Part shown: positions 1 through 64,000 of the stretch, in pieces
Position numbering within the stretch: position 1 is the stretch's first letter
Layout of the letters: every line of letters starts with the position of its first letter
Notes under the pieces: model-generated
What the model was told of the DNA's origin: nothing
Seen by the model: the letters and a program-made list of their open reading frames with translations, nothing else
Database searches by the model: none
Source of the DNA: Amoebophrya sp. A120
Taxonomy: Eukaryota > Protista > Dinoflagellata
Reading direction: 5' to 3'
NCBI GenBank assembly: GCA_905178155.1
Contig: CAJINV010000007.1
Location: 466,020 to 530,019 of the forward strand
Length of the DNA stretch: 64,000 bases
Made by a program: the position numbers and the translations under genes

Positions 1-1092
1 ATCCGTTTAACGAAGACGGGGTTTGGGTCAGCGGCGGCTTGGGATTTCGGTGGGACGAGAATATCAAGATGCAGAATTGAGCGCGGCATTGTTTGAAGAG
101 CAGTAATTAGTGCGAAACCTGTGTTGCCACACTGAACTTGTGAAGATGAAAAAACAATCTGTTTGTTTTTTGTGCGAGAAAATGTTTTTTCGAGAAGCAA
201 CGAGAAAATGAAAATCTCGAATGGAACAATTTGAACATTTTCTGAAACTGTCGACAGTCTTTTGGGGAATATCAATCAATGCAACCGGACCAAGAAATGA
301 ATTCCTTCGCGTGTTCATATGGTCGGTCCAACAAAACCCAGTGAAGTTCGATTGTAGTCACAAAAGTAGAAGAACTTCTAGAAAAACTAATTCCTGTGTG
401 TAAGATAAAGCTAATCACCGTGATGAGCGGCAGATCCACTTACTTTACTTCGTTTCATAAACACTACCCGAGTGTCAGCAAACACGGCCGCAATATGTTG
501 TGCCCGGTGCAGAGAGCACGCGGCGCTTTCTGTGTGAAAAAGCAAAATGCGTTCTTGAAATTCCGTGCTCTTTGAACGACGCACAACATCGGTGCCTCCA
601 CTGTATAGAACGAAAAAGGACAAAATTATGTCGGTTGATGTCGTGAGACCGACAAGAGAGTCTCGTGAAGATTCGGTTGTGAACGTACCAAGCTCATCTG
701 CCCCGAAAACAAAATATCAGTCAGACGATCTGAATAAACGTCGGCTTTTCATATCTTCTGCGTCTTAATATCGGTTGGCATAATCCATGATCTATTTTCG
801 TGCATCGTGAGCCGCTCGGTGTACTAGCTGCAGGCCGCTCTAATACTGGTTTTAGAATAAAGACTCACCGAAGTGATGTTTCATCGCCAGTTCATATTCC
901 AGAGCCTCGTGGCGGTTCCCCCGCTTTTTAGGTACCTTGCATAGTACTGCAGGTTCATTATTCACATGATATTTCTGCTTTTTCAAAAAAGCGTTGCTAC
1001 TATTCTGCTCGAGAAATAGATTCTTTTATTCCACAATTACAGTTTCTATCCCCACCACAACTATACCCTTTTCTGCGGATACAACCACAAAA

Positions 1093-2870
1093 ATGGATAT
1101 CGTCGTGCTCGACACGGAGAACCTCCCGGACCGCACCTATGTCTCCATTCGCATCGGAGACATGCGGCGGCAGGCTATGAGAGTGCACAACTCCCTCTCC
1201 CCCTCATTTGTAATGCAAAATCCCAAATCCTGTTGGTGCCTTGTGGCAGTGGTTGCATTGCAAATTCTGCAAGCCCAAACAGTCCAATAGTTTGGGCATG
1301 AACTTGTCATGCACAGACTCCACGTGTGTTGGTCGTTGTGATGCTGGTCATGCCAGACAAATGAGGGGGAGGGGGAGTCGTGCACTCTCATACAGGCCCC
1401 CTGGAAACCGAAATCCACTTCCAAGCCAACCGCAGTGACCGAAGGCGAGGAAGCCACGACACCCGAAACCCCGTCAAAGCCGACGGCAAGTGACTCCGTG
1501 TTTCATTTTTCCAAATCCTCCCATGCGACCATGAAAGTGGACCTGTTTCAGCACCTGGGCTCTACATCGGTTGGGATGTACAGAATGAAAAACGACGACG
1601 AGCATGTGGAAGAGTTGAAGATTGCGAACACTGCTGCTATGGTGGAGAATACTAGCGAAGTTCAGGAACAAATCATGAAGTTGAAATGCAAATGCGTGTT
1701 TCAAGACGAGAGAGTGGACGAAATGGGCAGGCAAAAGCGGCAGAGCCGACACCAAGTGACGCTGAATGCGACGAAGTATTTGGACGATCACGAGATTCAG
1801 CCGACATTGCAAGCGCTGATCCGGGCGTTGTTGGATAAACAGTATTTGAATTTCTTTGCTTGTCTTCATGCGTCATTCGCATAGACTTTGGTTTTTGAAA
1901 CATACATGGAGCAATAATTACGAACCGAAAATTCAAGTTTGTTTCACAACCCAAACCAAAACTACTGTACAGGCCCGAAGACGCGCTCGCCTTCATGGTG
2001 AGCCACTTGAACAAACTCCGCGGGATTGACGATGCCGCTCCGGCCCCCGCCCCGGAAGGCGAGGGGACGATTGCGGTGGAAGAAACTACTGCGGTGGAGG
2101 TTGCTGCGGCGGGGCAGGACGAGCAGCCGCCGGCAGAAGATGTTACTACCCCTGGTCCACCGGCGGAGGAAAGCGGTCCGGCGGCAGCTGAAGAGCCTGC
2201 GGCGGCGGTTGAAGAAGCTCCGGCTACTGCTGATGCCGTTGATACAGCTGCGGCGGAGGAAGCGCCTGCTCCTCCGGCGGCCGAGGAGGAAGCTATTGCT
2301 CCCGCGGCCGAGGAGGGTGAAGCTGCGCAGCCGGCGGGTGACGAAGCTGCCGCGGCGGAGGTGACGGAAGAACAAGCTCCTGCTGCCGCGGAAGAAGCAG
2401 CTGCGCCGGCTGCCGAGGATGAAGCTGCTGCACCCGCGGCGGCGGACGAAGCTGCTGCTGCGGCTGAGGAAACGCCGGCTGCCGCGGCTGAGGAAACGCC
2501 GGCTGCGGCGGAAGAGGAGCCGGCTACCGCTCCGGAGGAAGCAGCGCCCGCTGCGGAAGAGACGCCGGCCGTGGCGGAGGTAGAACAATCACCTCCAGCT
2601 GAAGCAGAGCCGGTAGCCGCGGCCGAAGAAGCCCCCGCAACTGCCGCTCCGGAATCTACCGAGCCAGAAGCTGCCGGAGGTGAAGGACCTGCGCCCGAAG
2701 AGGCTACGGCGGCAGAAGAAACTCCTGCCGCACCCGCGGCGGAAGAAGAAGCTCCTGCTGATGTTGTACCCGCGGCGGAAGAAGCTGCAGCGGCTGCTGC
2801 TCCGGAAGAAGCACCTGCGGCTGAAGCGGCGGCAGAAGAAGTGCCTGCTGAGTCCGAGGCTGCGGCTTAA
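1093..2870 (+). CDS. Protein with RIIa/Dpy-30-like dimerisation motif and long Ala/Glu/Pro-rich C-terminal tail; exons 1093-1173, 1396-1841, 1973-2870
   Basis: Removing intron 1174-1395 (introner, GC-AG register) and GT-AG intron 1842-1972 joins ORFs 994, 1435 and 1995 in frame: MDIVVLDTENLP...RRQAPWKPK...YLDDHEIQPTLQALIRALLDKQPEDALAFMVSHL (RIIa/Dpy-30-like pattern). Confidence 0.85.
1176..1392. mobile_element. Introner, family A
   Basis: ~36-bp TIR (tatgagagtgcac...ctcatttgt) with 2 mismatches; TSD caggc at 1171-1175 and 1393-1397. Confidence 0.95.
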
Positions 2871-3809
2871 GGGGAGAGGGAAGAGACTGAGAGTTTGCAT
2901 TTTCTATATTGAAAATTTCACGCGGGGGCCGTTGTATTCTTTCGTTGACAACATCACATGCATTTACCTGTTTTTGACCTTGTGGTCCAATTTTGTACAT
3001 TACTGTTTTTTCTCAGCACGACGGCACACTCTAGTATTTGTGCTTTACGACGCCGGAGGCGCAGTTCTATCATTCGTTACGGTTTAGTCCTGGGGTTTCA
3101 GTCCTCGAAAGCGCCAGTATTTTTCATGAAGCTCTTTATTTCAACTTTGCAAAGTACGCGCGTAGCAGCATCAAAAAGCAAATGTAGTACATTCGCACAC
3201 CATAAGCTACAGAGTTTTTGTGAAGCTGCGCAGCTCAGCTTCCAATCGCAAACACGGTAGTATTTCCGTCTTGTGGACTGAACATCTTTAGAATTCTTGT
3301 GTCACCTACTTAACGCATTTACATTTTCTTTCTTTCGCACACAAAATTTTTACATGACGACCACGCCGGGGGCTTTGAAAAGCGGAGGTGAAACCTAAAT
3401 AGAAAAAGCAGAAGACTTTGTTCGCAGCGGTGCCCTTTACATGAGTGAACGGCAGCAATTTTTTGCTGGCACGGAAGAAGGCGCGCAAGAGAGATTATGA
3501 GTGCGAAGAAGTGCAGGTCCTGGTTCATAGTTCTCCAAAAAATCTGAGAGGAGATGCCGTGCCGACTGATACCGCAACAGAGAAATGAGCCGGCAAATCT
3601 GAAGACCTTGCTGAGAGACCACGGCCGTGCGTAGGAGGGGATGCAGGAATGGATAAATACCTGTGTGGTTCTTGTACGCGGCGCTATTATTAATCTATCG
3701 GTCACCGGGAAGAAATTGAAATCTAGAAACCAGAAAAAAACTCAATGGACACTTGAAATACGTAAACGCAGAGAGGTATAACAATCACTTGGCAGAGAAC
3801 AACCGAAAG

Positions 3810-6800
3810 ATGAACTTACTGCGCGTGGGCCGCGCGTTGCCCGCGCGGTGCTTGACCGTGCTTCTTTCGCTAATCCAAAGCGTCATGGCGGCGGACTGGT
3901 ATGTGCTCTACGCCGGCGACCTTCCGGTGTACATGTCGTCGGTCTGCCGGCTCAGGTGGCTTCTGATCACAAACGGGGTCAGCAAAGACAAGGTATAGAA
4001 GAAGAACTTCTGAATCATTGCTGGTACTATCTGTCATGCAAAACTCGCAAGAAGCACCTGCCTTGTGATGCGCGGCAAATGTAGTTGTGCAACTACACAG
4101 AGCAACATCGGAAAAAACAGATCATCACTTTCGGAAACAAAATAAAAAACTACCCGACTTTCGACGGCCTTCCCGCACCGGATGCAGCCTGCGAGCCAGA
4201 TTTCACCGTAAAGGATGGGGTGTCGGAGAGTTTTTTCTTCAACGCTTTGAATCAAACGTATGATGGTGGGGTATCGGCCCCGAAGGTTTATGCAATGCAA
4301 AAGCATCGTACTAGTATGAATTGCATGACAATTTTTTTCTGGAAGAAAAATGAAATTTGTCATGCAGATTCAGTTAATAAAGCAGATCTGTAATGCTAGA
4401 CTCGCATTTATACGAGTGCGATACTTTTGCAATGTATAAGGTTCTAGCGACGACAAATAGCGACAACGTTTTCATGTATCTGGCAGGGGACACCGGATAC
4501 GACACAATAAGGCTATGCAATGCAAAAGCATCGTACTAGTGTAGATTGCATTACGAATTAGCCCAGCATTACAAATTGAATTTGTGACGCTGATTCACCT
4601 TGAGAAATAGAGTTGTATTGCATAAACGCAACTGCTACAAGTACGACACTTTTGCACAGGATAAAGGCTCGACGGGAGCAAAAACGTCATGCACGGGTAC
4701 GTGACTTTTTTATTGCGAGAGTTTATTGTCATGCTGGAGGTTTTCGTTTTGGTTTTCCACATGAGTTTCTGTTTTGCAGGAAAGTGCAAGAATACAAGCT
4801 GGTGCATGATTCTTCTTATGTTACCCAGTGGTCAAGTAGAAATAGAAAACAAAAACAACCAAAGGTACGACCTTTTTCAGACGCTGATGGACTCCGGCAC
4901 CAAATTTCGGCAAATGCGCATCTTTCTAGACGGCACGCACTTCGGGGACACCTTCATGAAGTCCGCCATCAGCAGTGCCACCACCTGGAACAGCAATGTC
5001 GCAAAGTCAATAAGGATCACAGCCTCCGTATTCAAGAAAAAAACTGTGTTAGTGTAACTTTCCTTGGCTGACAGCATCACAAATTTGCTCTGCATGACAG
5101 CGAAAACCTGTCATGCGTCGCTTGTAAGGGAAAACACACATGACAAGAGGACTGCATGGCTGTCTGGCATGACAGGCGCAACTCTGTTGCATGTTCTGCA
5201 TTACAAAGTTACACTTACACAGTTTTTTTCTTGCATACTCCGGCACCGGGAGCGCGGACGCGACGGGAGCACAGGCCTGTTTTTGCGCGCCACAGACTAG
5301 TGTCAGGGACGCAGTGGAGCGGTTCAGGAATTTGCACCACCTGGCAGAGAGTCGTATTTGATATTTTTTTTCAGGTGTTTCTTCTTGTCATGCAGAATGC
5401 GGCACGAGAGGGGATGTTTTTGATGCAAAAATGCATAATACACTATCAGATGACACCGACCCGCACTACTGTCTGTCCACCCGCTTTGGGCTCACTTTCA
5501 CGTCCACAAACACCGGACCCATATTGAGAGGAAAAATCTCCCCTCCCCATATCAAAATGGAAATTTGTGATGCTGATTTGTGGTCACAAATCATCTTTGT
5601 CTTGCCTATAGGGCAATAGGAGCCAACATGTGGCGCATTCCAAAGCCAATCTGTCATGCGCTTTCGGCTACTGCGAACCTGTTTTCCATGCATAATTGCT
5701 AGCCTTCTGCATACCCAAACAGGCTCAGAAATTGCCGCCAAGCACTTTCTGCAAGACAAACCTGATTTGTGTACTCAAATCCAGCATCAGAAACTTCGTT
5801 TTGATATGGGGTGGGGGGATATTTCCTCACAATAACCCACCTTCGAAAACCACTTCGCCGCCGTGTATGCATTGCAAATATGTCTGGGTCTGGAAGATTG
5901 AAGGAGTTTGTCATGCAAATTTTACAGGACCATGTTGTCGGTGATGCATGCTCTGGCATTGCAGGTTCCGCGAAGGCTTTCGGCTTTGGCTTTCTCATGC
6001 CGATTCTGCATGAGAAATGGGTCATCTCCGGGAAGCAAAAATCTGAGCACCTTTATTTGCTGCTCATGCAATACAGAATTTTCTCTGCTCGCAAGTTAGC
6101 ATGACAAATTCCATTCTTTGCAGACTGCCAGACATATTTGCAATGCATACCGTGAAAAACTCCACAACGTCTGGGGAGTACATCGCGGCCTCAAGTTATC
6201 CAAGAAAAAAACTATGTGAGTGTAAATCTGTGATGTAGAAAAAGCAAAACTGTTGCACTTGTCATGCTGGGTCTGCGTCATAGGCTATTTTCATACGTGT
6301 TTTCACTGATACTAGCTGCGCATGACAGGTTATTTTCCCTGTAATGCAAAACGAATTTGTGATGCTGCTCTTCCGTACAAAATTACACTTACACAGTTTC
6401 TTTCCTGGATACAAGTTCGGAGATGGAATACGGCATTTTCCCGGAAAACACGAACGGGGACTACTTTACCTACTGCACGAACAGCACAGCCTATCGCAGA
6501 GGAGAAAAACAGTGTTAGTGTAGGTCTGTGATGCAGAAAATGCAACACAGTATACACTTGTCATGCCACACGACGACCACGAAGTGGTCCTTTCATATGT
6601 GTTTCCACGACGTACCAGCCACGCATAACAGGTTTTCTCTGCTCTCATGCAAAGCAAATTTGTGATGCTGTCACCCCAAGAATTTTATACTAACAGCTTT
6701 TTTTTCCTGGACACAGCCACGTCCACCGGCGCGGCGGATTGCAACAACATGTACACGGCGTTTCCCTTCACCAACGCGGATAGCATTTATGCATTGCAAA

Positions 6801-8506
6801 TATCCCTGGATGTTTGGAAAGGTGCAAACTTGTGATGCTCTCTGTCAGTTACAGAAAAATCTGTCATGCATGTTGAGCAGCGAAAGCTGTCCATGTGGGG
6901 TAAGCATTTTTGCAAAGCTGTTGCAACAAATTCTGTGATGCTACGGCCCGCCTTCCAAACCGTCTCGGCCATGCAAAAGATGCACGACAAACGTCGGCAC
7001 TCTTCCAGAGGACCCAGATATATTTGCAGCACTTGATAGCATTTACACTTTCCCCAATTACGCCTCCGGGTGCACGAAACACAACAATCTCGTCTCCACC
7101 GAGCTCCTATCAAATGCAAAAATGTCTGGGTCTGGAAACTTGTGATGCTAAAATGTGGATAATAGAAACAGTTCCGAATGCAACCCAGCATGACAACTTT
7201 CCAGAACGCTTTCGCATCGGCAATCCGCATGAGAAGCTGCGACTTTGCATGTACAAAAGAGGCCGCGACTTTTGTTGGTTATGCAATACAGATTTCCTAG
7301 GTATGGAAAGCTAGCATTACAAGCTCCAACCTTCCAGGCCGAGACATATTTGCAATGCATAGCTCCTTGGCAGCTACTACTTTGACAAAGCATTAAGGAG
7401 AAACGACAACGGGGCTTTGAAAGGGGAACTGGGCCTGCGCGTGGACGCAAAAGCGAAGCTGGACAGCTTCATCACCAGCCACCAGTGCATATGCATTGCA
7501 AATGTGTCTGGGTCCTCTGGATTTGTAATGCAAAATTTGAAAGACAGCGAGGATTTGTGATGCATGAACACGATTGGGCAGTTTTTTTGTCATGCTGTGA
7601 AACTGATTTTGTCATGCGAAACACGGTAGAACTCGCAATACCAAGCGAAAAACTCGTGATGCGTAGACGCCGTAGAAGACACCGCTCTGCCATGCATGAC
7701 TCAGCAACAGAAATTCGTTGCGTCTCTCGAGACCCAGACATATTTGCATTTGATAGTGCACGCAAGTCGGCTGTCTCGACACGACCGTTTCCCTCACGAC
7801 GGCCGCAGAAAACGCGTGCTTCAAGGACTTGTTCGCAATAGTCCAGTCGGGGACGGGGGCGCCAGGTACATAAGTAAGTACTTAAGTAACTCTGGTGCGC
7901 CAGATGAAGAAAGGATTTGAAGATTTGTATATGCATGAAAGAACACGACCGTACAAGAAACGCTTTCTCAACATGCTTGCTGACATTCTGAATAGTTACA
8001 ACATGACCATAAAAATCCACCGATCAGGTTACTCCGCCTACACGCTGAAAACGTGGACGCTTCCGTTGGCCAACATGTGCAAGCAGCATAGCGCCGCAAC
8101 ACTAAAAACGGATTTGACGGCTCTACTCACGTCCAGCGGAGGCAACGAGGCGGCGAAGGCGACGAATAACGCAGACGTGAGTTTCATTCTAGCCATCGTG
8201 GGCTTTGCGGTGTCGGGGGCGTTGTATCTGTTCTTCATGTTTTTCGACACCAGAACGATGGAGGACACGGAGGAAATGCAGGTAAGGGTTTTTAGTTGAG
8301 GTTTGTCATGCGAACAACCTATGCATCAAAATCAAATACAACCAAAAATCGTCATCCACGGTTCTCCGGCATGAGCGTGAGTAAGTATCTGACCACTTTG
8401 AAAACGAAAATCATCCCAGGCCATCAAAGACAAGGAGCAGTCTCGGGCGGCGGGGCGAAAATTGCTGCAAGAGCACGACCGGGCGCACGGGGCCTCGCCG
8501 TTGTAG
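3810..8506 (+). CDS. Multi-exon type I membrane/secreted protein of unknown function (signal peptide, Cys/Ser/Thr-rich ectodomain, C-terminal TM); 9 introners plus about 6 conventional introns
   Basis: Hydrophobic N-terminus (CLTVLLSLIQSVMA). Frame stays open when elements are removed (DPHYCLSTRFG...TFENHFAAV KNSTTSGEYIAASS SEMEYGIFP...). TM VSFILAIVGFAVSGALYLFFMFF. GT-AG introns at 3993-4084, 4697-4779, 4831-4864, 7866-8027, 8282-8419; one junction near 5300-5449 is unresolved. Confidence 0.8.
4289..4438. mobile_element. Introner, family B (150 bp)
   Basis: TIR tatgcaatgcaaaagcatcgtact; TSD aggtt; GT-AG register 4286-4440. Confidence 0.92.
4514..4663. mobile_element. Introner, family B (150 bp)
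   Basis: Same left TIR as the 4289 element; TSD aaggc; GC-AG register 4512-4666. Confidence 0.9.
5029..5237. mobile_element. Introner, family C
   Basis: TIR tattcaagaaaaaaactgtgttagtgtaac; TSD ctccg; no AG acceptor in any register. Confidence 0.92.
5522..5834. mobile_element. Introner, family D
   Basis: TIR tattgagaggaaaaatctcccctccccatatc; TSD accca. Confidence 0.92.
5866..6149. mobile_element. Introner, family E
   Basis: TIR tatgcattgcaaatatgtctgg; TSD ccgtg. Confidence 0.92.
6197..6411. mobile_element. Introner, family C (opposite orientation to 5029)
   Basis: TIR tatccaagaaaaaaactatgtgagtgtaa; TSD caagt. Confidence 0.92.
6492..6713. mobile_element. Introner, family C (degenerate)
   Basis: Imperfect TIR; TSD cagcc; frame restored on removal. 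Confidence 0.85.
6788..7038. mobile_element. Introner, family E-related
   Basis: Imperfect TIR (tatgcattgcaaatatccctgg); TSD gcatt. Confidence 0.85.
7108..7361. mobile_element. Introner, family E
   Basis: TIR tatcaaatgcaaaaatgtctgggtctggaa; TSD gctcc. Confidence 0.92.
7490..7755. mobile_element. Introner, family E
   Basis: TIR tatgcattgcaaatgtgtctgggtc; TSD gtgca. Confidence 0.92.
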
Positions 8507-9039
8507 TACCCCGGAGGAGGAGAGTCGTTTCTCAGGAAGGAAACGAAGGGGCGACGGCGGTGGTGCGGCTTCGGCTTCGTGCTATTACAATAGAGATCAT
8601 GATCGGCTACGACCTTCTAGCACAGTAACAGGAATAATTTTTATGTTTACCTTCTAAGACATCCTAGACCAGTACAACGTCAGGGACAGAAAATTCAGAC
8701 AGACTCAAGTCGAAGAATTTGTTCCCTACGATCCTCTGTTGTGTTTCTAAGACTTCTAAAATTTCGCGAACTTTTGAATTTAATTGCACGGCGAGTAGAA
8801 ATGTGATTTGGCGTTGTAGGTATAACTACTACGTGATGAAAAATAGAATGAATATTGGCAAAGTACTACCCGAATGGCAATGCTGTCAAACGAATTGAAA
8901 CAGAACAAGTACGCATTTTTTTAAGAGGTCGGAGGACTCCGACCAGATGACGCAACTGATAGAAAGCAAGCTTCTTGCGCGCAACCTTGTTTCGTGCAGC
9001 TCTTGCGCAATTCGATCTGAGTCACTGTGGTCTCACGTC

Positions 9040-10560
9040 ATTGGGTGTGGCGCGAGCCACGGGGCGGCGGATTGAGTGTAGTGAGCTTTTGTGGCTCGTT
9101 TCCGCTGCGTATGTCTTCACGCAACTCCTAGGGCGACCGAGCAGGAAGGGGCCGCGGCGCGGAGTAATGGCCGGCCGCGCCGCTTGGCGGTTGCAACGCC
9201 GATCCGCTGCAGCTTCGTGGCTCGTGGGCCGCGCGCACTGGGGTAACTCGGTGCGCGGCCGAGCAGGTAGCAATCGCAACCGACCGGGCAAAAGGCCAGC
9301 GCGGCCGACATGGGGAAGGCCCCCGCGGTGAAACAATCCCTGGGCGAATTTTCGACCGATAAGGCTGAGGCGGGGAACGGCAAGGGCTTGAAGGCCCCGG
9401 GCGCTGTATCCTGAACAGGAGAACTCACGCACCAGGCGGGGGGCCTCTATTCAAGCCCGGGGCGCCGAGGGATGCGCGCCGGGCGCGTCAATGCGGGGGC
9501 TCAGCCGGGGCACGTACTCCGCCGCACCCCCGCCCCAGAAAGGAAAGCAGGGCGGGCGCAGCGCGCTGCTCCGGGGCGCGGCCGGTGCGTACCATTGCCG
9601 GCGCTGGAAGTCCGTGCGGGCGCGCCGCAGCCAATGCCCTTCCGCGCCCAAGCAGGGGCCGCGCCTACGGCTGTGGGGCCTGCTGTTGCGCCGGTCGCTT
9701 CGACTGGTCCGGCGGGTACTGCGGCGGGTCCAGGGATGCTTGTTCCGCCATCTCTGCTGCCCGCGGCGGGCGGCAGGGCGTGACAAGGATGAAAGGACCG
9801 GGCCGAGAAGTGGCGGCCCCCGCCTTTCAGCCGGGCCGATGGAAGTAGCGCGCGGCAGTTGCCGCCTCGCCAAGGAGGTGGCAAAAAGTGCGAAACTGGA
9901 GGGGGGCGCGCTACTCCCTGCCCGAAGACAAAGCCGAAACGCAAAAAATGCGGCGGCCTCCCCGGTGTCCAACTCTACCAGCGCGAGGCCCCCGCCCGGC
10001 GGCGCGCCACAGCGCCGGCGGCCTTCGCGACTCTGTGCCCAGGGCCAAACGCCGCCGAAGCCGCGGCTGCTGCCGTGCGCGGCCCTTCTGCGGGCGGCGG
10101 CTTTTGTAATTCGGCGGGCGGCACCCAATTCGCCGCGGCGCTGCCGCGCGCGTCCGCGCGCCATTTTTGCGGCGCCGCCCCGCCCCGCGTTGCAAGCCCG
10201 GCCGGAGCTTTCCTTGCGCGGCCCGTTCGCATAGGGGCGCGCGCGCCTTGCGCAGCTCCGCCTGCAGTGCCGGCGCAGCCTTTTCGCTAAAACGCGCCCG
10301 GCCCGCACGGGGCCGTGCTCGGGCGTGCCGCTCTTCGCGCGCGGGCGCCCATCAAACGGGCGCCCGGTCTGGCTCGGGCGGGCGGCCCTTTTTTCTAGCC
10401 CCGCGCGGGACCCTGCGGTGGGCTTTTTGCTTTCCAGGATGAATGCTTGCAATGCAAACAGAAAATCAGCGAAGCCCCCCGATCGTGCGAAGGCGCACAG
10501 AGGTCCGCCCCGTAGTAAAGTTTTCCGCTCTCCGGGGACGAGATGAGGGGTCGCTACTTG
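9040..10560. other. Very GC-rich island with no credible ORF; probably a decayed repeat or TE
   Basis: Abrupt compositional shift from the flanks; ORFs in all frames are low-complexity Arg/Ala/Gly/Pro. Confidence 0.5.
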
Positions 10561-10820
10561 AGGGGAATGTGGCAGTTTTTCCAGGGGCGTCCAGCACGAG
10601 AGACACTTGAGCGTTTTTTTCGGCGCGAGTGAGGGTATGAGTTAAAGAGTTGGTCTTCCGAACTGTCAAAGCCACATAAAAACACCCGGAACTACACGGC
10701 GCAGCACTGAGATACTATCACGACCCGCTACCACGATTTTTTCTGGCCACAGAAGTTGTTGGCGTCGGTCCTCGTGCCCATAGTAGACACAGCTACAGCA
10801 TCAAACCTGCTTGCCAAAAA

Positions 10821-13800
10821 ATGCGTGACCCCTTCGGCCAGGAGCGGTCGATCTGTTTGAAATGCCAGAAGCACGACCGGGAGTGTCTGGAGTTTTTGCC
10901 CAGCGACATGGACACCGACTGCCTGGACAACGGGGATTTCGATTGGGAAGGGGAAATGAAGGACTTGGACGAGCGAAAAGTCCTGCCCTGCATTCTCGAG
11001 TCCATCACCGCCTACCGACGGAGAACCTTCGACGAAAGCAACATCGTCTGCAAGGCGACAAATTCCAGTTCCTTGCTGCAGAATCTCGTTGGCGGCGGGA
11101 GTAGTGGGTCTACTTCTTCGCCATCTTCACCAAGCAATAATCCCTGCATTGCCACCACGAGCAGTGGTTCTTCCCCGATGAATAAATCGGGTGTACAAAA
11201 ATCATCCGCCAGTACCCTGGTGCAGAAAACGTTCCCACCGACCTTAGCAGCCAGCGCAGCAGCAAACAGACAAGGATCTACGTCGACTTCGAATGCGGCA
11301 AATAACAAATTCACCTCCTACTCGCGGATTTGCCACTGCGGGTGCGATTGCGAAGACCACTTGCTGGAAGTGGTTTCGAAACAGGAGAAAATCGTGTTGA
11401 ACCTGATCCGGCCCCATTTTCAGATGCTGAAACTCAGCTACTCGGTGATGCAGTCGGTTACTGACACGGTGCACTTGGACATTCCCCGAACGGAGTTCAC
11501 CTACGGGGAGATCTACGATGTGGCCTTCCTGCGGTTTCTGAACGAATTGTGGGACGAGTATTACGGGGGAGATAATTTTCTTTCGGCTGCAGGTGCCGCG
11601 GTATCATCCCCTGCAAGCCCAGCCTCGCCGAAATCAGCAGGCCCAGGAAGTCCTGCTTTTTCTTCGCCCAAAAATAATACCGGCGCAGCAGCAGGTTCTT
11701 CGCCCAATGTCCCGCACACGCGACCCAGCAAAACCACTGCCGGGGCCGCGCTGGCGGGGAACGGCTCACCGACGAATTCGAAAACTACGAATCTGCTGAA
11801 GAACAACACACAGACTTCTAGCAATCCCGGAACAACATCACCAAGTAGCAACAGGCAAGGAATATTAAACAGTACGAACGGCGCCACCTGTTCGCCGAAG
11901 CCCCTCTCTCCCTTCCACGACCAGTCGCCGGATGTGTCGAAAAGAAGACCGTTTCAGGGAAAATTCCTGGACCTCGGCTGCGGCACGGGGAAGGCGGTTT
12001 TTCTCGCAACTTGGTCGATATGACAGTGCACACCCCCCCCTCCCCCTCATTTGTCATGCAAAATACCCAGTCCACCCTTTGACTCCTAGCGCTGTTTGCG
12101 TGACAAGTTCTGGTAGCCCAAATAGCATTATACTCCCTTGCAAATTTGTCATGCAAAACCGGCACTCCTGCTGATGCTTGTATTGCCGTTCACGCTATAC
12201 AAATGAGGGGGAGGGGGAGTTGTGCACTGTTATAGCCGAAGTGGCAGTTTGAGAAAGCGGAGGGAGTGGAATTACTCCCCGGCCTGCACAAGCTTGCGTG
12301 CTATCTGAAAGACAGCATTTATATCACACAGCAAAAAGTAAAAGCTGGCAGGGCACATTTGTAATGCAAAAAGAAATACTCAAAATCTGCGCTGCACATC
12401 CGAAACAGCATGCTATGGGGCCACCCATGACAAATTTTTCTGTGTATTTATTTTTGCATTACAAATCTGCCCTGCGAGCTTTTTTCTCTGGGATAGTTTA
12501 CAAGTCGTGTGACGCCCTGTCCCCGAAAACGCGGTCGGTGGTATTCTAAGTAAAAACATCCCCACCCCAGAGTTGTCATGCAAACCTGCATGGCAAAAAA
12601 GTTTCTCATGCGGAGCCCCATGCGAAGCATTTTCTCGTCGTGTGTTGGAATTTGTGGTGCTTTAATCAGCATGAGATGCTAGGTCTGTGATGCTGCTATA
12701 CTAGCTAAACAGCATTACACTACGAGGACAAAACTGTCATGCGACACAACCCAAGCTAGTTCAATTTGTCTAGCTGATTTTCCAACTACTTGACTACGGG
12801 TTGGGGACGTCTTTCCTCGGGATACGTGGCGAAAATTCCCCAAACCGACGTAGAATTCTTTCTCGGGGACGTGGCGAAGTGGCATCTGCAGCAGGCGGGG
12901 AAAGAAGAAGCAGAAGAAGGAGAACAAGACGGCGCAACAAGTCGTGCAAATGAAAACAATGATCTGAAGCTCGTGTACATCGCGTCAACGGTTTTTGGCG
13001 AGGAACTGATGGCGAAGATACGGTTCGATGTACTGCCGAAGGTCTGGTATGCAAGTGCAAAAGCATGGACAACGAAGTTGCTTGCCCATATTTAATATTT
13101 GGTGGAATTACCACCAAGTGTGTAGACAAGAGAGAAGCTTGTCGGCGAGTATCTGATGTGTAGTCTGGTACAACGGCCTGCTCGTGGTTCATTCTTCGAT
13201 ACAGAGCGGAAGAATCAGTGATGCGAAACTACGTACTGCGGTATTTTGAAACAGTCACATGCATAATTTCCTGCTCGCTTCAATCATTTCTCCCTCGTGG
13301 GCGACACACAGACTCCAAGGAAGTACAACTTCGCAGCCTTTGCAACCGTTCCATAAATGCAGCAGGGACACGATCATTGTGACGCTGAAGAACAAATTGC
13401 CGGATATAGAAATTTATCAACTGTAAAAATGTCTGGGTCTGGAAGAATGCAAGTTTGTCATGCTTGTCTGGCATGACTCGGGAATCTGTGTTGCATAGGC
13501 ACGAAAAGGCGCTTTTACCTGTCATGCAAAAACGCAGTTTGCCATGCAAGATACGTAAGACATGGGAGCCAAAAAATTTGTCATGCATAGCTGCGTATTG
13601 CAGTCCGTCTACCATTCACTTTTAGCATCACAAGTTTCCAGACCCAGACATTTTTACATTTGATAAAATTTTGCAAGAAACAAAACTCCTCGTCTCCTGG
13701 GGCTATAGCCCTTGCTACGTCTGTCGCCTGCCGGTATCAAAAGAAAAAATCCCCCCTCCCCATATCAAAACGGAAATCTGTGATGCAGATTTGTTGTCAC

Positions 13801-14079
13801 AAATCAGCTTTGTCATGCTACACGGGAAAAGATGCGGACTGTAGTGCTGGGTGGCGTGGGGAAGCCTTGCATCTTCAGCATGATAGGAGGCAGCTGAGAG
13901 TGGGGAACAGCATGACAAATTGCCTGCAAACGAGGCCACGACTGCGGCTCTTGGCCTTCTAGCATGACAAGTCGATTTGTGACCTCAAATACAGCATCAC
14001 AAATTTCGTTTTCGATATGGGGAGGGGGGATTTCTCCTTTCGATAGCCGGTTGATACGGGTCGTGCGGAAATAAAATGA
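10821..14079 (+). CDS. Class I SAM-dependent methyltransferase, DOT1-like, with low-complexity Ser/Pro/Asn insertions
   Basis: Motifs FTYGEI, FLDLGCGTGKAVFLA, GVELLPGLHKLA, VEFFLGD, LVYIASTVFGEELMAKI and LVSWG, assembled after removing elements at 12019, 12302, 12542, 13415, 13735 and a conventional intron after ~13041. Confidence 0.75.
12019..12234. mobile_element. Introner, family A
   Basis: TIR tatgacagtgcaca...ctccccctcatttgt; TSD gtcga/gccga. Confidence 0.9.
12542..12824. mobile_element. Introner, family F
   Basis: TIR tattctaagtaaaaacatccccacccc; TSD ggtgg/cgtgg. Confidence 0.85.
13415..13665. mobile_element. Introner, family E
   Basis: TIR tatcaactgtaaaaatgtctgggtctggaa; TSD aaatt; empty site present at ~14310. 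Confidence 0.95.
13735..14045. mobile_element. Introner, family D
   Basis: TIR tatcaaaagaaaaaatcccccctccccatatc; TSD gccgg. Confidence 0.95.
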
Positions 14080-14302
14080 GGAAGAAGCTTTTGATCACGG
14101 CGAATATATAATGCGCATCACTCAGTGCTACTGATAGCACGCAGTTTTTTCCTGCTGTTGTACTGTGCATTGTACTAAAAGGACGGCTCCTGCGTAAGAG
14201 TTCTTGGGAAATAAGAGGAGTATTAGCGAGAAGTTATCGCAAGGAAAAATCCCCCCTCCCCATATTGAAGAGGTAGGTTTTCGAAAATTTGTGTTGCTGA
14301 TT

Positions 14303-14700
14303 GATATAGAAATTTTGCAGGAAACAAAACTCCTCGTCTCCTGGGGCTACATATCAACTGCAAAAATGTCTGGGTCTGGAAGAATGCGCGATTTGTCATG
14401 CTGCTTTTCCATGACCCATGAGGTCTGGAACGCAGGACCTAGCATGAAGGATTCTGCGAGACCTTTCTCATGCCTTTCCTGCATGAGAAACTCCCTCCCG
14501 ACTTGGTCAAAACTGGGCGACTTTTGGTAATCATGCAACACAGATTTTTGCATGCAGCAGATTTAGCATGACAAGTTGCAATTTTCCAGACCCAGACATT
14601 TTTACATTTCATACTACAGCCCGTGTTACGTGTGTCGCCTGCCTGTAGTTGATACAGGTCGTGTGGAAAAATGATGAAGAAGTTCGTCACGAATACTTTG
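14303..14700 (+). pseudogene. Duplicated last exon of the methyltransferase gene (orphan fragment or alternative terminal exon)
   Basis: gatatagaaattttgcaggaaacaaaactcctcgtctcctggggc and downstream sequence repeat 13403-14100 with different introner content; preceded by a truncated family D end at 14235. Confidence 0.8.
14352..14613. mobile_element. Introner, family E
   Basis: TIR tatcaactgcaaaaatgtctgggtctggaa; TSD ctaca. Confidence 0.93.
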
Positions 14701-15656
14701 CAACTACGCTCAGTTAAAGCATTTCGCATCTTTCCAGTGCTGCGGTTTTTTGTCCTAAAGGCACGATAACTGCGTGCTTTGAAAACAGCGTCAGAACAAC
14801 TCTACGCTTCAATACGAATACAGCAAAATGCTGTATTTGTGTTGCTTACTTGCTGCAATGAGTTCTTGCTCTCGTCTAGTTGTCGTCGTTGCCACGTAGA
14901 CAATGTCGCTCGTTTACTTTGTTGTTCATTTTCGTGCTGCAGTAAAGGAAGAGGCGAAAATATTCATCAGAGTCGTGTAAGTAGTCACAAATAGAAAGAA
15001 GTCGCGCCTCCCCTTGCTCTAAAATACTAATCGTTCGTTGTGTGCATAAGCACTCGCGCCAGAAGAATTTAAATTGTGGTCTTTTTTTCCATGTCTGTAC
15101 GTCGTGGTCCGCAGGTCCCCCTCAGTATGTCATTTTCGTTTCATCGTTCTTCTCGTTGCGTCTTTTTCGTGTATCCAACCGTGCTACCGTGCAGCGCAGA
15201 CACGAGGACAATCACACCTCAAGGGCCTTTGAGGTGGCTCCTCTGCAATCTATCGTTCTCGTTCTTGGACCGTGAAAGTCAGTGTCGTTCGCTTTTTGCT
15301 AACCCGTTTTTCGTAGTCCAAACAATACTATGCGGTCTTTTATTGCGGATTTTTTCAATCTTCCGATCGATTCTTTGATAGATCAAACACGCAGAGATGA
15401 TGTACCTGAGAAATACCTACGGCGTTCTGAACCCTTGATGCCCCCTTTTGGTAAGTTCATCTTCGGAATAACAGACACCACACTTTCTTCTTTCTCGGTT
15501 TAGGACTTTGAGTACCTTCTAAAGCTCCTGCCTCCAAATAGGTCGTCCTCTCATCGTACGTTGGAGGTGGTATCAATATCGCGGCAAGTTCACAGAACTC
15601 ATAAAAATAAGAAGGCACGAGAGAAATATATCCACCGCGTCAAAACAAGACAAAAA

Positions 15657-18600
15657 ATGTCTCCCCCCTGCACACCGAAGACTCGGTGGAGTGGGAGCCG
15701 ACGTCGCGTGTCGTGCAGTACTTCTCACGCTCGTCTTTTACAACTCCTGTCACCGCCCGCGCTAGCGTTCTTTCACCTCCTGACTTCGTCAACACGACCT
15801 TTGGTACTACAAGAATTCGGACCAGTTGTAATAAACGGCTTGGAGTTGTTGACCACGGGGCACAAAAAGCAGAAGGCGCGGCGTGTGACGATGAAAGGCG
15901 GAAACGAGGACTCGTGGTCTTCGGGAAGAAGTATTAAAACTGAGCCGGGTTGGAGTGGTCCTCGTCCGGCTGCACGTGGAAGCAGTGAAGGCAGCAATAA
16001 ACGGGCGGCGTACTACCGGAGCGCGCTCTTCGAACTCTTCGCGGCCAAGAAACAACGGAAATCGTTGAAAATCGGGAAAGAAAATGAGAACCTCGAGAAG
16101 TTACACCACAAAGAAGGAGCGCCAGAGAGCTGCGGCGAGAAGAACCCGAAACGAGTGCGGGGAATTTGTTTGAAAGATGCCATTATGCATTGCAAATACG
16201 TTGCCTGGATTGTGCTTTCGAAGGTTGCAAATTGGCATGCAAAATCGCGATCACCAAAAAATCTCCGTGTTGCATGAACGCCACAGGCTAATTCCATTTT
16301 TTAGTAGGGAAACGGCAGACCACGACTTCTAATGCGGGATGAACATAGGTACGAGGAAGGTCTCTCAAAAACAGTGATGCTTGTTCTGTGTGCATTATCA
16401 AGACTATTTGCGTCGACGTGGTCTGCGTCTGCGACATGCATGTTGACAAGTCTTGCATTCTTCCAGGCATGATCCAGGGATATTTGCATTTGATAGCCGT
16501 CAACGACCCAACTGCATTTGGTGCAACACCGGCTTCCGAGAAGGAGAAAAATGCATTCATATCGCGCGGAAAAATGCCCCCTTCCCATATTGAAAAGTTA
16601 TGTTTCCAAAAATTTGCGTTGCTGATTTGTGGCCACAAATCAAATTTGCCTTGCAAATAGAGAAGGGCAGAGGCGTCCGTCCCATTATGGTAGCGATTTG
16701 TCATGCTTTTGGGCGGCCTAGAGGGCGGCAGCCTGCAAAGCTAAACAACTAAGGATACATACGCTGAGGATCTGGCCGCAGTGCCTTACTGCAAGACGTC
16801 ATGGCGTAAGTATTTGCGTACGCAGTAAATCCAGTACCAGAAACTTCGTTTTGCCATGGGGACTAGGGGGGATCATGTTTCCTATCAAATGTAAAAATGT
16901 CTGGGTCTGGAAGCGTGCATGTTTGTCATGCTTGTCTGGCATGACTCTCGAATCTGTCATGCACGTTACCCAAGAGCGCCATTTTTCTGTCATGCAGGAA
17001 CGCAGCTTGTCATGCAGAATAGGCAACACCTAGAAGCTCAGAAACTTGTCATGCTGAGCGAGCACTTGTGGCCTGTTCATGATACGCCACCCAGCATCAC
17101 AAGTTTCCAGACCCAGACATTTTTGCATTTGGTATTTCCTTTTGATAGTTGATTGCCCGTCACCTCACGAGCAGCGGAACATCTTATTACAATGAAAAAT
17201 GCCCCCACCCCCGAACTCGAAAGCATTTGCATTGCAAATCTTTCCAAATGAAACATTCGCCCTCTTGCGTGTATCAGCATCACAGATTTCCGATCGTGAA
17301 TAGCAAAAATTTGTATTGCAAAAGATCCCAGCAAGAGCGGTGCTTGTCATGCAAGCGATGCGAAACACGACTAGAATCTGCATCAGAAAGATTCGTACTC
17401 CTTTCATGCATGACAAAAAGCTTTCATTTGGAAACTTCGCATCACAAATTCTTGCAATTTCAGGGGTGGGGGGCATTTTTCACTGTGATACATCTTGGGA
17501 GGACCCTTTGTGCGTGGGGAAACAGACCAACTTGCTGGGAAGACACGTTGGGCACCATATCCTGAGCAAAAACGTTCCCACCCCATAGTCGAGATGGGAA
17601 GTCTGCTACACAAATCGCCCAGCTTTGGCTGTTGCGCATGACAGATTCGGCCCCCCCGTGTAATACTCCTGTTCAGCTTGTTCAGCAGCATCACAGACCT
17701 AGCACATTGTACTTATCGGAGCACGATGGCAAATTCCGACACACGACTGGAAAATGCTTCTCGTGGGGATCTGCATGAGGAACATTTCCAGCGTGCAGAT
17801 TTGCATTGCAACTATGGGGTGGGGATGTTTTTACTCAGGATACACCAACCGGATTCCCTCTGCGTCTTGTCGGGGTGGCGAGAGCACGCCCCTCGTATCA
17901 AATGCAAATATGTCTGGGTCGGGAAGAGTTTAAACTTGTCACGCAGGTTTTCCATGACTCGTGAGGTCTGGAATGCGGGACCTAGCATGGCAGAGTCTGT
18001 GAGGTCTCTGCCATGCCTATCCTGCAGGAGAAACTCCCTCCAAACTTGGTCGAAAGTGGACAGCTTTTGGCACTCATGCAACACAGAATTCTGCATGATT
18101 CAGATTTAGCATGACAAGTTGCAATCTTCCAGACCCAGACACTTTTGCAATCCATACCTCCGGGTTATGTGCAACCCTTAAAACCTCTGGGGGAACCGAC
18201 GGGGGACAGCCCGCCGCAAGANCCCAAGAGCTCCGCTTTTCTGTGATGCAGAAGCGCAGTTTGTCATGCAGAATAGGCAACACCTAGGAGCTCAGAAACT
18301 TGTCATGCTGAGCCAGCCTTTGTAGCCTCATCATGAGACGCCACCCAGCATCACAAGCTTCCAGACCCAGACACTTTTGCAATCCATACCTCCGGGTTAT
18401 GTGCAACCCTTAAAACCTCTGGGGGAACCGACGGGGGACAGCCCGCCGCAAGAGTTTCGCTTCCGCCACGAAGACGAGGTATCTAGTGCAAACATGTGGT
18501 CTGCGCCTGGAAGATGAATGCGCGACTTGTCATGCTCCGCGGTAGGATGACTCTCAAGCCTGTCATGCACGTCACCCAATAGCCTCGCTTTTCTGTCATG

Positions 18601-19773
18601 CAAAAACGCAGTTTCTCATGCAGAATAGACAACACGACCTAGCACCTCAGAAACTTGCCATGCTGGAGCGTGAGTTGTGGCGTCGTGAAGGTTTTTCGCC
18701 AAACAGCGTCACAAGTTTCCAGACCCAGACACTTTTGCAAGGTATACGAGGTTGGGGACGTCGACAAGAGTGCCCCGGTGGACCTCACCTGCAAGCTGTA
18801 TTCCTGGAGCTACCACTGGAACTACGTGAGGAAGGACGACGACGAGAAGGACGAGAACCAGAACGGATGGGTCCCCAGCGGCGAGCGGTGCCGGGGCTAC
18901 ACGCTCAAGCTGAGAAACGAAGGGTTCGCAAACACGGTTTTTCTGCGGCGGCACTTGTATACTGCGGGGTGGACGTGGCGTTTTCTGAAGACCGACCTCG
19001 GATTCCGGGAAACCGACCGAGACGCCAAGTTTCAGCAAGAGTGCCGCTCGTTTGCCTATAACACTGGGGACCCCGTGAATGATGACGGTGAGGAGGCATA
19101 CTTCGACGAATATGATGTCGACAAGGGGCCCAAAATGCTATGCATTGCAAAAGCGTCTGGGTCTCTGGAAAGAACTTGTGGTGCTAGTTTGCGAATGGTG
19201 GGCAGAGGACGACACTGCAAAAATACGCAGTCACGCATGACAAGTTTTTGAATTTTTATGTGTTTCGCTTTCAGCTGCGTTCTTTTTGCATGATAAGTAG
19301 ACAAGAGGACACTTCTTTCCTGCTCAGGCAATATCACAGGTTTAAGAGTCATGTTAGACATTAAGCATGACAAGCTTGTTTCGTTCTAGTTCCAGAACAC
19401 CAGACGTATTTGCATTTGATGCTTGTTCTTTTCCGGGGGCAAATGGGACGTGCTGGAGGTGGAGTGGAGACAGGCAAAGACATACCAAGTGCAAAAGTGT
19501 CTGGGTCTGGATGATTCTGAGACTTGTCATGCACGGTTTGCGTGAGCCATGACGTCTGTGATGCATGCACTAGCATCACAGATTTTTTGAGGGATGCTTG
19601 ATGCCTATTCCGCATGACAAATGCCCTCGCCGTGTAGCAAAAATTCGACTCATTTTGCTGCTCATGCAACACAAATTTTTTTAGACATCCAAATGCAGCA
19701 TCACAAGTTGCATTCTTCCAGACCCAGACATGTTTACATGTGATAAGACAGTGATCGGGCAGATATCAGGATG
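15657..19773 (+). CDS. Hypothetical, probably secreted, multi-exon protein; 3' end uncertain
   Basis: Frame stays open across removal of elements 16184, 16560, 17185, 17558, 17896 and 18480 (…CLKDAINDPTAFG…IARHLTSSGTSWEDPLCVG…EVGDVDKSAPVDLTCKLYSWSYHW…); assembly gap at 18222. Confidence 0.65.
16184..16495. mobile_element. Introner, family E-related
   Basis: Imperfect TIR; TSD gccat/gccgt. Confidence 0.85.
16560..17147. mobile_element. Introner, family D, containing a nested family E element
   Basis: Left TIR tatcgcgcggaaaaatgcccccttcccat; right TIR split by the nested element; TSD attca/gttga. Confidence 0.8.
16883..17134. mobile_element. Nested introner, family E
   Basis: TIR tatcaaatgtaaaaatgtctgggtctggaa; TSD tttcc. 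Confidence 0.92.
17185..17490. mobile_element. Introner, family G
   Basis: TIR tattacaatgaaaaatgcccccacccc; TSD catct. Confidence 0.92.
17558..17842. mobile_element. Introner, family F
   Basis: TIR tatcctgagcaaaaacgttcccaccccatag; TSD cacca. Confidence 0.93.
17896..18156. mobile_element. Introner, family E
   Basis: TIR; TSD cctcg/cctcc. Confidence 0.88.
18480..18746. mobile_element. Introner, family E
   Basis: Degenerate left TIR; TSD cgagg. Confidence 0.88.
19139..19420. mobile_element. Introner, family E (right end degenerate)
   Basis: tatgcattgcaaaagcgtctggg ... ccagacgtatttgcatttgat; TSD unclear. Confidence 0.7.
19483..19745. mobile_element. Introner, family E
   Basis: TIR taccaagtgcaaaagtgtctgggtctgga; TSD agaca. 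Confidence 0.9.
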
Positions 19774-20208
19774 AAAAGTGCCGTTTTATCCCGGAACAAG
19801 TGGCGAAATGTTCTGATGCATATGATTTTCAAATGAAAGAACTATTGTTTTGTATTAAACAAGGACCGCTCCCGTTGTTGTTGCTCCTACTGAAGATCAT
19901 CTACAGCGTTGTAGGCCTTGTAGCTGCCTTGTAAGCAGGAGCTCTTAATACATGAAAATTTCTGCAGCTACTAACTAGGCCTTTTTCCAGCGGAATGAAT
20001 CTCTGCTATTCTGCTTGAAAAAATAACGTTGCTGGAATACTCTAGCTATGGAAGAAGATGGGCAGGAGTTCGAGGTCCTCCGTTCGGCAACTACTTCTGC
20101 AAAAACGCAAACAGGCTGGTCACTTAGACTTTATTCCGGGGTTCTAGGGGCAATTTTCATTTCGATAGTAGACCATCATTTCCGACGCAGTCATGTCCGG
20201 GGGGGAAG

Positions 20209-20423
20209 TATCCAGGAAAAAAACTGTGTAAGTGTAAGTTTCTTGGAGGAATAGCATCACAAGTTTGCTCTGCATGACACAGAAAATGAAAACCTGTCAT
20301 GCGTAGCTAGGACGTGAAAACACGCACGGAAATTGCCTCTGATGCTTGTCCAGCATGACAAGTGTAACAGTTTTGCATTTTCTGCAACACAAACTTACAC
20401 TTACACAGTTTTTTTCTTGGATA
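20209..20423. mobile_element. Introner/MITE, family C, host gene not identified
   Basis: TIR tatccaggaaaaaaactgtgtaagtgtaag; TSD ggaag. Confidence 0.93.
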
Positions 20424-21793
20424 GGAAGTTTGGCTTCGCTCCTACACGTGCTCGGCCGCTCCCGCGGAAGAAAAAATTTTGCGGAGTCCGAGCGGCAGGC
20501 GCCCGCTGATTGCTGCCCCGGATAGAAATAACCGGGGCAGGAAGATGAACATCGGGGGCGAAGGCGCCCGCACGTCGTCGAGCGTGGAACAAAACGCAAC
20601 GAACTCCACGAAGGAAGGCCAGGAGGAGAAGCCTTTTGTTTTTCGCTGCTGCTAAACGCAAGATCGATCGGTTCAGGATATAGGTACTTCTTGGACAAGT
20701 AGAACATCGACATATTCTGCATACTTTGGCTATCCCCGTTTCGTACTGAAAGAAATATTCTTCATACTATTCCCGTTTCGTAGTAAAAGAGCTGTTTTTT
20801 GTATCATGAAACTTGACCTTTGCATACACTATCCAACAATTTACATTGCATTATCTTCCCCCAGGAGCTTTTTTCACGCGACGGTCGTGAAAAGAAAAAA
20901 AATACGAAAGGCCACTTCAGTTGTAACTGCGCGACCGAACTACATTAACAAGCTGAAAGAAGAAGAACCCGAGTCAGTAATTGTGTCTTTTCTTGTTTGT
21001 TGTTTGTGGACAAATCTTCTGCCGACAGGTCCGCTCAAGAGGTGGATAAGAAAGATCGGCAGCGGACTTCTAGAAGAACCAGAACAGAGTGAGACGCATT
21101 TTCACTTTTTCATCCTCGTTCGATAGTCCGGAGGTGGGTACGGCCTCCAGGTCATTGTTTTTCCTCTTTCTCCGATACCGATTCATATCGTACACGTACT
21201 CGTACTCAATGTGCCGTCGGTTTTCTTCGTTCGTTCCATCGCGCAACCACGGCGCTTTCGCTTCTGTAATCGGCCTATGATCCTCTACTTCGTGCACAGA
21301 ACAAAACACACGAAAGTTGACTATCCGTTAAAGTTTTGCATCGCCTTTTTGAAAACACAATCATAAACAGAGGCGCTGGATGAAAAAATAAATCGTGGTT
21401 GGAAATAAATGTAGTCGGCTTAATATTTTCGTGCTCTGTTCGTTCTGAATTCCGTTCATGCGGTCGACGTGCTGAAGCTTTCTTCTTTCTTGCTGGAGGA
21501 AGAATTTTTACTGGAGCATCAACATTGTGGTGCTCGTGACTGAGCATTTCTGCACACATTTTGTCCATTTACAACTACCAGCAATTCGGAAGAAGCAAAT
21601 TTGTCCATTTCTCTTTCTTCGGAAGCAGTCCACTTACACAATATCTTTCCCCCTCAAAATTTTGTACAACAAGTAGAAGCACAACTTTTCTTCTTGCGTT
21701 GTAACTCTTTTAGTCGTCGTTGTAACGTAAGTATTTACTGAGAACAAGAAGCGGCCGCACTGCTACAATTCTTCGCCCGGCAGCGCAGTGGAA

Positions 21794-24700
21794 ATGATTC
21801 CCGGGACGATGTTGAACATCTTCTTCAAGAGGTTGTTCTACAAAAAATCGGTTCCGTGCGCCGGCGTGGCCGCGAAGTTCATTCTGATGCAACACTTTTT
21901 CTACTGGGGAAGTGTCAACAACTGCGTGGTCGAAACGGCTGGTCTTGCAATCAAAACGACGACGAGTCCTGGTCTGCTGAGATTGTTGGCGAGGAAGGGA
22001 AAAACCACACGGAAGCTCAAGCATGGAACTCCTACACTAGAGGAGAAGGAAACTGATCCGGTTCTACTCTCTGTTCCTGGGCCGCGGAGCACGAGGAAGC
22101 GACGAGTCATTAAGGCTTCTTTTGCGGAAGAGCAGGGGCATGAAGCCGAAGCCTCGAACAAGGGCGGTGTTGATATCAAGTGCAAAAATGTCTGGGTCTG
22201 GAAGAATGCATGTTTGTCATGCTTGTCTAGCATAACTCTTAAACCTGTCATGCACATTACCCAAGAGCTCCGCTTTTCTGTGATGCAGAAGCGCAGTTTG
22301 TCATGCAGAATAGGCAACACCTAGGAGCTCAGAAACTTGTCATGCTGAGCCAGCCTTTGTAGCCTCATCATGAGACGCCACCCAGCATCACAAGCTTCCA
22401 GACCCAGACATTTTTACATTTGAGAGTTGAAGAGGTAAAACAAGAAGCAGCAACGACGGCGACGCAAACGTACAGCTACGACTGCTCAGTGACTTCCACG
22501 GAGGGTATCCAGGCGCTGGGGCCAGCTTCCCCGTGCGCCTTTGGAGGCTGCTATCACGTTGGTGCGTGGGAGGAGTGGGCTGCTAACCCATGGGAGTATC
22601 CTGTTCAAAAGCCGATACCCACGACCCCATAGTCAAGATGGGATGAGTTATTATGTTGTAATACAAGGCCGCAGGTGGGGCCGCGAAATGTAAGAGAAAC
22701 TGCCCTCACATGTAAGATTTGTCTGAGAAGATCTCTGGGCTGGGGAGGCTTTTAGATAGGATACGAAGGGTCACGAAGAGTGCAACGAGGACGATAACGC
22801 AGAGGTGACGAAGACCTTCGAGCAGGTCCGACAACGGTGCGCCTTCAAGCATTGCAGGGGTGTGGGGTTTTTGCAGTACACTTGCAAGAGTTTGGCGAGC
22901 TGGGAGTGTGAAAAGTATGGCAGTGCCCTAGTTTCTAATGATTGCGGCGGATCCGTGGGTATCCATTGCAAATGTGTCTTGGTCTCGAGCACTTACCAGC
23001 GCAGATGTTTGCCATGCAGTTTCTGCATGAAGACCTTGATCCCCGAAGAACCCGATGCCGTGTGTGCGCCCCCCAAAGTAATCACGGGTTCGGCGAGCGC
23101 TCCTTAATGCCTATTCTGTAGGAGAAGTCCCGCCATCGCGTGGCAAACACCGACTCGCGTTCGCTCTTAATGCAGGACGGATTTTTTTATTATGGTTTCC
23201 TTTTGTTTTTTTTTCCAAAGAGCCGGTAAAATGCATTACAAATTGGACTTGAGGATCTTTTGAAAGTCGGTCAATCGGTCGTGTCCACTAGTGCAACTCG
23301 GTGTATGTTCATCAAGGAAGACAGTTCTACTCAAGATCGGTCGTGTATAAAGTTGTGACCCCTTCCGAAAAAAAAAAGAACAGTGAAGTCAGAACAAGCT
23401 AGAAATGCTGCCCATTTTTGAAAATTCGGTCACAATGTCACGAAGTAGATTTTAATTTTTAAAATTAGGGGCGTTTTTGATGGCAATTAAAACAAGAAAC
23501 TTCTGTCGGTCATCGCTCTGTCCGTTGGGCCTGAAGGAGATCAGGTAGTAGAAGTAGATCTGTAATAGGGAAGCGTGCTGAAGAACGCAGACATAGCTTG
23601 GGCCGTTGATAGACACTTCGTGGGAGAGGGTTAGTGTAGCATTGCTGATGTAGAGTAGGAGCAGGAAGCTCAGGATTATTTCTTTCATCCTCTTTCTTTT
23701 TTTGGACGGTGAGACACCTTTGTAAAATAGTCCACGGCGTTTTCTTTGCGGTAGATTCGCGCTGAGTAGCAGTAATGTTTCCACATTATTCTCGAAGTAG
23801 TGTCTCGCCACGACCAGCCTCTTTTTTTTATTCTTTAGCAGCAGTACTTTCGCAAAAAGATGAGGTAGTGAGCAGCCAGGCTTCGTTGCCTTCCAGGTTT
23901 TAGGAGAGCTGCAGGCCCAGCGTTGGCGTTTTATTGTACGGGAAGGCAGAGAAAAGCACAAGACGCAATGGGGAGGAGCGCAGTGCAAGATCAAGTTCGG
24001 CTACGTCCTACGGCCATTGTGGATCAGTGCGGATGTGCCAAGAACGAAGAAATCGGTGAAGCTGATCAAACCGATGCCGAGCTTGGAAGAGGCGAACAGA
24101 CTAAACGCCGCATTCGCAGCGGAGGAGATTTACTGGCACGAAGAACTGCCCTACGCAGTAATCAGGACGCAAAATAAGGGAGGAATATCGATGTTGCGAC
24201 GCAACGAATGCCTCACTCTGTCGGCCGAACGGAAAAAGGAGATAAAGGATGAAATCGAAGATCTAGAAGCACGGGAACGCCGGGCAAGAGTAGCAGAGCA
24301 GATGCAGGAAAAAGAAGTGATGGACCCGCTACCAACAGTGCAGAGCCAAGCAAAGGACTTCCCCCTGACAATCTTGACGGCGAATACCCGGGGCTTTTGA
24401 AGCGGCAGCGCGGCCGCGCCGGAGTCACTGATAGCAGCGGAGTTGCTGAGTCTAGGGGCGCGTGTGTGCGTGCTCATAGACTGCAACTTCCCCAAAAATA
24501 AAGATGAGCCCTGGGACGCATTCGTGTGCATGATGGAGGAGCATTACGAGGTAATTCACCTGGAGGACGTCATCATAGCGGTAGCAAAAGGCGAACAGCT
24601 GCAACGGGGAGGAGACGGCAAGGCCTTTCACAGGATACCAGGCACGAGGTCAATGTATCGGTTTGCTGTAAATGGAATAGAAATAATAACGGGCTACGTC

Positions 24701-27700
24701 AGACCGACAACGCAGAACGGAGAAGAAACAAAACAAAGGCGGGAAGAATTGCAGAAGACCCTGCACGCGATGGACAGCGGGGCGGGAGCAAGGATGGTAG
24801 TAGGTACTGGTGACTGGAACTGGGAGAAAGTAGTCAGGTCCTGGACCGAAGAAAGGGAGGCGAGTGTATTAGACCTGATTCCGCAGTGCATTACCAGAGC
24901 GACGGTTGACTCCAAAACCCGCCCAGATGTGGCTCTGGTGAAGAATAAAGGGCAGAGCCAGGTCACAGCAACAACCCAGGAGCTGAAGTTCATTTTGTCA
25001 GACCACCAAGCCACAGTAGTGAACATCGATAGGGCAGCATTTACCAAACCAGCGGCAAGTAGTAAACCAAAGGGAGCAATGCCGAGGATGAGAGCACCGG
25101 CGGTGATGACAGCGGAGCAGATAGACAGATTCCAGGAGGAAATGGGGAAGTTTGCGGACGCAGAAGAAGGAGATTTGCAGCTGAGCAAACAGGTCAAAGA
25201 AGCGATGAAGTGCGCGGGGATCCAACTGTCAAAAACGAGACCAGCTCAGCGCCGCACGGTTCTAGTGGATGTTGCAACCAACAGAGTCATCCTGGATACG
25301 GAAGAAATCGGAAAGCTGCAGGAGGCGAGATTTAGGCGGAAAGAGCCGAAAGGAGGAGACCCAGTACCGGCCGAAGAAGTCCTGAAGTGGATACATCAAG
25401 CCCCCAGTAAACAGGCCGAATGGGGGGAAGGATCGTGGCAGCGAGCGGTAGCAGCAGTGCATGCGAAAAAATCGCCGGGCTTTACTGGTACGCGGCCAGA
25501 ACAGGTCCGATTAGTACCTTCGCGGTACTGGTCGAAATGGGTCAAACAGCAGGCGGAAAAGTACAACAACCTTGTACCGATAGAATTCGAAAAAACAAAT
25601 GTGATTGTGGGCCTCGACAAGACGCAAATAAATGCAGGACAGGTCACGAACCTCCGCCCAGTAGCCATACCCGAGGCGGGAGACAAACCAGGGGAAGGGC
25701 TGCTCCTGGAAGAACTGCACGACATCGCGAAACGGGTCCCGTTCGCTAATGCGTACATGCCGGGCAAGAGCGCCTGCGCGTCGCTGTTTCGGGTGGTGGT
25801 CTTCATGAACGAGAAGAAACCAGGGAAGACGCGAGCCATCCGGAAAGCGGATGTTGAAGGGGGTTTCGAGAATACCTTCCACAGCGAGTTGGTGAGGAGA
25901 CTCCTAGAACGAGGTGCCTCGAAAGAGCTTGCGTTCCAAGTCTTTCACTGGTTGAGAGAGCGGACACATGCCTTGGTCGTGGATGGACTCGTCGTGAGGA
26001 AGTGGACACCGGCCGCCGGGATGGGCCAAGGCCCGAGACTCCCCCCGCCGCTGTGGGTCGTGTTCCTGGGGAAGCCGATCGACGCCCTCAGTCGGGAGAT
26101 CATCCGGTTCGACCCCGAAGTGTTCGCAGACGACGTCTTGTTGGCCTTCGAGTTCGCTGCTGACAGCTACGCAACTGAAAAAGAGGGGGCAGACACATAC
26201 CTCAAAGCCTGGGAACAGGCTACAGGTCTGACCTTCGGGAAGGTGGAGTGGCTGCGCGCGACGACAGGCTCCACCTCGGCCAGTGTTGACTTCGAGTATT
26301 TGGGGTTCTTGGTGCAGTCTTGTGGGTCCACAGTGCGGGAATTGGACAAAAGGATGGCGCGGATTAACTCCAACGCGAAGTCCAGGAACGCGGTGGAAAA
26401 CGAGCAGCGGGAGCCTGCTGAGGACATCCTGCACTTCCAGCAGAAGTGCAGGTCCCAGATCACATACGCGGCTGCTGCCTTGTACGAAGGCGTAAAAGAA
26501 AACGAAGTCAAGCTGACGCAGCTACATCGAACGGTGGCGAGAGCAATAAGGGCGTCGCTTGGACTCTCCAACACCTTCCCCTTCCGGGCTGCCTACAAGT
26601 TGATCGGCATGCAAGAGGCGGTGGACCTTTTGAAGACAGAACATGAAGCGATGAAACTCTACCAGGAAGGGCGCGTGGGTTCTTTCGAAATTTCTGCAAG
26701 CGACATGCACCGCCAGCCGGAATGGTATGACGATACCAGGGTGGAAATAGTTGACTCGAAAGAAGCCTACCAGAGGCTTGGAGTGGAGCATGGCGACGAG
26801 GAGAAGCTCGTGAAAGTGATGGAAGAGAAGTACTGCGCACTGCCAGTCCCAGCAACGGATCTGAGGGCAAGCACCGATGGAGGCCTCGCCCCGAAAGCAG
26901 AGCGGGCGAAAACGCCGGACCACCAGAGGAGAGCCAGCTGCTACATCGAGTCGGCCACAGATTCCCAGGCAAATTCTTGGAAGATCTGGACGGACTTCCA
27001 CCAGCACGATACCGAGGCGCTAGCGCTGCTGGAGTGCGTCAAGTGGATGAAGGAATGGTTGCGCGGAGATCTACAAACCATCTTCATCTTCGTGGACTGC
27101 AATAGCGTTTTGCAGTCGCTCGGAAACGCCTGCAACCGGAAGGAGATAATGCGGTCGATTAGACTAGCGGTCAACAAGCTGCTGGAGGAAAGCAAGACAG
27201 TAAAAGTAGTAATGCATTGGTGTCCGGCGCACCGCAACTTCCGCCTCAACGTCTTTGCGGACCTCCTAGGGAAAGCGAAAAACCAAGAACCTGACACACC
27301 GCAAGACAAGCCACTTCTTACGAGGAAGTGCGTGAAAAAGATGGTGAAAGACGACCTCCAAAGAACGAAGGAAGAGGAGGAAGAAGAAGAGGGAGAACAC
27401 GAAGACAACACCTGCCTCGCGCGGGAACGGCGGGTGCAAGTCCTCGGGAGAGTCCCGCTGGCAGGTTTGACGCCACAACAACAGAGAGTGGTGATGAGTC
27501 TCTGGACGGGAGAATCATTTTTGCCACTCTCATTGACCAGAGAAGACAAAAACGGCTGGCCAGTGTGTAGAAAATGCGGCGCCTGCCTCAAGGTGCGGAA
27601 TGTGAAGAACAAGCAGAAGCCCTGGATAACAGGGGCGAGAACGGGAGAAGACCTTGACGTGAGGCGGTTCAATAGAATAGTGGATCACCTCCTGGTTGAA

Positions 27701-30700
27701 TGCAAAGCAGTAGAAGGAGCCGCAGACTACGCGGGGCGCGACGCCATCGAGATTATCAAGAAGGGGCCGAAAGTCCAAGCGAACAGGCTCCTCAAAGCAA
27801 TAGGCAAAGCCGGAGACGCAATCTCCGCTGACAGCGGCTGGCCATTCCAAGCGAAACAAACAAAACCAACAAGGGCGGAAGAGGCGGAAAAGATACCAGG
27901 AGACTGGCTGGAGGAAGTAGCAAAAGCCTTGAAAAGAAGAAAACTGATTGCAGAGCACGCTGATGAGGTTGGGGAGTGAAGAGAAGAGGAAAGATAATTA
28001 TTATCTCCCCGGTGGACAGCTCGTTTGTGCTGCTCTTCCGAAAAGACAGCTCTTCTTTTCCTCTTTCAGCAGGCTCGGTTTCTAGTTCTTTTTGCTTGAG
28101 CGGCAACCCGGAGCACATTTCGAAGAAAATTGTCTCCCCGGTGGAACGCTAGTTCGAAAAAGTTTTTGATCATCCGACGTTCAGCTTCTTCTCCGATCAA
28201 CTGGCTCGGATTTTATCAACTCTCTGCTGTGGTCGCTTCTGAAAGAGCACTAGTACTAGCAAAGAGCAAAAGTATTATTAACTCCTCGACCTGTTGCTCG
28301 CCTCAAGCTGTCATTTAGTTTTATCTCTTTCCACCGCCATGCTCAAGCTCAGCTCACACCTGAGTAGAGAGCCAGTTTTTTTTTGTATCTATCTTTGACA
28401 CGCACACACTCAACATAGCCACAAGACCGGAACAGGTCTTTCAACTCCCTTTGTTTTTTCATGCTGCTTATGCTGCTTTCCGTAAGGTATTCTCGAGCTA
28501 AGTGTCCATTTTTCTGGTACTTTACTAAAGGAAAAGCCACGCGGCCGACACTTAGCCCGAGGAGAAGGAAGGTAGCATTTTTCTGGTACTTTACAGAAAA
28601 CTACAGCAACGAGATCCGGAAATTGTTTTCGTTCTCCATTTTGTACTCTTTGTTTCTTTTGTTTTCGATCTCCAAGCAAATCTAGTTTAGAACAGCAGCA
28701 GGAGATCTCAGGATCAAAGCAACTTTTTTTTTTTTTCTGTACGTTTGTAGACCTCAAACATCAAGAGAAGGATCCGGAAATATTTGCATACGGTCTATCC
28801 TTTGGTTTCATTTTGTACAAAGAGCATTACTTTCATGTCTCTCCTACTTTTGTTTCTTTTTGTACAAAGATCAGAACAAGGCCCCACACCCAGGCGAAGG
28901 TATCTGAAGGCTCCGCAGAGGGTCGAAGAACGGGTTAAGATTCCTATAAGCACGCCCTAGATCCCACGTGTTAGGGCTAAGCGGATAACCGCCGTGAATT
29001 TGTAGCACCACCGGGCCGCTGCCCGAGGAGGTTCTTTTCAATCGAGCTGCCAATCATACAGAAGAGACTGCTTTCTAAGCGAGACGAGCCACGTTTAAAG
29101 ACACTTTTCTGCTAAATACCCTAAAAGTTAAGTTCTCAGCATTACAAAGCAGAAGAGGAATAGTCAGAGACACAAACAGAGCCAAGACAGTTAGGATTGA
29201 GAAGTGGTAAAACAGTTGACACAAGCAGGAAAGACAAAAAAAAAAATATAAGCAAGTAGTGAGGTGGCCGCAGCGAGCACAAAGAGGTCGCACCTAGAGC
29301 GATAGTGCAACGCGAGCGGCGCAAGAGCAATGAAAATTTTTTTTAAAAAAAAAAAGGAAAAGAAAAGTGAAAAAAAAACGGAAAAGATCGCAAAAGAAAA
29401 GAGAGAAGCTCAAGCACAGGAGGGTGCAGAGCAGCGACACATACTTGGTAGACCGCAGCAAAGTGTGAATAACTTCGCGTTGATCACTGCGCTCGGTGGC
29501 GTTGGGGTGACTGCTTCTTTGCTACGCGCGAAAGAAGTGGCTGGGCGTAAGCTTGGGGTGAGAATTTCCTCTTCGACTTCGTTAGGGTCAGGGTTTTAGC
29601 AGCGCTTGGCTTTTACTCGGAAACTTTCGATGGTTTGATCGGTGGATGGGGATTGCTCTTAATCTCCTGAACACTAAGGGTGGACAGGTGGTAACCCTGG
29701 TGGACACCAAACGGGTGTTCGTCCGCTACTAAAACGGGCGGCGTTCGGACATCTGGGATGCGGCTGGCGACCAACCCAGTGCAGGCAATTAACCTTGAGG
29801 AAGTTCTCGCATCTCTCTGACAGTTCCTGGCTCACCTGATAGCATTCCTCCACTATCAAAGAAGCTTGCTTCACATTGTTTTTTTTTCCTTCTCACCCAG
29901 AGAGAGGATCACATAAATTTGCGCCTTTCCAGGCCGAGGCACATGCTTGCAAAGGATAGGCAACTGCATGCACAATTTGGGCGATGATCCTGAATGGTAT
30001 CGGAAGCTCGATAAAGATAAGGGCCGCATCAAAGAGAAACGGACCTGGACCTGCAAAGTCCCGGACTGTGTCGTGGCCGACAGCATCGCAGACGATGGGA
30101 ACGCTGTACGGATTACAAATATCGATCTGGGTCTGGAAATTTGTGATGCTGGTCGTAGAATGACGAGCACGCGGCCACAACTGACGGCCAAGCATGACAA
30201 GGTTGTAAGATCATACTAGGTGCTGCCTATCCTGCATGTTGACAAACAGCATTTCTGCATGACAGAAAAAGGGTACAGCTGCCTAACGTGCATGACAGAC
30301 ATAAGAGTAATACTAGCCAACCATGAGAAGCGTTGCATTCTTCCAGACCCAGGCATGTTTGCATTTGATGCGCGTCTGGCTCGGATAATGACGAGGACCA
30401 TGAGGAGGTGAACGAAGCGCCCGAGGGCCACGACTCGTCCGCAAACAAGTTATCGGATGAGGAGGCCAGTGAAGAAGTTATGGTTTGTGTGATGAGAGGG
30501 CAGCTCGGGCCTAGCGAAGCGGCCCGGGATACAGACGAGGGAACACAAAGCGGATTTCTATAAAAGAAAATGGCTCCGCCTGGCGTTGTCTGTGGTGTAC
30601 GGTCCCGGGAAGACCTTAAACTCGAGGCCGTACGGATTTTATTCTCAAAATTTTTATCTTGGCCCGCTGCCACGTCCACACTCATACAAGCACCCGCTTC

Positions 30701-31880
30701 AGAGACTCAGTTTCAACTCCAGTTTTCAATACGGCTGGTCGGTCAATTTGGGCAACCTAAGTCCGCTTCAGGGATTCTCGTCCTGCCCGTTTCAGGGCGT
30801 CGGCTTACCGCGCCACATCATCGCCCCGGTTCAGGGCGTTGTTTTTTTGTGGCCCATTTCAGGGTGTCAGTCTCAGTTTGCCACAGCCTGCGCACGGAGG
30901 CATACGCTTCTGTACCTTCAATTTGTCCGGTGCCTTTGTCTTAACATTTGGTCTGCAGCTCACTAGCATGTCCTGTGATATGAACACTATCCAACCAGGA
31001 ATCATTTTGCACACTTTGTCTTTCGTATCTACTGAAGATTGGCAATTTGGACCCCTTTCAGGGCGTCGGTTTTCGACTTTGTCCTTCCGACCAATTTCAG
31101 GACGTACGTACTTTCGCCTTTTCAGGGCGTCGACGGGCTTCCAAGGCTTGCGAGTACGAGTTTTAGCGATATTTCGATCCTAGTGCTCGTATCTTCGTCC
31201 GGGCCCGCGAGATAGTGGTGCGAGATGTCTCGACATCTAAACACAGTTCCTTTTCTTTGTTGCCTGCTGCAACATTTCGTCTTCTACTTCAGTTTCCTTT
31301 GGGCCTTGAGCAGAGGCAGCCCCGGGAGGTCAAGCTTAAGCCAGCACTAGTTCTCATCGTTTCCCGTTTTCCAGTAGCTCCCCACCTGTTGCTCATAACA
31401 ATAGCAGTTTCGTGCACTCACGTTTGCCGTAGCTCTACGTTGCATGCAAGGCGCTGCGCCATCTACGCCGCTTGCAGCGTTCCAATGCCAAGCAACGACT
31501 TGGCCCTCTGTCGGATCTTTTTCATTGGCTCACTGCCGCCTATCCGCGTCGCCGTCCCGGCCTCTGTGTGCGTCCCGTTTCCGCTGCTGAGGCACGAATG
31601 CGGTGGCCGCCATTGGCTGGTGGCGGGGGCGCCGGATCTCGGGCTTCTGATGCACCTAGACGCGCTCGCCTGTGGTGGGTTGTGTAGTGCAAGTTGGCAG
31701 TCCAATGCCTCGCTAGCGCTCGAGGGCCACGGCTCCTCCGCGAACAAGTTATCGGATGAAGAGGCCAGTGAAGAAGAAGCAGTGGCTGAGGCGACCGGTG
31801 AACTGGAAGAGCTGCAAGCTATTCCGTATCTTGTGCAAAAACGAGGCCCGCGACAACGCGCCACATTAAGTACTTATTAA
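21794..31880 (+). CDS. Cys-rich surface-protein family member 1 (paralog of 39748 and 44699), split by a LINE-containing intron; may be a pseudogene
   Basis: N-terminus nearly matches the 39748 gene (FYWGS…AGLA…RLLARKGKTTRKLKHGT…EKETDPVLLSVPG); GGCYHV, CAFKHC and RTWTCKVPDCV motifs continue after 29960. Confidence 0.55.
22174..22425. mobile_element. Introner, family E
   Basis: TIR tatcaagtgcaaaaatgtctgggtctggaa; TSD gttga. Confidence 0.92.
23040..29890 (+). mobile_element. Non-LTR retrotransposon (LINE, APE-RT-RNase H) plus 3' flanking insert, lying inside an introner (22960-29958); boundaries approximate
   Basis: Intron-free 3.5-kb ORF with retroelement domains, located between the left (tatccattgcaaatgtg) and right (cacatgcttgcaaaggata) ends of a family E element. 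Confidence 0.8.
24017..27979 (+). CDS. LINE polyprotein: AP endonuclease, reverse transcriptase, RNase H, C-terminal CCHC finger; single in-frame TGA at 24398-24400
   Basis: APE: ILTANTRG, GYVRP, TGDWN, SDH. RT: KSPGFTG, LRPVAI, ADVEGGFE, GMGQGPRLPPPLW, FADD. RNase H: STDGG, EALAL, FVDCNSVL, HWCPAH…N.FAD. Zn finger: CRKC…HLLVEC. Confidence 0.9.
30107..30370. mobile_element. Introner, family E (degenerate)
   Basis: ctgggtctggaa / ttccagacccag TIR cores; degenerate TSD cgctg/cgcgt. Confidence 0.75.
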
Positions 31881-34203
31881 GCTGGCAACATGATACGCGT
31901 GGCTTGGATAATCATAATTGGCATGGTGCGCCGTCCGCAGGAGAAGCGATCTCTGGTGGTGGTTTTTTCCCTTTGATGTCATGAGTGCAGGGAAGAGATA
32001 CAACTTCCGGTGCGATGATCTCACAGCTGTTGTCTGCACTCAGCAGGAGAATTGACCAGTTGATATTGATTTTATTTTTCGGAAGCTTGTGCTACTTGTT
32101 TTCCATGGCTGTTCTACTAGTGCTTGTCAAGAAGCACTTTGTTAAACATCATGGCTAGCCAGTTGTGCTGTCTAGCGCCCTGCTGCTGGGGAACAGCCAG
32201 GTACTTAGTATTAAGCTTGTACTGCAGAACGCGAGGAGTCATGAGCATGATCTGTGGCGGTCCTCGTCGTGTGGGGGTTTGTTTTTACACCGGATAGCAT
32301 CCCTGTCGTTCTCGAGGAGCCCTGTTGCTGACGAAGAAGGGGTCGCGCTGTGGGTGGACAGGTGGAAGCAAAGACCACGAAAGGAGGGTACTTATCTAGC
32401 GTGATTGCGTAAGTTTTTTCACAATACAAATTTCCCGTTTCATTTTCTTCTGCGTAAGACAGGTCAATGAAGATCTGCAGCGTGGTACTTCTAGGTAACA
32501 ACAACCCACAAAGCAGCTGGCAGAACGTAAAAAGTCTAAAACACAAAAACAAACAGGTGCGCCTCATCGCAGCAAGAGTTTTGTACACAAAAAAGAGCGC
32601 ACTTTTGGACTTTCAGTTGCTTTTGCAAAAAAAAAATACGTATGAGAATAAACACGAAAAAACAACATATGAGAAAAACACGAAAAAACTACATAGATAT
32701 GTTGAGAAAACACAAAAAAAAATAAATATGAGAAAAACGCAAGAAAATAGCAAGGCTCGTTTAGTTTAAGTGTCGTCGCGGAAAGCCCCGACACGACCGG
32801 GTCGATCATTACCCGGTCTGTTTAGAGGGCTTTCTATATGGTAGAAGCCACAAGTTTCTTGCCCAGCTTGTCTTTTTGTTGAAGTATCTCTGGTCACGTG
32901 AGGAGAAAGCAAAAAACTTCCAAGAGGTTCCGCGTGACCATCCACAACAAACAAGCAAACGCTTTTCAGTTTACTTTGTACTAACAAACTTTTACTTTGT
33001 ACTATTTAACTGAGGAAGCCACGGCCTTGGAAAAAGGCGAAAGACAACCCCCGCTGTACCCCCGCGAGTCGGTCACGCTTCATTTTTTTGTAACCCCGGA
33101 ATGTAAGATTTTTTTTGCAAAAATTAATTATCCCGAGAATGGTGGGAAAATAAGTAATATGAACGCATCCCAGCAGCGAATTGAAAACTCCCTCGGCGAG
33201 GAGTAGCCGGGGGCTTTTTGCAGTTTGTCGCAACGAAAAAGGTGGACCTTCGAAAAAATAATGTAGGGGCTTTTTTTGAATCGAAGATGCCAGCTTCACA
33301 CGTCGTACAGCAACAAAAAGGCCATCTCGTCCTGTTTGCTCGTGCAGTGCTGGAGCAAATTCATTTCGTTCGCCCATTAAACGGGTTTTCGTTTTCGTAT
33401 TATGCTTTTTCGTTCTACTGTCGTGACAGTCTTTTCGCCCCTTCTGCTATACGTTCTGCAATCTAGAAGTACTAATCCAAACGACAACGCGACTTCGGGA
33501 GCACGAGACTACTGTCTAATGTGCCACCTGTTGTGAATCCAATATTTTAAAGCCTGTACTAGTTGTTGGAAAAGAGCAAGGCAGTATAGATGACTACAAC
33601 ATAGTAGATCCGTCGAAATAGTAATTTCCAGGTACTTCTACTGCAGTCAGGATCATTATCTTTATCTTTTTCTTTCAGTCAGCAGGTTTATGTAGCTTCA
33701 TCTTGACGCTTTCACCTATGCCTACCCATCCTCCAGACACCACGCCAGTCGTTGTTTCTTCATCTACGTACTTGTTCCCCACCCGTTGATAGTAGAAATA
33801 CAGGCACGACAAGTTTTGCAACGTCGTTCTTTGTCGCGTAGTTTCGTCTATCGCTCATCAGAAATGGTCCTGTCAAAAAGGGCGAATCTTCCACCGGGAA
33901 GTGATTTCAGCTCGTCCTGCACTCCTACCACGGCAATATGCGCCGGGGCCCGCTTTACCCTTTGCGCAACCTCCGCTACCACGGCGCGACAGTGAGAAAT
34001 CCAAAGAACAAGTGCAAGCTTTAATATTTCACTTGCGCGACAGCGAAACTTTTGGGAGAAAAAACCTAGTATTTTTGTGACAAGCAACATGATTTCCATT
34101 TCGTGCGGTTTGTTTTTCGTCCAGTTGTCGTCAACTACAACACTAGCGGCCGGGCTGGGAGTGGTGGAGAACGATGAAAAGGAGAATGGAGATAATACCC
34201 AGA

Positions 34204-34464
34204 TATGAAATGCAAATATGTCTGGGTCTGGAAGGTGGCAACTTGTCATGGTAAATCTGAAGCATGCAAAAATCTGTGTTGCATGAGTGCCAAAAGCTGT
34301 CCACCTTTGACCAAGTTGGAAGGGAGTTTCTCATGCAGGATAGGCATGGCAGAGACCTCGCAGAGTCTGTCATGCTAAGTCCCGCATTCCAGACCTCATG
34401 GGTCATGGAAAATCTGCATGACAAGTTTACACTTTTCCAGACCCAGACATTTTTGCACTTGATA
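34204..34464. mobile_element. Introner, family E (reverse orientation to the 14352 and 17896 copies)
   Basis: TIR; TSD ccaga. Confidence 0.92.
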
Positions 34465-34470
34465 CCAGAA

Positions 34471-34813
34471 TATCCACTGCAAGAAGATGAAACATGTCGT
34501 GGTCCTGCTCTGGAACAATTGCTATAATCTGTGATGCTAAAAACTCTACTGGAGCAGACAAAAAACTTGTATTGCATATTAGTGCCAGGGCCAGCAAAGA
34601 AAGTAAGAGGCTGGCCTTTTGCTGCGCAAAGGGCGAAAATTTCTCGTCGTGCACGGGAAGAGGAAGGACCAGAAGCCTTCATCGCAAGGAAACCTGGAAG
34701 TATGCATCGAGTGCCATCCAGTTTATCTTTCTGTTGCAGAAGATGCATCATGGCATCAAACATCTGCACAAGTTGTCCAGACCCATCAGACATCACATTT
34801 GCAAACATGCATA
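34471..34813. mobile_element. Degenerate introner immediately adjacent to the previous one
   Basis: tatccactgcaa…ggtcctgctctggaa / tccagaccc…tttgcaaacatgcata; internal GCATCA/TGATGC motifs. Confidence 0.6.
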
Positions 34814-35241
34814 CGAACAAACGACCTCGAGCAGGGGTTGCAGCGTCTCGAAGAAGGCCGACGTCGAAGAGAAATCGCGAAAAGTATCAGGCTATCGTCC
34901 ACCGGAGGTGGCGCTTCGGGAAGAAGTGCAACAACCTCCGCTGTTGAACATCAAGAAGGAGGACGAGAAAGAACTGCGAACTTGTTGCAACTCCTCCGCA
35001 TGCGGAGAGAGAACAAAAAGAAACTGCTAGTCCAGAGGAAAGCCAGCTTGCAAGAGGAGCAAGAGGCGTCGATGGCCTGCGGCGGAAAGGAGGAAGAAGC
35101 CCAGGAAGAGCAGGAGCCGGGGAAAGATCATGATGAGTGGAACAATGTTTACAACGGCAAACCCGACGACTTGCAGCAACAGCTCCTGCTTCAAGAAAAC
35201 CAAAACGCCGTCGGGCCGCGTGACACCAGAAGGCTCCATCG

Positions 35242-35512
35242 TATCAAATGCAAATATATCTGGGTCTGGAAACTTGTGATGCTAAAACGTGGACGATAGA
35301 AAGGAAACTGCTCCGGATGCAACCCGGCATAACAACTTTCCAGAACGATTTCTCATAGGAAGTCCGCGCGAGAGACTGCGTTTATGCAGGTACAAAAGAG
35401 GCCGCGACTTTTGTTGGTTATGCAATACACATTTCCTATGTATGGAAAGCATGGGTTACAAATTCCAACCTACCTTCCTTCCAGACCCAGACATTCATAT
35501 TTGCAATGCATA
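35242..35512. mobile_element. Introner, family E (similar interior to 7108)
   Basis: TIR; TSD catcg/catcc. Confidence 0.88.
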
Positions 35513-38009
35513 CATCCAGAACCACAACAAGACTTCACTGGGTCCGAAGGCAGCACCGCATCCGCAGAAGCCGGGCGGGGTCCCCCAGCAGCGGGGACCG
35601 GTAGCCGGAGGCGGTTCAGGGTCGGTGCCGGGTCCCCGCTCTATCATATCAAATGCAAACATGTCTGGGTCTGGAAAGTTGTGATGCCCAAATGTGGAGG
35701 ATAGAGACAGTTCCGAATGCAACCCAGCATGACAACTTTCCAGCATGACAACTTTCCATAGGAAACCCGCGTGAGAAACTACGTCTTTGCATGTACAAAT
35801 AAGGCTGCGACTTTACTTTTGCTGGTCATGCAATTATTAATACGGATTTCCTAGGAGTAAGGAAAGCTCGGCTGTGGGCAACGAGTCACTCTGCAAACTC
35901 ACGATGAATAATAGCCCATATCTGTTGAAATCAGGCGGACCGACCACAACGCTGGCAGTTGGACAGAAAAACACGAGCGCAGTAGGTGGGCCTTCCGTGA
36001 ATTTGGGGAGGAGCAGACAGGACGACATGCCGGCTACTGGATCTTTTTACTCACAACTACCGCAGTCAGACAAGCGCTGACTGCAAACGAGGAGAAGCGA
36101 GGTCCTGCAAACCAGGGCTGCGAACCAGGACAGTGTGCTCCAAGAAGTGCAACATCGTCGACACATTTCTAGAAAAAAAGTTATCGCGCCACCGTTTATC
36201 TCAATCCCTCGCACGCTGGTGCCGCAATTGCCGAGAGGATGAAAGGAGAAATATCAAATGCAGCAAGCGTGTCTCCCTATGCACTGCAGAACTACAAAGT
36301 AGTTACAGAGAGGAATGAAATTTGTCATGCGATCTATGAAATTTGCCATGCGATCTATACTATAGATCGCATGACGAATTGAAGGAAAAATACCAGGTCC
36401 CTGCTGCGAAGCCCGCAACGTGCACGAATATAAAGGGAACCCCACTAAACACCAGACCTAGGCGGAGCGTTGGTTCATCGCTGAAGATGTAGAATAGAAC
36501 GAGACTCGAATAGCTTCGCCCGCTCGGTTTGACATCGCAAACTTGCGCTAGAAAGAGCAATTTTCACAGAGTTCACAGTCTGGGGCGGGGAAGCAGCGCA
36601 CGGGGCAGCGCGACGTAACTTGGCATAAACTGCAAACAGCATCTGATCTGGAAGCGATTGACACCGCGACCCGAGCGCACGACGCGCGGGGCGGTAAATC
36701 ATGCCTGGCAGGGGACACACCTCGGGCAGATTCCGCGTGAACATGCATGCGCGCCGCCACCTGCCCCCGCTAGGGGGACGGCGCATACTTGCAGCAGGCC
36801 GAGCCCTCTTTTGAAAGAAGATAGAAGTCGAACGCCTTAGCCCCATGCCCGATCGCTCTAGGTACTTAGCAGGCGCTTGGATCTCCGCCGTAGGCTTGGA
36901 GTATTGACTTGATTACGTTCTTAAATTGGCTGCGCTAGTGGCCCGCACTTGAATCGTCGCGCCGTGGATCGTTTTAGACCGTAGAGTGCCGGAGAGCGGA
37001 AAACAGCCGCGGTAGGCGCGTAGGCCGCTCATGTTGAAAGTCTTGTCTTATATATCGCATGCCCTCGGCCATGCGCATCCTATTTCCAAACAGCGACCAC
37101 CTATTTCCGTCTCACCCATGCAGACTGCACCCAGAGCGTTGGTTTGCAGTGCGCCTCTGTTGTCATCTTCATGCATTAGTTTAGATCTATGATCGCCGCC
37201 AGCGCTTTTATTTTTTTCCTCCAGCAAGCTGTCTTTTTTTCCTGCTACGCTTTTATTTTCTAGTTTCTTGAAGACATTCAGATACTTAGCCGCCACGCAC
37301 ACAATGTCGAAGGAGGAGCATGGTTCGCGCGAGCGCGGCCGATTTGCGCCAATTCGCCGGGATGTCATTTACCACCGGCGCACGGGTGCGCAGAAGGAGC
37401 ACAGGGAGCCGAACGCTAGGGGGGTTGCGGCGGAGTACATTTGGGCCGGGGATTCGAAGGCCGCCAGTGGCCACATTGTGTCGTGGTTTTTCACCTCGCA
37501 GAAGCCGAAGCGCCAGAAGGAAAGCGAGCGCCATCGTGTTCGCCTGGCGACTGGGGACTGGTGGCTGATTTCGTGGCATCGGGCGAAATTTTTTCTGGAC
37601 GAAGTCGTGGGAATCTCGGAAGACTATACGGACGCCATCGACGCAGCATTTTCTGCGGTGCGGCCAGATGTCGCACTGCTTCCGACGTCAGCGCTGCACT
37701 GGTCATAGATCTTGGCAGATTTAGGGTCGACGTGTCCGGTTGGTTTTTTTTTTAGAAGTCCTGCCGACAGGTCTCTTTGTGATATAGTCATAATGTATAC
37801 GCGCTCTATTCAAACTTCCTTTGGGGATTTTACTTTCTATATATGAATGAAAGAAGATTGTGAGCGGCTTTTTACCGGAGTAGCTGCCGCCGTATTTCCG
37901 ATCGATCGAAGATGTTCGCCATGGTTTGTTATAGCCTGATGGGCCTCAGCCTGCTCCCGCGTTTGCTTCCTTCCCTGGGCAGTCTCGTTGGTTTGCAGAT
38001 ATCTTGGCA

Positions 38010-38560
38010 ACTTTAAGATCTAAGCCTATGACTTTTGATGTGAAGACTCACATGCGGGGGGCCCTCGCCCCCCCCCCGCGCCCCCCCCGCCCTTTCGATG
38101 TGATGATATTGCGCCTCAATCTGTATGAGTTATTTTTTATTTTTGAGATGAAGACTTACATGCGGGGGGCCCTCGCCCCCCCCCGCGCCCCCCCCGCCCT
38201 TGCGATGTGATGACATTGCGCCCCGATCTGTAATATGAATAATTTTTAAATATAAGATTATAACTCCAAGATCTAAATTTCTGACTTTTGAGATGAAGAC
38301 TCAATGCGGGGGGCCCTCGCCCCCCCCCCGCGCCCCCCCCGCCCTTTCGATGTGATGATATTGCGCCTCAATCTGTACGAATGATTTTTATTCTTGAGAT
38401 GAAGACTTACATGCGGGGGGCCCTCGCCCCCCCCCGGGCCCCCCCCGCCCTTGCGATATGATGATATTGCGCCCCGATCTGTAATATGAATAGTTTTTAG
38501 ATATAAGATTAAAGCTTCAAGATCTAAATTTATGACTTTTGAGATGAAGACTTACATCTT
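38010..38560. repeat. Higher-order tandem repeat (~252-bp dimer) with four G/C-run hairpin cores
   Basis: atgcggggggccctcgccccccc(c)gcgccccccc at 38052, 38160, 38304 and 38411 (spacing 108/144/107). Confidence 0.9.
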
Positions 38561-38774
38561 GATGAAGGCTCGTCGATTCAATTATGAAGATTGAGACTAT
38601 GACTTTGAGAAGATTATGACTTTATTTTTAAGATAGGATAAGATGTTGATGATTCCAAGATGAGATAAGAAGTTGCGACTTTTGAGATGATTCGATTATG
38701 ATTTGAGATTGAGAATTGAGATTCGAATCTTTTGAGTATGAGGTTATGACTTGAAGATATCTGAATTTAAATAG

Positions 38775-38870
38775 TGAATTGAACTCAAGTTGTGAACTGT
38801 ACTCAAATGGTGAACTGAACTCAAAGGGTGAACCGAACTCAAAAGATGCACTGAACTCTTGAACTCTTGA
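38775..38870. repeat. Degenerate ~18-bp minisatellite
   Basis: gtgaactgaactcaaa-like unit repeated about 5 times. Confidence 0.7.
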
Positions 38871-39747
38871 GCATTTTGAATTATTCGCAAGTCTTGCAAA
38901 GATCTTGTAGATATGACTATCAATTGTACAAAGCAGCGGCATAGAATAACCTTGTACCACATGAGCTACGTAGCTGCCTGGTCCCCTGGTACTAGTAAAC
39001 TCAAGGACAGCGACCTGGTATTTATTAAGCAGACCCATTCCTCAGCATGACTGTCGTGCGAAAAAAGAAAAATTCTTGCAGCAACAGGTCCTGCTTCGAG
39101 ATAACCAAAACGCCGTCGGGCCGCGTGACACCAGAATGAACCGCTGGCAGGTTCCTATTGAGGTGAGTCCTCGCGGAGCTGTTCTTAATAAAGATGCACT
39201 TGCGGCTTCTAAGCAAAAGCACACGTCTTGGCTAGTACAGCTGCTCGTACGTAGTGAACCAAAAACAGCAGGACTGGAACAAGAAATGTCGTGAAAGAAC
39301 TTTTTCAACAAAAATCTGCCTTCGTGGTCGTGCGCCAATCTTGCAAGTCGTGGTAGAAATAAAAATTCGTGCATCATCATGGTGATCTGAAGCTTATCGT
39401 TCTTAACCGTATCGTCGTTCGCACGCATAATGTTTTGGAGAGGTGGTCACTTTGGATGCAAATACATCAAAAAAATCCTGTGACCGCCTACAACATATCC
39501 ATCGAAATAGTAATTGCAAGGCGCTGTTGTTGACAGGTTGATTTTTTTGTTTTTAATCAGCAGGTTCAAGTAGGTTGATCTTGATGTTTCTACTTATGCC
39601 TACCCATCTTGTTCCAGACAACACGCCAGTCGTTGTTTCTTCATCCTCCCCACCCGTTTACACCTGATTGCACCAGACACAGGCCCGGCAAGTTTTGCAA
39701 CGTCGTTTGTCGCGTAGTATCGTATACCGTTCGTCTGTCACGATAAA

Positions 39748-42700
39748 TATGCCAGAACTGGTCCTGTCAAAAAGGGTGAATTCACCGGGCAATGATTTTA
39801 GCTCGTCCGGCAGCACTCCAACCACGATCCGAACCGGGGGCCGACCGTACCCCTTCCGCAGCCGTGGCTACCCCAGCACGACAGTGAGAACTTTTCCAAG
39901 AACGAAATGCAAGCTTGTGTTTTGCGCGACAGCGAAATTTCTGACGCAAAACTTTCTCTACTGGGGAAGTGACAATGCAGTGGGAACGGCAGGTCTTGCA
40001 GCAACGACGAGTCCTCTGGTGAAATTGTTCGCTAGGAAGCGAAAAACTACACGGAGGCTCAAGCATGGAACTTCTACAGTGGTGGAGAAGGAAACTGATC
40101 CGGTGCTGCTCTCTGTCCCGGGAGGGCCGCGTATGACTAGGAAGCGAAGTATTAAGCTGTCGTTTGTGGAAGCGCAAGCAAATGCAAATGCAAAAGAGAC
40201 CATGAGGAGCGAAGTGGTGGAAACCACCAGGACCGCCACGTCGTCGGGTCAAGAAAACCAAAAGGCCGTCGGGCCGCGTGACACCAGAAGGAGATCAACT
40301 ATGAAATGCAAAAATGTCTGGGTCTGGAAGATTGCTGCATTTGTGATGCATGTCTGACATGACTCAAGAATCTGTGATGCATGGGCACCGAACGGTCTTC
40401 GTACCTGTCATGCAAAAACGCAGCTTGCCATGCGGAACACGCAACACATAGGAGCTCAAAAATTTGTCATGCGTGGCACCGTATTGCAGTGGAACTCTCA
40501 CTCACTTTTAGCATCACAAGTTTCCAGACCCAGACATATTTGCAGTGCATATCAACAGCCCCAGTTGTAGCGTTGTTAGAAGGAGGGACAACGAGGTAGC
40601 AAATGCAAATATTATGTCTGGTGGTCTGGAAGAATTCATCATGTTAGTTTTGGACATTCATATTAGGCAAGCACGCAGGGCAGGACAAGAGCCGCAGAGC
40701 AGGACAAGAGCCGCAGAGCAGGCTTCTCCATGCCAGCGTGCATGAGAACAAATGCCCTCTAGTACTGCGGAAGACAAGAAGCGCGCGCCTCTTGCTGACT
40801 ATCCAGCAGAGGTGCAACTAGTTGCCTACTCCAGGAGACTCGGGGGCATCACAAGGAAGTTGGCAAGATGTTTCTAAGTACACCCAGACGTATTTTTTGC
40901 AATGCATACGAGGTCAGAGCTAATGAATAAAGTAAAAATAACCACGAAAACCGCCACATTCACGTATGCGACCAATTGCAGAGTGGGTACCGTGAGTATC
41001 ACCAGAAAGAACTGCGAACGCCACCCACAAATAAGAAGTTTAGAACTCCAGAAAATAATATATGGCTGTTACGTTGCACTTGCAGTTGTACTTCCTTGCA
41101 TCATTTGTTTCCACCGACATCAAGTGACTTTTTGTACTCATGCGGCAGGACGATGATTATACTCTACTAGGCAGGTTCATTTTACAACGGCAAGCTTTAT
41201 TGGCACGGCTAGGCTGTGAGCCGAGCAACAGCTGCAACAGCACAGGGCAAAGTTTGAGGTATTTCTAGCATAACGCTCTCGAAGATGAAAATACTGTTTC
41301 TGCAGCCCCCGTATATGAAAACAAGAACAAGCGCGAAAGATTGTCTTTTACACTACCACGGGAAAGTGGGTGGGGCGATTTTCCATCTTGAGAAGGGAAG
41401 CCCTGCACACGCTCGGAAACATTGGGGGCTGCTGGTTTGGAGGCTGCTACAACGTGGGCCCATGGGATATGGCGTTCTCAACTCTTTACATTCTCAGCTG
41501 TTGCGTGAATTTGTCATGCAAAAACAGCAATAGGGAAAGGGGAAAGCTTGCAAGTCTTGCATCACAAATTTGGCACGGATTTAGATGCTGTTTAGCCCTT
41601 CGATAATTTGTCATGCGAAGCAGCTTGATCGCCTCGCGGCTCATGGTCATTTTGCATCACAAATTCATGTAACAGTTGAGAATGTAACATTTGAGAACGC
41701 CATATGGGCCGAGTGGAGCCATGTGGACACGGACAATCATGTGTGGTTCGTACTACAGTGAAAAATGCTCCCGTGCATGAAAGTAGTATGAAAGTAGTAT
41801 GAATCTTTCTGATGCAGAGTCTACTAGGCGTACATGGCATCGCTTGCATGACAAACGCCGCTCTCGCTGGGATCTTTTGCAATGCAAACTTTTGCTATTC
41901 ACGATTGGAAATCTGTGATGCTGATAGATGCAAGAGGGCGAATGTTTCATGTAAGGTTTGCAATACAAATACTCACATGTCCGGAAGTGGGGGCATTTTT
42001 CATTGTAATAGTTCGACCGCACAGAGTGCAACGGACAGGACAACGCTGTGGTAGAGCTGACGTCCCCGCACACCTTTCAAAAGCGCAGAAGGAAGTGCGC
42101 CTTCAAGCACTGCATAGGGGAATATGCAAGACATTGTAACGGGTCCAGTGCGTGCAAGGACGGCTCGGGGAGCGCAATTGAGGAGGGACGGAGCTGGATC
42201 TGCACACTCCCGAACTGTGTGAACATCGGCGCGGACGGGGTGCCAGAGCCACAGGAGAAGCCCGTCGACATGACCTCTACGGCGGCTCCCGACACGTCCT
42301 CTGTGATAGATCAGCTCTTTAGCAGCAGCACGACCACGACGACAACAGCGCCGCCTAATCAGGTGGAGCAAGTAGAGCAGTCTGGGGACGACAGTGTCCT
42401 TCCGACAGGCGACCGCTATCAAATGTAGAAATGTCTGGGTCTGGAAGAGTCATGCTGTTTTTGCACGACACAGAAGGTCTGGCATGGATACTCTAGCATC
42501 ACAGGTTTCGAGAAGCTTCCGTCATGCCGAATCTGCATGACAAATCCCCCATTCTGGTGACAGAAAGTGGGCAGCTTTTGCTAACTATGCATGAGAGATC
42601 TTTCTGTGTTCTGAAATGCGCATCACAAGTTTGTATTCTTCCAGACCCAGACATTTTTGCAATCCATAACCGCGAAGCGATAGCAACAGTAACGGACGGG

Positions 42701-43492
42701 GCCGCGAATCAAGAACCCGCTGTGCCGGGCGTAAGCGCCGCGAATGCAGCCACCCTGGCGGCTGACCCGCTCGCGGGGGGCGATGGGCCTTGCTCGACCG
42801 CCAGCCTCGGGCTGCTCATTGCCGGCGGCGTGCTTGTCTTGCTGCTGTGCGGTGTGGCAGGGAGATGCTGTCGCCAGGAGTACTGCTATGCAGACGACGA
42901 CTTTTTCTTCGAAGAAGCAGAGCCGTTTGCAGAAGACGGAGGCGCCTTGGGGGCGGCGTTCTACGACGACGGCGCAGGTTATGGATGTGTCAGAGTTGAA
43001 AGCGACAAAGTTGAAATGATTTGTCATGCATAGAATGGATGCCAGTTGGAACCCAGTTTTCAAGTGGCGCATGACAAATTTTGGTGGTCTCTAAGTCTAG
43101 TTTGTCATGCTGTTTAGGCAATAAAGAAGAGTGATTTTCTCATGCTACTTTAGCAGCTCGAGCTGTAACCACAAACAGGCTTACAATCGGCCTCCCTTGC
43201 CTGCTCTGCAACACACGTGCCTCGGGTCATGCATTTTATGCATTACAAATTCTTTCAACTTTGACGATTTCAAACCTGGCGCTTCCATACAGGTGGCTAT
43301 GATTTTTACGAAGAAGAATGGTACGGAAATAAAGGGAAGAGCAAAGGTGGCTACGATTCTTACTACGGAACAAGCAGCTATGCGCCACCGCGCGGCCCGA
43401 GCAAGGGTATGGGGTGGAGTACTAAGGGCGGCGGCGGAGGGAAAGGGAGCAAATGGGGAGGAGGGTACGGAAAGGACAGTTGGATATACTGA
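39748..43492 (+). CDS. Cys-rich type I membrane protein, family member 2 (Cys-rich domain, Thr/Ala stalk, TM, Gly/Tyr/Lys-rich tail)
   Basis: Exons joined over elements 40300, 40597, 41468, 41751, 42417 and 42980: GCWFGGCYNV, KCAFKHC, RSWICTLPNCV, TM LGLLIAGGVLVLLLCGVAG, tail GGYDFYEEEWYGNKGKSKGG…WIY*; junction near 41000-41400 unresolved. Confidence 0.7.
40300..40551. mobile_element. Introner, family E (similar interior to 13415)
   Basis: TIR; TSD tcaac. Confidence 0.92.
40597..40908. mobile_element. Introner, family E (degenerate, internal 21-bp duplication)
   Basis: Imperfect TIR; TSD cgagg. Confidence 0.8.
41468..41704. mobile_element. Introner, family I
   Basis: TIR tatggcgttctcaa…tacattctca.ctgtt; TSD tggga/tgggc. 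Confidence 0.88.
41751..42010. mobile_element. Introner, family G (reverse orientation to 17185)
   Basis: TIR tactacagtgaaaaatgc; TSD gttcg. Confidence 0.9.
42417..42668. mobile_element. Introner, family E
   Basis: TIR; TSD accgc. Confidence 0.92.
42980..43289. mobile_element. Introner, family H
   Basis: Long imperfect TIR tatggatgtgtcagagttgaaagcgacaaagttgaaa; TSD caggt. Confidence 0.9.
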
Positions 43493-44333
43493 AAAAGGAA
43501 CATCAACAAGAACATCGGTTGAAAACCAGGGAAAACGGGTGAGGAGAAGTAATCTGAAGGGCTACAACTTCACGGAGTTCGCTTTTATCACGTCAATACA
43601 AGAAAATAAGAAACAAGCGTAAATTTGTTTTTGTTGCTTTACCGTGCCGTTTGTCGATGCATCATCAGGCACGCATGGTGAAGATCTGGTGTCGGTGACA
43701 GTCCGTGCGGAGGCTTCTGAAAAAGGATCTCTCAAAATGATAAAACACTAGCAACTTCTGGAAAGATGCTAACGCTGTAGAGAAACTACCATTTTTTTCC
43801 AAAACCTAAACCCAGAATGAACCGCTGGCAGGTTCCTATTGAGCTGAGTCGCGGATCTGTTCTGAAAGATTCACTTGCGGCTAGAAACAAGAAATGTCGT
43901 GAACCTTTTCAACAAGTAGAATCTGCCTTCGTGGTCGTGCGCCAATCTTGGAAGTCGTGGTAGAAATAAAAATTCGTGCATCATCATGGTGATCTGAAGT
44001 TCACCGTTCGTCCCCGTGTCGTCGTTCGCACGCATAATTTTCTGGAGAGGTGGTCACTTTTGATGCAGGTAGAGGTACATCAAAAAACTCTACTTACCGC
44101 CATCGTTTAAAAATGAAAGCCCACTTACTCATTCTGATTCCGTGTGCATCTTCACCAGGCCAGAAAACTACGTACGAACAAGATTTCTACTTGTAGCCTG
44201 TAATGTAATTTCCCCTAACACCTTACCAGAAGCCTGTGGCGTTTCTTGATCACTCGTTGTTTTCCATCTCCTCTTTGCTGGTCGGCAGTTACTCGGTCTG
44301 CTTATGCGGTACGAATACTTAACAAGGAGGTGA

Positions 44334-44639
44334 TATGGAACTGTCAGGATCGAAATTGACAAAATCGAAAAATTTGTGATGCATGAAATGCACGACGCGA
44401 AATACGTGTGTTGCATAGCAGGCAAGTGAGGCCGATTGTAAGCCTGTTTGGGGTAATAGCTCGAGCTGCTAAAGCAGCATGAGAGAATCAGTCTTCTCGG
44501 CCTAAACAGCATTACAAACTGGATTTAGGCACCGCCAGAATTTGTGATGCGCCACTTAGAAACTGGGTTCGAACTGGAATCCATTTTATGCATGGCAAAT
44601 CATTTCGATTTTGTCAATTTCGATTCTGACACTCCCATA
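44334..44639. mobile_element. Introner/MITE, family H, in 5' UTR or intergenic position
   Basis: TIR tatggaactgtcaggatcgaaattgacaaaatcgaaa; TSD ggtga; 60 bp upstream of ATG 44699. Confidence 0.92.
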
Positions 44640-44698
44640 GGTGATCTTCATCTTTTCGTCGTTGTAAAAATCACAGTGAGTACAACTGCTACAACAGC

Positions 44699-47600
44699 AT
44701 GAGAAGTAAAAGCTCTACGTCTACCACCGTGTGGCTCCTGTCGCAACTGGTTATTTGGTGGCTCAGTATTTTTACCAGTTGCGATTTTTATTTGGAGGAG
44801 TTGTTCGGCTTAGGACCTATTTTTCCAACCCCTTATAATTTGAAGTTGAACTTAGATTTTTCCGAAAATAACCATCGCAAAAATCCTGAACGTCTTCACA
44901 GCAAAAATTTCGTTGCAGCCTACACTCTGAAATTGACCAAGGCATCAACATCAACCACCGGCGGTGACCGCGACGGTACTAAAAATCCAGGAGTGCAGCA
45001 TGCCGACGGTCGTACCGAACCACTCGAACGTCGAGCGACGCCGAGTCAAGACCTTGAGGACCAAGTCCCCGATTTCCAAGGGCAGCATTTCTTTCAACAG
45101 GACGATGGGAAAGTGAGTCGGAGAAGTTATGATCTTCCCGAAGTAGATGTAGACATGGAGCCTCGTCGTGGTCCACCTGAAGTAGTAGGATTTCTTGGCG
45201 GTCGTGAAGAAGATGTTGACCACCTCGTCGCTGCGCCAGCTGCGGGCAAGGATAGCACGGCCACGGCATCTTCGCTCCTGAAACAAGAAGCAAGTGGAGT
45301 TGTTGCTGGCACGAGGAGAACTAGAACTACAAGCGACACCAGAAAGAAAGACACTTTATTGTTGGAGAAGCAAAGCGCGTCGACGGGGTGCGGCGACAAG
45401 GATCATGAAGAAGTAGACCAGGACGAGGAGCCGGTGGGTGAACATCAACTGTGGAACGATAAAGATCGAGATCCTAACAAGGCTGAGGAGCTGATGCAAA
45501 ATCAAAACGTGGACGAGGATAAAGCTCCAGCAGCTCTGTTGGAAGCGGGAGGTGGAACAACTGCGAGAAGATCGGAAGTTGTAGAGAGCGAAGTAAAAAC
45601 CACGAAAACGACCACGTTCACTTACGCGTACGAATGTGAACCAGATACACACGACTGGAACGGCGTTAGCGGAACGCAAAAAGACAAACTTGGGGAAGAG
45701 CCTGGTTGCTGGGCTGGCGGATGCTATCACGTGCGCAACGAGTGGAAAGAATGGACGAACGTTCCACCAAATGGGGAATGGTTGCCTATCACATGGGAAA
45801 TAAACACAGTTTCACTAGAGAGGCTTCAGTGCCTGCAGACTTTAGTTTCGTATGTGGGATGATAAGACACGACTGGCATTTGGTTCATTTCTGGTGTGGG
45901 TGTGGCTCCAGGTTCAGTATGTTGCATGAAAGGCAACGCAGAATCAATTTTAGACAGCTGCGAGCACCGCACCTCCAGCAAGGTCAACATGTCGAGCCAT
46001 GAGATCCTGGTCCCTATGTACTTAGAGCGCGCTGGTCCCACCTATGTCGTGAGAGCGTGTTCTTCAAAAAGAAACAAAGAGCAGTGGTCCTCGAACAAAG
46101 AGGTGAAGGTTCTTCGCGATCAGCGGAACAAACAGGTCGAAGGTAAATCCAACGCTTTGATGTTGATGGCAGCGGGCTTTGCTTGGCCTGGGGAGAGCTG
46201 TGTTTATTTTTTCAGGTTGATGGTACCGGACCGAACGGTTTGCAACACAGACCCGAGCACTTCCAAAACTTACACCTCTGCGGCGGGGTTTCAGCGGCAG
46301 GAAAGGACGTGCTGGTTCAAACATTGCAAAGAGGATGTTAGGGCAAAGCACTGCTTCAATGATCACACGTGCCATAAGGATGGAGACGAAAAGGTGATAA
46401 AGCAACGGCGCACCTGGACCTGCAAGATTCCGGATTGCGTTACCCGGTGGAAGATCGAGCTTGCATTACGTACAAGTCGGATGAGAAGTACCCGAGTGTG
46501 TTTTTGTGCACGACGAATATATAATACTATGGTGTACTAGCTGCGCCAAGCTTCCCAAGAAAGAATTGTGCCGCTGTATTTTGAGTGCATGCAATTATCA
46601 AGAACGTGATTGACAAGTAGCCTCTCCGAGGGGTCGTGATCGAGTATAGACTTTTGCTTTGTACGTAATTCAAGAAGATTTTGACTGCATGCGCGTCAAC
46701 ATCAACGCAGACGGGGTTCCGGAGGCGGAGGAAAAGCCCTCTGACATGACTTCCGCGGCTATCAAATGCAAATACATCATCTGGGCCTGGAGGTGGAATG
46801 CGAGTTTTAGTTTTTGCCATGCTGTTCTTGCATGACATACAGGGTCTTGTGTGCACCCCCCCTAGCAAGAACAAGAAGACATGTTTGAAATGGCTTTCGC
46901 AATGCCTAATCCGCATGACAAATCGCCTCCTTCGATGACACGCAGTGGGCAAATTTTGCTGTCCATGCATGACTGACTTCTGTGTCATCTCAGATGCGTG
47001 GCATAACAAGTTTGTACTTTTCCAGGCCCCGAGGACATATTTGCAATGCACAGTGGCGCCAGAGGAGCAATCCGATTTGGATGACATGTTGAACACGGAG
47101 AACCCCTCGGAAAGTACCACACCCAACCCGTCTGAGGCGCCGGAAGATGGTGCGGGTAGTGGTGCAGGCGCAGCTGTCGTCTCTAGTACCGACGCCGGCG
47201 CCGGTGCCACGGCCGCCGCGGATGCAGCCGACCCTGCCGCCAATGCGAGCAATGCGGGGTTCTATCAAATGTAAAAATGTCTGGGTCTGGAAGTGTCATG
47301 CTGTTTTTGCATGACACAGAAGGTCTGGCATCGAAGCTCTAGCGTCGCAGGTTTCGAGAAGCTTCCGCAATGCCGAATCCGCATGACAAGTCCCTCACTT
47401 TTCTGACAGAAAGCTGGCAGCTTTTGCTACGTATGCATGACAGACTTTTCTGTGTTGTGCAATACGCATTACAAGTCGCATTCTTCCAGACCCAGACATT
47501 TTTACATTTGATAGGTTCACTTCCGAAGCAATCGCGGGAATGATCGGGGGCGCGGTGCTGGTGGTCGTGCTTTGTGGCGTCGTTGGGGCGTATTGCCGAA

Positions 47601-48123
47601 GTGGTCACTATCCCGTGAAAAAACGTCCTCATCCCATAGTTGTCATGCACTTCTGCATGCCAAAAACGTTTCTCATGCGGACCCCTATGAGAAGCATTCT
47701 CTGTTCGTGTTTTGCAATCTGTGATGCTAGAATCAGCATGCTATGCTAGATCTGTGATGCTTCTGAACTAGCTAGACAGGATGACACTAGTACGAGGACA
47801 AACTTGTCATGCCAAACAACCAAAGCTGGTTGATTTGTCTAGCAGATCTCCCATCTTGACGCTGGTGTGGGGACGTCTTTCATCAGGATAGTCACCACGA
47901 CGAGCTTTACTACGACGACGGCGGGGGCTACTACGAAGGAGACGGTGGTGGAGACATGATGGGGTACGGCGGACCACCCGGATACGGGGGCTTTGACGAC
48001 GGGGGGTATGGAAGCTACCGGCCCTCGGCTATGCGCCCCAGCAAGGGGATGGGCGGGAAGATGAGCAAGGGAAAGGGCAAGTACAGCAAGGGTGCGAGTG
48101 GCTACGGAGGTTACGGTTATTGA
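44699..48123 (+). CDS. Cys-rich type I membrane protein, family member 3
   Basis: Signal-like N-terminus; GCWAGGCYHV, TCWFKHC, RRTWTCKIPDCV; Ala-rich stalk; TM MIGGAVLVVVLCGVVGAYC; Gly/Tyr tail ending GASGYGGYGY*; two internal junctions (~45810-46220, ~46445-46710) unresolved. Confidence 0.75.
46760..47052. mobile_element. Introner, family E (degenerate)
   Basis: Imperfect TIR; TSD gcggc/gtggc. Confidence 0.82.
47263..47513. mobile_element. Introner, family E (close copy of 42417)
   Basis: TIR; TSD ggttc. Confidence 0.93.
47609..47890. mobile_element. Introner, family F (similar to 12542)
   Basis: TIR tatcccgtgaaaaaacgtcctca; TSD gtcac. Confidence 0.9.
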
Positions 48124-49108
48124 ATAGAGGTCGGAAGGAAAAGGCCTTTATTGCGTGTAGACACCCGCTGGAAACTACAACTACAACTTGTTGAGTACTT
48201 TACTTTTCTCTCACTCGCGTGATTGAAATCGGCTTTGTCTACTGTGCCTCTATCTACAGTATCCTCTTTAGCGCAGTAGCATTTGATGCGGCCACGAAAG
48301 AGGGCAAAAATTGTCTCACTTCGTTTTTTTAAGCACGACTTGTTTCTTCTTCTTTCCTTTCCTTCATCATATCGGAGCTTTGTTGCAATTTCATTTCCAA
48401 TGAAGTTCGACATTTTGACTTTCCTGTGCACAACTGGTTTCTAATTTTACTCTCTCATAATTCTCCCACGATGATGGCTCTTCTAGTGGGAAGATTCTTC
48501 TAGGACTCGAAGTGCAAGACAAACAAGCCCCGACTCTTGAAGTGAAAGATGCGAGTGGGCTTCTTGAAGTGGTGAAAGATGGTGCCAGTCGCTAGTGCTT
48601 GTTTTCATCGCAGTTTCCTGAATCGTGCAGCTCGTGCGGATTGTTATCTGTTTACCGTCTTCACGCATTTTCGTCCATTTTCCGATCGTCCCATTCATCG
48701 TCCATTTTCAGATCGTTGCGGTGGCGTTTATTCCGCTGCAAAGTGAATGTAGTGCACAGCAGCTCGCGCCTGGCCTGGGCGTCTTCGATGCTCATGGTCG
48801 TTCTCGTTGTCTTACCTAGAAACCCTTGGCAGCTGTAATTGTTGTTCTGATCAAACTTCTACAGGCTCCTTCTCCACAATTCAACTACCCTAGCTCCTTC
48901 CCCTCGTGCCCGTTCGCACCCCCATTTAGGACGACATCCAGGGGAAGTCGGGCTGATATGCATTATTCAAGCTTTATTCCAAATTCCCGTCTGAGTACTA
49001 CGCTCGGACGTTGTTCCATTCCCCCATTTTCAGCGAGTACTGTAAACCCAGGATTGGATTTGTACGTCGTAACTAACTTCTGATACGACCCCTAGGAGGA
49101 CGGAAACA

Positions 49109-50599
49109 ATGAGCAGGACCACTGCGAAGACAACCCCTTCCTCGGGTGGACTTCTCACGAGTCTTCTCTTCAAGCAGATCGGCGTTCTACTCGGTAGTAG
49201 AACGCAACACCTTTTTCCGGCACGACCGTCCTCTGGATGTTGGATTGGTTTCATTTTCGATTTGCTATTTGTTTCTACTTCCCTTTATTCACCATCTGTC
49301 TCCGACGTCTGTGGCTTTCAGTTGGTGGCGAGAAAGCACGAGGATCATCACGGTACGGGTACGGAGCGAAGAGATAGAGAAGAAGTACAGGGACGAGGTC
49401 TTGATGCAACGACAGGAGGACCACAGGTGTTACAAGACGTGGAGAACCACCGCCGGGGCCCTGACGTTCATTCATCCCACCAGCAGCAGCGAGACGAGAG
49501 AACTACTGCCAGAGCAAAGGCCGACGAAATTATATCACGACACGCAGATTTCGATTTGTTTTTACTACCACACAGCACTACAAGAAGGACCACCACCACC
49601 AAGCCTGCTGCAGCGCTAGGTGTAGTTCAGTCGGCCGATGAAGAAGTACAACTCCACCTAGCGCCGGACGAAGAACATCGAGAGCAAGTGGACACCACGG
49701 CTGCGACCGCTTTTCTGTCCTCAGCGGTATCTGCTGGTCATGTCTACTCTTCTGCAGCGACACCATCCGAGTACACTGGCGTCACCTACGAACAAATCGG
49801 GAACGGGTGGTGCGCTAAAGCCGGCGCGACATTGGATTATCTGTTCGTGGCGGAGGTCACCGAGGAAGTGTGCGAGCGGTCCTGCACGAATAATGCTTGG
49901 GTCGAGGCGTTGGAAGACCAAGCTGCCTATCAGCTGGAAATATGTCTGGGTCTGGAAACTTGTGATGCATGTCAGTGAACAGAAAGCGCGCTGTAATGCA
50001 TCGCCAAGCATGACAGCGTTTCTCGTGGCTCTGTGTTGCGTATTCCGCATGAGAAACATCGTTTCGCATGACAGACAAGAGGAGGTCTTCGTGGCCACGC
50101 AATACAGAGTTTTGAGTCATGCCAAACTAGCATGAGAAGTCTTGCAATCTTTCAGACCTAGACATATTTGTAATGCATACTGCCTGGGAGGCGAAAGCGA
50201 ATACCCGCGAGTCCTGGACCGCTTGGAGGGAAGAAAACCCAATTACCACCTGCACGGGCTACATGTATTCGGGAAATTGCATGACATTTCAGAACGTGCG
50301 CCCCGACGGCGTCGCGCACACAAACACGGGGTGGGACGCGTATGCCTGCAAGCGGAAGACGGAGATGATTGTGTCGTGGGATAGTGTCGGCCAAGGGTGG
50401 TGCGGTACCGATGCGGGAGCAATTACGGGCGAGATTTTTGTCTCCAACCTGTCCTCTTTTGAGTGCGCGCAATCCTGCGCCAACAATGCGTGGGTGGCAA
50501 GTCTAGGGGACGACCAGGCGGCCTGGGAGCAAGAGTTTGGCGTCTCGTGGGACGCATGGACGCAAAGCAAGCCGATAACTGGAACCTGCACGGCGTACA
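49109..50599 (+). CDS. Secreted protein with tandem PAN/Apple-like Cys/Trp-rich repeats, cut off by the Penelope-like insertion
   Basis: Two repeats G.GWC…FV…C..SC.NNAWV..L…AW…W.AW….PI…CT.Y; joined over element 49928; runs into a family B left end at 50600. Confidence 0.7.
49928..50179. mobile_element. Introner, family E
   Basis: TIR; TSD ctgcc. Confidence 0.9.
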
Positions 50600-51207
50600 T
50601 ATCACTTGCAAAAGTATCGTACTCCTATACATGCATTGCAAATTTCCTCAGCATGAGAAATAAAATTTGTATTGCGTTTGTACCTTAAGAAAAATGCAGC
50701 AATTACTACGAGNNNNNNNNNNNNNNNNNNNNNNNNNNNNNNNNNNNNNNNNNNNNNNNNNNNNNNNNNNNNNNNNNNNNNNNNNNNNNNNNNNNNNNNN
50801 NNNNNNNNNNNNAGATGATGAAAAAATGCTCTTTCCCGCGAACCGTGCAACAACAGTTTTTTCGCTCTTTGAGAACAGTAACAGGATAAGCAGCAGTTAC
50901 TACAAGGTAGATTCGTATGGACTTTCCCGATGTTCTAGCACTTCTTTACGTTTGGAAAACTTCGTTCGTCTTTACACTTCGTCGCTTTAGTGAGATCAAA
51001 CTGTCTCCGGAATTTGCCTAGATATTTTAGCTTTGCGGGTAATATCTAAAATCTCTGATCTTTATAAAAAAGTAAAAAGAAATAAAAACTGATTAACACC
51101 ATAGAAAATCGTAAACTTATTACGCCTTAAACTGCTCACTATATTTTACATAAACGCATGCAATTTTGGAACTAAATCATCAAAACAAGTGGGCGAGAAA
51201 ACAAATA

Positions 51208-53271
51208 ATGGCGCTGGCAAATCGAAGACCGCCGGCAGACAGTGGAGCCGGTAAAGGATACGGAGGAGGAAAGAACTATTTTGGTGGAAAAGGAGGCGGA
51301 TACAACCAGTTCCAGTACAATGAGCAACCGCCCGGGGGATGGAACAACGACGCCGTGGAAGCAGTTTCGGAAGAGAAGTTTTTCGGAAAGCTTACCTATT
51401 ATCCGATTGCAGAAGGACGGAGCACCAGAGACGTCAGCCTCCTGGGAAAAGTCCCGCGCGAAATGATGAACACCCTGAAGATCCTGGACCCAGCCTACCC
51501 CGAGCTAACAATCCCGAAATATTGCCCACTACCAGTACCCAGATTCGCTGTAGGACATGTCGCGGCACTGGTAGCGAAACTGGATATGGTAAAAGAAGAA
51601 GACCAGAGGAAGATGCTCAGCGCCATGAGTACCATCAGCAGCCGCGCCTTCTCGAAAATTGTCGGGCCGGAACCGGATTGGTATGACAAAATCGACTGGG
51701 AAAAGTGTGTTGATGGGCCGCCGCAGGAAACGGAAGAAGTCGCTCCGACTACTAGCAGTAGCAGCAAGGAGCCCGCTGGGATCCCGAAGGAATTAGTGGA
51801 CTTGATCAAGAACCAGAACAAGAAGATCGAGGAGCTCCAGCGCGTACAGTTCAGCAAGAAGGGAGAAGAAGCCGGGACTACGAGCAAAGGAGGAAAAGGG
51901 AAACAGCTCGTGCGCCGCGACGCTGTGGCTTTGCCGACGAAGAAAGACGGGAAGGGAAAGGGCGCGGGGAAAGAAGGTGGGAAGAATAAGGGAAACAAAG
52001 ACGTTGAGATGGCCTCGACGGTTTTAGAGGTGCCGCCAGAAATTATTCAACCCTCCACCAGAGCCTTGAACTTGCGACCGCGACCGAATGAGAAAGAACA
52101 GGGCGAAACAGTAGCAGAGAAGGACGGCGAAGAAGAACACGAGCACGCGGAGGAAGACCAGGCCGAGGGCAAGAAGAGAAAGCTGAAACTGCAGGACACC
52201 CCCGTGCTACCACCACTGCCAAAAACCCCTGCGGAAGAAGCTGCGGAGCGGAGTACGGAGAACGCCAAAAAAGCAGAGAAAAAGGAATTTGTCAACTTCA
52301 ACTGGGAAGCTTACCTGGAAGACGAGTGGGAAGCAGCAGCAGAAACCTGGAAATGCCTTGAAGAAGAGAGCAGCCAGAAGCTTTCGGATGTAGGAGTGAA
52401 AACCGGAGCACATGCCGCAAAGACCTCTTTTGACATGTGGAAGCCCAAGCACATGAAGAAGCCGGAAACTTTCGCCAAGTACATGATGCGGAGCGTCACA
52501 AAAAAGGTGAAGGAAGCGGGGAAGATCTTGCCGGAGATCAATGTGGGGTCGTTGCAGGCTTCGGTGCAGTCTACGCTCACTGGAGATAAAACCGGTCTCT
52601 ACCAAAAGTGTTTTTGGCACGAAGACTTCCGCAAGCACTTCATGCTCCTTGGAGCAGAATCGTACAGCTTTGTGAAGGACACGGACGAAGGAGCAGTCTG
52701 GGTAGAGAAGCAGAGCTTTGGCAGAATCGGGTTGGCTATCAGGGTGATGGAGATTCTCGACTACAGCATCAAGGTCGAAAAAGCCAGCAAGATGCAGATC
52801 GACGACGGAGATGACGCAGACCTCGCGGAAAAACACTCCATCGGCAATTTCGGGAACTACGCAGAAGAGGACGAGATTATTAACCTGGATTCAGATGACG
52901 AGGTGGATGTGGATTTTTTGGAACAGCAGTTTGACGACGATGAACTGGATGTGGGCGATTTGGTACCGAATGACGACGGGAATTTGGAAAAAGCTAAGAA
53001 CAATAAATCGAACAGCAGCAAGAACGCCCTGAACTGCAACAAGACCTGGGAGTACGAGGATGAAGTGGAACAGGAAACAAACAACAGGACGAGCAGCAGC
53101 AGCAACAGCAACAGCAGTGGGAACAACAAAACAAGCAGCAGCAACACCAGCAACAGCAGTGGGAACATCAACTCCAACAAAACGGGAAAAGAGGAGAATG
53201 CGAATGACTGGAACAAAGAGTACTCGAAAGAAGAATGGGACGCATGGATGAACGGGAAGTGGGAGGAGTAG
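51208..53271 (+). CDS. Retroelement ORF1-like protein (Gly/Lys-rich, short coiled coil, acidic and Asn/Ser-rich C-terminus)
   Basis: Uninterrupted ~690-aa ORF inside the terminal repeats; no introners; no recognisable catalytic motif. Confidence 0.75.
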   Translation: MALANRRPPADSGAGKGYGGGKNYFGGKGGGYNQFQYNEQPPGGWNNDAVEAVSEEKFFGKLTYYPIAEGRSTRDVSLLGKVPREMMNTLKILDPAYPELTIPKYCPLPVPRFAVGHVAALVAKLDMVKEEDQRKMLSAMSTISSRAFSKIVGPEPDWYDKIDWEKCVDGPPQETEEVAPTTSSSSKEPAGIPKELVDLIKNQNKKIEELQRVQFSKKGEEAGTTSKGGKGKQLVRRDAVALPTKKDGKGKGAGKEGGKNKGNKDVEMASTVLEVPPEIIQPSTRALNLRPRPNEKEQGETVAEKDGEEEHEHAEEDQAEGKKRKLKLQDTPVLPPLPKTPAEEAAERSTENAKKAEKKEFVNFNWEAYLEDEWEAAAETWKCLEEESSQKLSDVGVKTGAHAAKTSFDMWKPKHMKKPETFAKYMMRSVTKKVKEAGKILPEINVGSLQASVQSTLTGDKTGLYQKCFWHEDFRKHFMLLGAESYSFVKDTDEGAVWVEKQSFGRIGLAIRVMEILDYSIKVEKASKMQIDDGDDADLAEKHSIGNFGNYAEEDEIINLDSDDEVDVDFLEQQFDDDELDVGDLVPNDDGNLEKAKNNKSNSSKNALNCNKTWEYEDEVEQETNNRTSSSSNSNSSGNNKTSSSNTSNSSGNINSNKTGKEENANDWNKEYSKEEWDAWMNGKWEE

Positions 53272-53460
53272 CACAGTAGTGCAGTTCTGGTTCTGGCAAT
53301 ATTAAAAAAGCAAAAATAATAAAAAGTAAAAAATTTTTTAAAAAAACAAAAAACAGCAGCAGTAATCCGCTTCGCACGTGCACAACAGATCTACATCGAG
53401 CGCCATTTTGGCAGCAATAACAACGACGACTTCTCGCCCACTTGTTTGAATTGAAGAAAT

Positions 53461-56400
53461 ATGATGATGAGAACTAACAGAACAGTACCGCTTTACCCAC
53501 TCTCGCTGAGAGTAGGCACACGCACGTGGATAAACGTTTTGCACCTTATCCGCAACAAAATCCGAGATCTAGTAAGAAGAGGCCCGCACACGTACACCGA
53601 CAACATGTGCGCGACCACTCAACAACTTATAGTAGCAATGAAAAGCTACGCTTTTGCACGAACAGCAGCGCCACGGGGGCAGTGTAACTATTGCAGACAA
53701 ACAAACCGATGCAGCTGCGTAGTCACCTTCGACTATGACAAAAGAGCAAAACAAGTAACCTACTCCACCAACAGATTCCAAGCCGAGAACCTGCCCGAGC
53801 CTTGGGCAGAACAATGCAGAGACAGCAGACCACTACCAGCGCCGAGAATAGGAGGGCGACACTTCTTGCCAGTGTTGAGAGATTCTCTTTTCAGCCTTGA
53901 CCAATGGATCGCCAGGGCGTTCCTGGACAAAAGCGACACACATTTCTGCAGGACCCTACGAAACAAACTGGAGATTTGTTGCGCGGCAAACGAAGACGAA
54001 CGGGAAGAAGGAGAAAACGAGGAGGGAGTTATCTACCTCGCCTGGCGTCCGGGAACGCGGTCGACTTACATCGGACAAACCATTCAGCACAAGAAGACCA
54101 GATGGAAGTGCCACTGGTCCGAGAAGATCAGCGAGTACCGTGATGGACGGGGGTGCGCGTTCCATCGAAAAGAGCTGGCTGAGTACTTGTTCGTGAGAGT
54201 GATGCGAGCGCGAATAGTGGAGTCCACGCCGCTGAAAATGGCCGAGATGATGTTGATCGGGTATTTCAATGCAACGGCGAACACGATGGAGAAAAAAGCG
54301 AGCGCCAAGGGCAAAAAGTACGGGGGAATTCGGAAAACGATCATCATGACCGCCAGAACCTGCAAGGAATTCCGCTCGACGAGACGAAGAAGAGAAGGAG
54401 GAGAGCACAGAAGCCCAAGCGACAAAATTCCGAAGGAAGCGGCGCGGATTTTGAGGACGAGGAACCTGAAAGAGGTTGGCTACAAGTTCCTGAAGCTCAT
54501 TACGAGGCTGTCACTGAGACTAAAGGAGCCGCCCCGACACGTTCAGACCGCCCTCACGAATCTCAACACTAGACAGGTGATCGCGCTGGACAGATATGCG
54601 AGGCGGATTTTGGCCGATGGGAAATACCTGATGTTCCAGCACCACCTCAAATGCATACGAGGCGAAAAAATAGCAGCAAGAATAGCCACGGTCGAGCTCT
54701 TCGACACATCACCAGAAGCAATCGGGCCGCTTCTCTCGATCTACAGCACGATGGCGCAGAGGTACAAACATGAAGGAACAGGAGAAGGAGATGTCATCAT
54801 CCGGATAAAGAGAAAAAAGTGCGCCCGAACGCATGACTTTTTCCGAACCCGGCTGAAAAACTGGCATGGCCTATTGGCCTACTGGGAGCAGACAGGACAA
54901 GACGCACCATGTCACTGCAAGAAGATCAAAGAACTGTACCCAGATGCCCCCCTCGTTGATGGACATGTGTGCTTTTCAACAAAAACGCTGCCGCTGCTAA
55001 AACCGGGAAAAGACCCAACCTGGAACAAGCTCGGCAGGTTCCACCCGAACAGAAACGAAACAGAGAGGCACTTTGCAGCAGCCAGAAAGAAACTAGAAAA
55101 AGCGATCGGGACGAAGGTAATAAAGCTAGACGGGAGAGCAGACAGATGGGCGGCCGAAAAATCAGTAGACTGGACGTGGGTACAAGATAACCGAGTTACT
55201 GTCGACGACATTGACGCGAGCCTGCTGGCCTTTTCGAGAGCGAATATTCTGTACTGCGACGAAGTAGACAAAGACCCCGAGAAGCAGCTTTTCTTCTCTT
55301 GCAACAGGTTGATGCAGAGAACGATGAAAAAACACACCGAGGAGTACGAGAAGGTGCCGGGGTGGTTCGGGTTGACGAGAAAAGACGAAGCCGGCGAGTT
55401 TTTCAGCTTGCACAAGGATGGAGGAACTTCGATGAGAGCCAGCAGGCGACACAGGTTGCCCTTCCTGCGCATCCTGTTCAAGGCACGTTTTATCAACAAA
55501 CTACAACGCGATGACTTCCTTCCGTGGCCCGATGAAGGGATAGCCTACCGCCCGCTGACATCATATGCCGGGCATTGTTACAAGCGAATTCTATCAGCAG
55601 CAGCAAAAATAGCCAGAAGGATAATCGAACCAACGGCAAGACGAACAACTTTTTATACGCAGCGACAAGTAGTGGAAGAAATTGAAAAAATCAACCGACA
55701 CTTCGCAGAGACAGGGAAACAAGACGAGGAGCTACAGCTGGACACGGGAGACCTGAAAGATTTCTTCACGCGTTGCGACACAGCGGATTCGACGAGTTTC
55801 CTGGGAGGTTTCACTAGCTCCCTGGAGAACAAGGGGGTGAAATACATCGCCATGGAAGCAGACCACATCCTCCGAGAAAGACTAGATGTTCACCGAGACC
55901 GACCAAGACTGCGCGGAGGGATGGAGGAGCTGTACAGAATCGAAAAGCCAAAACCGCAGAGGAGATTTCAGTACCTGAAGAAGAAACCGGGCAAGGGAAT
56001 AACCTGGATGACGCCGAGTTTTGTGAAGGAGGTGCTACAGCTAGATATCAACTTTTGCTATGTCCGATGTCTAGGACACATCCTCCGCCAAACTACTGGC
56101 GGGCCAATGGGATCCCCTGCAATGGTCGAAATCAGTAACGTGTTTGGCTACAAACATGAAAGAAGTAGTAGTGCAATCCTTGGCTTGCTGCTGTACAAAA
56201 GATACATTGATGACATTCTTCGGGTGCGAATAGCGAAGAAGAATAGCCAGCGCCAGCCCCTTGCGAACATATACCCCGGCTGCCATGTGAAGAACACGAC
56301 GGCAGAAGAAGAGTTTTGCGGCATGAAAGCCACATGTGACGGAAGAAAAATACGCACGATGGCCCTGCCGAAGAAGAAAGGGGTTCCAGAAAAAAGCAAC

Positions 56401-56475
56401 ACAAGCCAGCAGCAAAGACAAGGAATTGCATACGGTAGAATAGTTTATGAAAGAATGTTAGAAACTAGTGCATAA
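53461..56475 (+). CDS. GIY-YIG endonuclease plus Penelope-type reverse transcriptase
   Basis: GVIYLAW…TYIGQT…RWKCH…EMMLIGYFNATAN (GIY-YIG); RT motifs YRPLTS, TGDLKDFFT, LRQTTGGPMGSP, KRYIDDIL, EFCGM. Confidence 0.9.
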   Translation: MMMRTNRTVPLYPLSLRVGTRTWINVLHLIRNKIRDLVRRGPHTYTDNMCATTQQLIVAMKSYAFARTAAPRGQCNYCRQTNRCSCVVTFDYDKRAKQVTYSTNRFQAENLPEPWAEQCRDSRPLPAPRIGGRHFLPVLRDSLFSLDQWIARAFLDKSDTHFCRTLRNKLEICCAANEDEREEGENEEGVIYLAWRPGTRSTYIGQTIQHKKTRWKCHWSEKISEYRDGRGCAFHRKELAEYLFVRVMRARIVESTPLKMAEMMLIGYFNATANTMEKKASAKGKKYGGIRKTIIMTARTCKEFRSTRRRREGGEHRSPSDKIPKEAARILRTRNLKEVGYKFLKLITRLSLRLKEPPRHVQTALTNLNTRQVIALDRYARRILADGKYLMFQHHLKCIRGEKIAARIATVELFDTSPEAIGPLLSIYSTMAQRYKHEGTGEGDVIIRIKRKKCARTHDFFRTRLKNWHGLLAYWEQTGQDAPCHCKKIKELYPDAPLVDGHVCFSTKTLPLLKPGKDPTWNKLGRFHPNRNETERHFAAARKKLEKAIGTKVIKLDGRADRWAAEKSVDWTWVQDNRVTVDDIDASLLAFSRANILYCDEVDKDPEKQLFFSCNRLMQRTMKKHTEEYEKVPGWFGLTRKDEAGEFFSLHKDGGTSMRASRRHRLPFLRILFKARFINKLQRDDFLPWPDEGIAYRPLTSYAGHCYKRILSAAAKIARRIIEPTARRTTFYTQRQVVEEIEKINRHFAETGKQDEELQLDTGDLKDFFTRCDTADSTSFLGGFTSSLENKGVKYIAMEADHILRERLDVHRDRPRLRGGMEELYRIEKPKPQRRFQYLKKKPGKGITWMTPSFVKEVLQLDINFCYVRCLGHILRQTTGGPMGSPAMVEISNVFGYKHERSSSAILGLLLYKRYIDDILRVRIAKKNSQRQPLANIYPGCHVKNTTAEEEFCGMKATCDGRKIRTMALPKKKGVPEKSNTSQQQRQGIAYGRIVYERMLETSA

Positions 56476-57830
56476 CAGTCCAGAAGTAACAGGTTCCTGC
56501 CGCCGCGCACTCCGATGCCTCGACCTTGTTATGGAAGACACGCAGAAGTCTTGCTCTTGCACAACGACCTCGACGAAGGACATCGATGACAAACACTTGG
56601 GAGGACGATGATTAGTAAAAATAAAATAAAAAAACAATAAAACGCCTGGATAAAACCGACAAAAAATAGCACGTGCAGCAGAACGCCTCGAAGTCCGAAA
56701 ATGCTTATCTTTCCCAGTGAGCCCCGGTGCAGCTGGAAAAAGAGAAGATGATGATGTTGTTGTGCTAGAAAAAATGTGAACGTACTGGAAATNNNNNNNN
56801 NNNNNNNNNNNNNNNNNNNNNNNNNNNNNNNNNNNNNNNNNNNNNNNNNNNNNNNNNNNNNNNNNNNNNNNNNNNNNNNNNNNNNNNNNNNNTGGACTTT
56901 CCCGATGTTCTAGCACTTCTTTACGTTTGGAAAACTTCGTTCGTCTTTACACTTCGTCGCTTTAGTGAGATCAAACTGTCTCCGGAACTTCTATTTCAGA
57001 TTACGCATGAACGTATTTGCAGCATCACAAACTGTTTCGCTTTAACCGCGCTCTTGATCGAGCTGCAGCTGTGCACCAACTTCGATTCCGAAACGATTAA
57101 AAACAGATCATGACCAACAAGAAACTATACAGAAAACTCCGTAGAATTTGAGACCGACTTCAGCGTTGGGAGGAGAACCAACTAGGGACAACGAACAAAG
57201 TATTTTGAAAGCCAAACGAGCGGAAACGTGAACGATTCCTGACGAAAAATGCACAATTGTAAAAGCAAAAAGCAACCTTGTATGTAGATAGTCCAATCAG
57301 TCCCGGGTCTGAAGAATATGCCGCAGTGATTCACAATGGAGTTCGCAATTTGGGTTCGGTTTACGCGGTGCGGAATAAATGTAACAACTAGCCGATAAAT
57401 GTAGCAGCTAGACAGAAGTAAAATGGTTCGTTTTGGTTCCGTTCTCCGTTCATAGTGCTCGTCGTCCCATTTGTCCGTCGTCCACGTGTCGTTCTTAAAT
57501 TCGTGGCACACTGTCGTCCACTTGCCGTCCTTTCGACGCCGTTCAGTTGATCGACCTTGACCAAAGTTGTACAGCTTCCAGCCGTGTTGGTACGTACTAG
57601 CTCCATGAAACAATCCGTATTTTCACTATATTCAAACGAAGCTGCATAGTTGTACTTGTCGTTCTGGTTCTCCTCCTTCTTCCTCCAGGGAAACAAGCCT
57701 TCAATGGAAACTGAAAGTACTACATCCCTTTTGATTTTTCTCACGCCCCTTCGCTAGGAGTAAGAATACAACTTATCAGGATCATAAAAGTACCTGTTTA
57801 ATACCCGCCGGCCGTAGATCTTCCTCCAAG

Positions 57831-60800
57831 ATGATGGGTTCTTGGAACATCAGAAGGACCCAGCATAGAAGTGCCTTCTCCACCTTCGGGTCTTGCGCGC
57901 ACAGTCTCTACTCGACACGACCACGAGGATCTTTTCTCCTGTCACTTTTCCTCCTCCTCGCGCATCATCTTCAAGATCATAGTGCAGCAAACGCATTCCA
58001 GCTCGTGCAGCAGAAACGGACAGGAGATCTGCACAGGACGTTGTCGCACCGGAGCAAGAACCAGCATGGCCAGAAGATTTTTGCAAGTAGTTCTCGCACA
58101 ACTTCTGTGGTTTCCGCGGATCAACAGGGAGAGGACGGCACGACGAGGACCGGGGGTATGTTGATTATTCTGAGTAAAAACGTCCCCACCCCATAGTCAA
58201 GTTGGGAATCTAGCAACACAAATCTCCAAGTTTTGGGAGCTGTGCATGACAAGTTTCCCTCTGCAACGGAGTGCTGATTGGCAAGAGAAGCCGCATGAGA
58301 AAGCAACTTTCCCATCCTGTTTACAGCATCACAGATTCCACAACACGACTGGAAATGCCTCTCATGGAGCTGCGCATTACAAATGTTCCTGTCGTTGCAC
58401 ATTTGCATGACAACTCTGGCGTGGGGACGTTTTTACACAGGATATTGATGCAGGTTTCATCGTCCTCCAAAACCGGAACCGAATATGGATTGCAAATATC
58501 CCTGGATGTCTGGAAGAGTCGAACTTGTAATGCTTTCCGCGGATTCTAAAAATATCTGTGGTGCATGAGCAGCAAGAGGAGTCAGTTTTTGGCACGCGGA
58601 GAGGGCATTTCTCATGCGTAATTGGCATCAAGCAGCTCTCAAAAACTTTAACTTTGTGATGGTAGCACCAGCATCACAGAACTCACGGGTCATGCAAAAC
58701 GTGCATGACAAGCCCCGACTCTTCCAGACATCCAGGGATTGTTGCAGTTGATACCGAAAGCGGAACCGCAAAAATTGAGTCGGAGGACAACTCGGTGATC
58801 ACCGACAACTTTGAACTTGTGGGGAATGGTATCCAAGAAAAAAACTGTGTAAGTGTAACTTTGTGTTGCAGAAAATGCAAAACTGTTACACTCGTCATGC
58901 TGGACATGCATCAGAGGCTATTTTCGTACGTGTTTTCAAGTGCTCTCGGGCTGGAGGAGGGAGTAGCACGCAGCAGTCCGCAAAAGGGCACACTGCCAAC
59001 ATCATCATCATCATCAAGTACTAGCTACGCATAACAGGTTTTCTGCGTCATGCAGCATGCAGAGCAAACTTGTGATGCTATTCTTCCAAGAGACTTACAC
59101 TTACACAGTTTTTTTCTTGCATAAATGGGCACTGCGGGAACGATGATCACCCCCTGTGGGCGAATGCGCAGTTTGTGGCGGATGTCAACGAAAGGCAGTG
59201 TGCGGAGTCTTGTCTTAATAACAAATGGGTGGAAAGCCTCGACAATGAAAGCGCTTGGAACTCGAAGCACTTTCCCAACGGCGATGGTACTTGGAAAACG
59301 TGGAGCGCAGACAAACCCATCAAGGGAGAGTGCACGGGTTACAATTATTCAAATAACTGTCTGATTTACAATGACGAATCAGGAGCAGAAAAAAAGTTTG
59401 CAGTAACCCAGGTCTGGAAAAAGGAGGAGGAAAGGGAATCCTGGCTTTCCGATGCGTTGTATGGCAAGGGAGATGATGCAGAAAGAAACACGTTGAAAGA
59501 CCTCCTCGACAGTTGGAGTACGCATCCCTGTAAGAAAAAGAAGCCTTGCGTCGGTTTCGGGTTCCATGACGCCAGTTCGTGCAATGGCGCGCACGAGGAA
59601 GACAAATGCGTGTGGGGTGTGAAGTACAAGTTAGAAAGTGCGGAAAGATGGGTGGAGGAAGGTGGTGAGGAGATCTGTCTCAGCTGCAGCATAAGCATTG
59701 CAAAAGCATTGCACTGGTAGAAATTGCATTTATACAAATTTGCTCAGCATAGCAAATGGAATTTCTAAATGCTGATTTGGCTCCGGAAGGAAATTTGTGA
59801 TGCATAACTGCGATTACTGCGAGTGCGATACTTTTGCACAGGATACAGCACAAAAGACGGAAAGACCGAGGCCGAGTGCGAGGGTTTTTCGGGCGGCAGT
59901 TGCGTGTATGAAGCTGGCGAAGTCAATCCAGCCGAGGGTCTGTGTGTGCCGAAGCCAACGACAACCACGACCACAACCACGACGACAACCACGACATTGG
60001 CGCAAGCTCCGTCACCCAGCGTATCGTAAGGAAAAATCCCCCCTCCCCATATCGAAAAGGCACACCTCAGAAAATTTGCCATGCTGATTTGCGACCACAG
60101 ATCTGATTTGAGTTTTTTTGTTTTTAAGGCTAGGAAAAGACATGCAACTGGGGACAGCACGCTATTGCGCATCTAGCACCCGTCAAGTCCAGGAGAACGA
60201 GCCAAGGACGCTCCCACCAATGCAGCAACGGCCGTCCCTGGGTGGTTGAGTGTCGTCCAGACCGACGGCGGTAGATTCTTCTGGAGGCGGAGGCTAGATT
60301 TTCAATAGTGGAGGAAAGATGTCAAATTATGTATGAAGTGCTCACGTATTCTATACCCTAATGCGACCCAAAAAGGAGAATCTCTCCTCCGTCAGCATGC
60401 CAATAGCATTTGGGTGCACTACTGTGTGGAAGGCTCTTCTACTTTTTCCAAGCGGCTGGATTTCTCGTAGAATTGCCGTCGCACAAGTAGCGCAAGTGAC
60501 ATCTTTTAGGGGGGTGCCTACCCTTTTGCATGTTCGATTTTGATTCGTTATTTCTTGATTTTCAGAATGATGATGATAATTTTTTCTGGTTAGCCCGTAG
60601 CCATTTTGGCTCAAGCGCTAGCCCGCGTAGCCCGCATCCTCGCAGGGGCAGCTGTTTTTTTTTCCGCCTTGCCAGCGGATTTTGTCGCGGGGAAGAATGC
60701 AGTCTGGGTTCAGCCGTCCCTCCCTCCCGGGGTTCATCTACACAAACACTAGTCCTGCGTCCTTACTCTAGTCCTTTTTCCGTAGATCATGTCTTACGTT

Positions 60801-63121
60801 CGACCTTATGGCATCGGCGGCTGTCGCATTATGCGCCTGGTGTAGTTGTTCAAAGTCCTTCGGCATAAGGGTCATAGTCTCGTATACAAGGCGCGCGACA
60901 GCTAAATGCGCGTTTGGTCGTTCTAGAAAATTAGTATCACCTGATCCATTCTCGGCCTATAGTATTCGTGGACCACCCCTTTGAGGAAGCGGGTGCGCTC
61001 GGTTGACCTCTTTCATAGGTTGGTCATGGGGAATTCGTTTCCCACTTGTCATGCATTATTGGTCGCCGACATTTCGTTTTTGCATGGCGTGCTCGAGTAC
61101 CGGGGTGCTGGAAGACGAATTAGTTGCTAATAGATAAAATCAAAAATTTTCACTACTCTTCGTGCAGCGGCTTCTGCACATAGCTTTAGTCTCGACCTTT
61201 AGCCCCGCCCCCCCAAAAACATTACATATTTTACTACGTCTCCATCTACGTCCCAACGTGGACGTCTGCCGCGGCTTTCGGCATTAGACGTTAACTAAAG
61301 CGAGTGCGTTGCGCGGGTTTAGGGTTCCCCCGGTTTGTATCTCCCGAAAGGCATGCTTTGATGGGTTTAGGGTTTCGAAGAAATTTTATCGCATGACGCG
61401 TGACGGGAGCACGCTAGGTAAGCGCAGCGGGCGGGTACCGTTCTCGCCGTAACACAATTCCAGAAAGAAAAAAGACATCTTTTTGGGGGGTGCCTACCCT
61501 TTTGCATGTTCGATTTTGATTCGTTATTTCTTTTTTTTTAGAATGATGATGATATGTTTTTCTGGTTAGCCCGTCTAAAAAGGGCTGGAGTCCCCTTTTC
61601 CTTTTCTTCAATATTTTTTTTGCATGCGGGTAGCCGAATAGAGGCCGAGAGGACCACTGTCCTCGAGTCTGCGCAGCGGCTTACTGCGCAGCGTCGGTTC
61701 GTACACGTGTGTCGCCCTTCGTTCGTCCTCTTCAGGAGCTTGATCGCAAATTCGTACGCTCCTCCTGCTTTAAAAAAATACGATCTTCCCGGCTTCCCCC
61801 ATATTCCCATGTAGATTTTGGCGCCTACCCCTTTACTTCTTCTGTCGTGTAGTGTTGTTGGCTTACCTGACTCGCCTTCTTAGCGCTAGCCTGCGTAGCC
61901 CGCGTCCTCGCAGGGGCAGCTGTTTTTTTTTTCCGCCTTGCCAGCGGGTTTGATTCTGGGGAAAGTGGCTTTCTGAGTTCAACCGTCCCTCCCACCCGGG
62001 GATCAACCGTCCCTATCCCTCCCCCGTTTTAGATAGACCGTTTTGCGCAGCCATAAGCACGACTTGAAAAACAAAAAAATACAAATAATTTTTTGTGTAG
62101 ATCACATTTTTACGTGCGTTTTTTCGGCATCGGCGGCATTCGCACTTCGAACCCGGAGTAGTTTCCAAAAGTCCCTCGGCATCTGGGTCATAGTACAGCT
62201 TCAGGGTTCCGCGTTTGCTAAATGCACGGCTTTTCGCACTTAGGTCACTAGTATCGCCTGTTCCAAATCAGCTCGACCATTTAATATTCGTGGGCCTCCC
62301 CTTAGAGGAAGCGGGTGCGCTCGGTGGGCCGTTTTCATAGGTTGGTCATGGGGGACCTGCTCCCCATTTGTAATGCATGACTGGCCGCCGAAGATCTCAG
62401 TTTGCATTTGCGTGCTCGAGTACCGGGGCGCAGGAAGGCGAATTAGTTCTAATAGATATTTTGAAAAATTTTAATCTCTTCGTGCAGCGGCTTACTGCGC
62501 ATACAAATATTCTCGACCGATATCTTTGTATGTGGGCGCGCAGAAACTTTTTTTCGATTTACTACGACCCCATCTACCTCCCCTGGTGGACGTCTGCCGC
62601 GGCTTACGGCTCTAGACGTTAACTAGGATTCAGTGCGTTGTGCGGGGTTTAGGGTTCAAAGTAATTTTGTATCTCCCACTGCTGCATGCACTCTGCTGGC
62701 GATCTTATCATGCAAAACAACCTCCGGGTTGTTCCCGCGTATCAGGAGTAGTCCTGGTGCGTGAGGGCCGCAGAAGATGAAGAAAGGTGATGGTTTAGGG
62801 GGTTCGCCGATTTTGTACATGTGTGATGCAAAAGATGAAAAGAATTTCGCGCGTGGGAGCGCATTAGTAAGCACAACGGGTGGGTGCCGTTCTCACCGTA
62901 ACACAAGCCCACAAGAACAAGAACATGATCCGCTCCCGCAGGCAAAAAAAATTTGCGACCACAGATCCTCTCTGTCTTGCACGAAGGCAACCCCACAGGC
63001 CCCGCAGTATTATGTAGGCAGTTTGTGATGCTATTGGGCCTACAGCATAGACGTTTAGCATGCTAAGCACCTAGGCCAGCGCCTCTCTACTCGGGCTTGA
63101 TATGGGCTTGCAGTCCTCTAG

Positions 63122-63216
<95 letters not shown>

Positions 63217-64000
63217 GTGTAAGCAGATCTGGCATCAGAAGCTTCGTTACGATATGGGGAGGGGGGATTTTTCCTTTTGATACAGCACGGACGAACAGCA
63301 GTCGGGACCTAGTCCGACTCCCGTATCATATGTAAAAACGTTCCCACCCCATAGTCAGGTTGGGAACTCAGCAACACAAATGCAGAAGTTTTGGGAGCCA
63401 CGCATGACAAGTTGCAGTAGTCCGCAGTATAGTGCACGTTAGCAAGGATATCTTCCGCATCGCAAATCCATGTGCTTGTCTTGTTTGCAGCATCACAAAT
63501 TCCAAAACAGGACTGGAAATGCCTCCGTTGGGGATGCGCATTACAAATGTTCCTGTAGTCGCAAATCTGCATGACAACTCTGGGAAGATGGGGACGTGTT
63601 TACACAGGATATCCCAGCGCCACACCTTATGTTTCTCCACCAGGGGAGGAGTCCGCGATTACCACATTGCACCTCATTATGGATGTGTCAGGAGTGAAAT
63701 CGACAAAGTTGAAATGATTTGTTTATGCATAAAATGCAGCCCACAACGTGCCTGGCTTGCAGAGTAGGCAAGTGAGGCAGATTGTAAGCCTGTTGAGGGG
63801 TAGAAACTGAGCTGCTAAAATAGCATGCCAAAAGGCGTTTTCTTTACCCAAACAGCATCACAATCTGGATTTCGGTTCTACCCAAATTTGTCATGCACCA
63901 CTTGGAAACTGGGCTTCCAACTGGTATCGATTTTATGCATGACAAACTATTTTAACTTGGACGATTGCAATCCTGACACTCCCATAACCATTCTGATCTG
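57831..64000 (+). CDS. Secreted/membrane protein with a PAN/Apple-like repeat, a second Cys-rich domain and a Thr-rich stalk (paralog of 49109); continues beyond the window
   Basis: Frame restored over elements 58166, 58484, 58830, 59692, 60022, 63324 and 63678: FELVGNGHCGNDD…QCAESCLNNKWV…ECTGYNYSNNC…PKPTTTTTTT…PSTDEQQSGPSPTP. Confidence 0.72.
58166..58444. mobile_element. Introner, family F
   Basis: TIR tattctgagtaaaaacgtccccac; TSD ttgat. Confidence 0.92.
58484..58753. mobile_element. Introner, family E-related
   Basis: TIR core atccctggatgtctggaagagtc; TSD ccgaa. Confidence 0.9.
58830..59123. mobile_element. Introner, family C, with a 78-bp internal insert
   Basis: TIR tatccaagaaaaaaactgtgtaagtgtaa; TSD aatgg. 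Confidence 0.93.
59692..59845. mobile_element. Introner, family B
   Basis: TIR taagcattgcaaaagcattgcact; TSD cagca. Confidence 0.88.
60497..62906. repeat. Two diverged tandem copies (~60497-61458 and ~61474-62906) of an unidentified repeat
   Basis: Collinear shared blocks at 60497/61474, 60614/61882, 60962/62284 and 61400/62850. Confidence 0.85.
63121..63217. repeat. (TAC)n microsatellite, about 32 units
   Basis: Perfect trinucleotide run at the right end of the 3-kb insertion. Confidence 0.97.
63324..63611. mobile_element. Introner, family F
   Basis: TIR tatcatatgtaaaaacgttccca; TSD tcccg/tccca. Confidence 0.88.
63678..63986. mobile_element. Introner, family H
   Basis: TIR tatggatgtgtcagga; TSD ctcat/accat. 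Confidence 0.85.

What the first reader, a model, noticed from the sequence alone, without database searches (positions are those of the whole stretch)
1171..63991. Window-wide system of TIR/TSD transposon-introns removed without GT-AG signals
Seen: about 45-50 elements of 150-315 bp, nearly all with TA(T/C)...ATA ends, 20-40-bp TIRs and 5-bp TSDs, sitting inside coding sequence. Deleting the element plus exactly one TSD restores the frame; I checked six in a row at 5522-7755, and further runs in the 15657 and 57831 genes. Most TSDs (ctccg, accca, ccgtg, gcatt, gctcc, aaatt, catct, cacca, accgc, ctgcc) give no G[TC]-AG register. Known: introner elements with inverted and direct repeats and non-canonical junctions are described in Amoebophrya, but I know of no established removal mechanism. 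Inference: a precise removal route guided by the TIR hairpin and TSD, either non-canonical RNA splicing or DNA-level excision.
Basis: partly seen in the sequence, partly recalled or inferred. Interest (0 to 1): 0.92.

Follow-up and report, generated by a model that had tools for sequence, protein, structure and literature searches.

The report
Parasite transposon introns, one fixed cut
These are the already described transposon-derived introns of the marine parasite Amoebophrya A120; deposited proteins and one likely-RNA contig fit their removal at a single fixed position without the usual GT-AG signals, likely by a relaxed form of the normal splicing machine.

Summary
Observation confirmed. 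The window holds 52 TAT...ATA elements with terminal inverted repeats and 5-bp target duplications (TSD), mostly in coding sequence. It is Amoebophrya sp. A120 (two deposited proteins, 100% identical), and these are the introners of Farhat et al. 2021, so the system is known.

Two details were not in the text I could search. (1) The cut is fixed. Diverged TSDs place the intron from the last base of the left TSD to the fourth base of the right TSD. Only this register rebuilds both deposited proteins (17 elements), and it fits a 1,914-nt likely-RNA contig to the base. (2) The ends are conserved asymmetrically on the gene strand: U+2, A+3 and A-7 are kept, while +1, -1 and -2 are free (p=2e-5).

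That favours RNA-level, sequence-read removal, likely spliceosomal with a branch A at -7. It argues against DNA excision or a purely hairpin-guided cut. No lariat data were seen and no transposase was found. The scan noted a similar element earlier in Prorocentrum (e1-7693921, unchecked).

The parts
1176..1392 (+). Introner, TSD CAGGC, in gene 1093-2870 (a GC-AG register is available)
4289..7755 (+). Ten introners in one gene starting at ATG 3810: 4289-4438, 4514-4663, 5029-5237, 5522-5834, 5866-6149, 6197-6411, 6492-6713, 6788-7038, 7108-7361, 7490-7755; all with perfect TSDs
   Evidence: junctions near 4697-4880 and 5355-5440 not resolved
12019..14045 (+). Six introners (12019-12234, 12322-12495, 12542-12824, 13048-13355, 13415-13665, 13735-14045) in a methyltransferase-like gene (DLGCGTG motif, recalled, not confirmed by Pfam)
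   Evidence: Likely-RNA contig of 1,914 nt equals the spliced length of 10816-14302
13047..13359 (+). Intron at the fixed register (GT...TG); TSD copies TCTGG/AATGC restrict the RNA cut to k=2-4
   Evidence: table 8 (piece ends at 13044)
14285..14700 (+). Duplicated gene tail: empty sites for 13415 and 13735, and its own element 14352-14613 at a site that is empty in the first copy
   Evidence: alignment
16184..20423 (+). Ten introners in gene 15657-20656 (16184-16495, 16560-17147, 17185-17490, 17558-17842, 17896-18388, 18480-18746, 19139-19421, 19483-19745, 19764-20167, 20209-20423), plus nested 16883-17134
   Evidence: Only k=4 rebuilds deposited protein P0001, 510 aa
22174..22425 (+). Introner, TSD GTTGA, 3' end AGA
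30107..30370 (+). Older introner, TSD CGCTG/CGCGT, ends TAC...ATG
34204..34464 (.). Introner, TSD CCAGA, coding context unclear
35242..35512 (+). Introner, TSD CATCG/CATCC
40300..43289 (+). Seven introners in gene 39749-43490 (40300-40551, 40597-40908, 40997-41393, 41468-41704, 41751-42010, 42417-42668, 42980-43289)
   Evidence: Only k=4 rebuilds deposited protein P0003, 562 aa
40996..41397 (+). Intron with a single possible boundary pair (GT...GG); TSD copies GTGAG/AGGGA
   Evidence: free-boundary search
44334..44639 (.). Introner, TSD GGTGA, outside clear coding sequence
46760..50179 (+). Introners 46760-47052, 47263-47513, 47609-47890, 49928-50179
58166..63986 (+). Seven introners in the gene from 57831 (58166-58444, 58484-58753, 58830-59123, 59692-59845, 60022-63282, 63324-63611, 63678-63986)
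   Evidence: open frame to the window end after removal; no deposited protein found
60022..63282 (+). 3,261-bp element with family TIRs and TSD CAGCG/CAGCA; no transposase ORF found

Best explanation
The elements are non-autonomous TIR transposon copies (Amoebophrya A120 introners) inserted into genes with 5-bp duplications, and they are likely removed from the pre-mRNA at one fixed register, likely by a U2-type spliceosome with relaxed end recognition. The intron runs from the last base of the left TSD, through TAT...ATA, to the fourth base of the right TSD (N|TAT...ATA|NNNN). The mRNA thus keeps one TSD copy whatever its sequence. The TIR supplies U+2 and A+3 of a GUA-like donor whose +1 base is free. 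It also supplies an A seven bases from the 3' end, inferred to be the branch point from which the 3' cut is measured, with no AG needed. Both ends are the same TIR, so either orientation works. Shown: anatomy, empty sites, frame restoration, the register (through deposited proteins and one contig), strand-asymmetric conservation. Inferred: the spliceosome as the enzyme, the branch point, any role of the hairpin or the internal motif, and the mobilising transposase.
For: Register: common k=4 gives proteins identical to P0001 (10 elements) and P0003 (7 elements), and k=0,1,2,3,5 each differ. 40996-41397 is the only boundary pair that fits. The A120 gene models were built from BLAT-aligned transcripts, and two informative k=4 introns end TT-CG and AT-TG, so a GT-AG prior does not explain them. 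Contig X3 record 13 skips 688 and 885 bases, exactly the sums of element+5, with piece ends giving k>=2, k>=1 and k=2-4. Asymmetry: among 298 oriented junctions of 365, 5' end changes fall at position 3 (11) and not 1-2 (1), and 3' end changes at positions 1-2 (15) and not 3 (2). Fisher p=2.4e-5; loci only p=0.0045; stricter orientation p=6e-4 and 0.04. Logos at k=4: +2 T 100%, +3 A 100%, -7 A 99%, +1 G 32%, -1 G 38% (n=297). A120 keeps nearly all spliceosomal proteins and U2/U4/U5/U6, with U1 not found. The U2 spliceosome removes non-GT/AG introns in Fritillaria. A branch point fixed at -8 occurs in Entamoeba invadens.
Against: No lariat or excised intron was seen. Free +1, -2 and -1 bases go beyond what is known for spliceosomes. 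A branch-like yTnAy lies at the 3' end in only 128 of 297 elements, no more than at the mirror end (132). Of three canonical introns checked by eye in the window sequence, one has A at -7. Both signals lie in a 25-35 bp stem that would have to open. Direct transcript evidence is one contig from a run whose RNA status is a guess. The protein evidence is second-hand through gene models. Perfect TSDs cannot show the register, so the six window elements with a canonical register at k=1-3 may use it. One EF-hand-like junction (L142:377) reads better by eye at k<=3. Drift of the free positions toward G was seen in the window (7 of 8) but not in the loci (7 intronic G against 11 exonic G of 22).
Confidence: 0.62

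Rival explanations
1. Same fixed register, but a non-spliceosomal RNA endonuclease/ligase (or a separate ribonucleoprotein) cuts 1 nt before the TIR stem and 4 nt after it and releases a circle, as proposed for euglenid nonconventional introns. The internal TGT[C/G/A]ATGC repeats would be its binding sites.
For: Long terminal stems fold in most of six tested elements. The first and last bases are free. U1 was not found. The motif occurs in 98% of elements, 3.1 per element, 12.2 per kb against 0.03 per kb in exons, and is shared by all TIR families. G.U exceeds A.C at stem positions 21-26 (67 vs 36, p=0.003, one of five tests). Euglenid introns give circles, not lariats.
Against: There is no overall G.U excess in the stem (252 vs 239). 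Terminal changes break pairs freely while particular sense-strand letters are kept. The kept letters fall where a spliceosomal donor (+2U, +3A) and a branch A would lie. The old element 13048 folds without its terminal stem yet is skipped by the contig. The motif is as easily a transposase binding site.
Confidence: 0.27
2. The elements are excised from DNA in a somatic or stage-specific way by a domesticated transposase.
For: TIR/TSD anatomy is that of a DNA transposon. Logan contigs drop rare variants, the life stage of the DNA run is unknown, and 1,919 joint rows were not displayed.
Against: Eight DNA contigs lie on the window with zero differences at depth 23-32, the single-copy level, and run across exon-element borders. 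The likely-RNA run holds element-containing contigs at depth 4-6 beside a gene contig at 182. End conservation depends on the gene strand. The cut lies inside the TSD and works when the TSDs have diverged.
Confidence: 0.03
3. Transcripts use nearby ordinary GT-AG sites or keep the elements, and the element+TSD arithmetic is a coincidence.
For: 8 of 51 window elements offer a G[TC]-AG register. Farhat reports the same repeat layout in 15% of A120 canonical introns.
Against: The contig length is exact over six elements. No GT-AG intron between 40914 and 41467 rebuilds P0003. Only 5 of 297 elements could read through in frame.
Confidence: 0.02

Closest known systems
Amoebophrya sp. A120 introner elements / non-canonical introns (Farhat et al. 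2021, PMC7789003)
   Same: Same strain. IR starting TAT, seven variable bases, then three or more A. Direct repeats of 3-5 nt (5 bp in the Fig. S19 legend), about 240 nt, RNA-seq supported, mechanism open. The nine motifs that Table S4 lists as predominant in A120 all begin NT, as k=4 predicts.
   Different: The paper's Fig. 3 legend calls the border variable or unknown. The fixed k=4 register, the strand-asymmetric end conservation and the shared internal motif were not in the text I read (figure images are not held).
Fritillaria borealis non-canonical introns (review PMC11282704; PMC13326754)
   Same: TIR/TSD transposon-derived introns without GT-AG, removed by the U2 spliceosome.
   Different: Fritillaria has preferred ends (AG-AC, AG-AT) and a conserved U1. 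Here +1, -2 and -1 are essentially free and U1 was not found.
Polarella/Symbiodinium and Aureococcus introners (10.1101/2020.10.14.339549)
   Same: MITE-like introners spliced in either orientation. Polarella class 12 has a 5-nt TSD, and its donor can span the last TSD base and the first element base.
   Different: Those need G[TCA] and AG recruited from the TSD. Here only 30 of 217 offer G[TCA]-AG in any register.
Euglenid nonconventional introns (review PMC11282704)
   Same: A terminal stem brings the ends together, TSD-like repeats, non-canonical ends, and a longer unpaired 3' side.
   Different: Euglenids keep CAG/CTG at +4..6 and -8..-6 and release circles. Here the stem starts at +2/-5 with TAT/ATA, and the excised form is unknown.
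IS3EU/GingerRoot DNA transposons (PMC10045372)
   Same: TA..TA termini. An A120 introner family with an integrase-like ORF and TIRs is reported in PMC12130899.
   Different: Their TSD is usually 6 bp and here it is 5 bp; no transposase was found to place these elements.

Membership tests
Amoebophrya A120 introner elements | Host genome is Amoebophrya sp. A120 | tested here: met
   P0001 and P0003, named A120 by their sources, are 100% identical to window exons
Amoebophrya A120 introner elements | IR begins TAT + 7 nt + three or more A | tested here: met
   A at positions 11-13 in 88-95% of 217
Amoebophrya A120 introner elements | 3-5 nt direct repeat at the exon/intron border | tested here: met
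   274 of 378 exact at 5 nt
Amoebophrya A120 introner elements | Repeated, in families | tested here: met
   312 of 363 have a relative at 78% identity or more; median best 87%
Amoebophrya A120 introner elements | Removed from transcripts at non-canonical ends | tested here: met
   one likely-RNA contig over six elements and two deposited proteins over 17
MITE / non-autonomous TIR DNA transposon | TIRs, TSD, empty site with a single TSD copy | tested here: met
   three sites in the duplicated gene tail
MITE / non-autonomous TIR DNA transposon | Cognate autonomous element with transposase | tested here: inconclusive
   no Pfam transposase hit in nine ORFs from two long copies; no whole genome held
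IS3EU/GingerRoot | TA..TA termini | tested here: met
IS3EU/GingerRoot | 6-bp TSD | tested here: not met
   1 of 378 exact at 6 nt
U2-type spliceosomal intron | G at +1 and AG at the 3' end | tested here: not met
   +1 G 32%; GT-AG in 12 of 297 at k=4
U2-type spliceosomal intron | U at +2 and purine at +3 | tested here: met
   no change at +2 and one at +3 among 298
U2-type spliceosomal intron | Branch-point adenosine near the 3' end | tested here: inconclusive
   A-7 kept in 99%, but the surrounding motif is not enriched over the mirror end
U2-type spliceosomal intron | Lariat product and snRNP dependence | not testable with these tools
   needs lariat sequencing or inhibition
Polarella/Aureococcus-type introner | Canonical splice sites recruited from the TSD | tested here: not met
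   21 of 217 offer G[TC]-AG; xxAGG 8 observed vs 4.1 expected, p=0.05
Euglenid nonconventional intron | CAG/CTG at +4..6 and -8..-6 | tested here: not met
   logos
Euglenid nonconventional intron | Released as a full-length circle | not testable with these tools
   no intron RNA data

The most novel reading that the evidence does not exclude
Amoebophrya A120 runs a second splice-site code in which neither intron end carries a required base. A transposon TIR is read as U+2/A+3 and a branch A, and the 3' cut is simply measured seven bases from that A. A U1-less spliceosome could then erase an insertion at any target sequence, in either orientation, which is what let tens of thousands of copies invade genes.
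Probability: 0.5. Interest if true: 0.82.

Novelty: already known. Interest (0 to 1): 0.5.

Why it matters
The system itself is published, so it is not a discovery. What this adds is an exact substrate definition for an open question: how Amoebophrya removes introns with no GT-AG. A fixed register and three kept bases predict the 5' end and branch point of the excised RNA, so one lariat-sequencing experiment can separate a relaxed spliceosome from a new RNA cutting-and-joining system. If the spliceosome does it with +1, -2 and -1 all free, that widens the known limits of its active site. It would also explain how a transposon becomes harmless at any insertion site.

Tried and rejected
No whole genome was held, so the genome-wide transposase and snRNA searches were not possible.

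No RNA holder was listed on record. The joint table was filled by repeat-driven DNA joints, so exact RNA joint rows were not seen, and gene 3810-7870 has no direct junction evidence.

A homologue search for the 57831 gene found nothing. The search of protein representatives gave no result. The TIR pattern had 0 matches in viral contigs. Rfam had 0 matches in the window. Long copies (60022-63282, L066:3001-3972) gave no transposase hit; the ORFs of L056 and L078 were only read by eye.

Rejected or unsupported: drift of free positions to G (7 of 8 in the window, not replicated in the loci). TSD enrichment for AG/G (G4 z=2.3 and T4 z=-2.3 among 20 tests, not significant after correction). An overall G.U excess in the stem. 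An orientation preference (581 same vs 554 opposite pairs). Strong/weak base polarity as a guide to the register (no signal). A branch motif specific to the 3' end. The junctions near 4697-4880 and 5355-5440 stayed unresolved.
Full report
OBSERVATION. A scan for TA...TA ends with inverted repeats, and a second scan keyed on exact 5-nt flanking repeats, recovered the elements. The second gave 54 rows, some offset duplicates, against 2, 5 and 2 weak rows in three shuffles. The curated window list has 51 elements (35 perfect TSDs, 46 within one mismatch), plus 40997-41393 found later. A TIR pattern search of metagenome contigs returned 145 loci, 408 kb, all from one other assembly and none overlapping the window. 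Together with the window they gave 378 elements, 274 with an exact duplication of 5 nt and almost none at other lengths. With a self-trained codon model, the up- and downstream frames scored separately agree with removal of element + 5 nt at 150 of 160 scorable junctions out of 346. A duplicated gene tail in the window shows three empty sites with one TSD copy. A G[TC]-AG register exists for 8 of 51 window elements and 21 of 217 oriented ones.

IDENTITY. Two window exons are 100% identical to deposited proteins named Amoebophrya sp. A120. Farhat et al. 2021 describe A120 introners with IRs starting TAT, seven variable bases and three or more A, and direct repeats of 3-5 nt. They report 29,850 repeated introns, RNA-seq support, U1 snRNA not found, and an unknown splicing route. 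The window elements match on every point tested. The system is therefore already known.

REMOVAL IS AT RNA LEVEL. In one search the DNA contigs (X1) lie on the window with no differences at depth 23-32, the single-copy level, and run across exon-element borders. This run may be the source of the assembly, and contigs drop rare variants. Run X3 is RNA by guess only, but it skips a canonical intron (8282-8419), which also shows that the tool shifts joints leftward. Its 1,914-nt record skips 688 and 885 bases, exactly (216+5)+(174+5)+(283+5) and (308+5)+(251+5)+(311+5). The spliced length of 10816-14302 is 1,914. Element-containing contigs in X3 have depth 4-6. The two raw-read runs laid gave no gene coverage.

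THE REGISTER. Let k be the number of left-TSD bases kept in the upstream exon. Where the TSD copies differ, the product shows k. The X3 piece ends give k>=2 (12019), k>=1 (12542) and k=2-4 (13048). For gene 15657-20656, a common k=4 over ten elements gives a protein identical to P0001 and every other k differs. For gene 39749-43490, k=4 over seven elements gives P0003, and at 40997 a free search finds a single boundary pair, 40996-41397. The gene models came from BLAT-aligned transcripts. Informative introns end TT-CG, AT-TG, CT-TG and GT-GG, so a canonical prior does not explain the result. The nine motifs listed as predominant for A120 in Table S4 all start NT, as k=4 predicts. Limits: the protein evidence is second-hand, perfect TSDs are silent on k, and one junction in L142 reads better by eye at k<=3.

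STRAND ASYMMETRY. Elements were re-detected with the three terminal bases unconstrained, pooled with the earlier set and four hand-added window elements, and oriented by the host gene (298 of 365 confident). Substitutions at the 5' end hit position 3 (11) and spare positions 1-2 (1). At the 3' end they hit positions 1-2 (15) and spare position 3 (2). Fisher p=2.4e-5; loci alone p=0.0045; stricter orientation p=6e-4 and 0.04. The same base changes on the same strand occur at some positions and not others, so mutation bias is an unlikely cause. Partner bases of a pair behave oppositely, so pairing is not the cause either; G.U does not exceed A.C over the stem (252 vs 239). At k=4 the kept bases are U+2, A+3 and A-7, while +1, -2 and -1 are free.

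MECHANISM. Most likely (0.62), a U2-type spliceosome with relaxed end recognition reads the TIR as a donor lacking only G+1, branches at A-7 and cuts at a fixed distance. Support is the position of the kept bases, the retained spliceosome, the Fritillaria precedent and the fixed branch distance in Entamoeba. Against it, no lariat was seen, the branch context is no better than at the mirror end, and G drift did not replicate. The main rival (0.27) is a non-spliceosomal cut-and-join, as discussed for euglenids, perhaps using the internal TGT[C/G/A]ATGC repeats found in 98% of elements. DNA excision (0.03) and cryptic GT-AG use (0.02) fit poorly. No transposase was found; TA termini resemble IS3EU/GingerRoot but the TSD is 5, not 6 bp.

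LITERATURE SEEN. PMC7789003: outline, passages, sections 10, 11, 12, 16, 25, a supplement search and part 3 of 5; figure images are not held and may show the register. PMC12130899, PMC10045372, PMC12005148, 10.1101/2020.10.14.339549 and 10.1101/2022.06.08.495308: passages only, supplements not seen. PMC11282704: passages and section 6. PMC13326754: passages and introduction. Henriet 2019 and the euglenid circle papers: only as cited in these. Searches listed no paper that, from what I read, states a fixed register or branch point for Amoebophrya introners; subscription journals are not covered. An earlier scan note (e1-7693921, unchecked) reports a similar element in Prorocentrum.

VERDICT. 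Real, and already known as a system; interest 0.5 for the exact cut register and asymmetric end code, which make the open mechanism directly testable.

Noticed in passing
all elements, window and L001-L145: The internal motif TGT[C/G/A]ATGC is shared by all TIR families, forward near the left end (170 vs 4) and reverse near the right end (148 vs 4); it may be a transposase or splicing-factor site.
   Followed up: partly
window 60022-63282: A 3.26-kb element interrupts a coding frame. By eye it holds two related blocks of about 950 bp with GGGTTTAGGG words, and a (CTA)33 run at 63118-63216. Its removal was not seen in RNA.
   Followed up: partly
window 16560-17147: One introner (16883-17134) is nested in the right TIR of another; the outer one is still removed as a unit in P0001.
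   Followed up: yes
window 17896-18388: The element end and next exon appear twice around an N at about 18222, probably an assembly join.
   Followed up: partly
window 3993-4120: A GT-AG intron that starts G|TAT and carries two copies of the internal motif; possibly an old introner that became canonical.
   Followed up: no
window 24401-27979: A 1,192-aa ORF that looks like a non-LTR retroelement (weak RNase H hit, E=0.037; RT-like motif by eye).
   Followed up: partly
window 51154-56475: Two long ORFs (705 and 1,006 aa) between two N gaps with a repeated flank; the second has a YIDD motif by eye and may be a retroelement; no Pfam hit.
   Followed up: partly
window 38015-38557: Tandem repeat with period 251 (sub-period 106-107) and G/C runs.
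   Followed up: no
L066:3001-3972: A 972-bp introner with perfect TSD directly after an RNA polymerase Rpb1 exon.
   Followed up: partly
window 21780-23000, 30000-30500, 39749-43490, 44645-48123: Related genes with a Cys-rich block and a Thr/Gly/Tyr-rich tail carry introners at different positions (by eye); P0003 has no significant Pfam hit.
   Followed up: no

Follow-up and report, generated by a model that had tools for sequence, protein, structure and literature searches.

How can one and the same insertion be removed from a transcript whichever way round it lies? The question is raised by a single + strand gene in the window (the whole 64-kb stretch of DNA analysed here), which an earlier note had described as interrupted by two elements of one introner family in opposite orientations. 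The window contains ~55 elements of this type, which start with TA(T), end with (A)TA, and have a 5-bp direct repeat on both sides. They are short (~150–440 nt, mean 252 nt), non-coding, and without a transposase gene inside. The 3.26-kb element at 60022..63282 has no internal ORF >122 aa, Rfam gave no match in the window and none in this element, the window stretches scanned against Pfam (5, then 4) had no match, and a homologue search with window:1399-1839 found nothing. The features of the host gene are:

3810..8506, + strand: host coding sequence interrupted by 10 introners and five introns of the GT-AG type; 546 aa when read from its first ATG
3993-4120, 4697-4864, 5354-5449, 7866-8027, 8282-8419: GT-AG introns of this coding sequence
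5029..5237, - strand: family A introner, reversed relative to 6197 and 6492; duplication 5024-5028 / 5238-5242, inferred intron 5028-5241
6197..6411, + strand: family A introner; duplication 6192-6196 / 6412-6416, inferred intron 6196-6415
6492..6713, + strand: family A introner, the third copy in this gene; its 3' end is ACA, not ATA
5866..6149, - strand: family B introner, same way round as 7108-7361; removal from spliced length
6788..7038, + strand: family B introner, reversed relative to 5866 and 7108; removal from spliced length
7108..7361, - strand: family B introner; removal from spliced length

The element at 5029-5237 matches the reverse complement of 6197-6411 from end to end (blastn, 74.8% over 218 columns, E 6e-34), and the same-strand match is confined to the inverted ends. 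After 35 nt had been trimmed off both ends, the interiors had scores of 110 in reverse and 21 on the same strand, against a median of 28 for all pairs of 53 elements. The two copies lie on opposite strands as the note had claimed, but the match, at ~75%, is not that of exact reverse complements. The note overlooked the copy at 6492-6713 and the presence of family B both ways round in the same gene. Two further pairs that it had listed as reversed in + strand genes, 17185/41751 and 42980/63678, are indeed reversed (blastn, 85% over 226 nt and 77% over 315 nt, respectively). All hosts are on the + strand, with open frames of 567, 561, 589, and 458 codons after removal of the elements. The copies of families A, C, D, and E that bear on orientation elsewhere in the window are:

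20209..20423, - strand: family A copy, oriented as 5029, in another + strand gene; removal from X1 record 6 length
58830..59123, + strand: family A copy, oriented as 6197; direct joint 58824>59124 in X1-X4
17185..17490, - strand: family C introner; removal inferred solely from the 561-codon frame
41751..42010, + strand: family C introner, reversed relative to 17185; direct joint 41745>42011
42980..43289, + strand: family D introner; direct joint 42974>43290
44334..44639, - strand: family D introner, reversed relative to 42980; direct joint 44327>44639
63678..63986, - strand: family D introner, reversed relative to 42980; removal inferred solely from the 458-codon frame
12542..12824, - strand: family E introner, oriented as 47609-47890; direct joint 12537>12826
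58166..58444, + strand: family E introner, reversed relative to 12542; direct joint 58160>58445

Removal was followed in X1-X4, assembled contigs from two samples of one study, which are putative RNA and give neither strand nor splicing efficiency. These contigs skip GT-AG introns, and positions 9672-10338 are uncovered in X1 and X4 and covered in X5. Record 10 of X4 (2103 nt) leaves 1116 nt to fill 3991 to 8024. Subtracting the 10 elements, along with one repeat copy apiece, and the five GT-AG introns from a + strand model leaves 2103 nt and a 567-codon open frame, in agreement with the earlier statement that 5029 and 6197 interrupt the same coding sequence. Only one of the 32768 subsets of the 15 modelled introns reaches this length. 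The donor at 5354 was picked after the record length was known, so 3 nt of the fit are post hoc (the rejected donor at 5351 gives a model of 2100 nt, 3 too few); despite this choice, the model would be at least 155 nt too long with any one element kept in. Because the length fits full removal alone, 5029 and the reversed 6197 and 6492 are missing from one transcript, as is family B both ways round (5866 and 7108 vs 6788). Record 2 of X1 also equals its model (2554 nt). Direct joints that omit the element plus 5 nt are found in each of families A to E; the joints listed (15 of 19) include 40300 and the reverse 49928, and 42417 and the reverse 58484. According to the earlier note, an unspliced orientation would have refuted its reading; transcripts support removal in both orientations for four families (A, B, D, and E), and both orientations are removed from the spliced contigs. 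A raw RNA run (X7) had 96 mapped reads, all on repeats.

The elements might instead be excised from DNA rather than RNA, like ciliate internal eliminated sequences (IESs) or somatic transposon excision, a reading suggested by their TA-bounded ends with a direct repeat and the loss of exactly one repeat copy. We regard this as highly improbable, as DNA-like contigs of X5 (records 14-17) pass from exon into the element for 26-34 nt with no other letters and no break, and the element-free contigs also lack the GT-AG introns; rare excision may nevertheless occur, the X5 joints having been listed in part.

Beyond the window, a pattern scan found at least 147 loci, all those listed coming from one assembly (JACKZZ01) that contains the same families as the window, with copies up to 98% identical to window copies among the matches listed. 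A profile search with the first four bases masked retrieved 408 elements in 645 kb plus the window, and an exact 5-bp repeat flanks 315 of them, other repeat lengths accounting for 0-10 each. Removing 1 mis-bounded window copy (407), 32 elements without strand (375), and 17 with more than two repeat mismatches left 358 copies for analysis of the ends, and the orientation count used 367 copies, 8 outside families of at least four copies being left out. Host strand was called by a codon model trained on the loci, which was right at 90 of 114 window test points, wrong at 1, and made no call at 23; adjacent calls agreed in 235 of 241 cases. The calls require an open frame across the junction and thus favour frame-restoring copies, equally in both orientations.

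The count per family and host gene that the earlier note had called for shows near-equal use of both orientations: 10 of 11 families occur both ways, and none departs significantly from 50:50 (lowest p 0.06; 367 copies, mostly from the related assembly). The ratios are 88:73, 30:23, 20:15 (the family holding A), 15:14, 17:8, 10:9, 8:6, 7:3, 4:4, 4:4, and 5:0. Grouping by orientation within families gave no inconsistent edge, and same-family neighbours at most 3 kb apart are opposite in 58 of 102 pairs. Independently called flank frames come back into phase when the element and 5 nt are taken out, as seen in 90 of 103 and 86 of 95 called cases (351 copies, of which 26 had short flanks and 127 were uncalled). 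In the related assembly, the RPB1 gene in locus L068 carries two families, each in both orientations, and alignment to P0001 is restored only by removing the element plus 5 nt (five coding junctions tested); a sixth copy in this gene sits inside another intron. None of the 120 RPB1 matches listed is from a named Amoebophrya, and in a midpoint-rooted tree of 27 rows this RPB1 is sister to the core dinoflagellates (support 90/90), a position that is compatible with Amoebophrya but no proof of it.

As a perfect repeat hides the position of the cut, copies with unequal repeats are needed to bracket it. Those discussed individually are:

40997..41393, no strand assigned: worn introner with diverged duplication; joint 40995>41398 with zero shared letters, intron fixed at 40996-41397
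13048..13355, no strand assigned: worn introner; joint 13044>13358 with 2 shared letters, cut after duplication position 2-4
16184..16495, + strand (orientation from 2 matches only): family B-like introner; X1 record 4 piece ends at 16182, cut after position 4-5
19139..19421, - strand: family B introner; a piece of X1 record 6 stops at 19135, with matching length, cut after position 2-4
46441..46691, no strand assigned: worn introner, removed although no end stem is predicted; joint 46436>46693, 1.4 expected arm pairs
60022..63282, no strand assigned: 3.26-kb element whose ends are of family G; in X3, a loose end after 60020 resumes at 63287, cut at or before position 4

At 40997, the transcript changes from the left to the right repeat copy exactly after position 4. 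The change falls after position 2-4 at 13048 and 19139, at or before position 4 at 41468 and 60022, after position 4-5 at 16184, 3-5 at 45787, and 2-5 at 12019, and after position 1-5 at 12322, 12542, and 46441. Position 4 is the sole cut compatible with all 11 informative junctions, and the intron therefore consists of one base, TAT...ATA, and four bases. One of the 11 junctions fixes this register by itself, and 4 of the 11 exclude just position 0 or 1; for 16184 and 19139 the evidence is the end of a piece, and for 60022 a loose end, rather than a listed joint, and a leftmost convention was used. From this overlap, we infer one register for all copies, with the cuts 1 nt before TAT and 4 nt after ATA. 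The family B junctions, 16184 and 19139, come from copies in opposite orientations, the former weakly assigned. The direct repeats had hidden the true borders of these introns, which the copies with unequal repeats now place in a single register that can serve as an annotation rule for these genes. We consider the descriptive picture of element anatomy, removal both ways round, and fitting cuts to be nearly certain.

Strong hairpins and 5-nt direct repeats, both present here, are a known setting for an artefact in which reverse transcriptase switches template across the hairpin, and the skipped forms could in principle arise between the repeats in this way. This explanation is barely credible, as the joints 40995>41398 (0 shared letters), 13044>13358, and 45784>46226 (2 each) keep the register, copies without a stem are skipped too, and reading frames, that of RPB1 included, require removal.

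The earlier note had argued that the removal signal must be symmetric, and the signals needed are indeed not in the asymmetric interior, but they are read with direction on the RNA: the cuts are offset by 1 nt on one side and 4 nt on the other, and the 5' TA is conserved, whereas its 3' mirror is not. Among the 358 stranded copies, covering both element orientations, one has a changed 5' TA and 15 have a change in the mirror 3' TA (1 vs 14, p 0.001, for the loci alone). The 3' changes fall in 9 family/variant classes and the 5' change in 1; with so few classes, the 15 changes at the 3' end are not all independent. Position 3 has the opposite trend (10 changes at the 5' end vs 3 at the 3' mirror, p 0.09), and positions 4 to 26 have no significant 5'/3' difference in the 358 copies. 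Of the 9 changes at the last base, 7 are explained by G-U wobble, which does not explain the 6 at the next base. A strand bias in A-to-G mutation should give the opposite direction to that seen at positions 2 and 3. In the inferred register, the T and A of the element are intron positions +2 and +3. All six transcript-supported GT-AG introns start with GTA, as do 69 of 79 predicted ones, although the gene finder has a prior for GTA donors and is noisy, recovering 3 of the 6 known introns exactly and placing 5 of the 6 donors correctly.

The standard second step of splicing requires terminal Gs. The introners need no GT or AG, and their target has no letter rule: in the inferred register, 11 of 358 copies are GT-AG, and the unambiguous joint 40995>41398 is GT..GG. 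G at +1 is not preferred (G at duplication position 5 in 92 of 292, mirror 89), nor is AG at the 3' end (29 of 292), and AGG occupies duplication positions 3-5 in 10 of 292. Unbiased orientation and the lack of a target rule together explain how the elements can flood coding sequence cheaply. A drift of the intronic repeat towards G (+1) or AG, hinted at in the window by G in 6 of 8 position-5 mismatches, was not reproduced in the 358 copies, where G accounted for 3 of the 13 mismatches at position 5 and for 3 of the 16 at position 4. GTSATGC was likewise discarded as a general sense-strand splice or branch signal; it occurs in 4 of 6 window GT-AG introns, and the 79 predicted introns have it 11 times in sense and 9 times in antisense.

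An ordinary spliceosome could act on the introners if conventional donor, branch, polypyrimidine, and AG signals occurred by chance on both strands. T runs near the 3' end in both orientations, supplied by most inverted ends, and a YTNAY-like word in 75-100% of family A copies would suit this reading, and spliceosomal introners that work in either orientation exist (bioRxiv 10.1101/2020.10.14.339549). It is very unlikely nonetheless, given the few GT-AG copies in register, the joint 40995>41398 without AG, and the rarity of the branch-like word in families B and H (YTRAY in 2-9%). We found no branch-like motif common to families or orientations and no enrichment of branch-point words in the last 60 nt, and the host GT-AG introns lack a polypyrimidine tract. 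The claim that removal cannot rely on a strand-specific branch point or polypyrimidine tract is therefore borne out insofar as no branch motif is shared, but goes too far in that inverted ends of 25-40 nt can carry directional signals both ways, so that orientation alone leaves the spliceosome and a branch point possible. Its premise, that spliceosomal introners need a fixed orientation, was wrong. Introners of Polarella glacialis (classes 1, 2, 3, 6, 7, 8, and 10) and Aureococcus anophagefferens are reported to form introns either way (bioRxiv 10.1101/2020.10.14.339549), and as these are spliceosomal, orientation is no argument against the spliceosome.

The reading we favour, to which we give an even chance, is that the cuts are made by a relaxed spliceosome, with the signals in the mirror-image ends. 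MITE-like elements would have been inserted by an enzyme of the cut-and-paste type that staggers its cuts by 5 nt, and each inverted end would supply N-U-A at +1 to +3 of the intron, where host donors have G-U-A. As the ends are alike for 25-40 nt, either orientation presents the same 5' N-UA and 3' AUA-N4. The relaxed spliceosome would read the 5' UA as donor, the paired ends would probably place the 3' cut, and the 3' site, without fixed letters, may be measured from the end stem or the AUA. The lack of preference for G at +1 or for G or AG at the 3' end counts against this reading, as do the missing branch motif across families and the euglenid-like end stem of 37 of 41 removed copies. It is favoured because the conserved bases sit on host donor positions, because Polarella class 12 shares the geometry, with canonical sites (bioRxiv 10.1101/2020.10.14.339549), because the Amoebophrya strain A120 reportedly has nearly all spliceosomal proteins with U1 not found (PMC7789003), and because the spliceosome of Fritillaria deals with such introns (PMC11282704).

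A dedicated activity, either non-spliceosomal or a second spliceosome, could instead recognise the end stem, cut 1 nt before and 4 nt after the element, and join the exons. A stem of at least 17 end-to-end pairs is predicted in 37 of 41 removed copies from inverted arms of ~25-40 nt, and the predicted end stems of the 5029 and 6197 copies have z-scores of -8.7 and -4.5 against shuffles. Such an activity would require no terminal G or AG, its N1-UAU...AUA-N4 layout parallels N3CDG...CH'GN5-6 of Euglena (PMC12501133), and a genome in which U1 was not found (PMC7789003) would accord with it. Four of the 41 removed copies (13048, 18480, 40997, and 46441), however, have <10 predicted end pairs, most changes in the second terminal pair (6, all at the 3' T) break pairing and a single one (at the 5' A) keeps a G-U wobble, and the conserved UA occupies the host's own donor positions +2 and +3. 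These points only weaken the idea, since a protein reading the stem plus UA would fit them too, and the lack of a terminal-G preference and the euglenid-like layout lead us to keep it as a possible, if rather doubtful, explanation. Of the terminal inverted repeat or hairpin signal proposed earlier, the symmetric ends are confirmed, but a pure hairpin fits poorly with the removed copies that lack a predicted stem. End-to-end pairing as a feature of the GT-AG introns was rejected, as it was not above that of cross-pairs (p 0.77, n = 77).

Common to the relaxed spliceosome and a dedicated activity would be a ruler rule, which we put forward tentatively, at somewhat less than an even chance: N-UA...AUA-NNNN insertions, about two thirds of the introns of this alveolate, would be excised at any target and in any orientation without a terminal G or an AG, either by a U1-less spliceosome without a terminal-G requirement or by a second machine convergent with that of euglenids. 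If the rule is true, every exonic insertion of these transposons would be silent. The 5' UA, conserved on that side alone, marks the bases to change by mutagenesis, and lariat versus circle and sequence versus stem are directly testable.

The elements of the window are very likely of the kind published as introner elements of A120. These have an end motif of 8-20 nt, 3-5 nt direct repeats, and non-canonical ends (PMC7789003), and the mean length reported for the non-canonical introns of this strain is 240 nt (PMC7789003). As in A120, the ends begin with TAT, 7 looser bases, and AAA (here in 573 of 716 arms), although families D, J, and K have no A run at this place, and 5-bp repeats, inverted ends, many families (here 11 with at least four copies), and co-oriented genes are also shared (PMC7789003). 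The arms, at ~25-40 nt, are longer than the published motif of 8-20 nt (PMC7789003). The splice sites of A120 introners were described as variable, with the border unresolved, in a genome with a near-complete spliceosome and no U1 found; the same repeats also occur in 15% of its canonical introns (PMC7789003). Removal of the non-canonical introns, >60% of the total in Amoebophrya, is treated as an open question (PMC7789003; PMC11282704).

Elements of this class are thus already known from the literature, as are introners functional in either orientation. In the text of Farhat et al. (PMC7789003), orientation refers to gene blocks and introner orientation relative to the host gene is absent; in the parts of the literature covered, including text of that study, we found no report for Amoebophrya of an orientation ratio, a register, or a one-sided TA. 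PMC13326754 does not mention Amoebophrya, and in the portions of PMC9860276 and PMC12130899 covered, orientation is a search filter or, once, the position of a splice boundary.

Among introners elsewhere, three Polarella classes (6, 8, and 10) are biased towards one orientation, and class 12 works in a single orientation (bioRxiv 10.1101/2020.10.14.339549). In class 12 (5-nt target site duplication, NNAGG), as here, the intron runs from the last base of the left duplication into the right one. Polarella and Aureococcus introners are reported to prefer certain targets because GT/GC/GA and AG must come from the element or the duplication (bioRxiv 10.1101/2020.10.14.339549); in contrast, the elements described here mostly lack a canonical donor and AG, and have no target rule and no significant orientation bias. 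The symmetrical stwintrons of Hypoxylon are likewise repeated introns with inverted ends (45-55 nt) whose symmetry is dispensable for removal, but their canonical U2 signals are confined to the coding strand, and they lack a target duplication (PMC8469720). The non-canonical introns of Fritillaria borealis are MITE-derived and removed by an adapted U2 spliceosome (PMC11282704). They also combine inverted ends, a duplication, and non-canonical ends, with AG-AC and AG-AT preferred and a TAC target (PMC11282704), whereas no terminal pair is preferred here. Finally, the nonconventional introns of euglenids, an unrelated lineage, share non-canonical ends, a set-back inverted-repeat stem (predicted in our case), and direct repeats with the elements described here, and a MITE origin has been proposed for them as it is here (PMC12501133; PMC11282704). 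Their signature differs (N3CDG...CH'GN5-6/R, with the bar before R, vs N1-TAT...ATA-N4; PMC12501133), and they are reported to leave as circles without lariats (PMC11282704).

The word GTSATGC or its reverse is found in the interiors of all 10 end families of introners and is carried by 329 of the 358 copies with an assigned host strand in the window and the loci of the related assembly. Across the same sequences, it reaches 14.9 per kb in element interiors vs. 0.33 per kb in exon flanks, and its position peaks 30–50 nt inside each element end, with the word pointing inward. As a guess, GTSATGC may be a common binding site for a transposase. The GT-AG introns of the host genes (n = 77, mostly predicted; window and loci) are enriched in T towards the 5' end (39%) and in A towards the 3' end (36%), and lack a polypyrimidine tract.

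Introners are also located within one another or within other introns, as in the following features of the window and of L068, a locus of the related assembly:
window 16560-17147, family G copy, outer element of a nested pair
window 16883-17134, family B copy, inner element of that pair
L068 4320-12777, RPB1 gene, whose coding junctions carry five or more introners
L068 11517-11756, introner of this gene, within another intron

The family B copy is inserted in the right inverted end of the family G copy, and taking out both restores a frame of 561 codons. Contigs of X1, a presumed transcript run, branch at 16560, with the outer element retained in one of them, which is consistent with a stepwise or incomplete removal of the nested introners.

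One further element and two open frames in the window are listed below:
60022-63282, 3.26-kb element with family G ends
51154-53268, open frame without introns, 705 codons
53455-56472, open frame without introns, 1006 codons

The element is missing from a contig of X3, a second presumed transcript run. Its interior contains a duplication, imperfect at 74% over 573 nt, a long run of TAC, and a piece of 170 nt that recurs in many loci; no ORF >122 aa was found inside it, and an Rfam search gave no match. Both open frames have low contig depth and no Pfam match. The host proteins encoded at 39.7-43.5 and 44.6-48.1 kb (and 21.7-22.6 kb) look like paralogues when judged by eye, sharing a Cys-rich region, an acidic linker, and a hydrophobic segment, and their genes differ in introner positions.

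The raw RNA run X7 carries the same species label. Because its matches are confined to repeat elements and mostly lie at 90–95% in family B interiors (14527-14613 and 18072-18140), these sequences suggest that X7 derives from a different strain with the same family B. Further repeats in the window are:
18157-18453 and 14235-14351, stretches where an element has been duplicated locally along with exon sequence
38052-38552, G/C-rich tandem unit in four copies, spaced about 107/145 nt

The two duplications, one of which contains an N at 18222, are possibly artefacts of assembly.

Follow-up and report, generated by a model that had tools for sequence, protein, structure and literature searches.

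The introner type studied here makes up 17% of the Amoebophrya A120 assembly, in 29,850 copies, according to the main text of Farhat et al. 2021 (PMC7789003), where the splicing of A120 introners without U1 and mostly without GT-AG is left unexplained and no transposase was found in A120. In passages of Gozashti et al. 2025 (PMC12130899), an 808-bp A120 family with "5-bp TSD, TA/TA termini" carries integrase-like homology, and A120 family 38 lacks Ginger termini and TSDs. A described system with a short internal motif is the Emigrant MITE, whose subterminal repeats are bound cooperatively by transposase (Lemi1) according to sections of PMC1636448, which cite Sleeping Beauty, hAT and CACTA as further cases of transposase-bound subterminal repeats.

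The window analysed here, a 64,000-nucleotide stretch of A120 contig CAJINV010000007.1, contains 169 matches to the octamer TGTVATGC (94 on the plus and 75 on the minus strand), compared with 6.93 +/- 2.85 matches and a maximum of 15 in 100 dinucleotide shuffles. The original prediction, that this octamer is packed into introners on both strands in excess over background, is therefore borne out: 143 of the matches lie inside 49 full TAT...ATA elements with a 5-bp TSD, at least one in each of 46 elements, and the rest fall in element fragments (15), GT-AG introns (5) and the remaining 48,288 bases (6). Its rarity in exons and retroelement ORFs, at first noticed by eye, is equally evident, with no exact octamer in the three retroelement ORFs (8,718 bases), in exons confirmed by RNA-like contigs (2,235 bases) or in other long exons (4,246 bases). 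The enrichment of the octamer is real, but the unit is not the octamer: it is the core of a 12-mer, A-Y-Y-T-G/C-T/C-V-A/T-T-G-C-W, with permitted variants TTCTCATGC, TTGCCATGC and TTGTNTTGC, which is present in four to seven copies per introner family and begins at position 1209, earlier than the start at 4289 first given. The 12-mer may resemble Sox-Oct, C/EBP-ATF, ApiAP2 (TGCATGCA) and RBFOX (UGCAUG) words; the ApiAP2 and RBFOX words do not fit the common GCATCACA and GCATTACA variants. Literature searches, including the text and supplement terms of PMC7789003 (figures aside), returned no earlier report of the motif, and neither an internal shared motif nor phasing is described in the passages and sections of PMC7789003 and PMC12130899 covered, or in 40 of the 58 A120 supplement rows.

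Of the 49 elements (Table 1), 43 came from a motif-blind search for TSDs and TIRs (47 raw calls, with three nested or spurious calls dropped and one re-cut), and six, including the re-cut one, were added by hand, partly guided by uncovered motif matches. A wider sample comprised 407 elements in 17 subfamilies of 150-321 bp and one type of 109-116 bp. These elements have the traits of MITEs, being short, bounded by TIRs and TSDs, present in many related copies and without coding capacity, and their TSDs and TIRs agree with the definition of A120 introners (TAT start, ~7 variable bases, three or more A, junction repeat of 3-5 nt). In the type-weighted end logo, T, A and T reach 0.98, 0.99 and 0.99, values partly set by the search rule, and A reaches 0.63-0.86 at bases 11-15. 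The TSD is 5 bp long, with mismatches at 106 of 2,035 positions, while the positions adjoining it match at chance (104/407 and 101/407); no two of the 407 elements share flanks. All families have TAT...AAA ends and 5-bp TSDs, which makes a common origin likely, whereas the inner TIR (bases 17-30) is well conserved but family-specific. Once motifs and ends are masked, 118 of 136 consensus pairs score z<=4, and the motif is common to seven groups (z>5) or nine groups (z>6) that cannot then be aligned, as foreseen in the claim that it is shared by unrelated families; it is thus not a family-specific part of each element's own TIR, and TATGCATTGCAAA is the only end allele that scores as a motif site (10-13.8).

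Table 1. Introners, related elements and GT-AG introns of the window, with the number of 12-mer sites on each strand and the evidence for removal from RNA-like contigs or for frame restoration
Feature	Positions	Strand	Sites	Remarks
Introner type F	1176..1392	.	2+/1-	TSD CAGGC; element+5 removal gives a 475-codon frame
GT-AG intron	3993..4120	+		two sense sites 32 bp apart (intron positions 37, 69); no other family homology
Introner type G, 150 bp	4289..4438	.	2+/1-	skipped as element+5
Introner type G	4514..4663	.	0+/1-	no strong sense site; skipped as element+5
GT-AG intron	4697..4864	+		one sense octamer (weak 12-mer, score 8)
Introner type B	5029..5237	.	1+/3-	skipped as element+5
GT-AG intron	5354..5449	+		one sense site, intron position 30
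Introner type C	5522..5834	.	2+/2-	skipped as element+5
Introner type A	5866..6149	.	1+/2-	skipped as element+5
Introner type B	6197..6411	.	3+/1-	reverse orientation to 5029-5237; skipped as element+5
Introner type B	6492..6713	.	3+/0-	skipped as element+5
Introner type A variant	6788..7038	.	3+/0-	skipped as element+5
Introner type A	7108..7361	.	1+/4-	skipped as element+5
Introner type A-like	7490..7755	.	4+/1-	skipped as element+5
GT-AG intron	8282..8419	+		one sense site, intron position 20
Introner type F	12019..12234	.	2+/0-	skipped as element+5; TSD mismatch places junction after TSD base 2
Introner type J	12322..12495	.	1+/1-	skipped as element+5
Introner type D	12542..12824	.	3+/0-	skipped as element+5
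Old element	13048..13355	.		no site at score >=7; skipped as element+5; junction between TSD bases 2 and 5
Introner type A	13415..13665	.	5+/1-	skipped as element+5
Introner type C	13735..14045	.	2+/3-	skipped as element+5
Introner type A	14352..14613	.	1+/3-	
Degenerate type A-like element	16184..16495	.	1+/0-	
Type C element	16560..16877	.	2+/0-	right end approximate
Introner type A	16883..17134	.	5+/1-	element positions 39, 70, 103, 123, 162 (+), 211 (-)
Introner type E	17185..17490	.	2+/5-	
Introner type D	17558..17842	.	0+/2-	
Introner type A	17896..18156	.	0+/1-	
Introner type A	18480..18746	.	5+/0-	
Introner type A variant	19139..19421	.	0+/2-	antisense sites only; skipped (contig arithmetic)
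Introner type A	19483..19745	.	2+/4-	skipped (contig arithmetic)
Old type E-like element	19764..20167	.		best site score 7; skipped (contig arithmetic)
Introner type B	20209..20423	.	2+/3-	skipped (contig arithmetic)
Introner type A	22174..22425	.	5+/1-	skipped (contig arithmetic)
Old type D-like element	22597..22763	.		no site; skipped (contig arithmetic); outside the 49
Introner type A	34204..34464	.	3+/1-	
Introner type A	35242..35512	.	1+/0-	
Introner type A	40300..40551	.	5+/1-	
Degenerate type A-like element	40597..40908	.	0+/1-	
Introner type H	41468..41704	.		sites alternate +,-,+,- ~48 bp apart
Introner type E	41751..42010	.	2+/2-	
Introner type A	42417..42668	.	0+/4-	antisense sites only; removal restores 317-codon frame
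Introner type I	42980..43289	.	2+/2-	TSD CAGGT permits GT-AG reading
Introner type I	44334..44639	.	2+/2-	
Introner type A	46760..47052	.	0+/1-	
Introner type A	47263..47513	.	0+/3-	removal restores frame
Introner type D	47609..47890	.	5+/0-	
Introner type A	49928..50179	.	1+/3-	
Introner type D	58166..58444	.	0+/6-	antisense sites only; removal restores 396-codon frame
Introner type A variant	58484..58753	.	2+/2-	
Introner type B	58830..59123	.	2+/1-	
Introner type G	59692..59845	.	1+/0-	
Type C element	60022..63282	.		split by nested ~2.85 kb insert and CTA microsatellite; not autonomous, longest open frame 122 codons
Introner type D	63324..63611	.	0+/6-	
Introner type I	63678..63986	.	1+/1-	

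The invariant bases of the motif depart from the family consensus in 211 of 7,566 cells (2.8%), compared with 9,085 of 44,583 cells (20.4%) in the element interior and 1,301 of 7,847 (16.6%) in a control of non-motif TGC/GCA, with the reservation that p-values based on cells overstate independence because the copies are related and type A is over-sampled. Together with the failure of the masked families to align, this tells against an explanation by alignable ancestry with no excess conservation, which had been named in advance as fatal to the prediction. The motif thus has the character of a subterminal repeat, being repeated inside the TIRs in both orientations and conserved above background. 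The tolerated changes include the transversions G<>C at base 5 and A<>T at base 8, with T nearly excluded at base 7, and look like a binding profile, unlike neutral decay. Single-copy variants number 88 in 204 invariant columns and 850 in 1,303 interior columns (0.43 versus 0.65 per column, or about one third rarer in the motif), while variants in three or more copies number 12 and 960, respectively (odds ratio 8.3), giving motif/interior ratios of 0.66 for single-copy and 0.08 for shared variants. Motif changes thus arise in single copies but hardly ever become shared, a pattern that selection at the step of transposition would produce; the shortfall of single-copy changes would also allow some weak selection at the locus. 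Damaged sites are commoner in copies with a mutated TSD (53/1,390 versus 158/6,176; p 0.015), and the sites of older copies decay roughly as fast as the inner TIR does.

New here is the finding that the spacing of the motif sites follows the DNA helix in whole turns. Pairs on the same strand at a distance of 31-33 bp occur 14, 14 and 13 times in three picks, each time in seven of eight groups, against a null mean of 4.4-4.6 and maximum of 8-9 for the best window (2,000 draws), and the spacers between such pairs are unrelated from group to group. The best period in a scan of 7-20 bp is 10.3-10.4 bp, which exceeds all 500 null maxima in each pick, takes in the opposite-strand sites too and is close to the period of nucleosomal DNA. 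When period and offset are fitted on four groups, they also predict the other four (p 0.008, 0.001 and 0.0025). A 16-bp period fits the same-strand pairs as well but does worse in the pooled scan, and the 11-bp period of A-form does not fit. Periodicity relative to the TIRs, proposed as a check on the prediction, was likewise found, the sites being phased to the element ends (p 0.003-0.04); element length shows no phasing.

RNA-like contigs, whose RNA status is an automated guess and none of which is on record as RNA, skip all ten elements in 3700-9100 as element+5 (X3, X5 and X8), and X3 has six further joints of this kind; exactly one 5-bp TSD copy remains in the contigs, and a GT-AG reading is possible in 23 of 306 elements. 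Raw RNA runs gave 14 partial reads for X10 and 0 reads for X11. Three elements without sites are still removed, and elements with antisense sites only are removed from contigs or restore reading frames on removal. In the related loci, where gene strand was assigned by a codon-based heuristic (62 of 150 loci called, the donor-motif check being weak), orientation relative to the gene is 106 versus 90 (p 0.28), and damaged sites number 84 of 717 sense and 78 of 685 antisense (p 0.87). The absence of strand bias, the equal decay on both strands and the removal of site-less elements favour a DNA signal over an RNA signal; they also differ from what a splicing enhancer would show, namely sites on the sense strand that are required for splicing. 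As elements are removed from RNA with or without the motif, the splicing signals must lie at the ends, in the TSD or in the fold.

In the comparison of elements, exons and canonical introns suggested with the prediction, elements were rich and exons empty as anticipated, but the canonical introns were not free of the motif: in one gene, four of the five GT-AG introns have an octamer on the sense strand without other trace of an element. The GT-AG introns hold five octamers where 0.09 are expected, all five on the sense strand, and the first site in each of the four introns is a 12-mer that starts 20-37 nt past the donor. A pure transposition signal does not predict these sites. A site is also retained at an identical position in two units of a non-introner insert.

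Searches of the window and of 457 kb of related loci found neither a transposase nor an autonomous element. None of 63 long ORFs matched a DDE or integrase family in Pfam, a search that was insensitive here in that it missed the RT-like ORFs of the window; the reading frames within two longer elements contained nothing recognisable by eye, Rfam gave no match in the window or in 60000-63300, and no tRNA was found. Seven long TIR-bounded candidates for autonomous elements proved to be nested or tandem cases, and of 39 orphan type A ends 13 were truncated or interrupted, none of these 13 marking an autonomous element. Viral contigs were rejected as unrelated: the triple-motif pattern occurred at eight loci, of which the three examined were tandem repeats and several others had regular short-period spacing, and the TIR pattern gave three single matches holding 0-2 sites.

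The lack of alignment between masked families, the excess conservation and the helical phasing support the reading of the motif as the site of a common protein, as originally proposed; of the three binders then suggested (a transposase, a chromatin factor or a dedicated splicing/excision factor), the last is unsupported as a requirement, given site-less removal and the lack of strand bias. We consider it probable that the 12-mer is the putative site of one shared dsDNA-binding protein that bends the introner for end synapsis in transposition. Bound at the 12-mer sites, one protein common to all families would line a single face of the 110-320 bp element and, by bending it, bring both TAT ends together for transposition; selection would act when a copy gives rise to new copies and not at the locus. 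The catalyst may be an integrase-type DDE transposase of the TA...TA kind, similar to IS3EU/GingerRoot; integrase-like DDE chemistry would fit the short staggered TSD. Because no autonomous element was found, a transposase and a host DNA-binding or chromatin factor are not distinguished, and we give about equal weight to the DDE transposase itself and to a shared host helper as the binder; the conserved inner TIR, which differs between families, would suit a separate transposase for each family together with a helper common to all.

It is rather unlikely that the sites instead serve a host chromatin or DNA-binding factor acting at the inserted locus, through positioning of nucleosomes or DVNP, as an intron mark or as a co-transcriptional splicing aid, with carriers tolerated in genes and therefore spreading. 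Such a factor should deplete single-copy and shared changes alike, which the two variant ratios contradict, and is at odds with a decay of sites in older copies that roughly keeps step with that of the inner TIR, with the removal of the three site-less elements and with the presence of only six exact matches in 48 kb outside introns. It would, however, account for a period near that of nucleosomal DNA, for the persistence of sites in GT-AG introns without other element homology, for the slight depletion of single-copy changes and for the site kept in both units of the non-introner insert, and one factor would explain sharing among families with different inner TIRs. We find it doubtful, and offer it as speculation, that one host or helper DNA-architecture protein licenses unrelated mini-transposons throughout the genome via a phased 12-bp code, so that families could diverge without constraint and still use a common mobilising machinery, the same sites perhaps persisting in some old GT-AG introns as a DNA-level intron mark, with one factor tying transposition to intron recognition.

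It appears very improbable that the motif acts at the RNA level, as a signal for a splicing factor that stands in for the missing U1 snRNA, and is carried on both strands so that either orientation is spliced. Insertion occurs in both orientations even where all sites of a family lie on one strand (type D 14 versus 9; type A subfamily F5 5 versus 8), antisense-only or site-less elements are removed or restore frames, a 5'-sense site is lost as often as a 3'-antisense site (20/191 versus 18/192), 209 donor-like positions in the related loci are followed by 3 sense and 4 antisense sites, and single-stranded RNA gives no reason for a 10.4-bp phasing, nor does an A-form helix fit it. These observations have to be set against an inward-reading site 30-53 nt from an end in most families, the uniformly sense octamers of the GT-AG introns close behind the donor, and the text of PMC7789003, in which U1 is undetected in A25 and A120. 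About as remote is the possibility that the motif has no binding function and is either an ancestral repeat unit of all families, which the shared ends and TSDs and a likely common origin would allow, or an RNA-hairpin block in which plus and minus copies pair. Seven of nine consensus interiors do fold better than shuffles (z -2.6 to -8.9) and the predicted folds place 364 of 696 core motif bases in pairs with a second motif, but families with one-strand arrays show 0-3 motif-motif pairs, G-U is not in excess over A-C in the TIR arms (253 versus 245), the motif is conserved seven-fold above the interior, and spacing is kept across spacers that cannot be aligned; the conservation and spacing tests thus largely refute it.

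Under the bending-protein reading, the phased 12-bp word would be a bait for the mobilising protein, a grammar for recognising autonomous or active copies across the genome and a means of dating copies. Its dispensability for removal from RNA separates the puzzle of mobility from that of splicing, and "unrelated" introner families can be one system joined by a cis code and not by alignable sequence.

Fis enhancers, IHF and the 12/23 rule of RAG are cases in which sites for helper proteins are spaced in whole helical turns and short DNA is bent for synapsis; they involve different organisms and enzymes and are analogies only. The termini of Ginger1 and Ginger2 are of the TG..CA type, and membership in these groups was rejected for elements that end in TAT...ATA. 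IS3EU and GingerRoot share TA..TA termini with the introners, although their TSD is usually 6 bp and not 5 bp (PMC10045372; PMC12730594). The A120 introners described in parts of PMC7789003 and PMC12130899 have the same IRs (TAT, ~7 variable bases, AAA), junction direct repeats and mostly non-canonical ends, and family lengths in the PMC12130899 supplement (149, 209, 252, 260, 278, 305 and 319 bp) match the elements here, in which the direct repeat is now resolved as a 5-bp TSD that leaves exactly one copy in the RNA. The arrangement resembles that of Emigrant and Lemi1 in the sections of PMC1636448 cited above, where a short motif likewise lies inside the TIRs of a non-autonomous element in both orientations and its arrangement likely matters for the nucleoprotein complex. 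The Emigrant repeat is half of its own TIR; in contrast, the introner word spans the whole element, is common to seven to nine families with different inner TIRs, resembles one end allele only and is phased at 10.3-10.4 bp.

The window is eukaryotic, and its plus-strand genes are interrupted by inserts of 150–320 bp that start with TAT and end with ATA. These agree with the introner elements of Amoebophrya A120, whose inverted repeats, in the portions of the source available (PMC7789003), comprise TAT, seven variable bases and at least three A, with short direct repeats; the label "A120-type" denotes anatomy only. A motif-blind search for target site duplications (TSDs) and terminal inverted repeats (TIRs) gave 47 calls, of which three were dropped and one was re-cut, and five more elements were added by hand, partly guided by uncovered octamer matches, bringing the total to 49. 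The octamer TGTVATGC has 169 matches on both strands of the window, compared with 6.93 ± 2.85 in 100 shuffles. The 49 elements (12,887 bases) hold 143 of them, fragments 15, GT-AG introns five and the remaining 48,288 bases of the window six, versus none in the exons (6,481 bases) and none in three retroelement ORFs (8,718 bases), as the original prediction of a motif concentrated in introners and rare in coding sequence had it.

Extra copies were obtained by scanning metagenome contigs with the TIR pattern of the type A family, which yielded at least 171 stretches (10 of 64 parts of the contigs); all but one of the 80 loci listed are JACKZZ01 contigs. One locus, L059, was rejected as a chance match to the pattern. 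Merging of 168 loci left 150 sequences totalling 456,736 bases; of the 370 elements called in them, 358 were retained after removal of duplicates and calls longer than 345 bases. Window and related loci together provide 407 elements, among which type A is over-represented by scan design, and 366 fall in 17 subfamilies of at least three copies. When the sites and the 16 outermost bases are hidden, z is at most 4 in 118 of 136 consensus pairs and exceeds 6 in 13, and the consensuses form seven groups at z>5 and nine at z>6. A remote common origin is likely because TAT ends, an A-run at bases 11–15 and the 5-bp TSD are common to all families; alignable ancestry fails to account for the shared motif. 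Throughout the elements, a single copy frequently carries different alleles at bases 4–8 of its two ends (e.g., TATCAAATG and TATGCATTG), in any combination, and arm complementarity drops to 106/243 at base 7, a pattern that points to end swapping or to tolerance of a loop beside the cut site.

Refinement of the octamer gave a 12-mer, A-Y-Y-T-G/C-T/C-V-A/T-T-G-C-W, in which T4, T9, G10 and C11 are invariant; matrix seeding favoured these columns, and single-base variant counts independently give the same pattern. Transversions are among the tolerated variants; base 7 is hardly ever T. Each subfamily consensus carries four to seven sites, strand-balanced in some and one-sided in others (type D, 0+/6−; F5, a type A subfamily, 4+/0−). 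Invariant motif bases mismatch the family consensus in 2.8% of cases (211/7,566), compared with 20.4% for the interior (9,085/44,583), 16.6% for non-motif TGC/GCA triplets and 6.1% for the inner TIR, and the motif value stays flat while interior divergence climbs from 6% to 34%. In ten families of at least 14 copies, 204 invariant columns hold 88 one-copy variants and 12 found in three or more copies, as against 850 and 960 in 1,303 interior columns; sites are therefore hit almost freely on terminal branches, and damaged versions seldom found lineages. Site damage is commoner (3.8% vs 2.6%, p 0.015) in copies with mutated TSDs, necessarily ones that aged where they had inserted; in this comparison, as in all these conservation tests, relatedness of the copies overstates independence. 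We infer that selection works mainly when a copy generates new copies.

Phasing was examined with one consensus from each of eight groups, in three alternative picks. Same-strand sites 31–33 bp apart number 14, 14 and 13 pairs, each time in seven of the eight groups, versus an average of 4.4–4.6 and a maximum of 8–9 for the best 3-bp window under random placement (2,000 trials). The 19–21 bp spacers between paired sites are dissimilar from group to group, and copies within the window repeat the 31–33 bp peak (36 pairs); same-strand pairs also peak at 49–54, 80–85 and 92–95 bp. A scan of periods from 7 to 20 bp, with opposite-strand pairs pooled through a 3-bp offset picked from the data, was best at 10.3–10.4 bp and exceeded all 500 null maxima for each pick, with pair distances that are not mutually independent and same-strand pairs that also fit a 16-bp period. 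Period and offset taken from four groups predicted the four others (p 0.008, 0.001, 0.0025). Periodicity relative to the TIRs, a check proposed with the original prediction, was also found: inward-reading sites cluster 30–31, 38–42, 51–53, 61–62 and 70–74 bp from the TAT end (p 0.003–0.04). Element lengths showed no phasing.

In contigs of the sequencing runs X3, X5 and X8 (two samples), whose RNA status is the tool's guess, 10/10 elements in 3700–9100 are skipped, each with exactly five additional bases, and removal thus recreates the pre-insertion sequence; five GT-AG introns are skipped as well. Run X3 has six further such joints and run X1 none, but X1 counts were saturated. An X1 contig is continuous from 7575 to 12052, and depth at 9012–10339 is almost nil in X3 and X4 versus 25–30 in X1, which supports the RNA reading. 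From TSD mismatches, the junction falls after the second base of the duplication at 12019 and somewhere between its second and fifth bases at 13048, each a single case. A GT-AG reading is possible for only 23/306 strand-called elements. The TSDs CAGGC, AGGTT, CAGGT, GGTGA and GGTTC (1176, 4289, 42980, 44334 and 47263) leave elements readable as GT-AG/GC-AG introns and thereby offer introners a way to become canonical introns.

It is very unlikely that the motif is an RNA splicing signal: the element at 13048–13355 has no site and is still skipped, as are, by contig arithmetic (agreement 103 = 103 and 169 = 169 bases), 19764–20167 (best site score 7), 22597–22763 (no site) and 19139–19421 (antisense sites only), and long frames reappear once the elements with antisense sites alone (42417, 47263 and 58166) are removed. 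Among families with an uneven strand distribution, 106 copies have the motif-rich strand as sense and 90 have it as antisense (p 0.28), with gene strands at related loci called by a codon heuristic (62/150 loci; a second caller agrees in 56/56) whose donor-motif check is weak and whose miscalls would blur any real bias. Damage is equal in sense and antisense sites (84/717 vs 78/685) and in 5′-sense and 3′-antisense end sites (20/191 vs 18/192), and TIR arms have no G-U excess (253 vs 245). The dedicated splicing or excision factor of the original prediction, if reading RNA, finds no support as something that removal requires. Sense-strand octamers do lie near the donor in 4/5 RNA-supported GT-AG introns, all of one gene and one carrying them as a 32-bp pair (0.09 matches expected). 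These introns, which otherwise share no homology with the families and are without copies in the data, may be eroded introners, where an inward site is expected at just that place; the site would then have outlived the TIR. GT-AG sites are not a general rule, since two further introns placed by eye lack them and related loci have only three sense and four antisense sites after 209 donor-like positions.

Ancestry or a hairpin alone is a highly improbable source of the motif, the masked families being unalignable and the invariant bases showing excess conservation. A host factor that binds the sites and acts at the locus is doubtful; the one-third shortfall of one-copy motif variants leaves room for weak selection there. 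We consider it probable that the site array is a transposition enhancer, because the sites are phased on one helix face and short, stiff elements need bending to bring their ends together: their 110–320 bp are close to, or less than, the stiffness length of DNA. Sites placed on one face, in either orientation and in register with the ends, match the requirements of a dsDNA-binding protein able to oligomerise or to bend DNA. This putative binder may be the transposase itself or, about equally likely, a host helper.

Other features of the window and of related loci (L numbers)
Feature	Coordinates	Observations
LINE-like element, judged by eye	24401–27979 (+)	1,192-codon frame; by eye endonuclease-like start, RT "FADD" motif, RNase H-like end; no Pfam match at 1e-4
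Frames presumably resembling Penelope-like elements with N-terminal endonuclease	51154–53271 (+); 53455–56475 (+)	705 codons; 1,006 codons, GIY-YIG-like motif N-terminal to RT "YIDD" motif
Repeat of sequence just upstream of these frames	~56893–56990	between assembly gaps
Insert within type C introner	60110–62950	~2.85 kb; bounded by ~16-base direct repeat; T-run near left end, A-run at right end; two units ~74% alike with conserved blocks, each with 12-mer site at equal place (61047, 62369); no Rfam or tRNA match
CTA ×33 expansion	63118–63216	inside the same introner
Tandem array	38015–38557	106–107/251-bp units; G- and C-runs; introner-free region
18-bp array	38761–38858	introner-free region
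Diverged duplicate blocks (by eye)	33545–34050 vs 39480–40300; 39103–39460 vs 43815–44100; 21880–22170 vs 39945–40180	include 5′ regions common to paralogous genes at 40–48 kb; introner positions differ among paralogues
Type A element end and flank, present twice	17896–18409	around single N (~18223); interiors differ; two copies probably joined in assembly
109–116 bp introner type	L023:734–849; L024:469–577; L030:6805–6913; L060:1008–1119	strong sites ~31 bp from an end (L023: 31 and 70); among shortest such elements
C-5 cytosine DNA methylase domain	L025:3–1079	no tie to motif

No autonomous element was found in the window or related loci. An integrase-type enzyme is the leading candidate for the catalyst because, among 40 of the 58 A120 supplement rows, an 808-bp family labelled "5-bp TSD, TA/TA Termini" has integrase-like homology (PMC12130899). 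TA..TA termini are also typical of IS3EU/GingerRoot, in the parts of PMC10045372 and PMC12730594 available, but the TSD there is usually 6 bp, and we do not file the introners under this group since theirs is 5 bp. In the text searched, which included passages of PMC9860276 and bioRxiv 10.1101/2024.09.05.611473, there was no published report of a shared phased word. Subterminal repeats as such are already known: according to the sections of PMC1636448 available, Lemi1 proteins bind the TIRs of the MITE Emigrant and, cooperatively, its subterminal repeats, a precedent for the putative introner binder. What appears to be new is a single word that recurs in families with no alignable sequence, extends across the entire element and keeps helical phase, in introners without a known transposase.
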